This document shows positions 1 through 64,000 of a stretch of 64,000 bases of DNA, in pieces. The stretch comes from Rugosibacter sp. (lineage in GTDB: Bacteria > Pseudomonadota > Gammaproteobacteria > Burkholderiales > Rhodocyclaceae). A program made the position numbers and the translations under genes. Within the stretch, counting starts at the first letter, position 1, and every line of letters starts with the position of its first letter. Location: positions 5,021 to 69,020 of the forward strand of contig SCUZ01000063.1 of NCBI GenBank assembly GCA_004322535.1, given 5' to 3'. Below the pieces are notes generated by a model. That model saw only the letters and a program-made list of their open reading frames with translations, had not been told where the DNA came from and did no database searches.

Positions 1-34
1 AAACCCGCACTGAAAAACAACGCGGGCTTTTTTC
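1..34 (+). terminator. Possible weak rho-independent terminator at the window edge
   Basis: 5-bp GC stem CCCGC (4-8) / GCGGG (22-26) with a 13-nt loop, followed by TTTTTT (28-33). It lies 17 nt beyond the panD stop, so it may also act on the minus strand. Confidence 0.3.
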
Positions 35-50
35 ATTGCAACAACCTAAA

Positions 51-434
51 TCAGGCAGCCGCTTGCGTCGGGATTTTCTTGCTGTGATGCGTAATGCGGT
101 TTTTTGCATCCACGTACACCAGATCCGGCTCAAAATTCACCAACTCGATTTCATTCATCGTTGCATAGCTGGCAATGATTAACAAGTCGCCCGGTGCTGC
201 CTTGCGGGCGGCGGCGCCATTCACCGAGATGGTTCCGGTACTACGTTCTGCGCGAATGGCATAGGTGGTAAAACGCTCGCCATTATTCACGTTGTAAATG
301 TCGATCTGCTGGTATTCCTTGATGTCCGCTGCGTCAAGCAGGTTTTCATCAATCGCACAGGAGCCTTCATAGTGCAGCTCGGCTTGTGTCACCGTAACAC
401 GGTGAATTTTTGATTTCAGCATCATGCGCTGCAT
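51..434 (-). CDS. panD: Aspartate 1-decarboxylase
   Basis: [25 protein letters not shown], including the YEG/SC pyruvoyl self-cleavage site. Start moved to ATG 434, which is preceded by AAAGGAA; the 13-aa extension in the track is rejected. Confidence 0.93.
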
Positions 435-557
435 TGTCGTTCCTTTCTCATGCAAAGGGGAGGCAATTGCCATTGGGATACATCACATCGCCACATCAAC
501 TGCTGGCGCATTCATTTCGCTACTGGCACACCACCGGCATGAGCGCATCGCAGTGGC

Positions 558-1391
558 CTAAACTTCCAGATTGTCGATGAGGCGCGTGCTGCCTAAACGC
601 GCAGCTGCCAACACCACCAGACCGGAATCGTGAGCGGGGGCGCATTGTAAATCAAGTTTTTTACGCAATGCAACATATTCCGGCAACCAGCCATGAACCT
701 GCAATTGGACCATGGCCTCTTGTTCAAGCTGCTTGTAGTCAAGATTCCCCGCCCGCACGGCCGCAGCTACCTTCGTTATCACCTGAAACAGGCGCGGTGC
801 CTCAATCCGCTCTGCCGTTGACAAATAGCCATTGCGCGACGACAGTGCCAGGCCATCCTCCGCGCGCACCGTCTCGCCACCGATGATTTGTATGGGCAGA
901 TTAAAGTCCGCCACCATGTTGCGGATCACCATCAACTGCTGATAATCCTTCTTGCCGAACAAAGCCGTATCGGGCTGAGTGATCTGCAACAGTTTTAACA
1001 CTACCGTCGCCATGCCACGAAAATGGCCGGGGCGAAATTCGCCATCCAGAATGTCCGCCTGCTCTGGCGGTGGCTCGACATAATAGGTTTGCGGCTGCGG
1101 ATACATCTCGGCCTCGACAGGCGCGAACAGATGATCAACGCCAGCGGCTTCCAGTTGTGCGCAATCCGCCGCAAAGGTGCGCGGATATTTTTCAAAATCC
1201 TCACCTGGCCGGAATTGCAGGCGATTCACAAAAATAGTCGCCATGACCACATCGGCATATTCTCGTGCCTGGCGCATCAGCGAAATATGCCCCGCATGCA
1301 GATTGCCCATGGTGGGGACAACCGCCACACGCTGCACACCCATTGCCGTACGCGCTGCGCGCACGTCTGCAATCGTTGCGTGCACCTGCAT
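558..1391 (-). CDS. panC: Pantoate--beta-alanine ligase
   Basis: VVPTMGNLHAGHISL motif and full-length PanC-like sequence. ATG 1391 overlaps the panB stop (TGATG). The track start at 1400 is TTG. Confidence 0.93.
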   Translation of the reverse strand: MQVHATIADVRAARTAMGVQRVAVVPTMGNLHAGHISLMRQAREYADVVMATIFVNRLQFRPGEDFEKYPRTFAADCAQLEAAGVDHLFAPVEAEMYPQPQTYYVEPPPEQADILDGEFRPGHFRGMATVVLKLLQITQPDTALFGKKDYQQLMVIRNMVADFNLPIQIIGGETVRAEDGLALSSRNGYLSTAERIEAPRLFQVITKVAAAVRAGNLDYKQLEQEAMVQLQVHGWLPEYVALRKKLDLQCAPAHDSGLVVLAAARLGSTRLIDNLEV

Positions 1392-2206
1392 CAGTAACAA
1401 TGCTCCGGTGCAGGGAAGCTGCCGTCTTTAACGGCGTTGACATACGCAGTGACGGCCCCGTCAATGCTCTGTGCATCGCGCATGAAGTCTTTAACAAATC
1501 GGCCTTTCTTGCCGGGATACACGCCCAGCATATCGTGCAGCACCAGCACTTGTCCGTCGCAATCCTTGCCTGCACCTATGCCTATCGTGGCGCAGGCTTT
1601 CAGCAGTTGCGTAATTTCACCGGCCAGTTCGGCCGGCACCATTTCCATCACCATCAGACTCGCACCGGCATCTTCCAGCGCTGTGGCGTCCGCCTTCATG
1701 CGGGCTGCGGCCGCATCGCCCCGCCCCTGCACGCGATAGCCGCCCAGCGCATGCACCGATTGCGGCGTGAGGCCAATGTGTGCGCACACCGGCACACCAC
1801 GTGCAACCAAAAAGTGCACGGTCTCGGCCATCACGGCACCACCTTCGAGCTTGACCATTTCAGCGCCTGCCGCCATCAGGCGCACGGCATTGCGCATGGC
1901 CTGCTCTTTGGATTCGTGATAGCTGCCAAACGGCATGTCCGTCACGCACATCGCGCGCTGCGCCATATGGCCGACACATTCGGTGTGATATACCATTTGA
2001 TCCATGCTTACCGGCAGGGTCGAGGTCTTGCCTTGCAATACATTGCCGAGCGAATCGCCAACGAGAATCACATCCACGCCACAACGGTCTTCGAGCGCAG
2101 CGAAGCTGGCGTCATAGCCGGTCAGCATGGCAATTTTTTCGCTCTCCTTTTTCATGCGGATCAGCTCAGGCAGGGTGATGGGTTTATTCGATGCGAGATA
2201 GGTCAT
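1391..2206 (-). CDS. panB: 3-methyl-2-oxobutanoate hydroxymethyltransferase
   Basis: [43 protein letters not shown] 2206 overlaps the upstream stop (ATGA). The 80-aa N-terminal extension of the track ORF is rejected. Confidence 0.93.
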
Positions 2207-2556
2207 GGTGATCTGAAAATAAAATAAACGGCACCTAGGATACACAAAGCCGCCCACAGATAATCCAGCTTGAGCGGCTGACGCATGTAGAAAGCTGCAA
2301 AAGGAACGAACACTGCGAGGGTAATGACTTCCTGCAGAATCTTCAATTGTCCCAAGGACAATGCCTGATAGCCAATACGATTGGCTGGCACCTGCAATAA
2401 ATACTCGAACAACGCGATACCCCACGAGACCAGCGCAGCGATCCACCAGGGCTTATCACTGAGATTCTTCAAATGCGCATACCAGGCGAAAGTCATGAAG
2501 ACATTCGAGGCGGCGAGCAGCAAAGCAGTCTGCCAGAGAAAGGGAATCTGCGGCAT
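2203..2556 (-). CDS. Small DMT-superfamily membrane protein (DUF486-like)
   Basis: 117 aa with four predicted hydrophobic helices; translationally coupled to panB. Confidence 0.6.
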
Positions 2557-2571
2557 GGTTTAGAGGTTCAT

Positions 2572-3081
2572 TTACGGGCCCAGCCGTTCAATCTGTTGCC
2601 CGGCGCATTTCGCCAGCAGGGCACTGACTGCACCCATCCCCGAAACCACCAACTGCGGCGCAATTTCAGCCAACGGTGCCAGCACAAACGCCCGCTCGTG
2701 CAAACGCGGATGAGGCAAGGTGAGTTGCACGTCATGGCTCACTAAATCGCCATACAGCAGCAGATCGAGATCCAGCGTGCGCGGCGCATTCGGCACAGGG
2801 GTAGCAAAATCGCGTTGGCGACCAAAGCGTGCCTCGATGGCAAATAATTCGGCCAGAAAAATCGGCGCTGGCAATACGGTGCTCATCTCCACCACAGCGT
2901 TAATAAAGTCGGGCTGATCCGTTAAACCCGGCGTCAAACCCACGGGCGCGGTGCGATAAAGCGATGAAGCAGTAACCAATTCCATCTGCGGCAATTCACG
3001 CAATGCGGCCAGCGCCGCCTTCACGGTGGCTACCGGATCGCCAAGATTAGCGCCCAGCGCGACAAAACAACGCACGCCCAC
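2572..3081 (-). CDS. folK: 2-amino-4-hydroxy-6-hydroxymethyldihydropteridine diphosphokinase
   Basis: VALGANLGDP ... RTLDLDLLLYGD ... LPHPR HPPK motifs. GTG start. Confidence 0.9.
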   Translation of the reverse strand: MGVRCFVALGANLGDPVATVKAALAALRELPQMELVTASSLYRTAPVGLTPGLTDQPDFINAVVEMSTVLPAPIFLAELFAIEARFGRQRDFATPVPNAPRTLDLDLLLYGDLVSHDVQLTLPHPRLHERAFVLAPLAEIAPQLVVSGMGAVSALLAKCAGQQIERLGP

Positions 3082-3084
3082 GGT

Positions 3085-4458
3085 TTAATCCTCGTCGCTT
3101 ACCGTGGATTCTGTTGTGCTCAAAGCATCGCCTGCATGAGCCAAGCCGTCTGCTGGCTTTTTGGCACGACGACGGCGCCGTTTCTTCGGCCCGCTATCAG
3201 GCAAGAGCATGGCTTCGCGCCCCGCTAGATCGGCCATTTGAAAATCGTGCCACCAGTCGGCGAGCTCTTGATCAATCTCGCCACTTTCTGCGCGCAAGGC
3301 CAGAAAATCATACGCCGCGCGAAAGCGTGGCTGCTCCAGCAAACGATGCGGCGATTTGCCCGCACGCTTCTCGAAACGCGGCTGCAATGCCCATATTTCC
3401 TTGATGTCGCCCGCGATGCGGCGCGTGATGGCGAGCTTCTCACCCTGCTGGTCAAGCACTTCATCCATTGCTTCGTACAGCGCTGGCGTAGGCAGTTCGC
3501 GGCGAGCTTTGCGTATCTCCCAGTTGGCCAGCACTTCGTGCCACAGCAACGTGGCAAACAGATAGCCTGGCGAGAGCGACTTGCCCGCCTTGACGCGCGC
3601 ATCGGTGCTGGTTAAAGCCAAAAGCACAAACTTTTCGCCCAGCGGCTGTTCAAGAATCACATCCAGCAGCGGCAACAAGCCATGATGCAGTCCATCATCG
3701 CGCAAGCGCTTGACACATTCCACGGCATGGCCGGAAAAGAGCAGCTTCAACATCTCGTCGAACACACGTGCCACCGGCACGTTTTCCATCAAATCAGCCA
3801 TCGCCCGGATCGGCGCGCGCAAAGCAGGGTCAAGCGTCAATCCCAGCTTGGCGGAAAGCCGCACCGCGCGCAGCATGCGCACCGGGTCCTCACGATAGCG
3901 TACAGTCGGCTCGCCGATCATGCGCAGTGTTTTCTGCTTTAAATCGGCCACGCCGTGGTGGTAATCGTGCACGATTTGCGTCGTGGGATCGTAATACAGC
4001 GCATTCACCGTAAAGTCGCGCCGCGCGGCGTCTTCTGCCATAGAACCAAATACGTTATCGCGCAGCACGCGACCATGTTCGTCCTTGGCGGTATCTGCAT
4101 CGTGCGCAGCGCGAAAAGTGGAAACTTCCAACATTTCGCTACCCTGCATCACATGCACAATCTGAAACCGGCGGCCAATAATGCGCGAGCGACGAAACAG
4201 ATTCCGCACCTGCTCCGGCGTGGCACTGGTGGCGATGTCGTAATCTTTCGGCACAATGCCTGCGATCAAATCGCGCACCGCCCCACCCACCACATAGGCG
4301 GTATAACCCGCCTTTTGCAGTGCCTCGCACGTGCGCCGCGCGCCGGGCGAGACGCTATCACGGTGGATACCATGGCGAGCCAAAGGAATCAGCCCCGGCT
4401 TACCCGAAGGCAGCGGGCCGCCGCGACGAAAAACGCGGTGAAACAGCTTACGAATCAT
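3085..4458 (-). CDS. pcnB: Poly(A) polymerase I
   Basis: Nucleotidyltransferase head YVVGGAVRDLIAG..DYDIAT, a long helical body and a basic KKRRRRRAKK tail. Start moved to ATG 4458 (MIRKLF). Confidence 0.9.
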   Translation of the reverse strand: MIRKLFHRVFRRGGPLPSGKPGLIPLARHGIHRDSVSPGARRTCEALQKAGYTAYVVGGAVRDLIAGIVPKDYDIATSATPEQVRNLFRRSRIIGRRFQIVHVMQGSEMLEVSTFRAAHDADTAKDEHGRVLRDNVFGSMAEDAARRDFTVNALYYDPTTQIVHDYHHGVADLKQKTLRMIGEPTVRYREDPVRMLRAVRLSAKLGLTLDPALRAPIRAMADLMENVPVARVFDEMLKLLFSGHAVECVKRLRDDGLHHGLLPLLDVILEQPLGEKFVLLALTSTDARVKAGKSLSPGYLFATLLWHEVLANWEIRKARRELPTPALYEAMDEVLDQQGEKLAITRRIAGDIKEIWALQPRFEKRAGKSPHRLLEQPRFRAAYDFLALRAESGEIDQELADWWHDFQMADLAGREAMLLPDSGPKKRRRRRAKKPADGLAHAGDALSTTESTVSDED

Positions 4459-4591
4459 GAATAAAAGAAAGCAGCGCAGAACTTTCTGCGAGAAGCTGCA
4501 ATGATAACGGAAAACTCGGTGCAGCCGACTTTTAGCGCAGGCTAGCATTGGCTTCCGCTAGAATTGGTGTTTTTCGCCATCTGCCTGCCCC

Positions 4592-7426
4592 ATGGAACTT
4601 GCCAAGAGCTTTGAACCTGCTGAAATTGAAAAACGCTGGTACCCGATCTGGGAATCTCGTGGCTACTTTGCAGCGGGGTTGGACACAACCAAAACCGATA
4701 GTTTCTGCATCCTGCTACCGCCACCGAACGTTACCGGCACGCTGCACATGGGCCACGGCTTCAATCAGGCCATCATGGATGCGCTGACCCGCTACCACCG
4801 CATGCGCGGCGACAACACGCTGTGGCAACCGGGCACAGACCACGCGGGCATCGCCACGCAAATTGTGGTCGAGCGCCAGCTCGATGCGCAGGGCGTCTCG
4901 CGCCATGATCTGGGCCGCGAAAAATTCATCGAAAAAGTGTGGGAATGGAAGGAATATTCCGGCGGTGCCATCACGCAGCAAATGCGCCGCCTGGGAACCA
5001 GCCCCGACTGGACGCGCGAGCGCTTCACGATGGATGCGGGGCTGTCGAAAATCGTCACCGAAACCTTTGTGCGGCTGTACAACGAAGGCTTGATCTACCG
5101 TGGAAAACGGCTGGTGAATTGGGATCCGGTGCTGGGTACAGCCGTCTCCGACCTGGAAGTGGTGAGTACGGAAGAAGACGGCTCGATGTGGCACATTCGC
5201 TACCTACTGGCCGACGGTAGCGGCCATCTCACTGTTGCCACGACGCGGCCGGAGACCATGCTCGGCGACGTGGCGGTAATGGTGCACCCCGAAGACAAAC
5301 GCTATGCGCATCTCATTGGCAAGCACGTGATTTTGCCGCTGTGCAACCGCGAGATTCCCATCATTGCGGATAGCTATGTCGACAAGGAGTTCGGCACCGG
5401 CGTGGTGAAAGTCACGCCTGCACATGACTTCAATGACTATGCGGTAGGGCAGCGCCACAAGCTGCCGATGATCTCAATCCTGGGCCTCAACGCCAAAATC
5501 AACGACACCGCACCAGAAAAGTACCAGGGACTTGACCGCTTTGAAGCCCGCCGTGTCATCATCGCCGACCTTGAGGCGGCGGGACTTTTGGAGAGCGTCA
5601 AGCCCCACAAGCTGACAGTGCCGCGCGGCGACCGCACGGGCGTCATCATCGAACCGATGCTCACCGACCAGTGGTTCGTGGCCATGAGCAAACCCGGCAC
5701 GGATGGCCAGTCCATCGTTGGCAAGGCGCTGGAAGCTGTCTCATCGGGCGAGATCAAGTTCGTGCCCGAAAACTGGGTGAATACCTACAACCAGTGGCTG
5801 AACAACATCCAGGACTGGTGCATCTCGCGCCAGCTTTGGTGGGGACATCAGATTCCCGCCTGGTATACCGATGATGGCAAAATCATCGTCGCGCACAATG
5901 AGGCTGAAGCAACGTCAATCGCGGCAAAGAATGGTTATACCGGCCAACTCAAGCGCGATGAAGATGTGCTCGACACCTGGTATTCCTCTGCTCTGTGGCC
6001 GTTCTCCACGCTCGACTGGACGCCCGAATATCCAACGCAATCCAACCCCGCACTGGATCTTTACTTGCCATCAACGGTGCTTGTCACCGGCTTTGACATC
6101 ATTTTCTTTTGGGTCGCGCGCATGGTGATGATGACCAAATACCTCACCGGCAAAATTCCCTTCAAGCATGTCTATGTGCATGGCCTGATTCGCGACGCCG
6201 AAGGCCAGAAAATGAGCAAGTCAAAGGGCAATGTGCTCGACCCGATTGATTTGATCGACGGCATCACGCTCGATGATCTGGTGGAAAAGCGCACCACCGG
6301 CTTGATGAACCCGAAGGACGCGCAAAAAATCGAAAAGCGCACGCGAAAAGAATTCCCCGGTGGCATTCCCGCTTTCGGCACCGATGCGCTGCGCTTTACC
6401 TTTTTGAGCCTGGCCAGCCCCGGCCGCGACATCAAGTTCGACATGCATCGCTGCGAGGGCTATCGCAATTTCTGCAACAAGCTGTGGAACGCCACGCGCT
6501 TTGTGCTGATGAACTGCGAGGGCAAGGACTGCGGCATTCCGCCCGTCCGCGAAAACGCAGCCTGCGGCGGCATCGGGCCGATTGAACTCTCGCCCGCCGA
6601 TCGCTGGATCATCAGCCGCCTGCAAGCGCTGGAAGCCGACGCCGCCAGACATTTTGCCGATTACCGTTTCGATCTGCTCGCCAAGACCGCGTATGAATTC
6701 ATTTGGGATGAATACTGCGACTGGTATCTGGAACTGGCCAAGGTGCAGCTGCAAAATGGCAACGAAGCCCAGCAACGCGGCACGCGGCGCACGCTGATCC
6801 GCGTGCTGGAAGCCGTGCTGCGCGTGGTGCATCCGCTGATTCCTTTTATTACTGAAGAACTGTGGCAGAAAGTCGCCCCGATTGCAGGCAAAGCCACAGG
6901 CGATGGCAGCGAATCCATCATGCTGCAAGCCTACCCGCAAGCCAACAAAATTGCCATCGACCCCGCCGCTGAAGCCTGGATTGCGACCTTGAAGAATATG
7001 GTGAACGCCTGCCGCAGCCTGCGTGGCGAGATGAATTTATCGCCCGCGCAGAAAGTGCCATTAGTCGGCGCTGGTGAGACGGCGACATTGCAAGCTTACG
7101 CACCTTATTTAGCCGCGTTAGCCAAACTATCCGAAGTCACGGTAGCTGAGACCTTGCCAGACACCGATGCCCCCGTGCAAATCGTCGGCGACTTCCGCCT
7201 GATGCTGAAAATCGAGGTTGATGTCGCTGCTGAAAAAGAGCGCATCGGCAAAGAGCTCGCGCGCATTGAAGGGGAGATCATCAAAGCCGAAAACAAGCTG
7301 CAAACCGCGAGCTTTGTCGAACGCGCTCCAGCCAATGTCGTCGCCCAGGAGCGCGAGCGACTGGCGGGGTTTGTCGCACTACGAGACAAGCTGAGCGCAC
7401 AAATATCGCGGCTGGTTTCATGTTGA
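4592..7426 (+). CDS. valS: Valine--tRNA ligase
   Basis: 944 aa with class I motifs [13 protein letters not shown] and KMSKSKGN, plus a C-terminal coiled coil. Confidence 0.97.
7060..7084 (+). repeat. 25-nt dispersed repeat, forward copy, 22/25 to consensus
   Basis: attagtcggcgctggtgagacggcg. Inside valS, read as PLVGAGETA. Confidence 0.7.
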
Positions 7427-7472
7427 TTGCGGACCGATCCACTGAATATTGAGTCTTGCGTATTGATGCCGA

Positions 7473-7700
7473 TTATTTGCGCCGCATAAAAAACTCAAAC
7501 TCACCATCAAGGCTTTGACTGCCAAGCAAGGCATTACCTGTCTGGCGAGAAAATGCTGCAAAGTCTTGTACCGAGCCAGGATCTGTCGCCAGTATTCGCA
7601 ACACCTGGCCGGACTTTAACTCAACCAGTGCCTTCTTGGTGCGCAAAATCGGCAACGGACATTTCAAGCCACGCGCATCGAGTTCTTTATCGAAGTTCAT
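7473..7700 (-). CDS. TusA/SirA-family sulfurtransferase-like protein
   Basis: 75 aa, with LDARGLKCPLPIL (the CPxP motif). Confidence 0.8.
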   Translation of the reverse strand: MNFDKELDARGLKCPLPILRTKKALVELKSGQVLRILATDPGSVQDFAAFSRQTGNALLGSQSLDGEFEFFMRRK

Positions 7701-7807
7701 TTGTTTTACGCCTCTTATCGGAAGATGGATACGCCCCGAAACAGCCGATCCTCAAGTAGTCTACTACGCGTAATTTACCTGACACTGGTGCTTGCGCAAA
7801 CTCGCTT

Positions 7808-8245
7808 ATGAAAATGAATTTTTCTTCTCTGCCCACCCGGCAATTCATTCGTTATCTCGGCGTTGGCGGATTAAGCTTTGCGGTTGACTTTGCTTGTCTT
7901 TATTTTCTTACAGAGCATGTCGGCATCCACTATCTCCTCTCTGCCTCGCTCGCTTTTTGCGTCGGCCTTACCACCAACTACCTGCTCTGCCTGGCCTGGG
8001 TTTTTGATTTTCGCCGCATGCCAAACCGCTGGCATGAGTTCATGGTGTTTGGCGCGATTGGTTTTATAGGGCTCCTGCTTAACAATTTACTGCTCTGGTT
8101 ATTAACAGAGCATGCCGGTCTGTATTACCTGCTATCAAAAATCGTAGCAACCGCAACCATTCTATTGTTCAATTTTTCTCTACGTCGCTGGCTGCTTTTT
8201 TCGCCCCCACAGGCCTCGACGACCCCAAGGGGAATACTGCCATGA
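7808..8245 (+). CDS. GtrA-family membrane protein
   Basis: 145 aa with four TM segments; the N-terminal [14 protein letters not shown] is GtrA-like. Confidence 0.7.
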
Positions 8246-9789
8246 TGCAAATTGCCCTCATCATCGGTGCCGGCCCCGCTGGCCTGACGGCTGCGCTTGA
8301 ACTTGCCAGGAACTCCGACATCCGGCCCATCGTGCTCGAAGCGCTCAACGATGTCGGTGGAATTTCTCGTACCATCGAATACAAGGGCAACCGCATGGAC
8401 ATCGGTGGCCACCGCTTCTTTTCCAAGTCTGACTGGGTGATGAACTGGTGGCGACAGATGATGCCCGTTGCCCCTGACAAGGACGCCGACGGTTTTTCGG
8501 TAATCCCCAAGAATGATCGCCACCTGCTGGTCCGCCCACGCCTCTCGCGCATTTATTTTCTGCGCCGCTTTTTTGACTATCCGATTTCGCTTTCAAAGAA
8601 AACCATGGCCAACCTCGGCCCCGTGCGGCTCGTGCGCATCGGCGTCACTTACGTTTGGGCCAGCCTGTTTCCACGCAAGCCGGAAAAAAACCTGGAAGAC
8701 TTTTTCTACAACCGTTTCGGCGGCGAGTTGTATCGCACCTTTTTCAAGGACTACACCGAAAAAGTCTGGGGCGTCGCCTGCCGCGCCATCAGCCCGGAAT
8801 GGGGCGCGCAACGCATCAAGGGCTTGTCAATCATCAAAGCCATTCTGCATGCGGCAAAAAAAACCTTTTCCAGTGGCAGCAGCGCCAATGTCGCGCAAAA
8901 AGGCACAGAAACCAGCCTAATCGAGCGCTTTCTCTATCCCAAATTCGGCCCGGGCCAAATATGGCGCATCGCTGCCGAAGAACTGTGCGCCAAAGGCGGC
9001 GAAATTCACTTTGGCTTGAAGGTCGTCACGCTCAAACGCGAAAATAATCGCATCGTCGCGATTGAGACCGAAGATGCGGACAAGGTTCGGCGCTGGTGGC
9101 ACGGCAACTGGGCGATCTCCACCATGCCCCTGCGTGACATGGTGCAAGCCTTGCAACCCCCTGCGCCGGAAGAGGTGCTTACCATAGCGGATGGCCTGAT
9201 GTATCGCGACTTCATCACCATGGGCCTGCTGCTGAAAAAACTCAAACCACGTCCTGAGGGAAAACCACCGCTGAACCTTTTGCCCGACACCTGGATTTAC
9301 ATCCAGGAACCGGATGTAAAAATTGGCCGCCTGCAAATTTTCAACAACTGGAGTCCGGCGCTGGTCAATGATCCCGACACGATCTGGATGGGCCTCGAAT
9401 ACTTCTGCCAGGAGGAGGATGAGCTCTGGCGCATGAGTGACGAAGAATTTTCGCGCTTTGCCATTGCCGAACTGGCCAAGATCGACCTCATCGATCCCGC
9501 CGACACACTCGACTGGCACGTCGCCCGCGTACCTAAAGCCTACCCGGCCTATTTCGGCAGCTACGACCGTTTCGATACCCTGCGCGAATTCACTGATGGC
9601 ATCAGCAATCTGTTCCTCGTCGGCCGCAACGGCATGCACCGCTACAACAACCAGGACCACTCGATGGTCACCGCCAAGCTTGCGGTGGAAGCCATCCTTT
9701 CGGGCTCAACCGACAAGTCGGCGATCTGGACGGTGAATGTCGAAGAGGAATATCACGAAGAAAAAAGTAGAAAAACAAATTCTGCCTAG
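8242..9789 (+). CDS. FAD/NAD(P)-binding oxidoreductase (amine-oxidase / UDP-galactopyranose-mutase-like)
   Basis: N-terminal [15 protein letters not shown] Rossmann dinucleotide motif. ATGA overlap with the gtrA-like gene. Confidence 0.65.
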
Positions 9790-11120
9790 CCACGATGAGG
9801 TACGACATAAGGCTGATGCAAATGAGGAGTTACCGGCCAGACCGCGCGATAATCCCTGACCACCCAATGCAAAAACATGGCTGCAAACAGCAACCCCGCA
9901 ATACCAAGACGGGAGACCGCTATCTGCTGGGCAATACCTTCGTCATCGTTTGCAGCCACGGCAACTGGCTTGGCTGTTAGCGCAAAGGCGATAGCCGCAA
10001 AGAAAAGATATTGCAGATGGTAAAGCCCGCCATCCAGCAAACCAGTCAGCAAAAGAAACACCATGAGAGCCGCGCCTAACCCCGTCATGCTGTCTTTGCT
10101 TGCCTTCCAGGCGGAACGCTCAGGCATCCCCTGCCTGACCAGCCACAGCAGCAAAAGAAAACCTCCTGCACCCCAGTCAGCCAATACTTGCAAACCGATG
10201 TTATGTGGATGAAATATCTGGTCGAACATCAGGCGTAAGCGCACGAAGCCATTGCCACCGGCACCCAAAAGTGCGACGCCGGGCTTGTGTAACGCATCAA
10301 GCGTTTTCAGCCATAAACTCAACCTGCCCGAAGACATGCCATCGATACCACTAGCGCCAATCCCGCTGCGAAAAAAAGCGTTCAAAAAGCCCATCGAGGG
10401 ATTCCCGACATCGAACCAAAGCGCCAGTGCTACAGCCACAATCACTTCAAGCAGCCAACCGCGCAACGCTGACCACTGACCGGTTAACCAGATAAACGTT
10501 AAAAATGCGAGTAGCCAGGACAGAATAGCCCCTCTGCTGCCTGACCAAAACAGCAAACTCAAGCCAATAATCCGAGCCAGTACAAATAACCACTGCTCGC
10601 TTTGGCGATATCCGGCATCTCGGTAGAGGAATACACTCATCAACCCAACCGTCATGGCCAAGCGGCGGATATTGCCAAAAATTGGCAACTTGACCCAGTT
10701 AACAACCGCATCAGCGCCGTCGATTAAACGGTAGCAAATAATGATCAAACTTAGCGCAACCACCACTTGCAACACTTTGAGCATATCTTCGCTCCCGGCG
10801 AAAAGCCGCGCGTAGAGAACAACTAGAAGCGGCAGAATCAACCAATGAACATCACGCGCCAACGCCGGTAAAAATTCGCCGCTAAGTGCATCGGAAAGAA
10901 CCACCCAGGCAGTAAACGCACCATAAGCGAACAAGCTGCGTCGGTCGACACGCACTTCGCTCACTGACAATATAAGCAAACACAGCATGGCCATCGAACA
11001 AAATAAAGCGGGTTCGAGCAGAAAATAACTTCCAGGCACCGGCCACCAACCCGTGAAGACGACCGCAACCGCCATCAGGTTGATAAGAGCAAAAAGCAGG
11101 TTGGTGTTTTTTGCGAGCAT
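9786..11120 (-). CDS. O-antigen ligase/polymerase-like (Wzy_C-type) polytopic membrane protein
   Basis: 444 aa with about 10-12 hydrophobic segments; the central [14 protein letters not shown] is Wzy_C-like. Confidence 0.6.
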
Positions 11121-11138
11121 TCAGTCTTCCTGAGACTC

Positions 11139-12992
11139 TCAAAAAGTCGGCGCTGGTGACACGGCACGCAGAGGCGAGCAGGCATACAGCACCGCGTCAG
11201 GAAGGACAGCCAGCGGCGCAATGCTCGGGATCAGCTGTGTTGCCACCACCCAATCCACTATCGGATCAGCGCACAACGTCAGGCGACGGGACGCACCCTC
11301 TACCAATACCCCACGCCGCTGCCACTCGGTGAACTTCTCCTGCGAAAACACCACGCCAATGCCCTGCGCCTTGCTCCAATAATTGGCGGTATGCAGGGTC
11401 AGCCAGACTGTCAATTCCCGTTCCGGCCAGACCACAATATCGCCGCTCTGGATGTATTTGACGAATGGATGGGGTGACTGGCGGCTGTTCAGATAACTCG
11501 CTTCCATAAGCCGCAATGGCTCCGGACGCTTATCCCAGTATGCGAACACCCAGATCAGCAGCCCTGCGATAACAATTGGCATCATCTTCATCGCCAACAA
11601 CAGCATATTTTTCTGGCCAAACAGCCATGCCAACAACAACGGCAGTGGCCACATGCTCCCCGCTACAAGACCATGCAGCCAAAGAGCCTCTGGCCACCAA
11701 GGCGTAATAAAACGCGCACCGGCAATATCAAGCTCCACGATGAATCCCGGCAGCGCCACAAGCCAGAGCGCAATCATCACTACCCAAACCGTCTTGCGCC
11801 AGGAGCAAGCCCTTTCCGCGAGCATTACGAGATAATGCCTGGGCACAAGACTCGCCCCGCAGATTAGCCAGACAATGGGTTGAAGGAATGCGTCATCCAG
11901 TGCCATCAGTGCAAGCACACTACCAATCAGCAAAGGCACGACACGAAAAGTGGCTGATGCACATTGAATCACATCCAGCAAGGCAAAACCCGCGACCGGA
12001 ATCGCCAGCCAGAACACCCGCCAGGGTTGCCCCTGCACCACAATTTCGAGTGGCAGCCAATAGGCAGAAACCAGCGCCAGCAGCAACCCGCCACAAGTCA
12101 GCGCAAGCAGTCGCGCATACAGTGGTCGCAGTCGTTGGCTACCGGCACGTGCACCGGCGAGCAGTCCGGCCAGCACAGTAAAATACACCGGTAGCCGAGT
12201 GTTATCAGGCGACTTGAAAAGAATATCCGACGTGGCGCGCAGATAATCCAGCCACTCGCCGCCCATCAGGCGCCAGCGCGGAGCATCTAAATTGAGCATA
12301 CCAATAGCTATCAAAGCCAGCGTGGGGAGTAACGTCAGCGCAAGCGCCTGGCGCATCGGCAGACGGGTAAGTACAATCAGCACCAAGGGCCAGATACCCA
12401 GCAAAGGATGCAAAAGACATGACAATAGCGCAACCCCGCTGGCCCACCACGTCCTGCCGACGGCCAGCAGTCCTACTGCTATGACGCCGGCTGGCATGGC
12501 CCACGAGCGCGCCGTGGCGAAGTTTTCATTGAGCACAAAAACTGATGCGTTGGGCGAATAACTTACTGATAACATCACGCCGAACAGCACCGCAAAGCGC
12601 CCCGCCAGCGTGTCGCCACGCTCATTAGCCAGCATCGTGCGTGAAAGCGCAAACAACGCCGCAACCCACAGCGCACCGCCTGAAAGCACGACCAATCGCG
12701 CGGCGACATCCAGCCCCAGCACACGCACCAGCTCGCCATAGACTGGGGTGAACAGGCTAAGACTGCCTTGCGAACCAAAGCGGAAGAACAGATCGTTGGC
12801 TAGCGCCTCGGGATAAATCCAGTGCGCAGCGATCAGCCCATACACGCGCGCATCGTGCCAGATGCCTTGATAGGGATGATTAAGCAGCCAGAACAGGAAA
12901 GCCAGCAGCAGCAAGCTGCCTGTTGCCCAGGGGCCGTGCCGTATCAGCAGAGCCGACTTTTCAGTCGCTTTTTCAGCCGCCCTGGACGACAT
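11139..12992 (-). CDS. Large polytopic membrane protein (possible glycosyltransferase-C-like); function unknown
   Basis: 617 aa with many TM segments. Its last 8 codons plus the stop come from a copy of the 25-nt repeat, and a second copy sits near its 5' end. Confidence 0.55.
   Translation of the reverse strand: MSSRAAEKATEKSALLIRHGPWATGSLLLLAFLFWLLNHPYQGIWHDARVYGLIAAHWIYPEALANDLFFRFGSQGSLSLFTPVYGELVRVLGLDVAARLVVLSGGALWVAALFALSRTMLANERGDTLAGRFAVLFGVMLSVSYSPNASVFVLNENFATARSWAMPAGVIAVGLLAVGRTWWASGVALLSCLLHPLLGIWPLVLIVLTRLPMRQALALTLLPTLALIAIGMLNLDAPRWRLMGGEWLDYLRATSDILFKSPDNTRLPVYFTVLAGLLAGARAGSQRLRPLYARLLALTCGGLLLALVSAYWLPLEIVVQGQPWRVFWLAIPVAGFALLDVIQCASATFRVVPLLIGSVLALMALDDAFLQPIVWLICGASLVPRHYLVMLAERACSWRKTVWVVMIALWLVALPGFIVELDIAGARFITPWWPEALWLHGLVAGSMWPLPLLLAWLFGQKNMLLLAMKMMPIVIAGLLIWVFAYWDKRPEPLRLMEASYLNSRQSPHPFVKYIQSGDIVVWPERELTVWLTLHTANYWSKAQGIGVVFSQEKFTEWQRRGVLVEGASRRLTLCADPIVDWVVATQLIPSIAPLAVLPDAVLYACSPLRAVSPAPTF
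11142..11166 (+). repeat. 25-nt dispersed repeat, forward copy, 23/25
   Basis: aaaagtcggcgctggtgacacggca. Its antisense encodes the last residues AVSPAPTF plus the stop of the 617-aa membrane protein. Confidence 0.9.
12937..12961 (-). repeat. 25-nt dispersed repeat, reverse copy, 22/25
   Basis: tgccgtatcagcagagccgactttt. Lies in the 5' end of the 617-aa membrane-protein gene (EKSALLIRH). Confidence 0.75.
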
Positions 12993-13881
12993 GCATGAAC
13001 GCCGTTTCCAGCGATAGCGTCGGTTTAACCTCGATCACGGCATGCCCGGCAGCTTCCAGTGCATGCAGGGTTGGCCACAGTGCGGTGCGCGGCACTTCGA
13101 TCACCCAGCGGCCGCCGGGTTCTGGCTGCATGCCGGTCAACACCACGGCCGCGCCCTGGCTGCGCACCAGCACGCGATCATCCTCGCCTGCCAACTCGGC
13201 CGGTGAGCGCACAGCGCGCAGTTCGCCCTTGTGGATCAGGCCAAAGCGGTCGGCCAGGCGTTCGACATCGTGCAGCACATGCGAAGTCAAAAAAATCGTG
13301 CCGCCCTGCTGCCGGTAGTCGGCGAGGATATCCACTACATCACGGCGGCCGATCGGGTCGAGGCCAGACAGCGGCTCGTCGAGAATCAACAGGCGCGGCT
13401 GCACCGCCAGCGCATGCGCCAGCGCCGTGCGCTGCGCCATGCCTTTGGAAAACCCGCGCACGGTTTTATTGGCGACCTCGCCCAGACCAAGGCGCTCAAG
13501 CCATTGCATGCAGTGCGCCTTTTGATTCGCCCGCTGTTTCCCCATTTGCCGCTTGTGCAATGTCAGCCCCATGCCAAGAATTTCCAGCGGCGTCAGATAA
13601 TCCGGCAGACTGGGGTTTTCCGGCACATAGCCGAGGCCCTTGCGCGCAGCGCTATTCAGCACGTCGACGCCAAACAGGGCGGCATTGCCCTGCGATGGGC
13701 GCATCACGCCGGTAAGGATCTTGATCAGCGTGCTCTTGCCCGCACCATTCGGGCCGATGAAGCCAAACACTTCGCCCTCGGCAACGGTTAATGAAACGCC
13801 CTTCAATGCCTCAAACGGCGGCGATGCCCAGCGGCGCGGGTAGGTTTTGCGCAGGTCGTGGATGTCTATGGCATGAGTCAT
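12973..13881 (-). CDS. ABC transporter ATP-binding protein
   Basis: Walker A GPNGAGKST, signature-like FSKGMAQR, Walker B LLILDEP. Confidence 0.9.
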   Translation of the reverse strand: MTHAIDIHDLRKTYPRRWASPPFEALKGVSLTVAEGEVFGFIGPNGAGKSTLIKILTGVMRPSQGNAALFGVDVLNSAARKGLGYVPENPSLPDYLTPLEILGMGLTLHKRQMGKQRANQKAHCMQWLERLGLGEVANKTVRGFSKGMAQRTALAHALAVQPRLLILDEPLSGLDPIGRRDVVDILADYRQQGGTIFLTSHVLHDVERLADRFGLIHKGELRAVRSPAELAGEDDRVLVRSQGAAVVLTGMQPEPGGRWVIEVPRTALWPTLHALEAAGHAVIEVKPTLSLETAFMHVVQGG

Positions 13882-14726
13882 GATGGCGGAGGTGATGTAC
13901 GTAAAGCGATGTTGCCCTGCCGGTCGAAACCAAAGCCGAAACCGAATGGATCTTGCGGCAGCGCGGGGAGAATCCCGGAATTAACCAGTTCCTGCAGGTT
14001 GGGTACGGGCGCGCCGAAGCGCTCATGGTAACTTTCCGCTGCCATTTTCAGCTGCTGCAATTGGCGCAAACGCGCTACCCGCTGTTCGAGATAGACGCGA
14101 AAATCCTTACGCCGCGCTTCTTTAACCATCGCCTCGACGATGCGAATCGCCAGCTCGGTATCCTGCGCTTTATCCGCCCAGCGCGCGGCCATGTTCTGCA
14201 TGGTCAGTTGCTGGTCGGGGTCGGGCAGTTTTAATGCGGCTTCACGCATCCAGGCAGCAGCGCCTGCCGGATCGTGTTTGTAATACCACTGATTGAAGCC
14301 GTAAAAAAACGCGGGCTGGTAATCGAAAAATCGCACGCGGCTGGCACGCGCGAGAATCGTTTGCGTCGCATCCACTTCGCCATACTGAGGCAGAATCGCG
14401 AAGGCTATGTAGTAGTTATCTTCATGCGCGGGATTGAGCCAGGACACATCTTTTTGCACTTTGCCGAGAATGGCGTAATCCTCGGGTTTCATTTTCTCGG
14501 TGGAGACAACCAGGGCGCGAATCGCCGCGATGTTGGCTGCCAGATAACGGTCGCCCATGGCCAGGAACACTTGCACGAATAACGGCAAGGCCACTTGCAT
14601 CTCGACGACAACCATCTGCCGTGGCGCAGATTTCAACCGCTGCGTGATGGCGGCAAAAGTGAGTGCCAAAAGCACCGCCATGATGGCGACCGGCCATTGT
14701 TTGCGCAAACTGGTCACGATATTCAC
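13878..14726 (-). CDS. Hypothetical membrane-anchored/periplasmic protein
   Basis: 282 aa with an N-terminal TM/signal anchor. ATGA-coupled to the ABC ATPase. GTG start. No motif recognised. Confidence 0.5.
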   Translation of the reverse strand: MNIVTSLRKQWPVAIMAVLLALTFAAITQRLKSAPRQMVVVEMQVALPLFVQVFLAMGDRYLAANIAAIRALVVSTEKMKPEDYAILGKVQKDVSWLNPAHEDNYYIAFAILPQYGEVDATQTILARASRVRFFDYQPAFFYGFNQWYYKHDPAGAAAWMREAALKLPDPDQQLTMQNMAARWADKAQDTELAIRIVEAMVKEARRKDFRVYLEQRVARLRQLQQLKMAAESYHERFGAPVPNLQELVNSGILPALPQDPFGFGFGFDRQGNIALRTSPPPS

Positions 14727-14732
14727 TCTATC

Positions 14733-14757
14733 CGCCGTCTCATGAGCGCCGACTATT
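14733..14757 (-). repeat. 25-nt dispersed repeat, reverse copy, 21/25
   Basis: cgccgtctcatgagcgccgactatt. Intergenic. Confidence 0.6.
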
Positions 14758-14765
14758 CACGCTGG

Positions 14766-15566
14766 TTATTCAAAATCCCGGCAGGTGAAGGTCATCACCG
14801 CCAGGGTGAGCAGCAGTGCGGCGTAACTTGCCGCCATCAATAAACCCAACTCGACCGCCTGACTCGCAGGTGCCAGGTCGTACATCGGCCATGCCCGAAA
14901 ATCAAGCCGCGACAGATCAGGTAGCACCCATTGAATGGCCTCAATGACCGGCGCCAAACGCATCAATGCCTGGTCGCCGTCCGCCCCCCTGGCCAGATAC
15001 TCGGCCACCGCGCCCAGGCTCTTGCCACCCACGGCAAACGCCAGGCCCAGCGCCAAAGGCAGCATCGGCACGGTAGAGAAGGTGGAAACCCACAGCGCAA
15101 AGGCTGCAACCACCGCTGCATCAATCCACAACCCGGCTACGGTGCTCCAGTAGGGCAAACCAAGAACTACCGAAAAACCCTGCGCGTAACCTTTGCCCAA
15201 ACCCAGCACCACTACCCAGAGCAAAAGCCCGAGCAGCAAGGCTGCCAGGGCCAGCAGCCCGAGCACGCCCAGATAGCGGCCGACAATATAGCGGCCACGA
15301 GGCACTGGATAAGTGAGTGAAAACAACACCGTGCGCCGCTCGATTTCACGCGCGACCAGCTCTTGCACCCAGAACAGTGAAAACAAAATCAGCGTGATAC
15401 GCAGGCCAGACAAACCCACATCCAGCGCCACCGTCTGCGGTTGACGCGGAGAAAACGACGCGGAAAGATACGCGACCCCCATCAGCAAAGCACCGAGAAT
15501 CAGGATGGACTGAATACTCCGGCTACGCAGCCCGGCACGTCCGGCGGAAAGCATGAACTGCCACAT
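14766..15566 (-). CDS. ABC-2-type permease-like membrane protein
   Basis: 266 aa with 6 hydrophobic segments; first gene of the exporter cluster. Confidence 0.6.
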   Translation of the reverse strand: MWQFMLSAGRAGLRSRSIQSILILGALLMGVAYLSASFSPRQPQTVALDVGLSGLRITLILFSLFWVQELVAREIERRTVLFSLTYPVPRGRYIVGRYLGVLGLLALAALLLGLLLWVVVLGLGKGYAQGFSVVLGLPYWSTVAGLWIDAAVVAAFALWVSTFSTVPMLPLALGLAFAVGGKSLGAVAEYLARGADGDQALMRLAPVIEAIQWVLPDLSRLDFRAWPMYDLAPASQAVELGLLMAASYAALLLTLAVMTFTCRDFE

Positions 15567-15585
15567 GGCGTCACCTTAAGGAAAA

Positions 15586-15609
15586 AGAGCGCACCAGTGG
15601 GTGCGCTCT
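15586..15609 (-). terminator. Rho-independent terminator after the pilin pair
   Basis: Perfect 10-bp stem AGAGCGCACC (15586-15595) / GGTGCGCTCT (15600-15609) with a 4-nt loop. On the minus strand it is followed by TTTTTCC. Confidence 0.8.
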
Positions 15610-15632
15610 TTTCTAATGAAAAACAGCCTTAA

Positions 15633-16076
15633 TTACGAGGAGGAGGCAGTCGTCGCCAAGCCGTTTGCAGTCGTCACGTTAGCACCAGTGCACCCAGTAG
15701 TGGCACAGGTACCAGACTCAGCAATCCCGCCACCCGCACTTGAACCAATGAACGTCTTATTACCCTTTTTAGAACCGGAAGCCACAGCAAATGCAACGCC
15801 TGAAACTTCGTTGAAGCTTACAATCGTGTTTGCAGAACACTGCATATCAAAACCTGTTCTAACAAAAACCGGCGTCGCTACCGCGACACCAGCACCTCCA
15901 TTAATCAGCACCTTGGCGGCAACCCCGCCATTGCAGGCACATAGTTCACCAGTTGGCCCGGTTGAAGAGCTAGGTGCCGTAACATTCGCATTTGTGCCGG
16001 AGCCATCACAGGCCGCAGCAAACGCGCCTGCCGAGAAGAAGCTGGAGATCAAACCAATCACAAGTATCTTTTTCAT
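15633..16076 (-). CDS. Secreted Cys-rich Gly/Thr/Ala/Ser-rich protein; candidate detached pilin globular domain (PilA-C-like)
   Basis: Sec signal MKKILVIGLISSFFSAGAFAAA and six Cys. AAAGGA RBS. Begins 16 nt after the short pilin stop. Confidence 0.55.
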   Translation of the reverse strand: MKKILVIGLISSFFSAGAFAAACDGSGTNANVTAPSSSTGPTGELCACNGGVAAKVLINGGAGVAVATPVFVRTGFDMQCSANTIVSFNEVSGVAFAVASGSKKGNKTFIGSSAGGGIAESGTCATTGCTGANVTTANGLATTASSS

Positions 16077-16092
16077 TTGAATGTCCTTTGAA

Positions 16093-16272
16093 TTAGTTAG
16101 CGTTAGCGAGTGCAGAAGTCAGCAGATTTTTCGCATCCGACTGTGCGGCCTTGTTCTCGCCCTTCTTGGTGTACTCGGTGAACTGCGGAATCGCAATCGC
16201 GGCCAGAATGCCGATAATTGCCACGACAATCATCAGCTCGATCAGGGTAAAACCCTTTTGCAGCTTGTTCAT
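16093..16272 (-). CDS. Truncated type IVa pilin (59-aa prepilin, 52-aa predicted mature protein)
   Basis: [31 protein letters not shown], a class III signal with Gly-1, Phe+1 and Glu+5. AAGGAG RBS upstream of ATG 16272. The track start at 16290 is rejected. Confidence 0.85.
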
Positions 16273-16322
16273 ATGTAATCTCCTTTGCAAAGAAATGCGA
16301 CGGATGCCGCTACGATGGATAA

Positions 16323-16338
16323 AGCACAGGCCATGCCA
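16323..16338 (-). promoter_or_regulatory. Sigma-54 (-24/-12) promoter for the short pilin
   Basis: The minus strand reads TGGCATggcctGTGCT, with GG and GC at the exact TGGCAC-N5-TTGCW spacing. It ends about 50 nt upstream of the pilin ATG. Confidence 0.6.
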
Positions 16339-16413
16339 AAATATGAAACGCTGACTACACCAGCATTTGCACGTAACCCTTTAAAAAATTCTGCATACTA
16401 CCTGACAAAAAAC

Positions 16414-16439
16414 GTCACAACATGTCACATTGTGTCACA
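16414..16439. promoter_or_regulatory. Three direct GTCACA repeats at 10-bp phasing (candidate enhancer-binding-protein site)
   Basis: aacGTCACAacatGTCACAttgtGTCACAtt, with repeats at 16414, 16424 and 16434. They lie 75-115 bp upstream of the -24/-12 element. Confidence 0.45.
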
Positions 16440-16460
16440 TTCTTTCAAATTAATTCCGCA

Positions 16461-18083
16461 TTACGTCAATAGATCCGCCTCATTCACGGCGTCTATTTGC
16501 TCAGATTCAAGAAACTGCTCGGCATAACGTTGATAAACGCCTTGCTTGAAAAAAATATCAAAGAGATCGGGATCAATGTGGCCGTTCTTCTTGAAATTGG
16601 CGAGAATCTTCATCGCCTGCGAGAGCTTCATGCCATTCTTGTAGGGCCGGTCGCGCGCGGTGAGTGCCTCGAAAATGTCGGCAATCCCCATGGTGCGCGC
16701 CTGCACGCTCATTTGCTCGCGCGTGAGGCCCTTGGGATAACCTTTGCCATCCATACGCTCGTGATGGCCACCAGCGTATTCAGGTACATTTTTCAAATGC
16801 TTGGGCCAGGGTAATTGTTCCAGCATCTTGTTGGTGGCGACGATGTGATAGTTGATGGTTTCGCGTTCTTTTTGCGTTAGCGTGCCAGAGCGGATGGTGA
16901 GATTTTCTATTTCTTCTGCGGTAAGAAACTCAGTCTGCAAGCCATCCACATTCCGCCATTCCCGCTCAGTGCCGATCGTGCGCACGCGTTGTTGATCGCT
17001 TGCAGCCATGGATTCACAACCGATATTCGCCTGACGCAGAAAAGCACGGTCTGCATCCAACGCACGCAGTTGTTCAGCCAGCGTGCTCTGCACGCGGGCT
17101 TCGGCTGATGCATCGGTTTTTGCGCGCAGGGCTAATTGCTGGCGCAAGGCGGTAATTTCGGCATCGCGCTTTAATACCTCAAAGCGGGTATCAACCAAAT
17201 GAATGCGATCAAAAATAGTTTGCAGTTTGGTGGCTTTATCGACCACATGCACAGGCGTGGTGACTTTGCCGCAATCGTGTAACAAGCCGGCAATTTTTAG
17301 CTCGTAACGATCCTGGTCATTCATGGTAAACGCAGCTAATGGGCCTGTCGTGGTGGCATTCACGGCTTCGGCCAGCATCATGGTTAGCGCCGGCACTCGC
17401 TGGCAGTGGCCGCCGGTATAGGGTGATTTTTCGTCAATCGCCAGATTGATGAGCCTGATGAATGATTCGAAAAGCTCTTCTTGCTGGTTGATTAACTGTC
17501 GGGTAGTCAGCGCGATGGCGGCTTGTGATGCAAGCGACTCAGCCAGGCTTTGATCGGCTGCGGAAAAGGCAATCACCTCTCTTTTGACCGGATCGAACGC
17601 ATTAATCAGTTGCAGCACGCCAATGAGTTCGTCTTCGTGATTGACCATCGGTACCGTGAGGAAAGATTGCGAGCGATAGCCTGTTTGCTCGTCAAACGCA
17701 CGCGTGCCGGAAAAATCAAAGCCTTCTTCCATATACGCATCAGCGATATTGATCGTCTTGATATGGATGGCGGCATACGCGGCTACCATCGCGGTATTGG
17801 GCCGGCCTTTACTGTTAATGAGGGGCAGATCAGGGAAAGTAACCGGCTGCCCTGTCGTGCCACCCATCGAAATATTTAATGAGTCAGTGCGCATGATCTC
17901 AAAACGCAAGGCTGATCGATCTTCTGTCAAGAGATAAAGCGTGCCGCCGTCAGCATGAGTGATGGTTTTGGCAGCGACCAGGATGGCCTCAATCAGACGA
18001 TGAATATCGTGCTCTTTCGACAGCGACGCTCCAATGATGTTGAGTTGTTCCAGACGCGGAAAGAGTTTATTGTCTTTTTTCAT
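16461..18083 (-). CDS. GAF-domain HD-GYP cyclic-dinucleotide phosphodiesterase
   Basis: N-terminal GAF (..TGYRSQSFLTVPMVNHEDELIGVLQLIN) and C-terminal HD-GYP (LLHDCGK ... GGHHERMDGKGYP). Start moved to ATG 18083, 10 nt after the ATPase stop. Confidence 0.88.
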   Translation of the reverse strand: MKKDNKLFPRLEQLNIIGASLSKEHDIHRLIEAILVAAKTITHADGGTLYLLTEDRSALRFEIMRTDSLNISMGGTTGQPVTFPDLPLINSKGRPNTAMVAAYAAIHIKTINIADAYMEEGFDFSGTRAFDEQTGYRSQSFLTVPMVNHEDELIGVLQLINAFDPVKREVIAFSAADQSLAESLASQAAIALTTRQLINQQEELFESFIRLINLAIDEKSPYTGGHCQRVPALTMMLAEAVNATTTGPLAAFTMNDQDRYELKIAGLLHDCGKVTTPVHVVDKATKLQTIFDRIHLVDTRFEVLKRDAEITALRQQLALRAKTDASAEARVQSTLAEQLRALDADRAFLRQANIGCESMAASDQQRVRTIGTEREWRNVDGLQTEFLTAEEIENLTIRSGTLTQKERETINYHIVATNKMLEQLPWPKHLKNVPEYAGGHHERMDGKGYPKGLTREQMSVQARTMGIADIFEALTARDRPYKNGMKLSQAMKILANFKKNGHIDPDLFDIFFKQGVYQRYAEQFLESEQIDAVNEADLLT

Positions 18084-18093
18084 AGTGAGCGCC

Positions 18094-20469
18094 TTATTTG
18101 ATGCATACCGCACGTACCTGCTTGACGTCTGTCACGCCTTGCAGAGCTTTTTCCAGACCATCCATTTTCAACGTCAGCATGCCGTCGTCAAGTGCTTGCG
18201 AAAATAGCTGGGTGACGCGGGCATGCTCTTGAATCAGTTTTTTCAAAGGCTCGGTGCCTATCATTAGCTCATGTAAGCCCGCGCGCCCCTTGTAACCGGT
18301 TCCCCCACAGACATCACATCCTTTGGCACGATAAAACACAAGATGTCCTTCCTTGCCATAAGCCTTGATCAGGCGCGCCAATGTCGCATCGTAAGCCGCG
18401 TGAAAATCCGTTTTGAAGGCCTCTGTATTCATCAGCTCAGTGCAGTATTCGGTCATGAACAGCCTGACCTCGTCAGGCTCAGGGACATACGCCTCCTTGC
18501 ACTTGCAAAGCCGTTTGGCCAGGCGCTGAGCAAGAATGCCAAGCAAGGCATCGGAGAAATTAAACGGGTCCATACCCATATCGAGCAGACGGATGATGGA
18601 TTCTGGCGCGCTGTTAGTGTGTAGCGTAGCAAACACCAAATGGCCGGTAAGCGAGGCTTCGATACCGATGCTGGTGGTTTCGGCATCACGCATTTCACCG
18701 ACCATGATGATGTCCGGGTCGGCACGCAAGAAAGCCTTCATGACCGTGGGAAAATCCATCACCTTCTTGTTCACCTGTACTTGACGCAGGCCTTTCTGGG
18801 TGATTTCCACCGGGTCTTCAGCGGTCCATATTTTGGTGTCAACTGTATTCAAGTAACCCAACACCGAGTGCAGTGTAGTGGTTTTGCCGGAACCCGTCGG
18901 GCCGCAAACAAAAAAGAGGCCGTAGGGTTTGGCGATGGTTGCCTTGAGTTTTTCCAGGTTGGCTGGCAGGACACCCAGCTTATCGAGCGGGATGGGCTCA
19001 CCCCCGGCAAGAATCCGCATCACCACATCTTCAACGCCACCTGTAGAGGGAATCGTTGCTACCCGCAATTCAATATCCAGCGGGCCATATTTCTTGAACT
19101 TGATCTTGCCATCTTGCGGCTTGCGGCGTTCGGCAATATCAAGGTCGCACATGATTTTCAAACGTGCGACCATGGCACTGCGGTAACTGGCTGGCACTTC
19201 GATGTATTTAACTAACGTGCCATCCTTGCGAAAACGAATCAGCACTTTATCCTTGCCCAGGCCAGGCTCGATGTGGATGTCCGATGCCCCCTGCTGATAA
19301 GCATCGATAATGATTTTATTCACCAGTTTGACAAGCTCATTATCTGCTGCTGCCGAAATTTCGAGTCCCCCGCCTTCGGCTTCCATCTCATCCTGGTCAA
19401 GCGTAGCGAGCATATCGCCCACTGAACTATCGTCGGTAAACCCGGGCACTCCGCTCGCGCCAAAAAGCTGATCAAGGGTTTGGCGAAATTCGTGATGTGA
19501 CGTGACACGATAGTCAATCTTGCCCCGCGGAAAAATATTCTTCACTACTCGCGCGCCCATCACCTGCTCGGGGTCTGTACAAACAACCACAATGCCTCCT
19601 GCCCCTTCTTCAACAGGCGCCCACTGATTTTGCTGCAGGTATTCCCATTTTAGATTTTTGAGTAAATCGACAGGCTTGATGCGATCGCTTCTGAATGGCT
19701 CATAAGGCACACCAAAGAACTTGGCTAGTGCAACACCCAACATACCTGGCTTAACCTGAAACTCGTTGATCAGCACTTCTTCCAAGTCAAGATTTTTACG
19801 TCGAGCTGTACGCTGTGCTAACTCAAGCTCTTGTGCAGAAATCACTGCATCGGCGATGAGAAAGTCGTATTTTGTTTTCACCGCCTGAACTAACTTGTTG
19901 CGCTGAGAAAACGCAATCGCGAGTGTTTCGCATAAGCTCTTGATACCCTCCTCAGCTACCCTCGAAAAAGGCGCTCCATCTTTAGTATTAAGTATCTGCA
20001 CCACACCGATCAGATCATTACTTGGTACATCAATGATCGGTGCAACAAGCATCTGCTTGGTGCGATAGCCTGTACGTTTATCGACTTCCTTCAAAAATCG
20101 GAGCAAGGGACTGATCGCGTTGAGCTCCGTTTCGTCATACACATCGCGAATATTTACAATACTTCTGGAAAGCGCGACGTGTCCCGCAATGCTTTGCTCG
20201 GAAATAGGCAGACGCAAATCCTTTAATGTATTCAGTCCTGTTTTTACTTTCGAGACAATCGATGCTTTATCTTCGCCAACAGCGTAAATAGTTAAGCGAT
20301 CCGCATTAAACAGGCCACATACATCGACTGAAAGCTCCAGCATGAGTTCATCAATATCTGATGCCGAATGAATTCTGTTAGTCACCGTCTGCAGATTCTT
20401 CAAGAAAACCAGGCGGCTTTCGCCTTCTGCTCCCGGTCCATCAATTTTTTTGTTCACTAGGGTATTCAT
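18094..20469 (-). CDS. GAF-domain-fused GspE/PilB-family secretion/pilus ATPase
   Basis: 791 aa. N-terminal GAF (IAGHVA..TGYRTKQMLVAPI..IGVVQILN), a GspE_N-like region, Walker A GPTGSGKTTT, IIMVGEMRD, the His box TGHLVFATLHTN, and CKCK...CDVCGGTGYKGR. Confidence 0.88.
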   Translation of the reverse strand: MNTLVNKKIDGPGAEGESRLVFLKNLQTVTNRIHSASDIDELMLELSVDVCGLFNADRLTIYAVGEDKASIVSKVKTGLNTLKDLRLPISEQSIAGHVALSRSIVNIRDVYDETELNAISPLLRFLKEVDKRTGYRTKQMLVAPIIDVPSNDLIGVVQILNTKDGAPFSRVAEEGIKSLCETLAIAFSQRNKLVQAVKTKYDFLIADAVISAQELELAQRTARRKNLDLEEVLINEFQVKPGMLGVALAKFFGVPYEPFRSDRIKPVDLLKNLKWEYLQQNQWAPVEEGAGGIVVVCTDPEQVMGARVVKNIFPRGKIDYRVTSHHEFRQTLDQLFGASGVPGFTDDSSVGDMLATLDQDEMEAEGGGLEISAAADNELVKLVNKIIIDAYQQGASDIHIEPGLGKDKVLIRFRKDGTLVKYIEVPASYRSAMVARLKIMCDLDIAERRKPQDGKIKFKKYGPLDIELRVATIPSTGGVEDVVMRILAGGEPIPLDKLGVLPANLEKLKATIAKPYGLFFVCGPTGSGKTTTLHSVLGYLNTVDTKIWTAEDPVEITQKGLRQVQVNKKVMDFPTVMKAFLRADPDIIMVGEMRDAETTSIGIEASLTGHLVFATLHTNSAPESIIRLLDMGMDPFNFSDALLGILAQRLAKRLCKCKEAYVPEPDEVRLFMTEYCTELMNTEAFKTDFHAAYDATLARLIKAYGKEGHLVFYRAKGCDVCGGTGYKGRAGLHELMIGTEPLKKLIQEHARVTQLFSQALDDGMLTLKMDGLEKALQGVTDVKQVRAVCIK

Positions 20470-20617
20470 TTAATAATTTCCAGAGAAGCCATCTCGTCGC
20501 ATCGATCTCGCTCAAAGATGTTACTCAAAAAGCCAACTAGCCTGCTGGAGTCACCATGCCCTATGGCGAAAATGAGTTTTATCGCAAGCACGGCTTCAGA
20601 AATGAGTGTCGAATAGT

Positions 20618-21382
20618 TCATATTTGAAATATTTGATGTCCTTGTAAAATTCGCAAATGATATGCACCGCTATAAGCCGCCAGCTCCTGCATCGTCATTT
20701 CGATTTGCCCGGGTTTCAAGTGGGTAATAAAAATCTCTGCTTCATGCTGCCACTGGACTAGCTCTTTCATCAACAAACTAGGGCACAGATGCAGCGACTT
20801 AATGGCAAGTTCTTTTTCCTGATCAGGAAAAGCGCATTCGATGATCAAATAACTCAGGTTTTGAATTTTATTTACCACCGTCCAAAATTCAGGGCAAGGA
20901 CCGGTATCACCTGAAAAAACCAGGCTTGCATTGCCAGAATCAAGCTGATATCCCACCGCAGGCACGGTATGGTTCGCAGGTAGCGGGGTAATCATGCGGC
21001 CCTTGATCGTCACAGTTTCTCCCACAAGAATCGGCGAGTAAGCAAGGAATGGTTTATCGTGTGGCATCTGGCTGAAGTCTGGCCAAATTAGCCAATTAAA
21101 AATATGCTCGCGCAGAATACGAATGGTGGCTTCGGTTGCATGAATGATCAGCGGTCGATCCCGCATATCGCCAACGGCGTCAACAATGAAAGCCAACGAT
21201 GTCACATGGTCCAAGTGAGAATGTGTAATAAACACATGATCGATTTGCTTTAACTCGGCAATGGATAAATCGCCAACACCTGTACCTGCATCAATCAGGA
21301 TGTCATGATCAACCAAAAATGACGTTGTCCGTAGATGATGGCCACCTATCCCGCCACTACACCCGAGCACACGTATTTTCAT
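20618..21382 (-). CDS. Class II 3',5'-cyclic-nucleotide phosphodiesterase (MBL fold)
   Basis: MKIRVLGCSGGIGG...ITHSHLDHVTSLAFIV, close to the class II cAMP-PDE signature HxHLDH. Start moved to ATG 21382. Confidence 0.75.
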   Translation of the reverse strand: MKIRVLGCSGGIGGHHLRTTSFLVDHDILIDAGTGVGDLSIAELKQIDHVFITHSHLDHVTSLAFIVDAVGDMRDRPLIIHATEATIRILREHIFNWLIWPDFSQMPHDKPFLAYSPILVGETVTIKGRMITPLPANHTVPAVGYQLDSGNASLVFSGDTGPCPEFWTVVNKIQNLSYLIIECAFPDQEKELAIKSLHLCPSLLMKELVQWQHEAEIFITHLKPGQIEMTMQELAAYSGAYHLRILQGHQIFQI

Positions 21383-21502
21383 GTCAATTATCGCTAGTCG
21401 ATTGACCAACGCAGGTTGAAAGGTTCTGCAATGAGGCGATAAGTACTAATCCAACAAATGTCACATACTTTTGGCCAGAATCCGTTGATTGAAGCGCTGC
21501 CA

Positions 21503-22303
21503 TCAATTTTTCAAAAAGAAGGTCATTTTGATCCCCGCCAAATCAATAACATCGTAGTCTCTGAGCGGCTGCGCCTGGGCACCGATCAGTGTGCCATTGA
21601 CCGCAGGAAAACTTGCGCCTTCGACGTGGGTAATAAAATAGCCTTGGGGTAAGCGCGCAATCACCGCCACTTGAATCTTGGGCTTACCCAGCGTGGTAAG
21701 ACTCTTGGTTAGCTCCAATTCCTTACCCGCATTACTACCCGAAAGAATTTGGATCGCACCCAATGGCAGCGGTGCAACAGGTTCGGTCGCAGCAAGAGTT
21801 GAAGCTACAGGCGTTGGGGTGGCATGATCTACCGGGTCCGGCGCAACAACAGGTTGTGCCATGACTTCGTTATTTGGCGCCGGGGGTGCAGCATTTGTTA
21901 CTGCACTTGCTGCGTTATGGCTTTCAGCCGATGGCGTCATGGCAGCAGCCATGGCCACTGTGCCAGGGCGAAAAATCAAGGTGCGCTCAAAATCATCATT
22001 GCGGGGAGAGTGCACAACGTCACTTACATACTTAAGGCTGTATTTACCTAACGTGATGACATCCCCAGTCTGTAAAAAATGTTTTTTGATTGACTGGTTA
22101 TTGACGAAAGTACCATTTGTACTATTGAGGTCTTCCAGGAAGGAATCGTTATAAATAGTAATAATGGCGGCGTGCTCGCCAGAGATGGCCAGATTATCAA
22201 TCTGAATGTCGTTATGCGGTTTGCGACCAATCGTCGTTCGCTCTTTGGTGAGCGGGATTTCTTTAAGAGTCGCACCATCAATGCTAAGTATGAGTTTTGA
22301 CAT
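21503..22303 (-). CDS. Protein with two FHA domains
   Basis: N-terminal FHA (TTIGRKPHNDIQIDNLAISGEHAAI...STNGTFVNNQ), a Pro/Ala-rich linker, and a C-terminal FHA-like domain (TTLGKPKIQ...VNGTLI). Confidence 0.8.
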   Translation of the reverse strand: MSKLILSIDGATLKEIPLTKERTTIGRKPHNDIQIDNLAISGEHAAIITIYNDSFLEDLNSTNGTFVNNQSIKKHFLQTGDVITLGKYSLKYVSDVVHSPRNDDFERTLIFRPGTVAMAAAMTPSAESHNAASAVTNAAPPAPNNEVMAQPVVAPDPVDHATPTPVASTLAATEPVAPLPLGAIQILSGSNAGKELELTKSLTTLGKPKIQVAVIARLPQGYFITHVEGASFPAVNGTLIGAQAQPLRDYDVIDLAGIKMTFFLKN

Positions 22304-22328
22304 TCTTTTATTCCTTCATGACTCTACA

Positions 22329-23156
22329 TTACTTGAAACAAGTTAAGAGGCGATGCCACCAGCTAACAGAAACCGGGCTCGGGATCGGTTCTTTTACCTT
22401 GACCAGAATGACAGAAACATTATCGCACCCGCCATTGTCATTTGCTGATTGTATCAACTGCGACGCACACAAATCGAGATTAGCCGACAACGCATTCAGC
22501 GTCATGCCAATCTCTTTATCCGACACCATATCATTGAGTCCGTCAGAACAAAATAGATAAACATCCTCACTCATTACCTCAAAATCGTGGATTTCAGCAG
22601 AGACTTGCGCATCAATGCCTACAGCGCGCGTCACCAGATTTTTATTTCGCGACAATTGTGCCTGCTCACGAGTCAATAATCCACTGGCGATTTTTTCTTC
22701 CAGCCACGAGTGATCCCGGGTGATTTGAATAAATTCGTTATCTCGCCATCGATACGCACGAGAGTCACCAATATGCGCCACGGTCAGCTGATTGCCTTGA
22801 AACACCCCAATGACGAGTGTAGTTCCCATGCCGGCATACTGTGCCTGGCTTTGTGCCGCCGAAAAGATAGCCCGATTGGTTTCGGTAACCCCGATGTCCA
22901 ATGCGACGTGCGTCGAGGACAAGGCAGCGGCCAGCGTGGCCCCCACCTCACGCTTGGCAGCAGAATTTTCCAGCCACTTCCCTAGCATCGAGGTAGCCAT
23001 GCCGCTGGCAACTTCGCCTGCGTTATAGCCACCCATGCCATCGGCAAGGACGACAATGCCACATGCAGCGTTCGCCAAAACAGAATCCTCGTTATTTGAT
23101 CGAACCTTGCCTGCATCTGTCCGAGTGACTATTTCCAGCACGACATCACGCTGCAT
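22329..23156 (-). CDS. PP2C-family Ser/Thr protein phosphatase
   Basis: RSNNEDS...LADGMGG...CSDGLNDMV...DNGGCDNVSVILV, the PPM metal-binding motifs. Confidence 0.88.
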   Translation of the reverse strand: MQRDVVLEIVTRTDAGKVRSNNEDSVLANAACGIVVLADGMGGYNAGEVASGMATSMLGKWLENSAAKREVGATLAAALSSTHVALDIGVTETNRAIFSAAQSQAQYAGMGTTLVIGVFQGNQLTVAHIGDSRAYRWRDNEFIQITRDHSWLEEKIASGLLTREQAQLSRNKNLVTRAVGIDAQVSAEIHDFEVMSEDVYLFCSDGLNDMVSDKEIGMTLNALSANLDLCASQLIQSANDNGGCDNVSVILVKVKEPIPSPVSVSWWHRLLTCFK

Positions 23157-23269
23157 TGTTCAGCTCCGTAAATATATTAATCTACACAGGAGCAATGGCT
23201 CGAGCTCGCGCGCCGTTCCTGCTTGGTGGGTTTGAATAATACAAGGCAACACGGTAAGTTTCACTAGCC

Positions 23270-23316
23270 CTGAAAACAAAAAAGCCGCTCCGGCATGCGC
23301 TGGAGCGGCTTTTTTC
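23270..23316 (-). terminator. Rho-independent terminator after sucD
   Basis: 9-bp stem AGCCGCTCC (23283-23291) / GGAGCGGCT (23302-23310), flanked by an A-run and a T-run, so potentially bidirectional. Confidence 0.75.
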
Positions 23317-23324
23317 AGTTCTCG

Positions 23325-23349
23325 CGCCGTATGACCAGCGCCGACTTTT
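23325..23349 (-). repeat. 25-nt dispersed repeat, reverse copy, 24/25
   Basis: cgccgtatgaccagcgccgactttt. Intergenic, between the sucD stop and its terminator. Confidence 0.92.
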
Positions 23350-23351
23350 CG

Positions 23352-24245
23352 TTACAGCATGGCTTTGAGCAATTTAGCCATTTCTGACGGATTGCGTGTT
23401 ACCTTGAAACCACAATCTTCCATAACCGCCAACTTGGCCTCTGCCGTATCCGCCCCGCCGGAAATCAACGCACCCGCATGGCCCATGCGTTTGCCCGCAG
23501 GTGCTGTCACGCCAGCGATAAAGCCGACGATGGGTTTTTTCATGTGGGCTTTGCACCATAGTGCCGCATCGGCTTCGTCCGGACCGCCGATTTCGCCAAT
23601 CATGATCACCGCATCAGTTTCCGGATCCTCATTGAACATCCGCATGATGTCGATATGTTTTAACCCGTTGATCGGATCGCCACCAATACCGACTGCCGAC
23701 GATTGGCCCAGGCCGATTTCGGTAAGCTGCGCCACCGCTTCATAGGTCAAGGTGCCGGAACGCGAAACCACCCCGATACGGCCCTTGCGATGAATATGGC
23801 CGGGCATGATGCCGATCTTGATTTCATCCGGCGTAATCAGGCCAGGGCAGTTGGGACCGAGCAGCAGGGTCTCTTTGCCACCGGCAGCCACTTTTTTCTT
23901 CATCTTGTTACGCACCATCAGCATGTCGCGCACAGGAATGCCTTCGGTGATGCAGATGGCCAAGTCGAGGTCGGCTTCGCAAGCTTCCCAGATCGCGTCG
24001 GCTGCACCTGCGGGCGGCACATAAATAACGGAAACCGTTGCGCCTGTTTCCGATTGGGCTTCCTTGACGGAAGCGTAAATGGGAATGTTGAAAATGCTCT
24101 CGCCCGCTTTTTTCGGATTTACGCCAGCAACAAAGCAATTCTTGCCGTTGGCGTATTCCTGACATTTTTCAGTATGGAACTGCCCGGTTTTACCGGTAAT
24201 GCCTTGCGTGATGACCTTGGTGTTTTTATCAATCAGAATGGACAT
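23352..24245 (-). CDS. sucD: Succinate--CoA ligase subunit alpha
   Basis: MSILIDKNTKVITQGITGKTGQFH ... SRSGTLTYE ... GHAGA. Confidence 0.96.
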   Translation of the reverse strand: MSILIDKNTKVITQGITGKTGQFHTEKCQEYANGKNCFVAGVNPKKAGESIFNIPIYASVKEAQSETGATVSVIYVPPAGAADAIWEACEADLDLAICITEGIPVRDMLMVRNKMKKKVAAGGKETLLLGPNCPGLITPDEIKIGIMPGHIHRKGRIGVVSRSGTLTYEAVAQLTEIGLGQSSAVGIGGDPINGLKHIDIMRMFNEDPETDAVIMIGEIGGPDEADAALWCKAHMKKPIVGFIAGVTAPAGKRMGHAGALISGGADTAEAKLAVMEDCGFKVTRNPSEMAKLLKAML

Positions 24246-24257
24246 GGTTAATTTTCC

Positions 24258-25442
<1,185 letters not shown>

Positions 25443-25537
25443 GCGTCATCCTTATCCTTGTGGTCAATGGTTAATGCTACTGGGGGGGGTAATGGTGTTT
25501 GAAAATGATGAGACTTTTTGATTTTAACCGGCCTAAT

Positions 25538-26116
25538 TTAGTTGTCGGCCTTATTTTGTACATACCATCGCGGATAGAAGCGCCGCACGGTCTCCGAAGA
25601 AATTTCCAGCGCATGGCATTTATCGAGCTGAACAGGTTGTCTTGTGACTCGATCGTCCCAATCCATGACGCCATCCTCGCGCTGAAGACTAGCCATGGTC
25701 TGGAAAGCAGCGGTGGGCAACGCGCCCAGCAGCTCGGTAACATGTGAGCAGCCACGCACCCCGCCAAAGCGCTCAGTCACCGCACGACGAAAGCCTTTGA
25801 GTAAGCTCAAGCCAATCAATTGCCGATACACCGGTGCAATCGTGTCGCAACCGCCGGGATAGGGCACCGCATCTGAACTGGCAACTGCGTCGTGAATGGT
25901 CATGTTGAGATCCACGGTAACCCGCACGCGCATATCATGCAAAGGCTCGCCTTTAATGCGCACGCCCAGCGAAGGTGGCAGCGGATAATCCTTGTCTTTC
26001 AGATCAGTCATGCGTGCTTCAATATCCAGCATTCCATCTTCACGATGCCAGCATTCGATTTCGACGCGGCGAATATGAACTATTTTTCGAGAAACAGTGG
26101 GAGCAGGTAAAGGCAT
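25538..26116 (-). CDS. Conserved hypothetical protein (DUF2889-like; family assignment tentative)
   Basis: 192 aa, with ..RGCSHVTELLGALPTAAFQT.. ATG 26116 preferred over the TTG at 26122. Confidence 0.5.
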   Translation of the reverse strand: MPLPAPTVSRKIVHIRRVEIECWHREDGMLDIEARMTDLKDKDYPLPPSLGVRIKGEPLHDMRVRVTVDLNMTIHDAVASSDAVPYPGGCDTIAPVYRQLIGLSLLKGFRRAVTERFGGVRGCSHVTELLGALPTAAFQTMASLQREDGVMDWDDRVTRQPVQLDKCHALEISSETVRRFYPRWYVQNKADN

Positions 26117-26416
26117 GTGCAAACCAGGCAGACTGGGTAACTGAATGACTTAAGGGCGGGAAAGTGGATGGAATCTCAAAAATGGCTTGCAAGGGGTAGA
26201 GTGACAGCGACTTGAAGTGACTTGGCTGTCCCGCCCTTTTGTTGCGGTGCAAGATAATACCATGAGGCTTTACCATCCTGCTTGGCCTTGAACTCACAGC
26301 GTTTGCGTTTGTTATTGCCTGTGCTTCCCTCCCCGATTTCCCTCCCCATATCTTTCAATAGGATGAATTTGCTTTTATCCTGTTCACTGTTTTCTACCAA
26401 CCCAGACCAAAATGCC

Positions 26417-26977
26417 ATGACGCCCCCCCCTCAAACTCATCAACCGATGCAACTGGCGACGTTAGGTGGCGGTTGTTTCTGGTGCCTTGAAGCGGCCTTC
26501 ATTCAACTCGCCGGGATAAATTCAGTGATCTCCGGCTATGCGGGCGGTTACACGGACAATCCCGATTACACCAGCGTGTGCAGTGAGCGCACCGGCCATG
26601 CGGAAGTCGTTCAAGTGCATTTCGATCCGACGCTCATTGACTACCACACACTGCTCGAAGCCTTTTTTGCCATTCATGATCCGACCACGCTCAACCGGCA
26701 GGGCAACGATGTTGGCACGCAATATCGCTCCGTCATTTTCACTCATGATGCCGAACAAGCCACCAGTGCAAATGTACTGATTGCCGAGCTCACCGCGAAT
26801 CAAATATGGCCGGAACCTATCGTCACCGCCGTCTTGCCAGCACCGACTTTCTGGCCGGCGGAAGCGTATCACCAGAATTATTTTGCAAATAATCCCAACC
26901 AGCCCTACTGCCAGTTTGTTGTTGGGCCGAAAGCGGCGAAGTTACGCCAGGTTTTTGCGCACCGTTTAAAAAAATAA
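26417..26977 (+). CDS. msrA: Peptide-methionine (S)-S-oxide reductase
   Basis: ATLGGGCFWCLEA active site, GHAEVVQV, DPTTLNRQGND.G.QYRS. Start moved to ATG 26417. Confidence 0.92.
   Translation: MTPPPQTHQPMQLATLGGGCFWCLEAAFIQLAGINSVISGYAGGYTDNPDYTSVCSERTGHAEVVQVHFDPTLIDYHTLLEAFFAIHDPTTLNRQGNDVGTQYRSVIFTHDAEQATSANVLIAELTANQIWPEPIVTAVLPAPTFWPAEAYHQNYFANNPNQPYCQFVVGPKAAKLRQVFAHRLKK
26827..26851 (-). repeat. 25-nt dispersed repeat, reverse copy, 20/25
   Basis: cgccgtcttgccagcaccgactttc. Inside msrA (AVLPAPTF). Confidence 0.55.
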
Positions 26978-26997
26978 CAACCGACTCAACCAGGGAG

Positions 26998-28158
26998 TCA
27001 GCGAGCGGCCTGTGCGCCGCGCATCAAGGCAGCCGCCTGACGATACGCGGCCAGCGCCTCGCCACGATGACCAGCCGCTTCAAGCACACGGGCGCGGTGT
27101 AAAAGTTCTTCTGCTGGATCAGCAGCAGCATTCATCTCCTTGGTGCTATTGCTGATTCTTTCAGTAGCCGTGCCAACTGCCGATCCAACCCTTGGCGTGG
27201 CATAACGCAGCCCCGCAGATTGCACCGCCGGGTTGCCACGCTGCGCTGAAATCATCAGGCCTGTGGCGGTGCGCGGCGCAGTCGTTCTGCTCACGGGCTT
27301 CTCTGCCTTGTGAATCGTCACCAGCGCATCGCGATACAGTTTTAATGCGGCGTCATGCTGCCCCGCCACTGCCATTTTCCTGGCCTGCTGCAACAACCTA
27401 TCGACACTATCCGATACGGGCTGCGAACGTATCGCCTGACCCCAGCTGCCCGCTGGCTGGGCAGCAATGGCAGCAAAATTTTTGCTGCCAGCGATCTCGC
27501 GGGCAATGATCACGTTATTGTTGCGCATCGCCCAACGCACCGCATTTTCGCCATTGTCATTATTGATCCCGCCTTGTGCTCCGGCTTTGAGCAAGGCAGT
27601 TGCAATCTCGGCCTGCCCTTCTCTTGCGGCCATCATGAGGGGTGTTGAACCATTCGGCGACAAGGCATTCACCTCAGCGCCCTGTGTCAGCAAATAGCGC
27701 ACAATGGCCTCGTGCCCGGCAAACGCGGCGTAGTGCAATGCAGACCATGCCTTACCCTGCCGACCGGGTTGCGCACCCTGTGCAATAAGCCAGCGCACGG
27801 CGTCAAGATGTCCCTTCCAGCTGGCATGCAACAAGGCGGTTTCACCATGCGCATTTACCGCATTGACATCTGCCCCGCGCGACAGAAACAACGCCATCAT
27901 GGAAATATTTCCTTCCCATGCGCCGATCATCAAGCCGCTGCCAATCAGGCTGCCTTCAAAATCCGGCGGCAGGCCAGTATCCAGCCATGCGCGCGCCTGC
28001 GCCACATCACCGCGCTCAATGGCAACCGAAAATGCGACGCGATCCGGCAGGCTGGTAGCCGAAGCAGGCGCGGTAGCAAACAGATTGGCCAGCGGATTGG
28101 CCAGCGCAGTAGACAATGTGGTCGCCAGAATGCACAGGCAGGCAGGCAGTTTTTTCAT
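26998..28158 (-). CDS. Secreted ankyrin-repeat protein with a helical (TPR-like) C-terminal region
   Basis: Signal peptide MKKLPACLCILATTLSTALA and at least 4 ANK repeats (GETALLHASWKGHLDAVRWLIAQGA; WSALHYAAFAGHEAIVRYLLTQGAEVN; GSTPLMMAAREGQAEIATALLKAGA). Confidence 0.8.
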   Translation of the reverse strand: MKKLPACLCILATTLSTALANPLANLFATAPASATSLPDRVAFSVAIERGDVAQARAWLDTGLPPDFEGSLIGSGLMIGAWEGNISMMALFLSRGADVNAVNAHGETALLHASWKGHLDAVRWLIAQGAQPGRQGKAWSALHYAAFAGHEAIVRYLLTQGAEVNALSPNGSTPLMMAAREGQAEIATALLKAGAQGGINNDNGENAVRWAMRNNNVIIAREIAGSKNFAAIAAQPAGSWGQAIRSQPVSDSVDRLLQQARKMAVAGQHDAALKLYRDALVTIHKAEKPVSRTTAPRTATGLMISAQRGNPAVQSAGLRYATPRVGSAVGTATERISNSTKEMNAAADPAEELLHRARVLEAAGHRGEALAAYRQAAALMRGAQAAR

Positions 28159-28190
28159 AACGTGCAGTATACCGGCCGGCCAAACCGCTA

Positions 28191-28222
28191 CTGTTGCTGT
28201 TGCTGTTGTTGCTGTTGTTGCT
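28191..28222. repeat. Imperfect (CTGTTG)n microsatellite
   Basis: ctgttgctgttgctgttgttgctgttgttgct, 33-64 nt upstream of the ankyrin-gene ATG and 32 nt downstream of the transglutaminase-gene stop. Confidence 0.9.
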
Positions 28223-28253
28223 CAGCTTCCATGTCGCTTGCCATATCATTAAG

Positions 28254-31200
28254 TCAGATTTCTGGCGCACGACGCAAGTCGAGCGTCATGGGGTAATCCG
28301 GATTGCGACCTTCACGCCTGACATGCAACGGGCCAGGGGTATGGCCGTGATTCCAGAAACGCGCCACGCGCCGTGCCTCTGCTTCATTCGCATTGACGGG
28401 GAACGTCTCGTAACTGCGCCCCCCAGGATGCACTACGTGATAAGTGCAACCGCCGATGGCACGCCCGCTCCAGGTATCGACCAGATCGAACACCAGCGGC
28501 GAATGTACGCCTATCATCGGATGCAAACCCGAAGGCGGCGCCCAGGCACGGTAACGCACGCCAGCGACATATTCACCGCGAATGCCGGTCGGGCTGAGTG
28601 GCAGCGGGCGACCATTGCAGGTAACAATATGGCGCGCGTCATTCATCTGGCGCACTTTGACCTGCAAGCGTTCCAGCGATGAATCGACGTACCGCGCCGT
28701 GCCACCAGCGCCGACTTCTTCGCCCAGCACATGCCAAGGCTCGATGGCCTGGCGCAATTCGATTTCAATATTATGCTGCACCACACTGCCAAAGCGCGGA
28801 AAACGAAATTCCAAAAACGGTGCAAACCATTCAAAATCGAAGGCATAACCGGCACGTTGTAAATCCTGGACGACATCGTGCAGATCTTGCGTGACAAAGT
28901 GCGGCAGCATGAAGCGGTCATGCAGCTCCGTGCCCCAGCGGGTCAGGCCGCCTTGATACGGTGCTTGCCAGAAACGCGCGACCAGCACCCGCAACAGCAG
29001 CATTTGCAGCAGGCTCATCTGCGCATGCGGTGGCATCTCGAACCCGCGAAATTCAAGCAGGCCCAGACGACCGGCCGAGCCATCGGGCGAATAGAGTTTA
29101 TCGATGCAGAATTCAGCGCGATGCGTGTTTCCGGACAGGTCAATCAACAAGTTGCGCAACAGGCGATCCACCAGCCAGGGCGCCAGGGTTTCCTCTCCGG
29201 GCTTTAGCCGCTCGGCCATTTGCTGAAAGGCGATTTCCAGTTCATACAGGCTCTCGTGCCGCGCCTCATCCACGCGCGGCGCCTGACTGGTCGGGCCGAT
29301 GAACATACCGGAAAACAGGTAGGACAATGCCGGATGATTCTGCCAATAGGTAATCAGGCTCATCAGCATATCCGGCCGCCGCAGGCAAGGTGAGTCAGCC
29401 GGCGTGGCTCCGCCCAGCGTGACATGATTGCCGCCACCCGTGCCGGTGTGACGGCCATCAAGCATGAATTTTTCGGTGCCCAGCCGCGTCTGCCGCGCCA
29501 ATTCATACAATGTTTCCGTATTCTCGACCAGCTCTGGCCAAGAGTGCGCCGGATGAATATTCACTTCGATCACACCGGGGTCAGGCGTGATCCTGAATAC
29601 CTTGAGGCGTGGATCGTCAGGCGGCGGATAGCCTTCGATACGTATCGGCAACGATAGCGCAGCCGCCGTTTTTTCGATGGCATCGATCAGGTCAACAAAG
29701 CTTTCCAGCAATGGCACGGGCGGCAAGAAAACATGCAGTACGCCCTCGCGCACCTCGACACACAAAGCGGTATGCACAATCTCGTGGGGCGCGTAATGCT
29801 GCTTCGCCGTTTTCAGCGGACGCGCTGCACTGTGTAGTAATGACACAACATGAAGTTCACCCGGCGTATCGAAAGGATCACGGCCAAACTCGGGCTCCTT
29901 GTCTTCAGCCGCCACCTCAGGCAAGGAAGCCAGGGGCAAACGCAGACCCAGGGGAGAATCCCCCGAAACCAGATACAGGTGCTCGCGACGTAAAGGCCAC
30001 GGACTTGAGGAAAAGTCGGCACTGGTGATACGGCGATGCTTGCCACCAGCGGACTCGCCCTCTGCCTTCGATGAAAGCAGCAGCGCCTTGAGCGGCAACA
30101 CATAGCCTGCCACTTCGCCCAACCCTTTTTCAATCAGTCCAGCAATACGACGACGTTCACTGTCCAGCTTCAAATCAGTTGATAACGGATCAAAATTCTC
30201 TGGCCAACGCTGTTCCTGATCAATAGCATGAACCACATCCTCATAGGCCGGAATCACAAATCCGGTATCCAGCCCGAGTAATTTCGCGAGATGATGAATA
30301 AAGCGTTGCGCATCCCGCACGTTATGTTGTTTAGCGCCCGCCGTTACCGCCGTGGTTGCCAGCAGTTTCGGCTCATACCACAGCGGATTGCCGTCAACAC
30401 GCCAGTAGCAGCCCAGCGCCCAACGCGGCAGCGGCTCGCCGGGATACCACTTGCCCTGACCGAAATGCAGCAGCGCACCGGGTGCCAGCGTGTCCTTCAG
30501 GCGCACGAGCAACTCGCGCGATAACCCGCTTTTCTTTTCTGACAACGCGGTGAAGTTCCATTCCATGCCTTCCATATCGTCGATAGAAATAAAAGTGGGC
30601 TCACCACCCATCGTGAGCCTGACATCATTTTTCTTCAGCTCGGTATCCACCTGATGGCCAAGATCTTGAATCGCCTGCCATTGCACGTCGGTATAGGGCT
30701 TGGTGACACGTGGATCCTCATGAATGCGAGTGATCTGCATGGAAAAATCAAAGTGGGCTTCGCACTTTCCAGTCGCGCCAATCACCGGTGCAGCAGACGC
30801 CGGCATGGCGGTACATGCCAATGGAATATGGCCTTCGCCAGCTAACAGACCGGAGGTCGCATCAAGGCCAATCCAGCCAGCGCCAGGGATATATACCTCC
30901 GCCCAAGCATGCAGATCAGTGAAATCGACGGTTGTGCCGGACGGGCCATCAAGCGCCTTCATATCAGACACCAGTTGAATCAAATAACCCGAAGCAAAGC
31001 GCGCCGCCAGTCCGTAATGCCGCATCGCCTGCACAAGCAACCAGGCAGAATCGCGGCAGGAACCGCGTTTCAAATCAAGCGTCTGTTCGGGCGTCTGCAC
31101 CCCCGGCTCCAGACGCACGATATAGGCAATGTCGCGTTGCACACGCTGGTTGATCGCCACCAGCATGTCAATAGTACGCATTTTCTGGCTCAACAGATCG

Positions 31201-31607
31201 CTGCGGGAACTCGCCAGCCATGCATTGAACACTGGCGTCAGTGGCTCGGTTTCGAGATATGGCGCCAGCTCGCGCTTCAAGTCAGCCGAGTAGTCAAAGG
31301 GGAAATGCTCGGCATCCTCGGCCATGAAAAAGTCGAAGGGATTGATCACCGTCATGTCAGCCACCAGGTCAACGGTAATTTCCAGCGCTTCCGTATCCTC
31401 AGGGAAAACCACGCGGGCTACCCAGTTGCCGAAAGGATCCTGCTGCCAGTTAATGAAATGTTCAGCCGGCTGTATATTCAGGGAATAGCTGAGAATCGGC
31501 GTGCGGCTATGCGCTGCAGGACGCAGTCGAATTTCGTGCGGCCAAAGTTTGACCGCACAGTCAAAACGATAAATGCTCTGATGGTTCAAGGCAACGCGTA
31601 TCGTCAT
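28254..31607 (-). CDS. Giant transglutaminase-family protein (Bact_transglu_N + transglutaminase core + DUF2126-like)
   Basis: 1117 aa, with N-terminal MTIRVALNHQSIYRFD..PHEIRLRPA and the core Cys motif RGSCRDSAWLLVQAMR. Confidence 0.85.
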   Translation of the reverse strand: MTIRVALNHQSIYRFDCAVKLWPHEIRLRPAAHSRTPILSYSLNIQPAEHFINWQQDPFGNWVARVVFPEDTEALEITVDLVADMTVINPFDFFMAEDAEHFPFDYSADLKRELAPYLETEPLTPVFNAWLASSRSDLLSQKMRTIDMLVAINQRVQRDIAYIVRLEPGVQTPEQTLDLKRGSCRDSAWLLVQAMRHYGLAARFASGYLIQLVSDMKALDGPSGTTVDFTDLHAWAEVYIPGAGWIGLDATSGLLAGEGHIPLACTAMPASAAPVIGATGKCEAHFDFSMQITRIHEDPRVTKPYTDVQWQAIQDLGHQVDTELKKNDVRLTMGGEPTFISIDDMEGMEWNFTALSEKKSGLSRELLVRLKDTLAPGALLHFGQGKWYPGEPLPRWALGCYWRVDGNPLWYEPKLLATTAVTAGAKQHNVRDAQRFIHHLAKLLGLDTGFVIPAYEDVVHAIDQEQRWPENFDPLSTDLKLDSERRRIAGLIEKGLGEVAGYVLPLKALLLSSKAEGESAGGKHRRITSADFSSSPWPLRREHLYLVSGDSPLGLRLPLASLPEVAAEDKEPEFGRDPFDTPGELHVVSLLHSAARPLKTAKQHYAPHEIVHTALCVEVREGVLHVFLPPVPLLESFVDLIDAIEKTAAALSLPIRIEGYPPPDDPRLKVFRITPDPGVIEVNIHPAHSWPELVENTETLYELARQTRLGTEKFMLDGRHTGTGGGNHVTLGGATPADSPCLRRPDMLMSLITYWQNHPALSYLFSGMFIGPTSQAPRVDEARHESLYELEIAFQQMAERLKPGEETLAPWLVDRLLRNLLIDLSGNTHRAEFCIDKLYSPDGSAGRLGLLEFRGFEMPPHAQMSLLQMLLLRVLVARFWQAPYQGGLTRWGTELHDRFMLPHFVTQDLHDVVQDLQRAGYAFDFEWFAPFLEFRFPRFGSVVQHNIEIELRQAIEPWHVLGEEVGAGGTARYVDSSLERLQVKVRQMNDARHIVTCNGRPLPLSPTGIRGEYVAGVRYRAWAPPSGLHPMIGVHSPLVFDLVDTWSGRAIGGCTYHVVHPGGRSYETFPVNANEAEARRVARFWNHGHTPGPLHVRREGRNPDYPMTLDLRRAPEI
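28695..28719 (-). repeat. 25-nt dispersed repeat, reverse copy, 22/25
   Basis: cgccgtgccaccagcgccgacttct. Inside the transglutaminase gene (EEVGAGGTA). Confidence 0.75.
30011..30035 (+). repeat. 25-nt dispersed repeat, forward copy, 24/25
   Basis: aaaagtcggcactggtgatacggcg. Inside the transglutaminase gene (RRITSADF). Confidence 0.9.
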
Positions 31608-31674
31608 CCAGCATTCTCCACAGCGTCGCTGCTAGAGGCAAAATCAGGCAGCCTCAAGCAAACTCAGCGCGTTA

Positions 31675-32403
31675 TCAATTCCATTCAAAATTCGGCAACT
31701 GCGCAAAAGCGCGGCGCACGCCTTCATTCCAGCTCTGACTCAAGGTGCGCATATAGGAATCGTTTTCATCAAAACGACGGGAATGCAATAAACGCAGCGT
31801 ATCCCGCTCGTAGCAAGCAAGATCAATCGGCAAGCCAACGGTCAGGTTTGAGCGCATGGTCGAATCGAACGACACGAGCACACATTTGATCGCATCATCA
31901 AGGCTGGTACCCGCTGCAATCACACGGTCAATAATCGGCTTGCCATATTTCACTTCACCAATCTGGAAATATGGCGCCTCCGGCATTGCCTCGATAAAGT
32001 TACCCTCGGCATACACCATGAAAAGACGCTGCGTTTCGCCCGCAATTTGTCCGCCGACGATGAAGTTAGCACCAGAATCAATGTTGTTTTCCATGAGAAA
32101 CGGGCCATCGCGGTGGCGCACTTCGCGCAGCGACGCCCCAACCAGTTCGGCCACATCGTACATTGACTGAACACTCATCAGATGGGGCTCGGTATTACGC
32201 CGGATCGCTTGCTCCAGATGGTTAATGGTGGCTTGCGTCACCGCCAGATTACCGGAGTTAACAATCATCAGCACCCGCTCACCGGGCTGCTCGAATATTT
32301 TCATTTTGCGAAACGTGGAAATATTGTCCACACCGGCATTAGTCCTCGAATCGGAGGCAAAAACAAACCCGGCGTCAATCATGGTGGCAACACAATAAGT
32401 CAT
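31675..32403 (-). CDS. Anbu (proteasome-type Ntn peptidase, 'ancestral beta subunit')
   Basis: Starts MTYCVATMIDAGFVFASDSRTNAG, with Thr directly after Met as the Ntn nucleophile; 242 aa. The 15-aa extension in the track is rejected. Confidence 0.8.
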   Translation of the reverse strand: MTYCVATMIDAGFVFASDSRTNAGVDNISTFRKMKIFEQPGERVLMIVNSGNLAVTQATINHLEQAIRRNTEPHLMSVQSMYDVAELVGASLREVRHRDGPFLMENNIDSGANFIVGGQIAGETQRLFMVYAEGNFIEAMPEAPYFQIGEVKYGKPIIDRVIAAGTSLDDAIKCVLVSFDSTMRSNLTVGLPIDLACYERDTLRLLHSRRFDENDSYMRTLSQSWNEGVRRAFAQLPNFEWN

Positions 32404-32481
32404 GGCAAAATCTTGGTTCAGGAAAAAATGACAAACATAGCGGAACACCAGCAGAACGGCAAGCCCAAAGGCACATCTTCG

Positions 32482-33426
32482 TCATTCATCAGTAGACCAG
32501 AAATACGTTGTATTGATCAAGTCACCCAACTCATAGATACGCGCCAGAAACTCGTTCAGATATTCGTGCAAGCCCTTATCGAAAATGCCATCGACGGTAC
32601 CAAAGCGCAACTCGGCTTGCAGCAGCCCGCAGCGACGCGATAGCTCGCCGGATCGTGGGCCAGTGATTTGCCGCACCAGCCGATCGACTTCCTGCATACA
32701 GGCTGCCAGCGAACGCGGCATATCGGCACGCAAGACCAGCAACTCAGCCACCCGCATCGGCGTGATTACATCCCGATAGGTTTTGCGATAAGCTTCAAAA
32801 GACGACACCGAGCGTAACAGGGCGCTCCATTGATAGTAATCAACAGCGCCACCAACATCGGTCAGGCTCGGCAGCAAGACGTGATATTTCACATCGAGAA
32901 TGCGCGCCGTGTTGTCCGCACGTTCAAGAAATGTGCCCAGCCGCAAGAAATGGAACGCCTCGTCCTGCAGCAAAGTGCCGTAGGTAATCCCGCGCGACAA
33001 ATGTGAGCGCTCCTTGACCCACTCAAAAAAATCAGAAATGCCATCTTCAGAAATACCCCGCGCCTGCCTTTCGCGCATATCCAGCCAGGTGTGATTAAGT
33101 GCCTCCCACATTTCCGAGGTAATCGCCCCGCGCACGGCGCGGGCATTTTCTCGCGCCTTGTTGATGCTACTAAAAATACTGCCCGGGTTCTTTTCGTCAA
33201 GCGTCATGAAATGCATGACGTTCGCCGGGATGACTTCCGGGTAGCGCGCTTCATACTCTTCGTGCAAGCCACTGATCGACAACATCGCGCACCACTCGTT
33301 AAACACATCCATGGAATGCTTGAGCAGCGACATACGATACGTCACGTCCAGCATCCGCGCCGTATTTTCGGCACGTTCCATGCTGCGTGCCATCCAGAAC
33401 AAATGATCAGCAGTTGATGAGAGCAT
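32482..33426 (-). CDS. Alpha-E domain protein (DUF403)
   Basis: MLSSTADHLFWMARSMERAENTARMLDV, typical of alpha-E; 314 aa, all-helical. Confidence 0.8.
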   Translation of the reverse strand: MLSSTADHLFWMARSMERAENTARMLDVTYRMSLLKHSMDVFNEWCAMLSISGLHEEYEARYPEVIPANVMHFMTLDEKNPGSIFSSINKARENARAVRGAITSEMWEALNHTWLDMRERQARGISEDGISDFFEWVKERSHLSRGITYGTLLQDEAFHFLRLGTFLERADNTARILDVKYHVLLPSLTDVGGAVDYYQWSALLRSVSSFEAYRKTYRDVITPMRVAELLVLRADMPRSLAACMQEVDRLVRQITGPRSGELSRRCGLLQAELRFGTVDGIFDKGLHEYLNEFLARIYELGDLINTTYFWSTDE

Positions 33427-33427
33427 C

Positions 33428-34843
33428 TCAGTTCTCCAGTACCCAGGTGTCCTTGGTACCCCCGCCCTGCGAAGAATTCACCACGAGCGACCCCTCTTTA
33501 AGTGCAACACGGGTCAGCCCACCAGGCACCATCGTGATATCCTTGCCAGACAGCACAAACGGCCGCAAATCAATATGCCGTGGCGCAATGCCGCTCTCGA
33601 CAAAAGTTGGGCAGGTTGATAGAGCCAAAGTCGGCTGCGCAATGTAGCGAGCCGGTTCAGCAATAATTTTTTCGCGGAATAAACGGATTTCCTCTTTGCT
33701 CGCCGCAGGCCCCACCAGCATGCCGTAGCCGCCGGAGCCGTGCACTTCCTTGACCACCAGTTCGCTTAGATGCTCGAGTACATGCTGTAACTCCTGCGAC
33801 TTGCTCAGATCATGCGTTGGCACATTAGAAAGAATCGGCTCCTCGTCGCAATAGAAACGAATCATTTCGGGAACATGGATATACATGGCTTTATCGTCGG
33901 CAATGCCTGTTCCAACCGCATTAGCCAAGGTCACACGGCCCGCGCGATAGGCGGCAAACAGGCCCGGCACACCGAGCGCGGAATCCTTGCGGAAAGCCAG
34001 CGGATCAAGAAAATCGTCATCAATGCGGCGATAAATCACATGCACCCGGCGCGGCCCGTGCGTGGTGCGCATGAACACGGTGTCATCCTGGACGAAAAGA
34101 TCGTGCCCCTCCACCAGTTCAACGCCCATCTGCTGCGCCAGAAACGCGTGCTCAAAATAAGCGCTGTTGAATTGGCCCGGCGTCATCACCACCACATTCG
34201 GATAGCTTTCGTTATCCGGTGCGACAGAACGCAAATTGTCGAGTAACAAATCGGGATAATGCTCGACCGGCGCAATCGCCTGACGGGAAAATAGCTCGGG
34301 GAACAACCGCATCATCATTTTGCGGTCTTCGAGCATGTAGGAAACGCCTGATGGCGTGCGCAGGTTATCTTCAAGCACGTAATACTCGCCCTCTCCCGCC
34401 CGCACCAGATCAATGCCCGCAATGTGTGCATAAATATTACCCGGCACGTCGACGCCAAGCATTTCTTTGCGGTACTGCGCATTGCCGAGGATCTGCTGCG
34501 CCGGAATACGACCTGCCTTGATAATGTTCTGGTCGTGATACACATCATGCAAAAAGGCATTCAGCGCCTTGGCGCGCTGGCGCAAGCCAGCCTCGATTTG
34601 TCGCCATTCATGGGCAGCAATAATGCGCGGCACGATGTCGAAGGGTATCAGGCGTTCCGCACCGGAATTATCCGCCCCATATACAGCAAAGGTGATGCCG
34701 ACCCGGTGAAAAGCCAAATCCGCTTCGCGGCGCTTGCGCGCAATCACCTCAGGCAACGTCGATTCGAGCCAATTGGCAAAGCTTTTGTAACTGGCGCGAA
34801 CACCACCATCAGCGTCACGCATTTCGTCATAGATGAATTTCAT
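33428..34843 (-). CDS. Circularly permuted ATP-grasp type 2 protein (DUF404/DUF407)
   Basis: MKFIYDEMRDADGGVRASYKSFANWL ... GSGGYGMLVGP. Its stop is 1 nt from the alpha-E start. Start moved to ATG 34843. Confidence 0.8.
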   Translation of the reverse strand: MKFIYDEMRDADGGVRASYKSFANWLESTLPEVIARKRREADLAFHRVGITFAVYGADNSGAERLIPFDIVPRIIAAHEWRQIEAGLRQRAKALNAFLHDVYHDQNIIKAGRIPAQQILGNAQYRKEMLGVDVPGNIYAHIAGIDLVRAGEGEYYVLEDNLRTPSGVSYMLEDRKMMMRLFPELFSRQAIAPVEHYPDLLLDNLRSVAPDNESYPNVVVMTPGQFNSAYFEHAFLAQQMGVELVEGHDLFVQDDTVFMRTTHGPRRVHVIYRRIDDDFLDPLAFRKDSALGVPGLFAAYRAGRVTLANAVGTGIADDKAMYIHVPEMIRFYCDEEPILSNVPTHDLSKSQELQHVLEHLSELVVKEVHGSGGYGMLVGPAASKEEIRLFREKIIAEPARYIAQPTLALSTCPTFVESGIAPRHIDLRPFVLSGKDITMVPGGLTRVALKEGSLVVNSSQGGGTKDTWVLEN

Positions 34844-35062
34844 ATCGGTAGACGGTAAAGTTATTACCTTGCTCAAGCAGAGTTCATGCCACACCTGAAA
34901 CAGTGAATGTCTCAGGTATTTTTCCCCTTTCTCGCCTCAGACTGCACCTTGACAGCGCACCACGCCGCACTTTGGTGCAGCACCTTATCCGCAGCAAAGC
35001 AATGGAGTGCGCGCACAAAAAAATTTGCATGCTGTCTCTTGCTTAACACCTAAAATCACACA

Positions 35063-35575
35063 ATGCGGTTTATTTTCTCTTGCCTGCTCAGCTTGAGCGC
35101 TCACCTTGCATTGCTGCTCGCCCTGACATGGCTTTCCGATACGCCAGCACCCTTACCTTTGAACGTACCCATCAAAGCCACGCTGCGCCATGCGTCTGTT
35201 GCACTGAGCACTTTAGCCGACACAAAGACCAGCGCCCCGAAAAACCCCGCGACACGCAATCCGTCGACACTGCCCCTGCCACTCACAACCAAATCAGCGC
35301 CGAAAAACCTTCCGGGCCCTTCCCTGCGTCGCGCACAAGCCATGCTCTCGAAACATCTGTTTTATCCGCCACTCGCTGTAACCCAAGGGTTGGAAGGCGA
35401 AGTCGTGCTCTTGCTGACGCTGGATGCTACCGGCCAGATCCGTGCCCTGGCAATTGCCAAGAGCTCGGGTCATGTGCTGCTTGATGACGCGGCGCTCGAT
35501 GCCGTACGCCATGTCGGGGCCTTGCCCGGCAACCCGCACCAGACCCTGTTACCTGTCACTTTCCGCTTACAGTAA
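35063..35575 (+). CDS. TonB C-terminal-domain protein
   Basis: N-terminal anchor, a Pro-rich spacer and the C-terminal YPPLAVTQGLEGEVVLLLTLDATGQI...LLDDAALDAV. Confidence 0.75.
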   Translation: MRFIFSCLLSLSAHLALLLALTWLSDTPAPLPLNVPIKATLRHASVALSTLADTKTSAPKNPATRNPSTLPLPLTTKSAPKNLPGPSLRRAQAMLSKHLFYPPLAVTQGLEGEVVLLLTLDATGQIRALAIAKSSGHVLLDDAALDAVRHVGALPGNPHQTLLPVTFRLQ

Positions 35576-36322
35576 TCACACCGGATTGTCGATGTCGATA
35601 AATTCGCATTCAATACCGCAAGTTTTGTTCAGCTGTGCCGCCAAGGCCATCACGCCATAACGTTCGGTCGCATGGTGACCTGCTGCCAGATACGCCATAC
35701 CGGTTTCGCGCGCCAGATGCACCGTCTGCTCGGAGATTTCGCCGGAAACAAAAATATCGGCACCCGTCGCCAATGCTTCTTCAAAATAACTCTGCGCGCC
35801 GCCGGTACACCAGGCGATGCGTTTTATCGGACGAGTCGCTTCGCCTATCAACAAAGGTGTGCGCCCTAAGCTGCGCTCAACGACAGCAGCCAAATCACCC
35901 GCAAAAGTCGGCGCTGGCGGGACGCCGAAAAAGCCAATGTCCTGCTCGCTAAATCGCCCTTCGATCGTCCAACCCAGACGTGCCGCAAGTTGCGCATTAT
36001 TGCCCAGCGTCGGGTGAGCATCCAGCGGCAGGTGGTAAGCAAAAAGACTCATGTCAGTAGCAAGCAAGCTCGCCAGCCGCTGACGACGATAACCGGTAAT
36101 ACGACCATCTTCACCTTTCCAAAACCAGCCGTGATGCACCAGCAGGGCATCGGCCTGACGTTTAACCGCCGCATCAACCAGCGCTTGGCTTGCCGTGACA
36201 CCACAAACAACGCGGCGCACTTCTTCCCTGCCTTCCACTTGCAAGCCATTTGGGCAATAATCGCGAAAGCGTGCGGCCTCAAGCAGCCCGTCAAGAGTCA
36301 TCCGTAGTTCCTCACGCTGCAT
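35576..36322 (-). CDS. Nif3-like dinuclear metal-center protein (YbgI family)
   Basis: DYCPNGLQVEG ... LLVHHG ... LPLDAHP ... GHHATERYG. The start is ambiguous (36322, 36340 or 36301); 36322 matches the YbgI N-terminal length. Confidence 0.85.
   Translation of the reverse strand: MQREELRMTLDGLLEAARFRDYCPNGLQVEGREEVRRVVCGVTASQALVDAAVKRQADALLVHHGWFWKGEDGRITGYRRQRLASLLATDMSLFAYHLPLDAHPTLGNNAQLAARLGWTIEGRFSEQDIGFFGVPPAPTFAGDLAAVVERSLGRTPLLIGEATRPIKRIAWCTGGAQSYFEEALATGADIFVSGEISEQTVHLARETGMAYLAAGHHATERYGVMALAAQLNKTCGIECEFIDIDNPV
35903..35927 (+). repeat. 25-nt dispersed repeat, forward copy, 21/25
   Basis: aaaagtcggcgctggcgggacgccg. Inside nif3 (VPPAPTF). Confidence 0.7.
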
Positions 36323-36346
36323 TGTTTTCAACCTTTTCATTACCAA

Positions 36347-37531
36347 ATGAGCTTAATTATGCGCCGTCTCTGGCTTACCTTCGCCCAAACCATCACTGTT
36401 TGTATCGCGCTTTTATTCACGATTAAAACACTCAAGCCCGAATGGCTGGCTTACTGGCCGAATTTATCGTCCTTGCCCGCGCCATCGGCCACAGTCGTCG
36501 AGGCCCCAGTGAGCCTTGCGCACCGCCCGGGCTCCTACGCCGATGCTGCGCAAAAAGCCTTGCCCGCAGTGGTCCATGTGTATACCAGCCAAGACATCAA
36601 GATACCGCGCCACCCCTTGCAGGACGATCCCGTATTTCGTCATTTCTTTGGTGATCGCCTGGGTGAAGGCTCTGAGCGCCGGTCTGGCCTGGGCAGTGGG
36701 GTGGTGGTCTCGCCCGAGGGTTATATTCTGACTAATTTCCATGTCGTTAATGGCGCAGATGAAATTGAAGTCGCGAGCAACGATGGGCACAAATACAAAG
36801 CGCAGGTGGTGGGTTCAGACCCTGAATCCGACTTGGCAGTTCTGCGCATTCCAGCCGACCATAAGCTGCCGGTGATTACCTTTGGGAATAGCGATACGTT
36901 GCGCGTAGGTGACATTGTGTTGGCCATCGGCAATCCATTCGGCGTGGGGCAAACCGTCACCTCAGGCATTGTGTCTGCACTTGGCCGATCACACCTGGGC
37001 ATCAACACGTTTGAAAATTTCATTCAGACAGACGCAGCGATTAATCCGGGTAATTCAGGCGGCGCGTTAATTGATACGAATGGCAATCTGGTCGGCATCA
37101 ATACCGCGATTTATTCGCAAAGTGGCGGCTCGATGGGCATTGGCTTTGCCATCCCGGTATCGCTGGCTAAAAACATCATGGAAGAAATCGTGAAAAACGG
37201 TGTAGTCACCCGGGGCTGGATTGGTGTTGAAGTGCAAGAGATCACGCCAGAACTGGCGGAGTCATTCAAGCTGCCCAACGCCGAAGGTGCGCTGATTGCG
37301 GGTGTTGTGCGCGGTGCACCGGCCGAGCGGGCCGGCATTCAGCCAGGTGATGTGCTGCTTGATGTGGCGGGCAAACCCGTGAAAGATTCCCAAGCGATGC
37401 TCGGTCTCATCGCGACGCTTGAACCCGGGAAAATCGCTCGCCTCAAGCTAATGCGCGCGGGTAAAACCTTCAATGCGGATGTCACTATCAACCGGCGTCC
37501 GAAACCGCCGGCTGAGGAAAACCCGCAATAA
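36347..37531 (+). CDS. DegS/AlgW-type periplasmic serine endoprotease (single PDZ)
   Basis: N-terminal TM, TNFHVV (His), the Asp region, GNSGGAL (Ser), and one PDZ domain. Confidence 0.88.
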   Translation: MSLIMRRLWLTFAQTITVCIALLFTIKTLKPEWLAYWPNLSSLPAPSATVVEAPVSLAHRPGSYADAAQKALPAVVHVYTSQDIKIPRHPLQDDPVFRHFFGDRLGEGSERRSGLGSGVVVSPEGYILTNFHVVNGADEIEVASNDGHKYKAQVVGSDPESDLAVLRIPADHKLPVITFGNSDTLRVGDIVLAIGNPFGVGQTVTSGIVSALGRSHLGINTFENFIQTDAAINPGNSGGALIDTNGNLVGINTAIYSQSGGSMGIGFAIPVSLAKNIMEEIVKNGVVTRGWIGVEVQEITPELAESFKLPNAEGALIAGVVRGAPAERAGIQPGDVLLDVAGKPVKDSQAMLGLIATLEPGKIARLKLMRAGKTFNADVTINRRPKPPAEENPQ

Positions 37532-37566
37532 ATCCTATCGCCCTATACGACTTTAAGGTTGATACT

Positions 37567-38313
37567 TTATGGCGAGCTATCGCCCGAAGTAGCCAGCGCA
37601 GGCTGGGTGATGAAGCTTGCCATGAAAACACCGACTTCAAACAACAACCACATAGGCAAAGCCATCATGAGTTGTGAGATGACATCGGGCGGCGTAAAAA
37701 TTGCACCCACCACAAACGCCCCAACGATGACATAAGGTCGCCATTCACGCAGTTTTTCAACGCGCACAAACCCCATTTTGACCAGCACGATGACGATCAC
37801 CGGCACCTCAAACGTGGCACCAAAAGCAAGAAACATGGTGAGCACAAATGAAAAATATTTCTCAATATCCGTCATCCACGAAACACCCACCGGAGCGAAC
37901 TTCGCCATAAAGCCAAAAACCATGGGGAAAAATGCAAAGTAGGCAAACGCCATTCCCGTGAAAAAGAGCAAGACGGAGGCAATTAACATTGGCACGGCAA
38001 ATTTCTTTTCGTGGGCATATAACCCCGGCGCAACAAACGCCCAGATCTGATACAGAACATACGGCAGCACCACAAGAAAGGAAACCACCAGCGCTACTTT
38101 CATCGGCACTAGAAATACACCGACAACATCGGTGGCGATCATGGTGCCACCCACTGGCAAAACGTGCAAGAGCGGTGCTGCCAGCAGCGAATAAAGCTCT
38201 CGCGCGAAAAATGCCATGGGAACAAAAACAATCAGCACGGCAATCAATATGCGAATCAGCCGATTGCGTAATTCAACCAGATGTGACAGAAAACTTTCCT
38301 GATCTTCCAGCAT
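37567..38313 (-). CDS. tatC: Twin-arginine translocase subunit TatC
   Basis: SFLSHLVELRNRL; 6 TM segments; 248 aa. Confidence 0.93.
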   Translation of the reverse strand: MLEDQESFLSHLVELRNRLIRILIAVLIVFVPMAFFARELYSLLAAPLLHVLPVGGTMIATDVVGVFLVPMKVALVVSFLVVLPYVLYQIWAFVAPGLYAHEKKFAVPMLIASVLLFFTGMAFAYFAFFPMVFGFMAKFAPVGVSWMTDIEKYFSFVLTMFLAFGATFEVPVIVIVLVKMGFVRVEKLREWRPYVIVGAFVVGAIFTPPDVISQLMMALPMWLLFEVGVFMASFITQPALATSGDSSP

Positions 38314-38762
38314 CAGGTGCGTTCCGTTGGCGTGGCGGGTGTAGCTGTTTTTGCCAGTTCAGCGGATGTTTTTTCAGACGACGCAGTGCCTGGAAAAGTC
38401 GGCGCTGATGATACGGCGCGAAACGAGTCCTCTTGAGCAACAGCGATATCCTCAGCTTCTAATCCGGGAGGCGCAATTTTTTGCATGACAGCCGACGCCA
38501 TCTCGGACTCCACTTCATGCATTTCATGGCGCACGGTAGATTCAGCCGCAACGATACGATCAGCCACATCTTGCTGCATTTTTTTCAATTCTTCGAGTTG
38601 CATTTCGCGGCTGATATCTGCTTTGACATCATTGACGTAGCGACGCAACCGACCGGACAAAAGCCCAGCCGTGCGTGCCACTTTGGGTAGGCGCTCGGGG
38701 CCAATCACGATGAGCGCAACTACCGCGATCAACAATAGCTCAGAAAATCCGATATCAAACAT
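38313..38762 (-). CDS. tatB: Twin-arginine translocase subunit TatB
   Basis: MFDIGFSELLLIAVVALIVIGPERLP. Confidence 0.9.
   Translation of the reverse strand: MFDIGFSELLLIAVVALIVIGPERLPKVARTAGLLSGRLRRYVNDVKADISREMQLEELKKMQQDVADRIVAAESTVRHEMHEVESEMASAVMQKIAPPGLEAEDIAVAQEDSFRAVSSAPTFPGTASSEKTSAELAKTATPATPTERT
38394..38418 (+). repeat. 25-nt dispersed repeat, forward copy, 24/25
   Basis: aaaagtcggcgctgatgatacggcg. Inside the tatB C-terminal tail (AVSSAPTF). Confidence 0.9.
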
Positions 38763-38833
38763 GCAGTGTCAGCACGACAAAAAATCGGCGATGCAGTAGT
38801 CTTGAACTATTGCTACCATCAGGCCATAAAAAA

Positions 38834-39076
38834 TCACAACTTGGATTGCTCGCGGTGCGATTCAACATCAATCGTCTGGCCCGTCACCTGCGCGGGAGGC
38901 TTGGTTGATGTGCTTTGCGTGCTGGCGTCATCTGCTGCGCCATCTCTCATGCCATCTTTAAAGCCTTTAACTGCACCGCCCAAGTCGGAACCCATATTCC
39001 GCAACTTCTTGGTGCCAAATACCAGCATAACAATCACCAAGACAATCAACCAGTGCCAGATGCTCAAGCTTCCCAT
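38834..39076 (-). CDS. tatA: Twin-arginine translocase subunit TatA
   Basis: [33 protein letters not shown]. Confidence 0.92.
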
Positions 39077-39105
39077 TATGTTCTCCTTGTTAAATCGTTC
39101 GTTGC

Positions 39106-39468
39106 TTAACGCTTTTTCAGCAAAGGGCCCAGTGGATCAGGGCCACCGAGTACATGTACGTGCAAATGATACACTTCCTGCCCCCCCACGCGGCCGGTGT
39201 TGATGACGGTACGAAAGCCATCATTCAAACCTTGGCTTTTGGCGAGCCCGCCCGTTTTGGCAAGCAGATACCCCAAGGTTTTCTGGTGGCTCATATCGGT
39301 CTCAGCCAAAGATCCAATATGTTGTTTGGGCACGATCATAAAATGTACCGGTGCGGCGGGCTGAATATCATGAAAAACAAAAATCTCTTCGTCCTCAAAA
39401 ATTTTTCTTGAGGGAATCTCTCCGCGAATGATTTTGCAAAAAATGCAGTCCACTGTTGCATCACTCAT
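39106..39468 (-). CDS. HIT-family (histidine triad) nucleotide-binding protein
   Basis: CIFCKI ... HLHVHVLGG triad. Confidence 0.9.
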
Positions 39469-39794
39469 TTTCCTGCCCCACGACGTTTCTTTTCGTCGAT
39501 ACCAGAAATCCCTTCGCGACGACGAAACTCGGCCACCACATCATCAACACCGACATCAAATTGAGCAAGCAGCATCAAGCTGTGAAACCAGAGATCAGTG
39601 ACCTCATGCACCAGATGCAAACGGTCGCCATCCTTGGCGGCCATAATGGTTTCAGCCGATTCCTCGGCGATTTTTTTGCAGATGGAATCAATCCCTTTGG
39701 CATACAAACTGGCCACATAGGAAGAATCCGGTGCGGCAGTTTTTCGCTCAACCAGGATTTTTTGCAAACGATGCAGCACTTCAAAATCTATCAT
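39465..39794 (-). CDS. hisE: Phosphoribosyl-ATP diphosphatase
   Basis: [24 protein letters not shown]; overlaps both neighbours by 4 nt. Confidence 0.9.
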
Positions 39795-40204
39795 TTGTAT
39801 ATATCCTCCGGTGCCTTGAGTACAGGATCAACCGTCTGCCAAATCCCCGACTCAAAACGCTGGAAAAAACAACTCTTGCGCCCAGTATGACACGCCATGC
39901 CTGAAACTTGCTCCACCTTCAACAAGACCGCATCGTTATCGCAATCCAGTCGGATTTCCTTGACCCATTGCACATGACCCGACTCTTCTCCTTTGCGCCA
40001 CAGCCTATTACGCGAACGTGACCAATAAATCGCTCGACCTTCGGCTACTGTCAGCGACAATGCCTCGCGATTCATCCAGGCGAGCATCAAAACCTCGCCG
40101 CCAGACACTTCTTGCGCGATCGCCGGCACCAATCCCTGCGCATCCCATTTGACCGCCTCCAGCCAGGAAGTTTCATTCGCAAAAGCATCCAAGAGTTTAC
40201 TCAT
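39791..40204 (-). CDS. hisI: Phosphoribosyl-AMP cyclohydrolase
   Basis: [17 protein letters not shown] ... [11 protein letters not shown] ... ACHTG..SCF. Confidence 0.92.
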
Positions 40205-40959
40205 AACCTCACCTCGACACCCTGTTGCCGCATGTATTCTTTCGCTTCACGCACAGTGTATTCACCATAATGGAAAATACTCGCCGCCAGCACCGCATCG
40301 GCTCGCCCCTGTGTGACGCCATCGGCCAAATGCGCGAGGCTTCCCACGCCGCCACTGGCAATCACCGGAATAGTAACGGCATCGGCCACCGCACGGGTCA
40401 ATGCTAAATCAAAGCCAGACTTTGTTCCATCACGATCCATGCTGGTAAGCAAAATTTCACCCGCACCCAGCAACTGCACCTGCCGCGCCCAGTCAATCAC
40501 ATCCAGGCCCACATTTTTACGCCCACCGTGGGTAAACACCTCCCATTTGCCGGGACTTGTCTGCTTGGCATCAATTGCTACCACAATGCATTGCGTGCCG
40601 ACTTTGGCCGCGGCATCAGCTACTAATTGCGGATTATTCACCGCTGCAGTATTCATGCTGACTTTATCTGCGCCTGCGTTAAGCAAACGACGTACATCCG
40701 TCACCGCACGCACACCGCCGCCGACGGTGAGCGGAATAAACACTTGGGAGGCCACTGCCTCGATAATGTACAAAATAATGTCACGCTCATCCGAGCTGGC
40801 CGTGATATCCAGAAAGGTAATTTCGTCCGCACCCTGTACGTCATAGCGACGAGCAATTTCAACAGGATCCCCCGCATCGCGTAACGCGACGAAATTAACG
40901 CCTTTCACGACGCGACCGGCATTCACGTCAAGACAGGGAATAATGCGTTTGGCTAACAT
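40201..40959 (-). CDS. hisF: Imidazole glycerol phosphate synthase cyclase subunit
   Basis: [20 protein letters not shown] ... ASGGVG. Confidence 0.95.
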
Positions 40960-40980
40960 GGCACGCGAACTTAAATAGGC

Positions 40981-41724
40981 TTAGCGGCCCGAGAGCGAAT
41001 CTGCCTCGGCTTGCGCAGCTTTGAAGTTCAGCGTGCCTTCATAAATCGCCCGGCCGGTAATTGCCCCCATGATGCCCTCATGCGCCACCCGGCACAGCGC
41101 CTGGATGTCTTGTAAGCCTGCCATACCGCCACTAGCGATCACCGGGATAGTCAGCGCCTGGGCTAGTTTGACGGTTGCTTCGATGTTCACACCAGACAAC
41201 ATGCCGTCCCGCCCGATGTCGGTATAAATCACTGCCTCGGCACCATAACCTTCAAATTTCTTGGCTAGATCAATCACATCGTGACCGGTCAGCTTGGACC
41301 AGCCATCAACAGCCACCTTGCCCTCTTTTGCATCCAGCCCAACAATGATATGCCCGGGAAAGGCACTACAAGCATCATGCAAAAATCCGGGGTTCTTCAC
41401 TGCGGCTGTGCCAATAATGACATACCGAATTCCATCATCCAGACAACGCGCTATAGTATCCAGGTCCCGAATGCCACCGCCCAATTGCACGGGAATTTCA
41501 TCGCCGACTTCGGCAAGTATCATCTTGATGGCGGATTCGTTTTTTGGCTTACCGGCAAACGCACCGTTCAGGTCAACCAAATGCAAACGGCGTGCGCCTT
41601 GTTCAATCCAATGCCGGGCCATGGCGGCCGGGTCTTCGGAAAACACGGTGGCATCATCCATTTCGCCCTGTTTTAAACGGACACAATGGCCATCTTTCAA
41701 ATCAATTGCAGGTATGAGCAGCAT
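40981..41724 (-). CDS. hisA: ProFAR isomerase
   Basis: [17 protein letters not shown] ... HLVDLNGA ... GGGIR. Confidence 0.95.
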
Positions 41725-41795
41725 AAAAATTAACGGTTAGAAAAGTTAGCAACAATGGACAACGTAGTTAAATTCACAACAACGCCGACGCCTGA

Positions 41796-42455
41796 TCAAG
41801 GCTGCCAGCGCATGAAGTTTTCCAGCAAGCGTAAACCCGCTTGCGCACTTTTTTCCGGATGAAATTGGACGGCAAAGATGTTCTCGCGCGCAATGGCGCT
41901 GGTAAAGGTAATGCCATGGGTAGTCTCCCCTGCAATGCAGACGGCATCTTGCGGCTCAACGTAATAGCTATGCACAAAATAAAAACGTGTTTCATCGGCA
42001 ATACCATCCCATAACGGATGCGACCGATGCGCCTCACTCTGCCGTACCTGATTCCATCCCATATGTGGCACTTTGAGCCGCGAACCATCAGGCATAACCA
42101 TGGCCGCTTGCGGAAAGCGTGGCACACGCCCGGCTAAAACCTCAAGCCCCATGACATCACCTTCTTCGGCGTGCCCAAACAGCATTTGCAACCCGACACA
42201 AATGCCCAAAAAAGGTTTTTCAGCAGCAGCACGCATCACCGCATCGCGCAGATGCCGCTCAGTCAGCTCGCGCATGCAGTCCGGCATGGCCCCCTGGCCT
42301 GGCACCACCACGCGATTCGCTGCAGCAATTTCAGCCGCATCGGCGGTAACGCGCACAGAAGCATGGGGCGCCACATGCTCAATGGCTTTAGCCACGGAGC
42401 GCAAGTTACCCATGCCGTAATCGACCACTGCAACCGACATAGCCATCGTGTTCAT
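41796..42455 (-). CDS. hisH: Imidazole glycerol phosphate synthase glutaminase subunit
   Basis: VAVVDYGMGNLRSV ... GICVGLQML ... FVHSY. Three possible ATG starts (42455, 42446, 42440). The 41-aa extension in the track is rejected. Confidence 0.92.
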   Translation of the reverse strand: MNTMAMSVAVVDYGMGNLRSVAKAIEHVAPHASVRVTADAAEIAAANRVVVPGQGAMPDCMRELTERHLRDAVMRAAAEKPFLGICVGLQMLFGHAEEGDVMGLEVLAGRVPRFPQAAMVMPDGSRLKVPHMGWNQVRQSEAHRSHPLWDGIADETRFYFVHSYYVEPQDAVCIAGETTHGITFTSAIARENIFAVQFHPEKSAQAGLRLLENFMRWQP

Positions 42456-42462
42456 GCTTGAG

Positions 42463-43050
42463 TCAGAGGGAGCCTTTAGTCGAAGGAATAGCATCCGCGG
42501 CACGCGCATCGGCCTCAATAGCCATGCGCAATGCACGGGCAAAGGCCTTGAACACGGTTTCTGCCTGATGGTGGGCATTCACGCCGCTGAGGTTATCAAT
42601 GTGCAGAGAAATTCCTGCGTGATTGACTAATCCCTGAAAAAACTCGTGAATCAAATCGACATCAAATTCACCAATGGCGGCACGCGTAAAAGGCACGTTG
42701 AAAATCAGACCGGGACGGCCAGACAAATCAACGACCACTCGCGACAAGGCTTCATCCAGCGGCACATAAGCATGTCCATAGCGGCGCAAGCCTTTTTTGT
42801 CACCCAAGGCTTTGGCCAACGCCTGGCCGAAAGTAATGCCTACATCCTCTATCGTGTGATGTGCATCAATATGCAGATCCCCCACGGCATCGATCATGAG
42901 ATCGATCATGCCATGCCGCGCAATCTGGTCGAGCATGTGATCAAAAAATCCCACGCCGGTAGAGAGCTTGGCAACACCCGTGCCATCCAGATTGATGGCA
43001 ACGCGAATACGGGTTTCGAGGGTATTACGAGAAACGTCAGCTTGCCGCAT
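42463..43050 (-). CDS. hisB: Imidazoleglycerol-phosphate dehydratase
   Basis: [16 protein letters not shown] ... [11 protein letters not shown] ... NAHHQAE. Confidence 0.95.
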
Positions 43051-43166
43051 GGCAGTCTTCTACACGCAGTTGAACAAGAGCAACATGATACCATCGCCAA
43101 AGTTTCGTTTTCACGCATTATGTAACCTTACGATCAATCCTTACACCCCGACTAATCCGTAAAACT

Positions 43167-44231
43167 ATGTCCGAATTTTGGAGCGATGTTGTCAAAAGGC
43201 TCACGCCTTATGTCCCCGGCGAACAGCCCAAGCTGGCCAATCTGGTTAAGCTCAACACCAACGAAAACCCCTATGATCCCAGTCCACGCGTGCTCAAAGC
43301 CATTCGCGGCGCCGTGGGGGAAAATTTACGGCTTTATCCAGACCCGAATGCCGATGCGCTGAAAGAAGCCATTGCCGACCACTTTGCTGTGACATCCATC
43401 AACGTGTTTGTGGGCAATGGCTCTGACGAAATTTTGGCGCACGTTTTTTTGGGCTTGCTCAAACATGACCAGCCGGTACTTTTCCCCGACATCACTTACA
43501 GCTTTTATCCCGTGTATTGCGGACTGTATGAGATTGCTTTTAACACCGTACCGCTGACTAAAGACTTTTCCATCCGCATTGCAGACTATGACCAACCCAA
43601 TGGCGGCATTATTTTTCCCAATCCGAATGCGCCCACAGGCCGAGCAATTTCTCTAGACGAAATAGAGCAGCTTTTGCAAATGCATCCACATAAAGTAATA
43701 GTGATCGACGAAGCCTATGTCGATTTTGGCGGCGAGAGTGCCATTCCCCTCACCCATCGCTATCCGAATCTGCTGGTCGTGCACACCTTCTCCAAATCGC
43801 GCTCACTGGCTGGTTTGCGCGTGGGGTTTGCCATTGGCCATTCCGATTTAATTGAAGCGCTCGAGCGGGTAAAAAACAGCTTTAACTCTTACCCGCTGGA
43901 TTCCTTGGCCATGGCTGGCGCCATCGCTGCACTGGAAGACAAAGCCCATTTTGAAAGAACCCGCAAAGCCATCATCCATACGCGCGAAAACTTGGTATCC
44001 GCGCTGGAAGCACTCGGCTTTGAAGTACTGCCCTCAGTTGCCAACTTTGTCTTTGTCCGCCACCCACAGCACGACGCCGAAAAATCGGCGTTGGCGCTAC
44101 GCCAACATGGCATCGTGGTACGCCATTTCAAGTTGCCACGCATTGAACAATTTCTGCGCATTACCATCGGTACTGATGATCAATGCGCAATTCTGATCAA
44201 GGCCCTCCAGGAAATTCTGGCACAACGCTAA
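43167..44231 (+). CDS. hisC: Histidinol-phosphate aminotransferase
   Basis: LNTNENPY ... IDEAYVDF ... [15 protein letters not shown] (PLP-binding Lys). It is on the opposite strand to all other his genes. Confidence 0.93.
44080..44104 (+). repeat. Degenerate copy of the 25-nt repeat, 19/25
   Basis: aaaaatcggcgttggcgctacgcca. Inside hisC (EKSALALRQ, compare EKSALLIRH at 12937). Confidence 0.4.
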
Positions 44232-44234
44232 TCC

Positions 44235-45491
44235 GTGGCAATAAAAAACACCTACAGCGCCATTGCCTTGCTATTTTTAGTAACGACGACTTATTACGCA
44301 CGCAACGCGCACGCTGCCAACCCGGATTTTCTTGCTGACAAAATCAAGCACCGACAGGCGTTGACAAACAATGATCACAATGAAGAAGGAATTAAATTTT
44401 CCTGCGGAAAAGAACAACTGCAAGATGTTGAACGCGAAATGCTTGCCTATCTCAACCAGCTTGGTATCCCACCAGCACTCGTTAATCATAAGTTGTCGCC
44501 CAATGCCAAGAATGCAATCTTCCAACTGACAACGCCGCCTGGTGATATTTCGACCGTTGATTTACGGTTTCGTCCTGAAATGGAAATCAGCGATCAGCTT
44601 ATTTCCCTTCCATCCCGTCATGGAAAACCAACGACTGTGCTTACTGTTTCGGAAAAAGAAATTGTCTTGTCCCTTATGCAGCACGGTCGGCTTACCGAGT
44701 TTTCTGGTGACCAATGCAGCTTTCAGGTATTTCGCGATCACGTGGGTATCCGTCAAAATATTGTTGCCTGGGCCGAAAATATTGAATGGAACTGGCCTGA
44801 GGGAAAGCGCGCCCGATGGAACAAGCGTTATTGGAAAAAAGGAACGCCGCTACCTGACGTATCAATGTCAAAAGCAGTAGCAGACGCTTTCCTGAATCAG
44901 GAGAAATACTCTATCGGCTGCTATACGGCAACAAAATTGGTCATGATCCATGGCGTGCTTGATTACTACGCACGCATCAAAAACAGTCCTGCAGGCTTAA
45001 TCGAGATTGAACAACGGCTCATGGCGGACGATAACGACCCCTTAGTACGAATCGAGCCACGTGCCGTCTGGGCCTTCGAAGAGAATTTTGACGCAAGCGA
45101 ATTGTGGCAAAAAGGAAAATTGCTTGAAATGCGCTACAACATTCCCGCAAGAAATTTTGTGCCAGGTGATTGGGGATACATATTAAATACCGATCCGATC
45201 ACCGCCAAGAAGATCGGCTATGAAGGATCCAATGCCATTTATCTTGGCCGTGGAAAATTCGATGACTACTACAACGACCACAACCATTCCTATCTGTTCC
45301 GGGAAAAACTCGATGAAGTCTACCAATGGCGCAACAAGGTCTTTAGTCGGCGGCGCGATATTGCCAAAGTCCGCCCATTGACCGAACGTGACATTGAAAA
45401 ACTTGAAGCAACCCCTGAAAAAGGCGGACTTGTCATGGATATGCGGGTTTATTTCCCGCCATTTTCGCCTCGTTCAGCGAATGTCCATTAG
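44235..45491 (+). CDS. Secreted hypothetical protein, AT-richer than its flanks; possible Cys-centred (transglutaminase/papain-like) fold
   Basis: GTG start 3 nt after the hisC stop. Signal peptide ...YYARNAHA/A. Candidate motif YSIGCYTATKLV followed by GDWGYILNTD. No confident family match by eye. Confidence 0.5.
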   Translation: MAIKNTYSAIALLFLVTTTYYARNAHAANPDFLADKIKHRQALTNNDHNEEGIKFSCGKEQLQDVEREMLAYLNQLGIPPALVNHKLSPNAKNAIFQLTTPPGDISTVDLRFRPEMEISDQLISLPSRHGKPTTVLTVSEKEIVLSLMQHGRLTEFSGDQCSFQVFRDHVGIRQNIVAWAENIEWNWPEGKRARWNKRYWKKGTPLPDVSMSKAVADAFLNQEKYSIGCYTATKLVMIHGVLDYYARIKNSPAGLIEIEQRLMADDNDPLVRIEPRAVWAFEENFDASELWQKGKLLEMRYNIPARNFVPGDWGYILNTDPITAKKIGYEGSNAIYLGRGKFDDYYNDHNHSYLFREKLDEVYQWRNKVFSRRRDIAKVRPLTERDIEKLEATPEKGGLVMDMRVYFPPFSPRSANVH

Positions 45492-45538
45492 GCCGGAAAC
45501 GTGAAACTTCGCCTGTAGAACAGCCAGCCTATGCAAAG

Positions 45539-45563
45539 GAAAGTCGGCTCTGGTGAAGCGGCG
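45539..45563 (+). repeat. 25-nt dispersed repeat, forward copy, 21/25
   Basis: gaaagtcggctctggtgaagcggcg. Intergenic, between the foreign ORF and the hisD 3' end. Confidence 0.7.
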
Positions 45564-45593
45564 ATAACGCCTTTTTGCGAACCTTTTAAGGTC

Positions 45594-46901
45594 TTACAAC
45601 TTAATACGCAACTCCGCCGCACGGGCATGTGCCGTGAGTCCTTCGCCATGCGCCAATGTCGCGGCAATCGGGCCTAAGGTTTGGGCACCTGCGGCTGAGA
45701 CTTCAATCAGGCTGCTGCGTTTTTGGAAGTCGTACACGCCGAGCGGCGAAGAAAAACGCGCGCTACGTGACGTGGGCAGCACATGGTTCGGCCCGGCGCA
45801 GTAGTCGCCCAAGGATTCGGAAGCATACTGGCCAATGAAAATCGCGCCCGCATGGCGAATTTTTTCGACCAGCAGATTCGGTTCGGCAACTGCCAGTTCA
45901 AGATGTTCTGGGGCGATGTGATTGGCGATAGTGCAGGCCTCGGTCAGATCGACAACCTGAATCAGCGCACCGCGCCCTTTGAGCGAGGCCTCGATTACTG
46001 CGCGACGCGGCATTGTTGGCAGCAGTTTTTCAATACTGGCAGCGACACGCTCAATGAATACCGCATCGGGACACAGCAAAATGGATTGCGCCAGCTCATC
46101 ATGTTCGGCTTGAGCGAACAGATCCATGGCCACCCAGTCCGGATTGGCAGAGGCATCCGCAATCACCAGCACTTCGGAAGGCCCTGCGATCATGTCGATG
46201 CCGACAGTGCCGAACACGCGCCGCTTGGCTGCGGCAACATAGGCGTTGCCGGGGCCGACGATTTTGTCGACTTGCGGAATGGTCTGCGTACCGTAGGCCA
46301 GCGCTGCCACGGCTTGTGCGCCACCAATGGTAAAGACGCGATCAACACCGGCCAGGTGGGCTGCGGCCAGCACCAGCGCATTTTTTTCACCACGCGGCGT
46401 AGGTACAACCATGATGAGCTCACCCACGCCAGCCACTTTGGCAGGCAATGCATTCATCAGCACAGAACTGGGATATGCCGCTTTGCCACCAGGCACATAC
46501 AAACCCACGCGATCCAGCGGCGTGACTTTTTGCCCGAGCCGTGTACCGCGCATTGCTCCTTCGGTTTCGGTATAGCTCCACGATTCAACCTTTTGTCGTT
46601 CGTGATAACTACGGATGCGTGCGGCAGCGGCTTCCAACGCTTGGCGCTGATCGGTAGGCAAGGTATCAAATGCGACGGCGAGTTCAGTCGAGGACAAAGA
46701 CAGCTCAGCCATCGTACTGGCGGCAAGCCCGTCAAAACGCTGGGTGTAGTCAAGCACGGCGGCATCGCCTCGCTGACGCACTTGGGTCAGAATGTCGGCG
46801 ACAGCCCGCTCGATGCCGTCATCTGTAGCATGGTCAAAAGCGAGCAGCGCATCAAGCGTTGCCAGAAAATCCGGCGTGCGCGTAGATAAACGCCGCATCA
46901 T
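45594..46901 (-). CDS. hisD: Histidinol dehydrogenase
   Basis: 435 aa, with ..[14 protein letters not shown].. and ..AQAEHDE.. motifs. Confidence 0.95.
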
Positions 46902-47569
46902 GGCGCAGTAGTCCCTGCAATAGCACCTGCAAAAGCATCGATCAACGGCTGCAAGCGGTCACGCTTCATTTTCAGTGCGGCTTGATTAACCACCAGACGC
47001 GATGAAATCTGCATAATTTCTTCGACTTCAAGCAAGTGGTTGGCGCGCAAGGTAGCGCCACTCGAGACCAGATCAACGATGGCATCGGCCAACCCAACCA
47101 GCGGTGCGAGCTCCATCGAACCATATAGCTTGATCAAATCAACATGCACGCCTTTGGCAGCAAAATGCTCGCGCGCAGTATTGAGATATTTAGTTGCCAC
47201 GCGCAAGCGCGCGCCGCGCTTTACCGCAGCAACATAGTCAAACCCTTCCGGCACAGCCACCGCCATACGGCACTTGGCGATATTCAAATCCAGCGGCTGG
47301 TACAGCCCTGCCCCGCCGTGCTCAAGCAGCACATCCTTGCCGGCAATGCCAATATCGGCAGCGCCGTATTGCACATAGGTAGGTACATCCGAAGCACGCA
47401 CAATCACCAGGCGGACATCTTCACGATTGGTGCCTATGATGAGCTTGCGCGACTCTTCGGGATTTTCGCTCGGCACTATACCCGCCGCTGCGAGCAGTGG
47501 CAGGGTTTCTTCAAAAATACGGCCCTTGGAAAGGGCGATGGTCAGCATGTTGATACGGGCAGGGCTCAT
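46898..47569 (-). CDS. hisG: ATP phosphoribosyltransferase (short form)
   Basis: [18 protein letters not shown] ... short HisG length. The start may be ATG 47548 rather than 47569. Confidence 0.9.
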
Positions 47570-47573
47570 GAAG

Positions 47574-49077
<1,504 letters not shown>

Positions 49078-49129
49078 CTTTTACTCCTTAACGAATTGAG
49101 TCACCTAGTGCTTTTTGCTGCACACAAAA

Positions 49130-49906
49130 TCAGGCGCGCAGTTTATAGCCGCGTTTTAGCGCGCTCAGGGTGATGGACGACAGAATCAAAAGACAACCCA
49201 AACCGACGAGAAAACTCATCCAGGGCGAGATGTCCGAGACACCAAAAAAGCCGTAGCGAAAACCGTCGATCATATAAAAAACAGGGTTCCAGCGCGATAC
49301 GTGTTGCCAGAAGGGCGGCAAAGAAGCAATGGAATAAAACACGCCAGACAAAAAAGTCAGCGGCAAAATCAAAAAATTCTGGAATGCTGCCAACTGATCA
49401 TATTTTTCTGCCCAAATACCCGCAATTAACCCCAGCGTGCCCATGACCGCGCCACCCATCATCGCAAAAACCAGTATCCAGAGCGGGGCCGCATAGCTCA
49501 AACCACCAAACCATGTGGTAACGACCAGCACCCCTCCCCCTACCAACAGACCACGGGCGACAGAGGCCAGTACATAGGCCGAAAAAAATTCGCTATGCGA
49601 AATAGGTGGCAGTAATACAAACACTAGATTACCTGTCACTTTTGACTGGATCAAAGAAGAAGACGTATTTGCAAATGCGTTTTGCAATACCGACATCATC
49701 ACCAGACCCGGAACCAGAAACGAGGTATAGGGTACGCCATGCACTTCGACGTGGGAAGCCAGCACATGGGAAAAAATCAGCAAGTAAAGCAAGGCTGTCA
49801 ACACAGGGGCGGCCACGGTTTGTGCTGCCACTTTCCAGAAGCGCAGCACTTCTTTATAAAACAGTGTAATGAAGCCGCGGCTGGGCTTGATGGATAAGCT
49901 GTTCAT
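49130..49906 (-). CDS. ABC-2-type transporter permease (YadH-like)
   Basis: 258 aa, 6 TM segments; overlaps the upstream ATPase gene by 4 nt. Confidence 0.8.
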   Translation of the reverse strand: MNSLSIKPSRGFITLFYKEVLRFWKVAAQTVAAPVLTALLYLLIFSHVLASHVEVHGVPYTSFLVPGLVMMSVLQNAFANTSSSLIQSKVTGNLVFVLLPPISHSEFFSAYVLASVARGLLVGGGVLVVTTWFGGLSYAAPLWILVFAMMGGAVMGTLGLIAGIWAEKYDQLAAFQNFLILPLTFLSGVFYSIASLPPFWQHVSRWNPVFYMIDGFRYGFFGVSDISPWMSFLVGLGCLLILSSITLSALKRGYKLRA

Positions 49907-50859
49907 GCGGCGCGAACTTGTTCGTGACTCTGCTCTTGCATCACACGGACAAAAACATCTTCAAGATCTGGTTTGCCAATTTCCAGCTCATCAATCATGC
50001 AGCCGGCATTGCGAATACGTGCCAGCATAGGCTCGATCTCATCGAAATGCGCAAAGGCGCACGTCCACCAACCGCTGGTGCACTCTTGCGTTGCATTCTC
50101 TTGCGTTATCCGTTCTTGCGTCATGCCCAACTGGGCGGGCTTATCGCTCGCGGTACGCAGCCGCAAGGTATGCGAAGAGAAACGGCTGAGCAGATTGCGC
50201 GTGGTATCCAGCGCAACCACTTGACCGGCTTTGAGCATGGCAATACGCCCGCAGAGACTTTCCGCCTCCTCCAAGTAATGTGTGGTGAGCACAATCGTGT
50301 GGCCATCTTCATTGAGTCGCCGCACGAACTGCCACAAGGTTTGGCGCAACTCCACATCAACGCCGGCAGTAGGTTCATCCAGCACAATCACCGGCGGTCG
50401 ATGCACAAGCGCTTGAGCCACCAATACACGCCGTTTCATTCCACCAGATAGCGTGCGCATATTGGCGTCGGCTTTGCTGGTTAAGTCAAGATTTTCGAGA
50501 ATTTCGTCGATCCATGCCCGACGTTGCCGACTAGGATCGATCCCATAGTATCCAGCCTGAATTTCAAGGGTTTCACGTACGCTGAAAAAGGGATCAAATA
50601 CCAGCTCTTGAGGAACAACGCCTAACTGGCGACGAGCCTCCCGGTAATCGGCTTCTACATCAAACCCCATAATCATCAAACGCCCTGAATCGGGACGAGA
50701 TAATCCGGCAAGTGCAGAAATCAGGGTTGTTTTTCCGGCACCGTTAGGTCCAAGCAGACCAAAGAATTCGCCCGGCTGTATTGCGAGATCAACGCCATTG
50801 AGTGCGTGAACCGAGCCAAAACGCTTATATACCTGCTCAATACGGATGGCGGTGGTCAT
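49903..50859 (-). CDS. ABC transporter ATP-binding protein (YadG-like)
   Basis: Walker A GPNGAGKTT, signature LSGGMKRR, Walker B VIVLDEPT. Confidence 0.9.
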   Translation of the reverse strand: MTTAIRIEQVYKRFGSVHALNGVDLAIQPGEFFGLLGPNGAGKTTLISALAGLSRPDSGRLMIMGFDVEADYREARRQLGVVPQELVFDPFFSVRETLEIQAGYYGIDPSRQRRAWIDEILENLDLTSKADANMRTLSGGMKRRVLVAQALVHRPPVIVLDEPTAGVDVELRQTLWQFVRRLNEDGHTIVLTTHYLEEAESLCGRIAMLKAGQVVALDTTRNLLSRFSSHTLRLRTASDKPAQLGMTQERITQENATQECTSGWWTCAFAHFDEIEPMLARIRNAGCMIDELEIGKPDLEDVFVRVMQEQSHEQVRAA

Positions 50860-50900
50860 AACAGAATAAATACGGGAATGAGGCCCACGCGAATGCGCGG

Positions 50901-51191
50901 TCAGTGTTGCGGCAGTAAGTCAGCAACGTCGTATACGGCAGCCAAACTTACAAAGCTCGGGGGAAGGTTCGTGAGTCGAATCGATTTACCATTAAGCTTC
51001 GCGGCACGCATCCAGCCAAAAACAACTGCCAACAGGGATGAATCGACTGACGTCACGCTAGCCAAGTCAAACTCTGCAACGGGCAGCTTGCCCGCTGATA
51101 ACGCAGCCTCACCATCAGCAAGCAACGTTGCAGCACCAGCTACCGTAACCGGACCGGAAACTTCTATGCGACCATCGGTGATGCAAATCAT
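50901..51191 (-). CDS. mlaB: STAS-domain protein (MlaB-like)
   Basis: 96 aa with ..VTSVDSSLLAVVFGW..; sits at the mlaB position. Confidence 0.7.
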   Translation of the reverse strand: MICITDGRIEVSGPVTVAGAATLLADGEAALSAGKLPVAEFDLASVTSVDSSLLAVVFGWMRAAKLNGKSIRLTNLPPSFVSLAAVYDVADLLPQH

Positions 51192-51805
51192 TTTTTAATA
51201 GCGACGGTATCGCCAGACTTGTTCTTCGTTTGCAATGATTTCAGCAATCCATCAATCCCTGAATTGCGCACCTCACTGGCGAAGGATTCACGATAATTCG
51301 TCACAAGGCTAATACCTGCGACTTCTATATCGTAAATTTTCCAGCCAGTAGTATCTTTTTGCAAATAGTAATCAAGCTGAATCGACTTGGCACCCGGTTG
51401 CTTGATTTCAGAGCGCACTTTGACGTCGGTTTCACCAACTTTCAGTGCCAGAGGTTTGATATCAATTGTCTGGTTCTTATATTCAGTCAGTGCTCTTGAA
51501 TAGGTACGAACCAGCAATATCTGGAATTCATTGGCTAACGCTTTCTGCTGTTCAGTACTTGCCTGGCGCCAGTCACGTCCTAATGCCAAACGGGTCATGT
51601 GTAAAAAATCAAAATTGGGCGCAATTTTTCTTTCTACCAGATCCGCCGCTTTTTTAGTGTTTCCCGACTGAATATCCTTATCGGCACGAACGATCTCCAA
51701 TACTTCGCCACTGACAGACTTAATCAGCGCATCTGGCGCCATATCATTGGCCATTACGACAGTAGCAATCAAAATACTACTGACAAACGCTACAACAGAT
51801 TTCAT
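51188..51805 (-). CDS. mlaC: Phospholipid-binding periplasmic protein MlaC (Ttg2D)
   Basis: Signal peptide, 205 aa, with ..FDFLHMTRLALGRDWRQAS.. Confidence 0.85.
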   Translation of the reverse strand: MKSVVAFVSSILIATVVMANDMAPDALIKSVSGEVLEIVRADKDIQSGNTKKAADLVERKIAPNFDFLHMTRLALGRDWRQASTEQQKALANEFQILLVRTYSRALTEYKNQTIDIKPLALKVGETDVKVRSEIKQPGAKSIQLDYYLQKDTTGWKIYDIEVAGISLVTNYRESFASEVRNSGIDGLLKSLQTKNKSGDTVAIKK

Positions 51806-51847
51806 CGGATGATCCTATACGGAAATTAATTTTTCGGAAAATCAGCT

Positions 51848-52561
51848 TTACTGACTCTCTGCTTCTCGCGGTGCATTGCCGTCATGAATCAAGCTGCGGC
51901 GACGCTGTAGATAAGCATCTCTAACATAAGAGTATTTATCCAGCGCAGCCTCTTCAATGACTTTATCAGCCGGCAACAGGTCTGCACGATCATTAACTAA
52001 ACGCACTGCGACCAAGATGTTACGCGTTGGCACATGATCCAGATTCGCAACCGGATCAGCAGCAACATCAAGCACCAATCCAACTGTATCGCGAACAGTG
52101 CGCGGTCCAAATACTGGAACAACGACATAAGCGCCGCTACCCACGCCCCAGCGGCCAAACGTCTGACCGAAGTCTTCATCATGCTTTTCCAAACCCATAT
52201 TGGACGCGACATCCAAAACACCTAACAGACCAATCGTTGAATTAACTGCTACACGACCCAAATCACTCGCACCTGCTGTCAGTTTGCCTTGCAGCAAGTT
52301 ATTCACACCCACGAACACATCAGCAACGTTGCCAAAAAAATTGGTTACCCCCGTGCGCACAGGATTCGGCAGAACCGCGTCGTAACCTTTAGCAACAGGT
52401 TTCAAGACCATCTTATCCAGTCCATCATTGAAGGAAAACACTGCCCGATTAAAACCCTCAATCGGATCTTTAGCTTCACCTGATGTGGCGCAACCTGTGG
52501 TCAACCCTGCCACTAAGAGCATCAGCGCAACAGATTTGACACGCACAGACAATGTTTTCAT
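51848..52561 (-). CDS. mlaA: Outer-membrane lipoprotein MlaA (VacJ)
   Basis: Lipobox LTTGC; DPIEGFNR.VFSFND motif. Confidence 0.88.
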   Translation of the reverse strand: MKTLSVRVKSVALMLLVAGLTTGCATSGEAKDPIEGFNRAVFSFNDGLDKMVLKPVAKGYDAVLPNPVRTGVTNFFGNVADVFVGVNNLLQGKLTAGASDLGRVAVNSTIGLLGVLDVASNMGLEKHDEDFGQTFGRWGVGSGAYVVVPVFGPRTVRDTVGLVLDVAADPVANLDHVPTRNILVAVRLVNDRADLLPADKVIEEAALDKYSYVRDAYLQRRRSLIHDGNAPREAESQ

Positions 52562-52587
52562 TTTAGTTTCCCGTAAAAAAATAATAA

Positions 52588-53067
52588 CTACTTTTTGCCG
52601 CTACCAGTGCCGTCCTCGGCTGCTTTGCTGAACATGAATTGGCTGATCAGCTTCTCAAGCACTACAGCCGATTGTGTTTTTTTAACCACATCGCCTGACT
52701 TTAACATATCGGTGTCACCACCTGGCTCAAACCCAATGTACTGCTCACCTAGCAATCCCGAGGTATTAATAGTGGCAAACGTATCACGTGGAAAGCGATA
52801 GCGGGTGTCAAGTTGCATTTTTACAACAGCCTGATAGGCCTCTGGATCAAACCGGATTTCGGAAACCCGGCCAACAACAACACCAGCACTTTTCACAGGC
52901 GCACGGACTTTGAGGCCACCAATATTGTCGAATTTGGCCTCAATCGCATAGGTTTCCCCATTCCCTGACGTGGCAAGATTTCCCACCTTCAACGCCAAAA
53001 AAAGCAACGCAGCCAATCCAAGCGCCACAAAAAAACCAACCCAAAGATCAATCGTAGTACGAGTCAT
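52588..53067 (-). CDS. mlaD: MCE-domain protein MlaD
   Basis: N-terminal TM plus an MCE domain (..GGLKVRAPVKSAGVVVGRV..). Confidence 0.9.
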   Translation of the reverse strand: MTRTTIDLWVGFFVALGLAALLFLALKVGNLATSGNGETYAIEAKFDNIGGLKVRAPVKSAGVVVGRVSEIRFDPEAYQAVVKMQLDTRYRFPRDTFATINTSGLLGEQYIGFEPGGDTDMLKSGDVVKKTQSAVVLEKLISQFMFSKAAEDGTGSGKK

Positions 53068-53068
53068 G

Positions 53069-53881
53069 TCATGCCCCTGTAAACATAAAGGCGGTAAGAA
53101 TAAAATCGGCAGCCAAAATAGCTAGCGACGACGTTACAACAGTGCGCGTAGTTGCGCGCGAAACACCTTCGGCCGTAGGATCCGCGTCATAGCCCTCAAA
53201 CACAGCAACCCAACTAACAATGACGCCAAAGACAACGCTTTTAATCACCCCATTCAGAATATCCTTCTGAAAATCAACCGATGCCTGCATTTGCGACCAG
53301 AACGAACCTTCATCGACGCCGATCAGCTTCACCCCAACCAGATAGCCACCCAAAATACCCATGGCTGAAAACAAGGCAGCCAGAAGCGGCATGGAAACCA
53401 CCCCGCCCCAGAACCGTGGAGCAACGACACGCGCTATCGGATTTACCGCCATCATCTCCATTGCAGACAATTGCTCGGTCGCCTTCATCAGGCCAATTTC
53501 TGCCGTAATCGCCGAACCTGCCCTGCTCGCAAACAGCAGCGCTGCAACAACGGGGCCCAACTCGCGCACTAGTGACAAGGCCACCAGAATACCCAGCGCT
53601 TCTGTTGAGCCATAGCGTTGCAGCGTGTCATAGCCTTGCAGTCCAAGAACCATACCGACAAACAACCCCGACACCAGAATAATGATTAGCGATAAAACAC
53701 CTGAGAAATAAACCTCACGTAGCGTCAAGTTAAGGCGCCGGAAGGCTGTTCCTGACTGCAAAAAGATAGCAACAAAAAAACGCGCTGCAAAACCCAGCCG
53801 GAAAATTCGTTTGGTGACCGTATTGCCCAGAAACTGTAAAAACTGCGCAACCTTCGATCCAGCCTTATAAACCTTATCCAC
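53069..53881 (-). CDS. mlaE: Phospholipid ABC transporter permease MlaE
   Basis: 270 aa, with ..[29 protein letters not shown]... Confidence 0.9.
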
Positions 53882-54692
53882 GATACACCGCGCTTTCCAT
53901 CAACTGCTCGCCATAGGTTTTTTTCGCTGGATAGTGGAATGGCACAGGGCCATCTGCCTCGCCCCACACAAACTGGTGCACATAGGATGTTTTTGAGTTT
54001 TTTATCTCTTCGGCTGTTCCCTCGGCAACAATCTTCCCTTCAGAGACAAAATAGACATAATCGACAATCTTCAAGGATTCCTGCACATCATGTGTCACCA
54101 CGATGCTGCTCGCGCCTAAAGCGTCATTCAATTTGCGAATCAGCTCTCCCACGATAGATAAAGAAATGGGGTCAAGGCCGGCAAATGGTTCGTCATACAT
54201 GATGAGCATGGGATCAAGCGCTATGGCGCGCGCCAATGCGACTCGCCGCGCCATGCCACCGGAAAGCTCAGTCGGCATCAGATTGTGCGCACCGCGCAAA
54301 CCCACGGCATGCAGCTTCATCAGCACCAAATCACGAATCATCGCTTCGGGCAGATCGGTGTGCTCACGCATCTGGAAAGCAATGTTGTCGAACACCGACA
54401 TATCGGTGAACAAGGCGCCAAACTGAAACAGCATGCCCATGCGCCGACGCAGCGCATACAGCTGTTTAGCATCAAGCTCATGCACAACCTGTCCTGTCAC
54501 CTTTACAGAACCGGATGTCGGCTTGAGTTGGCCACCAATCAAGCGCAGCGTAGTGGTTTTGCCACAACCCGAACTGCCCATGATCGCAACAACCTTGCCA
54601 CGAGGAATCGTGATGTTGATTCCGCTGAGTATCGTGCGCGTATCGTAAGAGAAGTTGAGATCCCGAATTTCAACCAAGGGTTCTTGTGGCAT
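53874..54692 (-). CDS. mlaF: Phospholipid ABC transporter ATP-binding protein MlaF
   Basis: Walker [28 protein letters not shown] 54692 ([12 protein letters not shown]) matches the MlaF N-terminal length; the upstream starts at 54740 and 54803 are less likely. Confidence 0.9.
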
Positions 54693-54871
54693 AGGATAAG
54701 TTGGGAAAAACGTGGGTTCAGGTCGCTTGAAGCGCGCCATTGTAGCAGAATCATTCTCTCGAATTAAGGCGCTCAGTCGAAGAAAAAGTAGAGTAAATAC
54801 CACTCACACAAGCCTTTGCCCCCCTGATCTTTAGCCTATGATGCCTACGATAAATAGGTATTGGACATCCT

Positions 54872-56320
54872 GTGGCCGCGCCAAAAGACAAAGCTGTCAT
54901 ATTACTCGTTGATGACGACCCGCTCATCAGTGATACCTTGGGATACTTCCTGAGCCGCGATTACACCGTCCTGACCGCAAGTCGGCGCAAAGAAGCAATC
55001 ACCCTGTTACGCCAGGCAGAGTCAGCACCCGCCGTCGCATTGATAGATCTTGGCCTGCCCCCAACGCCCCATGCCCCGGATGAAGGTTTCGCCCTGATCG
55101 CTGCAATTCTTGCGCATTCTCCTCACATCCGGATTATCGTTCTCTCTGGTCAAAGCGAAGAAGCCAACGCCCGTCATGCACGCGCCCTGGGTGCCACCGA
55201 GTTCGTTTCCAAACCAGCGAGCCCGGAAGAAATACTTAAGCTGATTCAGCATGTTCTCTCGTTCAACGACAGCGCCACCCAAATAGAAGATGGCCTTGTT
55301 GGCAACAGTACCGCGATGCAAAACCTGCGAGCGCAAATCAAACAATTTGCCCCTTCGCCTTTTCCGGTATTAATAGAGGGCGAGTCAGGCAGCGGCAAAG
55401 AACTCGTCGCCTCAGGCTTGCACCGATACGCAAAGCGCGCCAATGAACCCTACTTGACTTTGAATTGCGCCGCTATCTCGCCTAACCTGATGGAAGCTAC
55501 GTTGTTCGGGCATGGCAAAGGGGCTTTTACTGGCGCAACCGGTGCGCGCTCAGGCTATTTTGAAGATGCTGCAGGTGGCACCCTGTTTCTGGACGAAATT
55601 GGCGAGCTGCCACTCGAGCTGCAACCCAAATTATTGCGCGTGCTGGAAAACAACGAGTTTCAGCGAATTGGCGAAACACACTCCCGCCACACTGCCGCAC
55701 GCATTGTGGCTGCCACAAATCGAGATTTAAAAAAAGAAGTTCGCGAGGGGCGCTTCCGTGCCGACTTGTATCACCGGCTGTCAGTGTTCACCATTAACGT
55801 TCCGCCTGTGCGCGAACTGGGCGCTGACCGACTGCAACTGTTTGAGCACTTTCGCACGCTGTACAGCGCACAGACGGGCTTTCCCGCATTTCGGTTGAAT
55901 CAAAAAACGACAGAGCGCTTGTTGGCTTACTCGTTTCCGGGCAACGTACGTGAATTACGCAACATTGTCATTCGCCTGATCACCAAGCACGCCGGCAAAA
56001 CCCTGGCGCTGCATGAACTCGAAGCCGAGCTGGATATTGCTGGCGCGGCGAGCATTGCCGCTGTATCCGCCGTATCGCCAGCGCCGACTTTTGCTACCAG
56101 CGCCGAGCTCGTCGCGTATGCCCTGCGTGAATTAAAAACACAACATGAGTTCAGTCTTGATGCCACCTTACGACACTGGGAAGAAGCCTATATTGAAGCT
56201 GCCCGCCAATTAGCACATGACAATTTAAGTCAAGTCGCTCGTCTTTTGGGCATTAATCGCACGACACTCTATAACCGCATCGACGCGCTCGGCCGCGCCA
56301 AGCGTCCACCCTCACAGTAG
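54872..56320 (+). CDS. Sigma-54-dependent response regulator (receiver + AAA+ + Fis-type HTH)
   Basis: ILLVDDD..IDLGLPP receiver, Walker A GESGSGKE, a GAFTGA loop and a C-terminal HTH. GTG start. No histidine kinase is adjacent. Confidence 0.9.
   Translation: MAAPKDKAVILLVDDDPLISDTLGYFLSRDYTVLTASRRKEAITLLRQAESAPAVALIDLGLPPTPHAPDEGFALIAAILAHSPHIRIIVLSGQSEEANARHARALGATEFVSKPASPEEILKLIQHVLSFNDSATQIEDGLVGNSTAMQNLRAQIKQFAPSPFPVLIEGESGSGKELVASGLHRYAKRANEPYLTLNCAAISPNLMEATLFGHGKGAFTGATGARSGYFEDAAGGTLFLDEIGELPLELQPKLLRVLENNEFQRIGETHSRHTAARIVAATNRDLKKEVREGRFRADLYHRLSVFTINVPPVRELGADRLQLFEHFRTLYSAQTGFPAFRLNQKTTERLLAYSFPGNVRELRNIVIRLITKHAGKTLALHELEAELDIAGAASIAAVSAVSPAPTFATSAELVAYALRELKTQHEFSLDATLRHWEEAYIEAARQLAHDNLSQVARLLGINRTTLYNRIDALGRAKRPPSQ
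56068..56092 (-). repeat. 25-nt dispersed repeat, reverse copy, 24/25
   Basis: cgccgtatcgccagcgccgactttt. In the linker of the sigma-54 regulator (AVSPAPTF). Confidence 0.92.
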
Positions 56321-56342
56321 CGACAGGAGCTTTAACCACTCT

Positions 56343-57698
56343 ATGTATCTGGAACACTTTGGCCTCACCGAGCCCCCTTTCCGCATCACGCCGCACACGG
56401 ATTTTTTCTTTGACGGCGCGAATCGCGGTGCCACGCTGGATGCCCTCTTGTATGCCATCACCCACGACGAAGGCATCGTTAAAATCAGCGGTGAAGTCGG
56501 TAGCGGTAAAACCATGCTGTGCCGCGTGCTCATGGAACGCCTGCCTGAAAAAGTCACTATCATTTACTTGGCCAACCCTTCGTTGGCGCGCGAGGACATT
56601 CTGTACGCCATTGCTGATGAACTCCATCTACCGCTACCAGACAATGCCAGGGTCTCCCTCGTTTTGCGCACCCTGCAAGACCACCTGATCACGTCCTTCA
56701 GCGAAGGTCGCCAAGTGGTAGTGCTTATCGACGAAGCCCATGCGATGCCAGTAGAGACGCTGGAAGAAATTCGCCTGTTATCCAACCTCGAAGCGAATCG
56801 CCACAAACTGCTCCAGCTCGTGCTCTTTGGCCAGCCCGAACTGAACGATATCCTGGCCCGTCCCGATATGCGTCAGCTCAAAGAGCGCATCACCCATAAC
56901 TTTGGGCTGGAACCTCTGGTGCGTGAGGATATCGCCAGCTATCTTGATTTTCGCATGCGCGCGGCAGGCTATCGCGGCCCCAGTGTCTTTACACCAGTGG
57001 CAGTAAAAATGATCGCGCGCACCTCACATGGCCTCACCCGCCGCATCAACATCCTCGCCGATAAAGCACTGCTCGCGGCTTATGCCAAAGGCAGCCATCA
57101 GATTGGTGCAAAAGAAGCGCACGCGGCAATTCGCGATAGTGAGTTCAGCCAAGCCACCTATGCTGGCAAAAGGACACCCAAACATTTGACCCGCACGATC
57201 GCTCTCGGCGGTGCGGCCACTGCTGTCGTCGTTGCGTCGGTTGCCACCACCTGGCTGATAGCCACCACTCAGCGCCCCATCCTGCGTGCAGCTGAGCCTG
57301 TTTTGCGTTCAGCGCCGCCCGCAAGCCAAGCCTCTCGGACTACACCCGCACCTCCGGCTCCGAACAAGACACCCGTCTATCCATTAACCCAGGCACGCAT
57401 CGCTGCCGGACAGCATTGGCTTGAAAAGGCACCGAACGATCATTGGTTCATACAAATCTGGGCAACCGATGCAACGCAGCAGGAACAAGTCGAAAGTTTT
57501 TTAAATGCCGCCGCACCGCAAGCCGATTTCAACAATCTGCGCGTCTATTTTTCGCCCCTCAGCGGTCAGCCACGTTATGGCATCATCTATGGCGAATACC
57601 CAACACGCGCCACCGCGGTGGCGGCGATCAAGCAGCTACCAGATATATTGAAAAAAACCAAACCCTATGCACGCCAGGTGAGTCGCCTGCGACAATGA
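56343..57698 (+). CDS. ExeA/GspA/MshM-like AAA ATPase with a C-terminal SPOR-like peptidoglycan-binding domain
   Basis: MYLEHFGLTEPPF, Walker A GEVGSGKT, VLIDEAH, a TM segment, and the C-terminal HWFIQIWAT...YGIIYGEYPTRATA. Confidence 0.85.
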   Translation: MYLEHFGLTEPPFRITPHTDFFFDGANRGATLDALLYAITHDEGIVKISGEVGSGKTMLCRVLMERLPEKVTIIYLANPSLAREDILYAIADELHLPLPDNARVSLVLRTLQDHLITSFSEGRQVVVLIDEAHAMPVETLEEIRLLSNLEANRHKLLQLVLFGQPELNDILARPDMRQLKERITHNFGLEPLVREDIASYLDFRMRAAGYRGPSVFTPVAVKMIARTSHGLTRRINILADKALLAAYAKGSHQIGAKEAHAAIRDSEFSQATYAGKRTPKHLTRTIALGGAATAVVVASVATTWLIATTQRPILRAAEPVLRSAPPASQASRTTPAPPAPNKTPVYPLTQARIAAGQHWLEKAPNDHWFIQIWATDATQQEQVESFLNAAAPQADFNNLRVYFSPLSGQPRYGIIYGEYPTRATAVAAIKQLPDILKKTKPYARQVSRLRQ

Positions 57699-57806
57699 CA
57701 ATATGCCAAATAATGATCTCATTACTTATTAAAATCATTGAGTTAAATAAATAACATCATGTGTTATGCTAATATCCGGGTATTACTGCTTGATTGAATA
57801 GCCACT

Positions 57807-59675
57807 TTGGAGAACCCATTGCGCCCACACTTTAAACCAGCGCTCTCTGCTACGTACTTCGCCAGCCTTGTCTTCTTTTTGGCGGCCTGTAGCACCATCC
57901 AGCCACCTGCGGTTTCCAATAGTCATCTCCATGCTGAAAGCATTCCATCTGCCGCCGTCTCACGCGACATCCCAACACCTGTTGCCGCTGCCGTCACGTT
58001 GTCCCGCCCAACGGCTTCAGCCAAAACAGAAACTTACTCCGTATCCGTGCGCAATATTCCAGTGCAGGATTTACTCTTTGCTCTGTCGCGCGATGCCAAA
58101 ATTAACGTCGACGTACACCCCGGTATCAATGGCATCGTCACGATCAATGCCATAGACCAAACCTTGCAGCAAATTCTCACCCGCGTCGCCAAACAGGTGG
58201 ATATGCGTTGGGAACTTGACGGGCCGAATTTGATTGTCATGCCGGATTCACCCTTCCTGCACACTTATAAAGTCGATTACGTGAATATGTTGCGCGATGT
58301 CAGTAGTTCGGTTTCCATCAACACACAGATTGCTTCAACAAGTTCCGGGGCCAGCACGAGCACCTCCACCGGAGGAGGTAACAATTCAACCACTACGGTC
58401 ACCAGCAAAGCGCAAAACAATTTTTGGGTCTCTGTTGAAAAAAACATCAAAGACATCCTGCGCGAAACGGACAAAATTCTGCCCGAAGGCTCCAGCGAAA
58501 CCATCATCGAACACGATAATCAACAAGAAACCACAGGAACAGGCGCCTCATCAACTGGGGCAGGTAAAGGTGGTAAGGGGAATGCACCGTCGCTGGCAGG
58601 AAGCCCTAACCCTGCCAGCCTGCAAGAACAAGGTACCACTGTCGTCAAACGCACTACTTTTCGTGAGGCAGCATCTGTCATTGCCAATCCCGAAGCGGGC
58701 GTGATTGTTGTCCGCGCCACGTCTCGCCAACATGAAAAAGTACAGGAATACATTGATCAAGTCACCCGTAATGCCGGCCGCCAGGTCATCATCGAAGCGA
58801 CTATTGCTGAAGTGACACTAAACAACAATTACAAACAGGGCATCAACTGGCAAAGCCTGCGCTCACTAAGATCCCCTGGAACGGCCGGATTCTCATTGGC
58901 ACAGTCCCCAACCGGTCTAGCAAACGGCGCTGTGCCTGACTCCTTTGCCGCACCAGGCGCTTCGTTTTTACTCAACTACGTGGCGCCTGGCCTGGGCATT
59001 TCATCCACGCTGACTTTGCTGGAAACCTTTGGTAACGTCAAAGTATTGTCGAGCCCAAAAATCAGCGTGCTGAATAATCAGACAGCCATGCTGAAAGTAG
59101 TCGATAACGTGGTCTATTTTGAAGTCAAATCGGATTCCACGATCGGCCAGGTGAATACACAAAAGTCATTCACCACAACTGCTAAATCCATCGCCGTTGG
59201 CCTGGTCATGAATGTCACACCACAAATTAGCGAAGCGAACATGATTACCCTGAATGTGCGCCCCACCATCTCAAGAGTGACGGGTTTTAAAACCGATCCA
59301 AATCCGGATATTCCCTCTACCATACCTAATCGCGTGCCGGAAATACAAACCCGCGAAATGGAATCCGTATTACGCCTGGCAGATGGTGAAATCGCTGTCA
59401 TGGGCGGGCTGATGGAAGATAAAATAAATTACAATACGGATGCAGTTCCCGGGCTAGGTGGTTTGCCCGGCATAGGCAACTTCTTCCGTAGTCGAGATGA
59501 CACCAATACTAAAACCGAGCTGGTCATTTTTCTAAAGCCAACGGTCATCCGCGATGCCAGTCTGAATGGAGACTATCGTGAATTTCGGCAACAGCTTCCC
59601 AACCAGGATTTTTTCATCAACAATCCTGGCCCTGATCAAAAAATGATCGAAAGCCCCAGGACTCGCACACCATGA
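57807..59675 (+). CDS. mshL: Lipoprotein secretin (MshL-type pilus secretin)
   Basis: Lipobox FFLAAC, N0/N1-like repeats and the secretin C-domain (..VLSSPKISVLNNQTA...VPGLGGLPGIGNFF...TELVIFLKPTVI). TTG start. Confidence 0.8.
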   Translation: MENPLRPHFKPALSATYFASLVFFLAACSTIQPPAVSNSHLHAESIPSAAVSRDIPTPVAAAVTLSRPTASAKTETYSVSVRNIPVQDLLFALSRDAKINVDVHPGINGIVTINAIDQTLQQILTRVAKQVDMRWELDGPNLIVMPDSPFLHTYKVDYVNMLRDVSSSVSINTQIASTSSGASTSTSTGGGNNSTTTVTSKAQNNFWVSVEKNIKDILRETDKILPEGSSETIIEHDNQQETTGTGASSTGAGKGGKGNAPSLAGSPNPASLQEQGTTVVKRTTFREAASVIANPEAGVIVVRATSRQHEKVQEYIDQVTRNAGRQVIIEATIAEVTLNNNYKQGINWQSLRSLRSPGTAGFSLAQSPTGLANGAVPDSFAAPGASFLLNYVAPGLGISSTLTLLETFGNVKVLSSPKISVLNNQTAMLKVVDNVVYFEVKSDSTIGQVNTQKSFTTTAKSIAVGLVMNVTPQISEANMITLNVRPTISRVTGFKTDPNPDIPSTIPNRVPEIQTREMESVLRLADGEIAVMGGLMEDKINYNTDAVPGLGGLPGIGNFFRSRDDTNTKTELVIFLKPTVIRDASLNGDYREFRQQLPNQDFFINNPGPDQKMIESPRTRTP

Positions 59676-61024
59676 GCCTGCTCATGGATGCGCTCAAAAA
59701 AGCGGAATTGGCCAAGCGCGAAGGCCGCGGTGAAAGCAGCCTCAGCACTAACCGTCAGGCAACAGAAAACTCTTCTTCCAGCCTGACACTGGAACCACTC
59801 TCTGCACCCGCAGCAGACGCCGCATCACAAACCAGCACGACTGCCCAAGACAACCAATCACCCGACCCCTTACCTCAATTGCCAGTGCATCTTGAATCGC
59901 TCGATGATGCATTTCTGGCGGAAATGGAGATTGCTGCCCGACGCACACCGCCAGTGTCGGCCGGAGCAACGATCACTTCCTCAAAGCCACGCACCCAGCC
60001 TGTCACAACCCAGTCTGCGTTCAAACCTGAACCCTCCACCGCGCAAAACCTGTTCACGGCAAAGCAAGCCACCCCAGCGGTACGCAATAAGAATTTCGCC
60101 CTATTACTGGGTAGTTCGACTACGCTGGCCGTCATTGCCATCGGGATTTATTTTTGGTGGCAATTACAATCCCACGCGCCACTACCTGCTGTCAGCCTGC
60201 TGCATGAAGTCCCGCTAACCCGCTCGCCGACGCCTTCCACTGTCGCCGTCCTGCCAGCGCCGACTTTTTCTGCGTCAATACCATTGGCTAACAACGCAAC
60301 AGCAACGGACGACAATAGCGTCATCGCAAAACCCAAAAACTCTCCGCGGGCACTTGGCCAAGCATCGCAAAAATCCAGGCGCGGTACGGGTGACGCAATG
60401 AATACAGCAGATGCAACTGATGCCAATGATCCTGTCCATCTAACCAAAGCGCCGCAGCAGGTGGATCCTTCTTTGCTACGTGGCTTTGACGCATTCAATC
60501 GCGGTGACCTTGCCAGCGCACATGCCGAATACACCCGCGCCCTGCAATCTGATCCGCGCAATACCGATGCGCTGCATGGTCTGGCAGCCATTGCCCAGAA
60601 ACAGGGGCATTGGGATCAAGCCGCGTGGGACTATCAAAAAATACTCGAAGCCAATCCACAAGACGCCGTGGCACTTGCTGCACTGATTAACATCCGCAGC
60701 CAGGCGAATCCGGCAATGGCCGAGAGTCGCTTGAAAACGCTGGCTGTTGCCCAGCCAGAACTAGCCGCTCCCGCTTTTTCACTAGGCAATCTGTACGCCC
60801 GCCAAGGTCGCTGGAGCGAGGCACAGCAAGCCTACTTTCAAGCCTACAGCGCAGAGCCAAACAATCCCGACATTCTCTATAACCTCGCGATCAGTCTCGA
60901 GCACATGCGCCAAAGCAAATTAGCGGTTCAATATTATGGCCAAGCAATAGCAGCGGCAAAAACTCATCCGGCTAATTTTGACAATACGCAAGCTGCTGCA
61001 CGCATGCAGGCCTTGCAGCCTTGA
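59672..61024 (+). CDS. TPR-repeat pilus-biogenesis protein (MshN-like)
   Basis: N-terminal MSLLMDALKKAE, one TM segment and C-terminal TPR repeats. ATGA overlap with the secretin gene. Confidence 0.7.
   Translation: MSLLMDALKKAELAKREGRGESSLSTNRQATENSSSSLTLEPLSAPAADAASQTSTTAQDNQSPDPLPQLPVHLESLDDAFLAEMEIAARRTPPVSAGATITSSKPRTQPVTTQSAFKPEPSTAQNLFTAKQATPAVRNKNFALLLGSSTTLAVIAIGIYFWWQLQSHAPLPAVSLLHEVPLTRSPTPSTVAVLPAPTFSASIPLANNATATDDNSVIAKPKNSPRALGQASQKSRRGTGDAMNTADATDANDPVHLTKAPQQVDPSLLRGFDAFNRGDLASAHAEYTRALQSDPRNTDALHGLAAIAQKQGHWDQAAWDYQKILEANPQDAVALAALINIRSQANPAMAESRLKTLAVAQPELAAPAFSLGNLYARQGRWSEAQQAYFQAYSAEPNNPDILYNLAISLEHMRQSKLAVQYYGQAIAAAKTHPANFDNTQAAARMQALQP
60244..60268 (-). repeat. 25-nt dispersed repeat, reverse copy, 21/25
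   Basis: cgccgtcctgccagcgccgactttt. Inside the TPR (MshN-like) gene (AVLPAPTF). Confidence 0.75.
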
Positions 61025-61038
61025 TTACGAAATCACAC

Positions 61039-62754
61039 ATGAATCAACCCATGGATCCTTCAACCCAACGGCGACGCGTCGGCCAGATACTTATCGCGCA
61101 GGGCGTGATCAGTGAAGATCAGTTGCGTATTGCCTTGCTGGAGCAGATGAAATCCAACCAGCCCGTCGGGCGGCTACTGGTCACGCTCGGTTTTGTTTCC
61201 GAAGCCACACTGCGTGATGCACTAAGCGAGTCCCTGGGCCATGAGTCGGTTGATCTTGCCAACACCATCGTTGATCCAGAGGCTGTCCAGCTCATTCCAC
61301 GCGATCTCGCAAAACGGCACTTGCTTTTAGGTTTGAGTTACTCACCTACAACACATCATCTAAAAATTGCCATTGCTGACCCCGATGATATTGTCGCCAT
61401 AGACAAACTACGTGCATTAATTCACCACAAAGTCCATATCGAAACCCTGCTGGCGGGCGAATCAGAAATTAGCCATGCAATTGATCAGTACTACAGCCAT
61501 GAATTGTCAATTGACGGCATTCTGAACGAAATTGAAACCGGTGAAATTGACTACCGCAGTATCACCTCTACACTCGACGAATACAGCCAACCGGTAGTAC
61601 GGTTAGTCGATGCATTGCTGACCGATGCCGTCAAACGCAGTGCGTCCGATATCCACTTCGAGCCTGAAGCCAGCTTTTTGCGCATCCGTTATCGCATCGA
61701 TGGCTTGTTGCGCCAAATCCGTTCGCTGCATAAATCTTATTGGGCGGCGATGGCTGTGCGCATCAAGGTCATGAGTGGCATGAACATCGCCGAAACCCGC
61801 GCTCCACAGGATGGCCGCATTTCGCTCAATATCAGCGGCGATATGATTGATTTTCGGGTCTCAGCCCAACCCACCATACATGGCGAGAACATCGTGCTGC
61901 GCATTCTCGACCGCAAAAAAGGCATCGTGCCGATTGACGGTCTGGGTCTGGATGATCACCAGATCAACCTGCTCAAACTCATGGTTGCCCGGCCCGAAGG
62001 CATCATTCTGGTGACGGGCCCCACAGGTAGTGGCAAGACCACCACGCTGTATTCCTTGCTCAATCACATCAATCTCGAAGGGGTCAACATCATGACCCTT
62101 GAAGATCCTGTGGAGTACCCCATGGCGATGATTCGCCAGACCTCCATTTCCGAATCTGCCAAGCTGGACTTTGCCAACGGCATACGCTCCATGATGCGGC
62201 AAGATCCGGATGTCATTCTGGTCGGCGAAATTCGTGATGAAGAAACAGCGGATATGGCGTTTCGCGCAGCCATGACGGGCCATCAGGTCTACTCCACGCT
62301 ACACACCAACTCTGCTCTCGGTGCCATTCCCCGTCTGCTGGATATTGGCATCTTGCCCGACATCATGGCGGGCAATATCATTGGCATGATTGCCCAGCGC
62401 TTGATACGACGCCTCTGTGTCCAGTGTCGCCAACCTTTCCCGGCGGAACCACATGAGAAAAAACTGCTCGGTCTGGCTGCATCACAGCCTACCCCCATTT
62501 TGTATCGCCCCGTGGGTTGCGTTCACTGCGAGAACCAAGGCTATCGTGGGCGCATAGCCATCATGGAATTATTGCGCCTGGATAGTGAGCTGGATGATCT
62601 CATCAGCCGTCGCGCCAGCTTGCACGAAATCCGTACAGCTGCGGTTGCCAAGGGATTTCAGTCACTCGCGGCAGACGGCTTGCGGCGAGTGCGGGATGGT
62701 ACTACCTCTCTCGAAGAAGTCGGTCGTGTGGTTGATCTGACTGACCGTATGTAA
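61039..62754 (+). CDS. mshE: MshE-type GspE-family pilus ATPase with an MshEN c-di-GMP-binding N-domain
   Basis: RVGQILIAQGVISEDQLRIALLEQ fits RLGxxLIxxGhhxxxxLxxxLxxQ. Walker A GPTGSGKTTT; CVQC...CVHCENQGYRGR. The ATG at 61039 is preferred over the TTG at 61021. Confidence 0.85.
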   Translation: MNQPMDPSTQRRRVGQILIAQGVISEDQLRIALLEQMKSNQPVGRLLVTLGFVSEATLRDALSESLGHESVDLANTIVDPEAVQLIPRDLAKRHLLLGLSYSPTTHHLKIAIADPDDIVAIDKLRALIHHKVHIETLLAGESEISHAIDQYYSHELSIDGILNEIETGEIDYRSITSTLDEYSQPVVRLVDALLTDAVKRSASDIHFEPEASFLRIRYRIDGLLRQIRSLHKSYWAAMAVRIKVMSGMNIAETRAPQDGRISLNISGDMIDFRVSAQPTIHGENIVLRILDRKKGIVPIDGLGLDDHQINLLKLMVARPEGIILVTGPTGSGKTTTLYSLLNHINLEGVNIMTLEDPVEYPMAMIRQTSISESAKLDFANGIRSMMRQDPDVILVGEIRDEETADMAFRAAMTGHQVYSTLHTNSALGAIPRLLDIGILPDIMAGNIIGMIAQRLIRRLCVQCRQPFPAEPHEKKLLGLAASQPTPILYRPVGCVHCENQGYRGRIAIMELLRLDSELDDLISRRASLHEIRTAAVAKGFQSLAADGLRRVRDGTTSLEEVGRVVDLTDRM

Positions 62755-62784
62755 CCGTATTCTTCTAAATTCCCATCCCCACCC

Positions 62785-63987
62785 ATGGCGCTGTATTCAT
62801 ACAAGGCTGTTGATCCAAACGGCAAGATGACCTTTGGTAGTATCGAAGCCATTAACCCCGTTGATCTCGAAATGCGCTTAAAGCGCATGGGCCTTGATTT
62901 CATCAATGGCGATTTGATCAAAAAACGCAGCAGTTTGAATCGCACACGCATCACCCGCCCCGAACTCATCACTTTCTGTTTTCACCTTGAGCAACTAAGC
63001 CGTGCCGGTGTTCCCTTGATAGATAGCCTGGCCGACCTGCGGGACAGCCTGGAAAGCCCGCGTTTTAGAGAAATCATCGCCGGAATGATTGAAAGCATTG
63101 AAGGCGGGAAAACCCTCTCGCAGGCCATGAGTGAACATCCTCACACGTTTGATGAAGTCATGGTCAACCTGATTCGTGCAGGCGAAGAAACCGGCTCTGT
63201 GCCGCAAGTGCTGAACAACTTGCTCGAATCACTTAAATGGCAAGATGAACTGGCCGCACACACCAAAAAACTCATCATGTACCCCGCGTTTCTCGGCACT
63301 GTGGTTGTGGCCGTCGTCATGTTCATGATGATCTATCTCGTGCCAAAAATGGCAGGCTTCATTCGCAATATGGGCCAGGCACTACCGCTACAAACCAAAA
63401 TCCTTATCGCAACCTCTGATTTTTTTGTCAATTACTGGTACGTCGTCATTGGTTTGCCAATCGTGCTTGCCGTGAGCATCACCTTGCTGATAAAACAAAA
63501 TCCCGCAGCACGCTATCGCTTTGATGACATCAAACTGCGCCTGCCATGGATAGGCTCAATACTTAAAAAAATCATTCTTTCGCGGTTTGCCTCTGTTTTC
63601 GCCATGATGTACGCCTCGGGCATTACCATTCTCGATTCCATCAAAACCACCGAAGACATCGTCAGCAATGTCGTCATCAAGGATGGATTAAAGCGGGTCG
63701 GCAATTTAATTTCCGAAGGACAAAATGTCACCGCAGCCTTCCAGCAGGTTGATCTTTTCCCACCGCTGGTTTTACGCATGCTGCGTGTGGGCGAAAATAC
63801 CGGCGAACTGGATATAGCGCTGACCAATGTGAGTTACTTTTACAATCGCGATGTGCGTGAATCAATTGAAAAAGTGCAAGCCATGATCGAACCCGTCATG
63901 ACCGTCATCATCGGCCTCATTCTGGGGTGGATCATGCTCGCTGTGCTAGGGCCGATTTATGACATCATCACCAAAATGAAAACCTGA
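62785..63987 (+). CDS. GspF/PilC-family inner-membrane platform protein (MshG-like)
   Basis: 400 aa with two T2SSF repeats and 3 TM segments; MALYSYKAVDPNGK N-terminus. Confidence 0.88.
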   Translation: MALYSYKAVDPNGKMTFGSIEAINPVDLEMRLKRMGLDFINGDLIKKRSSLNRTRITRPELITFCFHLEQLSRAGVPLIDSLADLRDSLESPRFREIIAGMIESIEGGKTLSQAMSEHPHTFDEVMVNLIRAGEETGSVPQVLNNLLESLKWQDELAAHTKKLIMYPAFLGTVVVAVVMFMMIYLVPKMAGFIRNMGQALPLQTKILIATSDFFVNYWYVVIGLPIVLAVSITLLIKQNPAARYRFDDIKLRLPWIGSILKKIILSRFASVFAMMYASGITILDSIKTTEDIVSNVVIKDGLKRVGNLISEGQNVTAAFQQVDLFPPLVLRMLRVGENTGELDIALTNVSYFYNRDVRESIEKVQAMIEPVMTVIIGLILGWIMLAVLGPIYDIITKMKT

Positions 63988-64000
63988 GTGCACACTTGAT

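Follow-up and report, generated by a model that had tools for sequence, protein, structure and literature searches.

This locus raises the question of why one 25-bp word recurs many times, in both orientations and mostly inside genes. The window, as we call the whole 64-kb stretch analysed here, comes from a Rugosibacter metagenome-assembled genome (MAG; Betaproteobacteria, Sterolibacteriaceae). A sequence-only reading had proposed that the word is a candidate DNA uptake signal, comparable to the DUS of Neisseriaceae and the USS of Pasteurellaceae. Our analysis supports this proposal, and we put the probability that the motif is the DNA uptake signal sequence of Rugosibacter, Sulfuritalea and allied MAGs, a subset of Sterolibacteriaceae, at about 0.55.

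The over-representation claimed for the window was borne out. Allowing up to two mismatches, the core AAAAGTCGGCGCTGG matched 15 times in 64 kb on both strands, against 0.18 expected (mean for CCAGCGCCGACTTTT at the same tolerance in 100 dinucleotide-preserving shuffles; maximum 2). The 25-mer with up to three mismatches occurred nine times versus 0.00 expected, and the commonest 10-mers and 12-mers of the window were all fragments of it. All 14 sites originally listed were recovered, with 20-24/25 identity to the consensus of that reading, as were the weaker hisC copy and the 10-mer GCCGACTTTT, which is probably a remnant or a chance partial match. Two further copies, in folK and in an amine-oxidase gene, were added (Table 1). 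The resulting density is about 1 per 4 kb (0.25 per kb), densities throughout being based on the ~64 kb window and on 23-kb samples. Copies were spaced more evenly than random (CV 0.59 versus 0.95, P=0.015), with a smallest gap of 1306 bp (P=0.003). The longest stretch without the motif, 14.8-23.3 kb, includes the window's two 4-kb bins of lowest GC (16-24 kb), which fits the rule that uptake sequences are missing from recently acquired genes (PMC2817400).

Table 1. Motif copies and partial matches in the 64-kb window, with the state of the site in other genomes.
Feature	Positions	Strand	Match	Context	Other genomes
Copy AAAAATCGGCGCTGGCAATACGGTG	2857..2881	+	21/25, core 14/15	antisense in folK (HPPK)	orthologous site perfect in R. 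aromaticivorans and Rugosibacter MAG L126
Truncated 10-mer AAAAGTCGGC	4524..4533	-		5' end of pcnB	
Copy ATTAGTCGGCGCTGGTGAGACGGCG	7060..7084	+	22/25	sense in valS (LVGAGETA)	
Decayed copy AAGGTTCGGCGCTGGTGGCACGGCA	9082..9106	+	19/25	amine-oxidase gene	core perfect at the orthologous site in both R. aromaticivorans and L126
Copy	11142..11166	+	23/25	antisense; C-terminal end (AVSPAPTF-stop) of a 617-aa protein of unknown function	
Copy	12937..12961	-	22/25	sense; extreme 5' end of the 617-aa ORF that ends at the 11142 copy	
Copy AATAGTCGGCGCTCATGAGACGGCG	14733..14757	-	21/25	intergenic, two ABC-transporter-associated genes either side	
Copy	23325..23349	-	24/25	intergenic; begins 3 nt past the sucD stop codon	
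Copy	26827..26851	-	20/25	antisense in msrA (AVLPAPTF)	
Copy	28695..28719	-	22/25	sense in DUF2126/transglutaminase gene (EVGAGGTA)	
Copy	30011..30035	+	24/25	antisense (RRITSADF) in the DUF2126 gene that also holds the 28695 copy	
Copy	35903..35927	+	21/25	antisense in NIF3/DUF34 gene (VPPAPTF)	
Copy	38394..38418	+	24/25	antisense in tatB (AVSSAPTF)	
Decayed copy	44080..44104	+	19/25	sense in hisC-like aminotransferase (EKSALALRQ)	orthologous site with perfect core in Rhodocyclaceae MAG SMAG_U8306 (L009)
Copy	45539..45563	+	21/25	intergenic, convergent TGL-like gene and hisD either side	
Copy	48612..48636	-	23/25	sense in murA (KVGAGDTV)	
Copy	56068..56092	-	24/25	antisense in sigma-54 response-regulator gene (AVSPAPTF)	present in near-identical strains L248/L249
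Copy	60244..60268	-	21/25	antisense in TPR (MshN-like) gene of MSHA-type cluster (AVLPAPTF)	

The unit is 25 bp long and reads AAAA-GTCGGCG-CTGGYGR-GACGGCG: an A-tract (AAAA), a half-site (GTCGGCG), a spacer (CTGG-YGR) and a second half-site (G/T-ACGGCG), a direct repeat of the first that lies 14 bp after it. About 21 of the 25 positions are informative. The window dialect, AAAAGTCGGCGCTGGTGATACGGCG, differs from the clade consensus, AAAAGTCGGCGCTGGCGRGACGGCG, at positions 15-18 (TGAT versus CGRG). Edges are sharp, with an information content of ~0 outside positions 0-24 among 232 copies drawn from 119 loci in other genomes. Neither the window copies nor those elsewhere have common flanks, the copies form no hairpin, and no known RNA family matched the motif.

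The balanced orientation described earlier held for its 14 sites (six forward, eight reverse) and for the enlarged set of 16 copies (eight forward, eight reverse; 7/15 scored), with GC skew negative throughout the window. In other genomes, 62/113 copies agreed with local GC skew (p=0.35); replication-strand polarity was thus seen neither in the window nor elsewhere. Eleven of the 14 original sites lie inside ORFs, as claimed (exceptions at 14733, 23325 and 45539), and overall ~80-89% of copies are in ORFs and ~11-19% intergenic; the intergenic copies form no inverted-pair terminators of the DUS type. Where several reading frames had been proposed, all six were in fact used, and the recurrent peptides were present (AV(S/L/P)PAPTF, KVGAG(D/E/G)T, EKSAL..R and RRITSADF). 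Sense and antisense copies in ORFs were nearly equal in number (101 versus 105), and 175 motif-bearing ORFs fell into 168 unrelated clusters without any gene-family link. Because six frames are used, sense and antisense are balanced and the clusters are unrelated, the motif is a DNA-level and not a protein-level signal.

Point substitutions at orthologous sites both create copies and degrade them. In valS, the changes CTG>TTA, GCC>GGC and GCC>GCT, relative to the motif-free orthologues of Georgfuchsia, Denitratisoma and CAWKXK01, create the motif without any indel, and the site is occupied in Sulfuritalea too. The copies in folK, the amine-oxidase gene and hisC have orthologues in other species, and each is decaying in some lineage. 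That the copies are short single units and not REP or MITE elements was therefore upheld, by the lack of information beyond 25 bp and by substitutions in place of insertions.

The motif is conserved clade-wide, independent of base composition. Besides the cultured R. aromaticivorans, many MAGs labelled Sulfuritalea, Rugosibacter, "Methyloversatilis" or Rhodocyclaceae carry it. Across GTDB species genomes, a pattern with 19 specified bases hit at least 119 stretches, where we would expect ~4, as estimated from database size; nearly all of these stretches are labelled Sulfuritalea, Rugosibacter, Methyloversatilis, Sulfurisoma, Propionivibrio, Sterolibacteriaceae or Rhodocyclaceae, and their GC content ranges from 0.51 to 0.69. 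Unbiased 23-kb valS loci held three copies in R. aromaticivorans Ca6, six in another Rugosibacter and two in Sulfuritalea. Among 80 valS-anchored metagenome loci taken as outgroups (1.13 Mb; valS 64-81% identical) there were two full copies, both on Sulfuritalea-like contigs, and 69 kb of Georgfuchsia, Denitratisoma and CAWKXK01 contained none. In these sampled loci, the motif is thus abundant in clade genomes, Ca6 included, and essentially absent from outgroups. Inside the family its distribution is patchy on a single-gene tree.

Viral contigs carry the motif as well. At least 120 stretches in IMG/VR contain it, with 187 copies in 1.12 Mb, also within real phage genes. Like host copies, most of these are dispersed over unrelated genes and lie in either orientation, with a bias toward the G-rich strand (83/122; 70/107 without the methyltransferase copies, p=0.002). 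The density of extra copies is 0.06 per kb in viral loci versus 0.14 in chromosomal loci and 0.25 in the window. In 24 viral stretches, divergent methyltransferase genes of phages carry at their 3' end the motif fused to a 30-nt block that is conserved, and conservation begins exactly at the motif edge; here the motif marks a mosaic recombination junction. The block never occurred in the chromosomal loci examined. This abundance on phage contigs had not been foreseen and keeps some rival explanations alive.

How does the motif compare with known uptake sequences? The DUS of Neisseriaceae is the 12-mer ATGCCGTCTGAA with its dialects (reverse complement TTCAGACGGCAT), is bound by the minor pilin ComP, is depleted in mobile elements and typically forms inverted-pair terminators. 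Like the DUS, the motif is a hyper-abundant short word of a family-level betaproteobacterial clade, with lineage dialects, in both orientations without replication polarity, in several frames inside genes and missing from neighbour lineages. As a lead only, AGACGGC, found in many motif copies, is part of the DUS reverse complement. However, the overall sequences are unrelated, the motif is a bipartite 25 bp and not 10-12 bp, it lacks inverted-repeat terminator pairs, no ComP homologue was seen in the window, it is common in phage contigs, and uptake preference has been demonstrated for the DUS whereas the motif is known from sequence. The USS of Pasteurellaceae has a 9-bp core (AAGTGCGGT/ACAAGCGGT) and AT-rich flanks, ~30 bp in all, and is evenly spaced in H. 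influenzae. The motif resembles it as an extended multi-part word of ~25-30 bp with an A-run at its start, made by point mutation, evenly spaced, at a density of the same order and mostly coding, so that recurrent peptides are generated; again only as a lead, its 5' part AAAAGTCGGCG resembles AAAGTGCGGT. It differs in its host (Betaproteobacteria versus Gammaproteobacteria), in a GC-rich repeated half-site in place of AT tracts, in having more near-invariant positions and in being a candidate by function. The ~80-89% of copies in ORFs differ from the 34.5% of N. meningitidis DUS, whereas a coding majority is shared with H. influenzae USS (65%), and with known uptake sequences at 1,471, 765 and 1,892 copies per genome and 34-65% in ORFs, a word at ~1 per 4 kb and ~80% in ORFs falls within their range (PMC2817400).

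The motif thus shows all the in-silico hallmarks of a DUS or USS, including two further traits, even spacing and turnover at orthologous sites. The sequence-only reading had named four findings that would speak against it, and three could be looked for in silico: an ordinary frequency outside the window (on sampled loci), replication-strand polarity and a longer mobile repeat. None was found. In sequence, length and clade the motif is new relative to DUS and USS, and a literature search found no publication describing it. Several observations count against an uptake signal: with 25 bp and ~21 informative positions it is longer and information-richer than the DUS or the USS core, intergenic copies are few and without inverted-pair terminators, phage contigs carry it abundantly and with a bias toward the G-rich strand, and its distribution in the family is patchy. 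The argument drawn from two type IV pilus-type gene sets in the window is weak. One is an MSHA-type MshL/MshE/GspF cluster and the other a single GAF-MshEN ATPase that lies among signalling genes, and neither PilQ, ComEA, ComEC, DprA nor ComP was found within the 64 kb. We know of no role for MSHA-type pili in DNA uptake, and a literature search found no report of competence for the clade.

Alternatively, the motif could be a binding-site array for an intracellular protein without a role in uptake (nucleoid-organising, repair or recombination), or a word under chromosome-biology selection like HIP1, the 8-bp highly iterated palindrome GCGATCGC of cyanobacteria. The pair of G-W-CGGCG half-sites, in direct repeat 14 bp apart, resembles a protein recognition site, and even spacing, conserved orthologous sites, occurrence in phage DNA replicating in the same cells and the lack of competence genes nearby would all fit. 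HIP1 is likewise clade-specific, hyper-abundant and mostly intragenic without mobile-element features, but the motif is asymmetric and 25 bp long. To our knowledge, a non-palindromic intragenic site of ~21 informative bases, placed every 4 kb in random orientation, is not used by any system of nucleoid organisation, segregation or repair. Moreover, such an array should avoid costly positions, yet rare-codon substitutions (CTG>TTA) occur in valS, murA and folK, and copies decay in one species while the orthologue is perfect in another. This free decay of single copies fits a balance of drive and mutation better than per-site selection, and we regard the array as unlikely.

A Chi-like recombination hotspot or self-marker, read on linear DNA by a RecBCD/AddAB-type nuclease/helicase or a defence system, which would then change over from degradation to recombination, and copied by phages for protection, is very improbable. 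At ~1 per 4 kb the motif is close in density to E. coli Chi; a density of ~1 per 4-5 kb is common to both, as are coding location, clade conservation and enrichment in some phages. Within the window dialect, GCTGGTGA agrees with E. coli Chi (GCTGGTGG) at 7/8 positions, and the junction in phage methyltransferase genes and the viral strand bias point the same way. However, the octamer is not conserved across the clade, whose consensus has GCTGGCGR there. Chi co-orientation is typically ~75%, whereas the window copies, on a single replichore, and those of other chromosomes are unpolarised, and all Chi sites known to us are 5-8 nt long, against ~21 informative bases over 25 bp. Slightly less probable again is a transfer signal of phage origin, a pac-like or GTA-like packaging or recombination signal that would favour transduction of the DNA bearing it and so spread through phage particles by a drive comparable to uptake bias. 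The many viral copies and the methyltransferase fusions conserved from the motif edge would suit it, but viral loci are the poorest in extra copies, most viral copies, like those of the host, lie either way round in genes unrelated to one another, the 30-nt block is confined to phages among the loci examined, and no packaging system known to us relies on hundreds of sites in a chromosome, oriented either way. A miniature mobile element or spread by gene conversion, suggested by the numerous near-identical copies, is effectively ruled out, since a 25-bp insertion would shift the frame of essential genes in which copies are in frame, orthologues differ by substitutions without indels, and common flanks, terminal repeats, target duplications and hairpins are lacking.

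If the motif is an uptake signal, the transformation machinery would include a DNA receptor, exposed at the cell surface, that binds the 25-bp word on extracellular double-stranded DNA. Neisseria uses the minor pilin ComP, carried on a type IV pilus, as this receptor; here, the receptor might be a protein that reads two tandem half-sites. Pilus retraction would then pull the DNA through a secretin, and one strand would reach the cytoplasm and recombine with the chromosome. Fragments bearing the word would be taken up and recombined more often, and mutations that create or improve copies would spread in the population by molecular drive, checked by purifying selection on proteins. Such drive predicts hundreds of point-substituted, fairly evenly spaced copies in either orientation and any frame, and a word common to related species and missing where the receptor is missing; both agree with the observations. 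By the same route, temperate phages residing in these hosts would gain copies, and common 25-bp copies could serve as crossover points between phages. Should uptake be confirmed, the motif would represent a third self-tag system beside those of Neisseria and Haemophilus.

The core of the repeat (CCAGCGCCGACTTTT), or its complement, was found 15 times in the 64-kb window with up to two mismatches, whereas dinucleotide-preserving shuffles averaged 0.18 matches and never gave more than 2. The full 25-mer matched nine times with up to three mismatches (0 expected), and the commonest 10-mers and 12-mers of the window were all fragments of the same 25-nt word. The over-representation described in the sequence-only reading was thus borne out for the window. 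All 14 sites that it had listed lie where it had placed them, six forward and eight reverse, with 20–24 of 25 nucleotides identical to its consensus and 11 of them inside ORFs of a Pfam-based gene map. The 19/25 copy at 44080, the 10-mer at 4524 and the recurrent peptides that it had named were likewise recovered. Two copies had escaped it, a good one in folK (2857) and a decayed one in an amine-oxidase gene (9082). In total, the window holds 16 recognisable copies and one decayed copy, approximately one per 4 kb. Their spacing is more even than random (coefficient of variation 0.59 versus 0.95, P=0.015), with a shortest gap of 1306 bp (P=0.003); Karlin et al. are said to have reported even spacing of the Pasteurellaceae uptake signal (USS) in H. 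influenzae in 1996.

We analysed the anatomy of the motif with 232 copies pooled from 119 listed loci of other genomes. Information content was high at positions 0–24 and approximately zero on either side, with about 21 informative positions. The clade consensus is AAAAGTCGGCGCTGG-CG(A/G)G-ACGGCG. Read from the sequence, an A-tract and the half-site GTCGGCG are followed by a spacer and then by another half-site, (G/T)ACGGCG, which is a direct repeat 14 bp downstream of the first. At positions 15–18 the window carries TGAT or TGAG versus CG(A/G)G in the clade, a difference suggestive of a dialect or of an effect of the window's lower GC content. The motif does not fold into a hairpin. A structured RNA was rejected, as no Rfam family reached its gathering threshold across the whole window (1–64000).

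The window ValS shares 100% identity with its counterpart from a Rugosibacter sp. MAG and 80% with ValS of the cultured R. aromaticivorans; Rugosibacter is a member of the Sterolibacteriaceae within the Betaproteobacteria. With the pattern AAAAGTCGGCGCTGGNNNNACGG, a scan of 185,579 species, each represented by one genome, gave matches in at least 119 stretches, versus about 4 expected by chance according to our own estimate from database size. Since the GC content of the listed motif-bearing stretches ranges from 0.51 to 0.69, the word is held constant over a wide compositional range. Sampling that was unbiased with respect to the motif employed valS-anchored loci of about 23 kb each (Table). 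The presence of the motif in the finished genome of the cultured strain Ca6 led us to reject a MAG assembly artefact. In an outgroup set of 80 further valS-anchored metagenome loci (1.13 Mb, valS 64–81% identical), the core matched eight times at up to two mismatches, approximately chance level, and the ACGGCG half was also present in just two of these eight, both on Sulfuritalea-like contigs. As in the class of uptake sequences, a single short word is strongly over-represented against composition-matched expectation in the window and the sampled loci of relatives, and in these loci it is common to a clade, with dialects, and missing from neighbours.

Loci of the features discussed, taxonomic labels of the listed motif-bearing stretches and motif counts in valS-anchored loci
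Feature	Location	Count
MSHA-like locus	54872-63987, continuing in L249 (near-identical strain):11215-18040	
Phage methyltransferase-tail loci	L129 (1827-1906), L140, L155, L176, L184, L185, L197, L199, L209, L212, L215, L230, L237, others	
Label Sulfuritalea	listed stretches	22
Label Rugosibacter	listed stretches	7
Label 'Methyloversatilis'	listed stretches	12
Label Propionivibrio	listed stretches	4
Label Sulfurisoma	listed stretches	1
Label Sterolibacteriaceae	listed stretches	1
Label Rhodocyclaceae or Rhodocyclales	listed stretches	52
Generic Beta-, Gamma- or Pseudomonadota MAGs	listed stretches, remainder	
Thiobacillus MAG	listed stretches, remainder	1
Burkholderiaceae MAG	listed stretches, remainder	1
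R. aromaticivorans Ca6 (finished genome)	~23 kb valS locus	3 copies
Second Rugosibacter	~23 kb valS locus	6 copies
Sulfuritalea MAG	~23 kb valS locus	2 copies
Georgfuchsia toluolica	~23 kb valS locus	0 copies
Denitratisoma sp.	~23 kb valS locus	0 copies
MAG CAWKXK01	~23 kb valS locus	0 copies

In a neighbour-joining valS tree that included loci L121–L127 and L250–L253, Rugosibacter and Sulfuritalea/OW818671 make up two separate groups of carriers, and the motif-less Georgfuchsia-Denitratisoma-CAWKXK01 group falls between them. Two loci adjoining Sulfuritalea (L251 and L252) are also without the motif. Since this is a tree of a single gene without support values, it is tentative. The patchy distribution implies loss, lateral acquisition or an undetected dialect.

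Orthologue alignments show how copies differ between relatives. At the valS site, motif-less orthologues read CCG CTG ATT GCC GCC GGC GAT (PLIAAGD), while the window and Sulfuritalea read CCA TTA GTC GGC GCT GGT GAG (PLVGAGE). The two versions do not differ in length and encode identical or conservatively exchanged residues; some of the A/T-rich 5' end comes from a rare TTA leucine codon. Copies in folK, the amine-oxidase gene and hisC lie at orthologous positions in different species. In folK, the copy is better kept than the flanking sequence (78–81% identical); the other two are perfect in relatives and decayed in the window. These alignments show that copies are made and lost by point substitution and not transposed. 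They are single units without shared flanks, again as in the uptake class. REP, MITE or other miniature mobile repeats were rejected, as there is no hairpin, about 80–89% of copies lie in ORFs and orthologous empty sites show no indels; a mobile element was rejected on the absence of shared flanks, indels and a hairpin, and a 25-bp insertion would also break the reading frame. As a separate observation, two other Rugosibacter loci (L126:12440-12560 and L121) have lineage-specific ValS linker insertions in the 3' region of valS, just after the conserved KVPLxGxG, and the insertion in L126 carries a good motif copy, TAAAGTCGGCGCTGGTGAGACGCCG, beside the ancestral site, at which the window has its copy.

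Reading frames were assigned by a longest-ORF criterion, which placed each of the window's 13 coding copies as the annotated gene map does. By this criterion, about 11% of the copies at the listed loci of other genomes lie outside long ORFs, and the others occur in all six frames, extending the "at least four" counted from the sequence alone, with 101 sense and 105 antisense. The 175 motif-bearing ORFs of the listed chromosomal loci fall into 168 unrelated clusters. A protein-motif origin was rejected because all six frames and unrelated genes are used. GC skew is negative throughout the window, which hence lies on one replichore. Its 16 copies are split into eight forward and eight reverse, and seven of the 15 scored agree with local skew; at the listed loci of other genomes, 62 of 113 copies are oriented in agreement with local skew (P=0.35). 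Both orientations are therefore about equally used and there is no replication-strand polarity, a further property of the uptake class. A polar motif of the Chi/KOPS type was rejected, given unpolarised chromosomal copies and about 21 informative positions versus 5–8 nt.

The longest motif-free stretch of the window (14.8–23.3 kb) contains the two 4-kb bins of lowest GC content (16–24 kb; GC 0.49–0.51). Within it, 15600-23200 encodes a GAF-HD-GYP protein, a GAF-MshEN-T2SSE ATPase, a metallo-beta-lactamase-fold protein, an FHA protein and a PP2C phosphatase, and may be a laterally acquired signalling island. Elsewhere in the window, a hisC-like aminotransferase gene and a TGL-like (protein-glutamine gamma-glutamyltransferase) gene, both on the plus strand at 43167-45491, lie between minus-strand his genes (hisB on one side, hisD-hisG-murA on the other), an unusual interruption of a his cluster.

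The sequence-only reading had also pointed to two type IV pilus-type gene sets. One of them stands as an MSHA-type cluster at 56.3–64 kb; the other turned out to be the single GAF-MshEN-T2SSE ATPase beside HD-GYP, FHA and PP2C genes. In the MSHA-type cluster, the secretin passes the MshL equivalog cut-off (266.9 versus 250.2 bits), and the ATPase carries the MshE c-di-GMP domain and is followed by a GspF-like platform protein. The order of the locus is sigma-54 response regulator, ExeA/MshM-like AAA ATPase, MshL-type secretin, TPR protein, MshE-type ATPase and GspF-like protein. Downstream, in a near-identical strain (L249), lie four ORFs of 543, 209, 147 and 1090 aa, none with a Pfam or NCBIfam match, and then a 258-aa prepilin-like protein. 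Judged from gene content, the locus with its continuation is a putative MSHA-like pilus or secretion system. The sequence from about 60.3 to 70.8 kb is without the motif. Neither the MSHA-type cluster nor the lone ATPase is a recognised DNA-uptake pilus, and both thus add little to an uptake reading. The 64-kb window contains no competence genes, such as those for ComEA, ComEC or DprA, and our literature search found no paper linking uptake sequences or competence with these genera or with the Rhodocyclaceae/Sterolibacteriaceae.

The motif also occurs in phages. Its pattern matched at least 120 stretches of IMG/VR viral contigs, and 187 copies were counted in the 1.12 Mb of listed viral stretches. 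Additional copies occurred at 0.06 per kb in these stretches, less densely than in the listed chromosomal stretches (0.14 per kb) or in the window (0.25 per kb). A PHROG scan assigned 21 of the 133 motif-bearing viral ORFs of the listed stretches to DNA methyltransferases; anti-repressors, ParB-like nucleases, helicases and small terminases account for a few more, and the rest are scattered singletons. Eighteen of the phage methyltransferases, of the N6/N4 type (DPPY...FxGSGTT), are 25–100% identical to each other (median 44%) and all end in ...KVGAGDTA-VQGDMLLPAN. In DNA, this tail consists of the 25-nt motif and then a conserved block of 30 nt, GTGCAGGGCGACATGCTTTTGCCTGCCAAC, which occurs at least 24 times at the listed viral loci, always after the motif, and in none of the listed chromosomal loci. 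Conservation starts exactly at the 5' edge of the motif, upstream of which the methyltransferase genes are unrelated, and in one methyltransferase pair the upstream sequence and the motif are common to both but the downstream sequence is not. Thus, the motif sits at a mosaic junction. Unlike chromosomal copies, the viral copies lean to the G-rich strand (83 of 122 at the listed loci L128–L247; 70 of 107 without the methyltransferase copies), which could mean that the origin of a G-rich word depends on composition, or that its role in phages depends on direction.

Published accounts ascribe to the Neisseriaceae uptake sequence (DUS) and the USS over-representation, family-level conservation with dialects, use of both orientations without polarity, coding copies that inflate particular peptides, mutational origin and absence from recently acquired genes (PMC2817400; see also PMC3630211 and PMC1939737). 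Known uptake sequences number 765–1,892 copies per genome with 34–65% in ORFs (PMC2817400), and the copy density and coding fraction of our motif are in the same range. It belongs to neither family by sequence. The DUS is a 12-mer, ATGCCGTCTGAA (compare PMC3630211), with a conserved CTG core read by ComP; the consensus AAAAGTCGGCGCTGGYGRKACGGCG lacks this 12-mer and has no CTG core in register. The USS has a 9-bp core (AAGTGCGGT or ACAAGCGGT) with helically phased AT-rich flanks, whereas the core of the motif differs (AAAAGTCGGCG), its downstream element is GC-rich and its host is a betaproteobacterium. Partial likenesses exist, as leads at most: AAAAGTCGG within the motif resembles AAAGTGCGG of the Haemophilus USS, and the AGACGGC of many copies matches part of the Neisseria DUS in reverse complement (TTCAGACGGCAT). 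Apart from unrelated primers, neither strand of the motif string turned up in 8 million full texts. A comparative survey from 2025 treats uptake sequences as confined to two families (10.1101/2025.10.24.684340). The motif is best described as a candidate new form of uptake signal.

Of the points on which the sequence-only reading had said it could fail, we examined three. At the sampled loci the motif is abundant outside the window; strand polarity is absent from the window and from the listed loci of other genomes; and instead of a longer mobile repeat we found a signal that is flat beyond 25 bp and 168 clusters among 175 ORFs. The comparison of orthologues that it had proposed revealed substitutions only, without indels at orthologous empty sites. 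Since none of the three points spoke against it, we adopted the explanation that the motif is a DNA uptake signal, with a probability of roughly 0.55. A putative surface receptor of the transformation apparatus would bind the 25-bp word; biased uptake in competent cells, followed by homologous recombination, would then fix new copies against the purifying selection that acts on proteins. Such signals should also be acquired by temperate phages during their time as prophages in transforming populations. Besides the gene content of the window described above, the uptake reading is weakened by the length and information content of the word, which exceed those of known uptake signals, and by the small number of intergenic copies, with none in terminator-like inverted pairs.

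The phage data keep three other explanations alive. The word might be an array of intracellular binding sites, or an iterated word like the cyanobacterial HIP1, which we consider unlikely. A Chi-like recombination hotspot or self-marker would fit the GCTGGTGA of the window dialect, a 7/8 match to E. coli Chi, but this resemblance is not conserved in the clade, chromosomal copies are unpolarised and the word is 25 bp long, making such a role quite improbable. Marginally less probable still is a packaging or transfer signal borne by phages. An origin as a mobile element or by gene conversion is effectively refuted.

The motif may be part of a third, independently evolved uptake-specificity system in free-living environmental Betaproteobacteria of the Sterolibacteriaceae, with an unusually long, bipartite signal of 25 bp, its own receptor and a word that spread to temperate phages as a mosaic crossover point; we give this wider proposal an even chance. 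To our knowledge, sequence-specific DNA uptake is known in just two bacterial families, both animal-host-associated. The hypothesis is directly testable, and an uptake assay feasible, since a cultured and fully sequenced carrier exists (R. aromaticivorans Ca6, CP010554.1). The patchy distribution offers ready contrasts for phylogenetic profiling of the receptor, with Rugosibacter and Sulfuritalea carrying the motif and Georgfuchsia and Denitratisoma lacking it. Should uptake be refuted, a new explanation would still have to be found for a 25-bp word present in hundreds of genes, and in phages, throughout a clade. If uptake holds, the 25-mer in constructs might make Rugosibacter or Sulfuritalea genetically tractable, and an independent system would be at hand for testing molecular-drive versus selection explanations of uptake sequences. 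Uptake specificity would then be seen to evolve repeatedly, self-preferential transformation would not be peculiar to two host-associated families, and natural transformation would be indicated for uncultured groundwater, lake and pollutant-degrading lineages, Rugosibacter and Sulfuritalea being groundwater, lake and PAH-degrading bacteria.

Follow-up and report, generated by a model that had tools for sequence, protein, structure and literature searches.

An ATPase of the PilB/GspE type, fused to a GAF domain and encoded among signalling genes, raises the question of which filament it drives and which signals control it. In the 64,000-nucleotide stretch of Rugosibacter sp. DNA analysed here (the window), its gene lies on the minus strand in a cluster of five that encode a PP2C phosphatase, an FHA protein, a class II-type cNMP phosphodiesterase, the GAF/MshEN-like/PilB-GspE ATPase and a GAF-HD-GYP protein (Table 1). 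A preliminary description of this DNA had delimited the same five genes, and analysis of the open reading frames bore this out, down to the start of the HD-GYP gene 10 nt after the ATPase stop. Its observation that platform, secretin, PilMNOP, prepilin peptidase and kinase genes are missing from the locus holds for about 10 kb around the cluster in the window. All five genes are under purifying selection, with dN/dS values of 0.06-0.14 (PP2C 0.13, against R. aromaticivorans; FHA 0.14; phosphodiesterase 0.065; ATPase 0.061; GAF-HD-GYP 0.072). The sigma-70-like site before the PP2C gene was the sole signal above chance in the promoter and terminator scan, and an Rfam search of the whole window found no riboswitch or RNA gene.

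Table 1. Features of the cluster and of the adjoining pilin locus, in window coordinates.
Feature	Position	Strand	Remarks
Terminator-like hairpin	15583-15614		After the 147-aa gene; Rfam hairpin-type match
147-aa signal-peptide protein	15633..16076	-	Follows the short pilin gene immediately
59-aa short type IV prepilin	16093..16272	-	188 nt downstream of the HD-GYP gene; Azoarcus/Geobacter type
Sigma-54-type -24/-12 element TGGCATggcctGTGCT (predicted)	16323..16338	-	Upstream of the pilin gene; read from sequence; outside the five-gene unit
GAF-HD-GYP phosphodiesterase	16461..18083	-	540 aa; GAF and split HD/HD_5 (Pfam)
ATPase: GAF, MshEN-like domain, PilB/GspE-type (T2SSE) motor	18094..20469	-	791 aa
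ATPase core, N2 and C-terminal domain	18097..19344	-	aa 376-791; from motif positions
MshEN-like domain of the ATPase	19450..19878	-	aa 198-340; Pfam MshEN (PF05157) aa 252-339
GAF domain of the ATPase, cNMP-binding type (predicted)	19900..20394	-	aa 26-190; Pfam GAF aa 38-186
Class II-type cyclic-nucleotide phosphodiesterase, metallo-beta-lactamase fold	20618..21382	-	254 aa; HSHLDH signature
FHA protein	21503..22303	-	266 aa; FHA 1.6e-20, aa 23-86 (Pfam)
PP2C-type Ser/Thr phosphatase (Stp1/IreP family)	22329..23156	-	275 aa; first gene of the cluster; PP2C_2 5e-12 (Pfam)
Sigma-70-like site (predicted)	23264-23236	-	Ahead of the PP2C gene; promoter scan
Terminator-like hairpin	23275-23324		After sucD; Rfam hairpin-type matches

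Judged by its motifs, the catalytic core of the ATPase is complete and of the PilB/GspE type. The T2SSE domain (aa 375-785, 9e-108, 360 bits in Pfam) contains the Asp box ERRKPQDG at 447, Walker A GPTGSGKT at 523, Walker B DPDIIMVGEMRD at 584 and the His box TGHLVFATLH at 608, with CKC at 655 and CDVCG at 718 as the two cysteine pairs of a tetracysteine zinc motif. The first pair is CxC, not CxxC, and the segment between the pairs is long, with an insert above the usual length, and poorly conserved (0.47). The core as a whole is the most conserved part of the protein (0.82-0.89 identity among 81 orthologues). Its nearest structures are those of PilB (3jc8, 1e-101; 5tsg, 1.6e-95), with EpsE at 4.7e-90, while the protein scores below the NCBI equivalog cutoffs of both PilB (TIGR02538, 451.5 vs 675.65 bits) and GspE (TIGR02533, 411.2 vs 630.25 bits). 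The fusion of a GAF domain to a complete motor with Walker A, Asp box, His box and cysteine motifs had been recognised in the preliminary description, which overlooked the domain in between.

This intervening domain is MshEN-like (32.9 bits with Pfam PF05157, against a gathering threshold of 23.1), and its AF2 model comprises a helical bundle and an alpha/beta subdomain over aa 202-336, with a pLDDT of about 90. MshEN is the c-di-GMP input of MshE and PilB (PMC5013675). In an alignment to the N-terminus of M. xanthus PilB, both 24-residue motifs RLGxxLLxxGLLxxxxLxxxLxxQ are degenerate, RLG being replaced by TKY and DLE and the Q by A and F; the family consensus of the domain likewise has neither RLG nor Q, and NCBIfam model NF053729 finds no match in the GAF-ATPase. 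On sequence grounds, the MshEN-like domain has lost its c-di-GMP-binding motifs.

Both GAF domains of the cluster resemble cNMP-binding GAF domains by sequence, and that of the ATPase does so by predicted fold too. Their best sequence neighbours are the GAF domains of Anabaena CyaB2 and of mammalian PDE2, 5, 6 and 10, with PDB matches to CyaB2 (1ykd, 7e-25), PDE10A (2e-11) and PDE2A (5e-11) for the ATPase, and to CyaB2 (1.7e-11) and PDE5 (9e-11) for the GAF-HD-GYP protein. A Foldseek search with the AF2 model of the ATPase GAF (pLDDT 82.8) placed PmGH, PDE5A, CyaB2, PDE6, PDE2A, PDE10A and Lcd1-cAMP at the top. The conserved motifs are SIAG, D130xxT133GYRT137 and N161xK..F168; across Betaproteobacteria and Nitrospinota, S93, G96, D130, G134, T137 and N161 are invariant and A95, T133, R136 and F168 are at least 90% conserved. 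In CyaB2 and the mammalian enzymes such domains are fused to cyclases or phosphodiesterases, and a fusion to a secretion-type ATPase was not found among characterised proteins.

Two neighbouring genes encode predicted phosphodiesterases. The product of 20618-21382 has the metallo-beta-lactamase fold and HxHLDH signature expected of class II phosphodiesterases, as had been proposed: it scores 58.2 bits with PDEase_II (PF02112; gathering threshold 23.7; 1e-15) and 6e-18 with Lactamase_B_2, and matches yeast PDE1 (4ojv, 3.5e-7) in an alignment that includes THSHLDH. The GAF-HD-GYP protein contains LLHDCGK and GGHHERMDGKGYP, with intact HD and HHERMDGKGYP motifs, and shares its domain order with Tlr0485 of Thermosynechococcus and PmGH of Persephonella, the latter being its best PDB match (4mcw, 3.8e-26). 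Tlr0485 is activated by cAMP (bioRxiv 10.1101/2021.11.05.467447), a precedent for cAMP turning on c-di-GMP hydrolysis. Unlike either protein, the cluster enzyme has an insert of about 105 aa (aa 289-395) within its catalytic domain, and its candidate substrate is c-di-GMP or 3'3'-cGAMP, V-cGAP3 being the second-best match (5z7c, 1.3e-20).

The remaining two proteins point to phospho-threonine signalling. The phosphatase scores 235.4 bits with the Stp1/IreP model NF033484 (cutoff 230). An alignment of 51 orthologues defines in the FHA protein a canonical N-terminal FHA domain (aa 14-94) that keeps the phosphothreonine-binding residues (TIGRK...SGEH...STNG), followed by a linker rich in Ala, Pro and Thr and, at the C-terminus (aa about 180-266), by an FHA-like domain that is also conserved. 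Of the two FHA domains described previously, only the first is seen by Pfam; the second is related to it (hhalign probability 93%, E 3.4e-7) but degenerate, its 85 aa being without the SxxH phosphothreonine-binding segment and S/TxNG. A kinase, PP2C and FHA triad beside a nanomachine ATPase recalls the type VI threonine-phosphorylation pathway (PpkA/PppA/Fha1) and would suggest, by analogy, post-translational control of assembly; the FHA protein matches the NCBIfam TagH FHA model (3e-11). Unlike that pathway, the cluster has no T6SS genes, the kinase of its relatives carries CHASE2 and is absent from the window, and the second FHA-like domain is degenerate; neither T6SS core genes nor a kinase gene was found in the window.

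With the ATPase protein as single query, 80 related loci were gathered, each from a distinct betaproteobacterial species, among them iron oxidisers (Gallionella, Sideroxydans), Rhodocyclales and soil Oxalobacteraceae. The recurrence of the gene arrangement in these loci is far beyond chance. The family as a whole is widespread, its N-terminal module matching 254 clusters (50% identity) at E <= 1e-30. The ATPase gene is accompanied by genes for the phosphodiesterase in 68/70 loci, HD-GYP in 70/73, FHA in 49/60, PP2C in 47/58, a CHASE2 adenylate cyclase in 49/62 and a CHASE2 Ser/Thr kinase in 27/52, the denominators differing by gene; a cNMP-binding/rhodanese protein is often encoded as well. 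Joint conservation of ATPase, phosphodiesterase, FHA and PP2C is thus the outcome of the neighbourhood search that the preliminary description had called for. Residues Lys530, Thr604, Asn610 and Arg614 of the cyclase follow the class IIIb adenylate-cyclase pattern. Most relatives have the CHASE2 kinase and cyclase inside the cluster, and the window carries a reduced form of it that is under purifying selection; a search of three intergenic gaps for remnants of the kinase, cyclase and cNMP-binding genes gave noise only. Platform, PilM and prepilin peptidase genes are linked in none of the loci examined, and annotation of the family is generic only.

A type IV pilin gene adjoins the cluster, which tempers the earlier term "orphan" for the ATPase: machine genes are indeed not nearby, but a pilin gene lies downstream in the window and in 39 of the 65 loci whose downstream sequence extends far enough (directly after HD-GYP in 25/54). 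In about 40% of the loci it is missing or farther off, and it is missing in the Oxalobacteraceae variant. The window's short prepilin scores 42 bits with NCBIfam IV_pilin_GFxxxE (cutoff 16.3), the short pilin of Rugosibacter has N_methyl, and the 59-aa pilin is probably the subunit of the substrate filament. A 59-aa prepilin gene followed by that of a small secreted partner, with a sigma-54 promoter, is also the arrangement of Azoarcus BH72 pilAB and Geobacter PilA-N/PilA-C. In Geobacter, pilSR precedes the short pilin gene. In Azoarcus too, the pilin gene is preceded by pilSR, and a sigma-54 promoter of the same type as that predicted here was shown by experiment (PMC3262810); the upstream position is held in the window by the GAF-ATPase signalling genes. 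The 147-aa protein occurs only together with the short pilin in the related loci. It has no Pfam, NCBIfam or PDB match, including to Geobacter PilA-C in the PDB, and an AlphaFold model made without alignment is unusable (pLDDT 40), so that the analogy with PilA-C or Azoarcus PilB is one of position and size only.

The platform gene at 62785, named earlier as a possible partner of the ATPase, is not free: it is part of a distinct MSHA-type locus that encodes a secretin and an ATPase (61021-62754) of its own, the latter with an intact c-di-GMP motif (NF053729, 60 bits).

In its known forms, second-messenger control over the motors of pili and type II secretion runs via c-di-GMP, through MshEN or through FimX/PilZ adaptors, and control by cAMP is transcriptional. 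We propose that the locus is a reduced version of a signalling module, conserved in Betaproteobacteria and encoded just upstream of a major type IVa pilin gene, that controls an accessory PilB-type pilus-extension ATPase, a reading that we consider to have about an equal chance of being right or wrong. The features of the cluster suggest that cAMP-like signals act directly on the motor as its switch. The cyclase of the full cluster would make cAMP (cGMP being less likely) and the phosphodiesterase would remove it; binding of cAMP to the ATPase GAF domain would relieve autoinhibition or promote hexamer engagement, and the ATPase would then polymerise the adjacent pilin by means of a platform, an alignment complex and a secretin whose genes lie elsewhere. 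The same nucleotide may activate the neighbouring GAF-HD-GYP protein and lower c-di-GMP (or 3'3'-cGAMP), converting one signal into a second that other receptors could read, for example the window's MSHA-type ATPase. The kinase/PP2C/FHA arm would add phospho-threonine-dependent control of assembly or localisation, as in the type VI pathway. On this reading, the locus of the window organism, which is close to Rugosibacter, has lost its kinase, cyclase and cNMP-binding/rhodanese genes, so that the inputs must be supplied by other parts of the genome. The coupling of a motor to cyclic mononucleotide, cyclic dinucleotide and phospho-threonine signalling had been put forward before; neighbourhood conservation and the cNMP-type GAF domains sustain it, while its "orphan", island and second-FHA elements do not hold as worded.

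Among known motors, V. cholerae MshE, M. xanthus PilB and P. aeruginosa PA14_29490 likewise join a T2SSE/PilB-type hexameric motor to an N-terminal MshEN fold, and direct second-messenger control of the motor would be the shared principle. The cluster ATPase differs from them in its degenerate c-di-GMP motifs, the cNMP-type GAF in front and the lack of an adjacent platform gene. TfpB of Acinetobacter baylyi, the second extension motor of one T4P machine (PMC8213720), is also an extra PilB paralogue encoded away from pilC, and the cluster ATPase would similarly need to share a platform; TfpB is without a GAF domain, and a score of 365 bits with the NCBIfam TfpB model (cutoff 850) means that the cluster ATPase is not a TfpB member. 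A literature search on GAF-fused PilB/GspE or on CHASE2/FHA/PP2C with pili found nothing relevant, in keeping with the earlier remark that no characterised system of this composition was known to its author. A cNMP-type sensor built into the motor would bring filament assembly under direct cyclic-mononucleotide gating; in full-form clusters, the motor is embedded alongside a cyclase, two phosphodiesterases and the kinase/phosphatase/FHA triad.

A bolder version, which we regard as rather unlikely, is a cAMP-gated pilus motor in which the cNMP-binding GAF replaced the MshEN c-di-GMP site as allosteric input and is paired with a cAMP-activated HD-GYP. A single extracellular cue sensed via the CHASE2 cyclase and kinase would directly turn on one pilus system and, by lowering c-di-GMP, turn off a second, c-di-GMP-dependent system of the MSHA type, with a phospho-threonine/FHA checkpoint. 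If true, the cluster would convert one messenger into another and so toggle the cell between two filament machines.

It is unlikely that the ATPase is mainly a nucleotide-sensing signalling protein that relays cNMP status, as M. xanthus PilB regulates exopolysaccharide, and is not a filament motor. PilB is documented as a signalling protein (PMC5544727), and the N-terminal module can work independently since stand-alone GAF/MshEN-like proteins without the ATPase exist (P0121, P0123, P0126). More distant ATPase relatives in Nitrospinota are lone genes with unrelated neighbours and no pilus or secretion genes, and because they stand alone a filament role is not proven. Against a purely signalling function stand the conservation of the catalytic core, in which all motor motifs are intact, and the conserved place beside pilA, which argues for a role in a filament.

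A secretory role for Geobacter PilA-N/PilA-C has reportedly been described by Gu et al. in 2021. By analogy, the ATPase could be a secretion motor that drives a short pseudopilus of the split pilin (59-aa and 147-aa), pushing out cargo or polysaccharide-associated proteins under the same nucleotide and phospho-Thr gating, and not a surface-pilus motor. The window clade does combine the short pilin and secreted 147-aa protein with ABC-2 exporter genes and a Wzy-like gene beyond, and the GspE and PilB scores are near-equal (411 vs 451 bits). The Geobacter pair is a heterodimeric pilin (PMC11046646). Yet the adjacent pilins are short in the Rugosibacter/Sulfuritalea clade and ordinary major T4a pilins in most lineages; a full-length one is present in 37/47 loci with a pilin (PF00114 in Sideroxydans), which makes the short pilin a peculiarity of one clade. 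With no GspC/L/M or secretin gene linked either, we hold secretion to be a poor prospect compared with the pilus-extension reading.

The idea of a horizontally acquired island, or of a defence locus unconnected with pili, is highly improbable and was rejected: the GC content of the cluster is 4.5 points below the rest of the window (49.4% vs 53.9%), which upholds the earlier impression of AT-richness in modest form, and the precomputed annotation of the Rugosibacter phosphodiesterase orthologue includes PF23023 Anti-Pycsar_Apyc1, but PADLOC gave no meaningful match (two weak partial ones only), Rfam no RNA gene in the window and the domain search no integrase or transposase within about 10 kb, and the island reading fails because over 45 loci the GC content of the cluster rises and falls with that of the host between 46 and 69% (mean difference -1.4 points) and the sucCD flank recurs in the window, Rugosibacter and several other Rhodocyclales and Gallionella loci.

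Five co-oriented ORFs occupy positions 16461-23156 of the minus strand, as the preliminary description had it, downstream of sucCD and a terminator-like hairpin. Pfam detects one FHA domain in the FHA protein, and its C-terminal 85 residues form a conserved but degenerate FHA-like domain that lacks SxxH, so that the N-terminal one of the two FHA domains first claimed stands and the other is degenerate. The ATPase, taken at first as a GAF domain fused to a motor, does contain GAF and T2SSE domains, but also an MshEN-like domain that had been overlooked. Its motor has an Asp box, Walker A, Walker B, a His box, and two cysteine pairs. In the GAF-HD-GYP protein, an Ala/Arg/Gln/Leu-rich insert (residues 289-395) lies between the HD and HHExxDGxGYP motifs and splits the catalytic domain; PmGH and V-cGAP3 lack this insert.

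Positions of the features in the window and, in their own coordinates, of genes in related loci
Feature	Positions	Strand	Matches or contents
Split-pilin locus, Azoarcus/Geobacter type	9786-16338	minus	sigma-54-like promoter, 59-aa prepilin, 147-aa secreted partner, two ABC-2 permeases, ABC ATPase, 617-aa protein, Wzy_C protein
GAF-HD-GYP protein	16461-18083	minus	HD and HHExxDGxGYP motifs intact; ~105-aa insert
791-aa ATPase	18094-20469	minus	GAF aa 38-186, MshEN aa 252-339, T2SSE aa 375-785
MBL-fold class II-type phosphodiesterase	20618-21382	minus	PDEase_II above gathering threshold; HSHLDH signature; weak match to yeast PDE1
FHA protein	21503-22303	minus	FHA 1.6e-20, aa 23-86
PP2C phosphatase	22329-23156	minus	Pfam; NCBIfam Stp1/IreP 235 bits (cutoff 230)
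DUF2889 protein	25538-26122		
Ankyrin-repeat protein	26998-28158		
1117-aa protein	28254-31607	minus	transglutaminase-N, transglutaminase-core, DUF2126
Mla lipid-transport operon, complete	49903-54803	minus	MlaF, MlaE, MlaD, MlaA-like, MlaC; further ABC ATPase
MSHA-type locus	54872-63987	plus	runs past the window end
Glycosyltransferase genes, locus L004 (Sulfuritalea)	14186-16159, 19606-22053		TPR/GT41 (O-GlcNAc-transferase-like)
Distant ATPase, locus L083 (Nitrospinota)	10001-12307		
Distant ATPase, locus L084 (Nitrospinota)	10001-12844		

Among solved structures, PilB gives the best matches to the ATPase core (M. xanthus, 1e-101; Geobacter metallireducens, 1.6e-95), with EpsE/GspE slightly behind (EpsE, 4.7e-90), and the protein falls below the NCBI equivalog cutoffs for PilB, GspE, and TfpB. 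Its GAF domain is closest to those of Anabaena CyaB2 (7e-25, both GAF-A and GAF-B), PDE10A, and PDE2A, and the GAF domain of the HD-GYP protein has the same affinities. The AlphaFold model of ATPase residues 1-345 (pLDDT 82.8) has PmGH, PDE5A, CyaB2, PDE6, PDE2A, PDE10A, and cAMP-bound Lcd1 as its nearest solved folds. Betaproteobacteria and Nitrospinota share the GAF residues SIAG, D130-x-x-T133-G-Y-R-T137, and N161 with little or no variation. The MshEN-like domain retains its fold and has lost the c-di-GMP motifs: TKY and DLE replace RLG, and Ala and Phe replace Gln, as in the family consensus. The model NF053729 gives no match to the 791-aa ATPase.

The ATPase of the window shares 94% identity with its Rugosibacter aromaticivorans counterpart, and the genes on the Rugosibacter chromosome are arranged as in the window all the way from sucCD through the ABC-2 genes. 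At least 120 clusters share at least 79% identity with the ATPase, and its N-terminal 365 residues alone match 254 clusters (50% identity clustering) at E ≤ 1e-30. A scan for full-length loci with one genome per species gave 80 loci (ATPase identity 62-83%), labeled nearly all as Betaproteobacteria and including Rhodocyclaceae, Sterolibacteriaceae, Gallionellaceae, Sideroxydans, Usitatibacteraceae, and Oxalobacteraceae. We compared the neighborhoods by tblastn of the window proteins against these loci, counting those with enough flanking DNA. The phosphodiesterase (68/70) and GAF-HD-GYP (70/73) genes nearly always accompany the ATPase, FHA and PP2C genes are found in 49 of 60 and 47 of 58 loci, and three further genes recur: a CHASE2 adenylate cyclase (49/62), a CHASE2 Ser/Thr kinase (27/52), and a cNMP-binding/rhodanese protein (29/70). 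The FHA-phosphodiesterase spacing is ~2-3 kb larger in most loci than in the window; in Sulfuritalea this space is filled by the CHASE2 class III cyclase, with the kinase before PP2C and the cNMP-binding/rhodanese protein before the ATPase. The cyclase residues Lys530, Thr604, Asn610, and Arg614 match the class IIIb adenylate-cyclase pattern under the residue rule for class III cyclases.

The kinase, cyclase, and cNMP-binding protein are missing from the window, from Rugosibacter, and from four other scattered lineages; no homologues occur in the whole 64 kb and no remnants in the cluster gaps. The closest sister genera, and members of the class more widely, carry the full form, so the reduced form is most parsimoniously explained by gene loss in the Rugosibacter lineage. 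The five genes that remain evolve under purifying selection (dN/dS 0.06-0.14 relative to R. aromaticivorans). In Oxalobacteraceae, PP2C, FHA, and pilin genes are absent and the core is rearranged, the cyclase, HD-GYP, and phosphodiesterase genes lying divergent from the ATPase gene. Downstream in loci of this type (L025, L023, L026, L065, L071-L073, and L075), the opposite strand carries FecR, TPS-domain protein, and ShlB-type two-partner-secretion genes.

A type IV pilin gene lies downstream in 39 of 65 loci and directly after HD-GYP in 25 of 54; where present, it mostly lies after the cluster in the same orientation. Of 47 cases, 37 encode a normal major T4a pilin (134-195 aa; that of Sideroxydans matches PF00114). 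In the Rugosibacter/Sulfuritalea/Sterolibacteriaceae clade the product is a short pilin of 59-62 aa, and most loci of this clade continue with a gene for a small secreted partner and with ABC-2 genes. In the window, the 59-aa prepilin gene, preceded by a sigma-54-type -24/-12 element, begins 188 nt downstream of the HD-GYP stop, and genes for the 147-aa secreted protein, the ABC-2 exporter, and a Wzy-like protein come next. This order resembles that of Geobacter pilA-N/pilA-C and the xap polysaccharide exporter genes. The 147-aa protein has no database matches, and Pfam and NCBIfam searches with the 617-aa protein returned nothing. In L004, glycosyltransferase genes separate HD-GYP from the short pilin and recur beyond the ABC-2 genes, which hints at glycosylation of the pilin or its partner in some relatives. 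The window clade shares its arrangement with pilAB of Azoarcus BH72, where a short prepilin has a sigma-54 promoter and depends on PilR (PMC3262810), and the short pilin and secreted partner recall Geobacter PilA-N/PilA-C (PMC11046646). With a pilin gene adjoining the cluster, the ATPase, initially called an orphan, is therefore one with respect to platform genes and not to a filament subunit. In the short-pilin clade, a role as the motor of a secretion pseudopilus is plausible as a rival to the pilus-extension role proposed below.

The platform gene at 62785, proposed earlier as a candidate partner, belongs to a separate, self-contained MSHA-type pilus or secretion system. Besides the GspF-like platform, its locus encodes a 577-aa T2SSE ATPase of its own, in which aa 19-70 carry an MshE-type c-di-GMP motif (NF053729, 60 bits, cutoff 38). 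The other products are a sigma-54 response regulator, an AAA_22 protein akin to the XrtA/PEP-CTERM-associated ATPases, a TPR protein, and a secretin of the MshL type that scores above its NCBIfam cutoff.

We infer that ATPases of this family serve as accessory extension motors of the PilB type, with a cyclic mononucleotide as allosteric input. The nucleotide would most likely be cAMP, made by the cluster cyclase and cleared by the cluster phosphodiesterase. The neighboring GAF-HD-GYP protein may respond to the same signal by hydrolyzing c-di-GMP or cGAMP, a response for which Tlr0485 is a precedent, and the kinase/PP2C/FHA triad may add phospho-threonine control on the model of the type VI pathway. 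A platform would have to come from another machine, a kind of sharing for which TfpB of Acinetobacter sets a precedent (PMC8213720). Second-messenger-gated PilB/MshE motors are already known, and we rate the family as a variant of them. In our full-text literature search, neither GAF-fused PilB/GspE ATPases nor the cluster turned up as the subject of a study, the search showed no use of the phrase 'GAF domain' in a 2024 review of PilB regulation, and database names for the protein are generic.

Distant members, with N-termini of ~30-34% identity, occur in a Desulfobacterales genome and in Nitrospinota, where many have two GAF domains and 900-1000 aa. The Nitrospinota members are isolated among unrelated housekeeping genes such as gyrAB/topA or TonB/ExbBD, with no signaling or pilus genes seen around L083 and L084. 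The GAF and MshEN-like module apparently also occurs on its own: metagenomic proteins (P0121, P0123, P0126, P0128, and P0130) have it without the ATPase, some being ~410-425 aa with a short unrelated tail and one being 1003 aa with several MshEN-like repeats. Both the solitary Nitrospinota members and these ATPase-less proteins favor a signaling ATPase without a filament role as an alternative to the extension motor. An island, as suggested initially, or a defense locus is rejected, because cluster GC follows host GC (46-69%, 45 loci), several lineages have sucCD beside the cluster, and PADLOC gave no meaningful match.

Elsewhere in the window, the ankyrin-repeat and DUF2889 proteins are encoded between sucCD and the 1117-aa transglutaminase protein, and the region corresponding to the latter in Rugosibacter holds a circularly permuted ATP-grasp gene.
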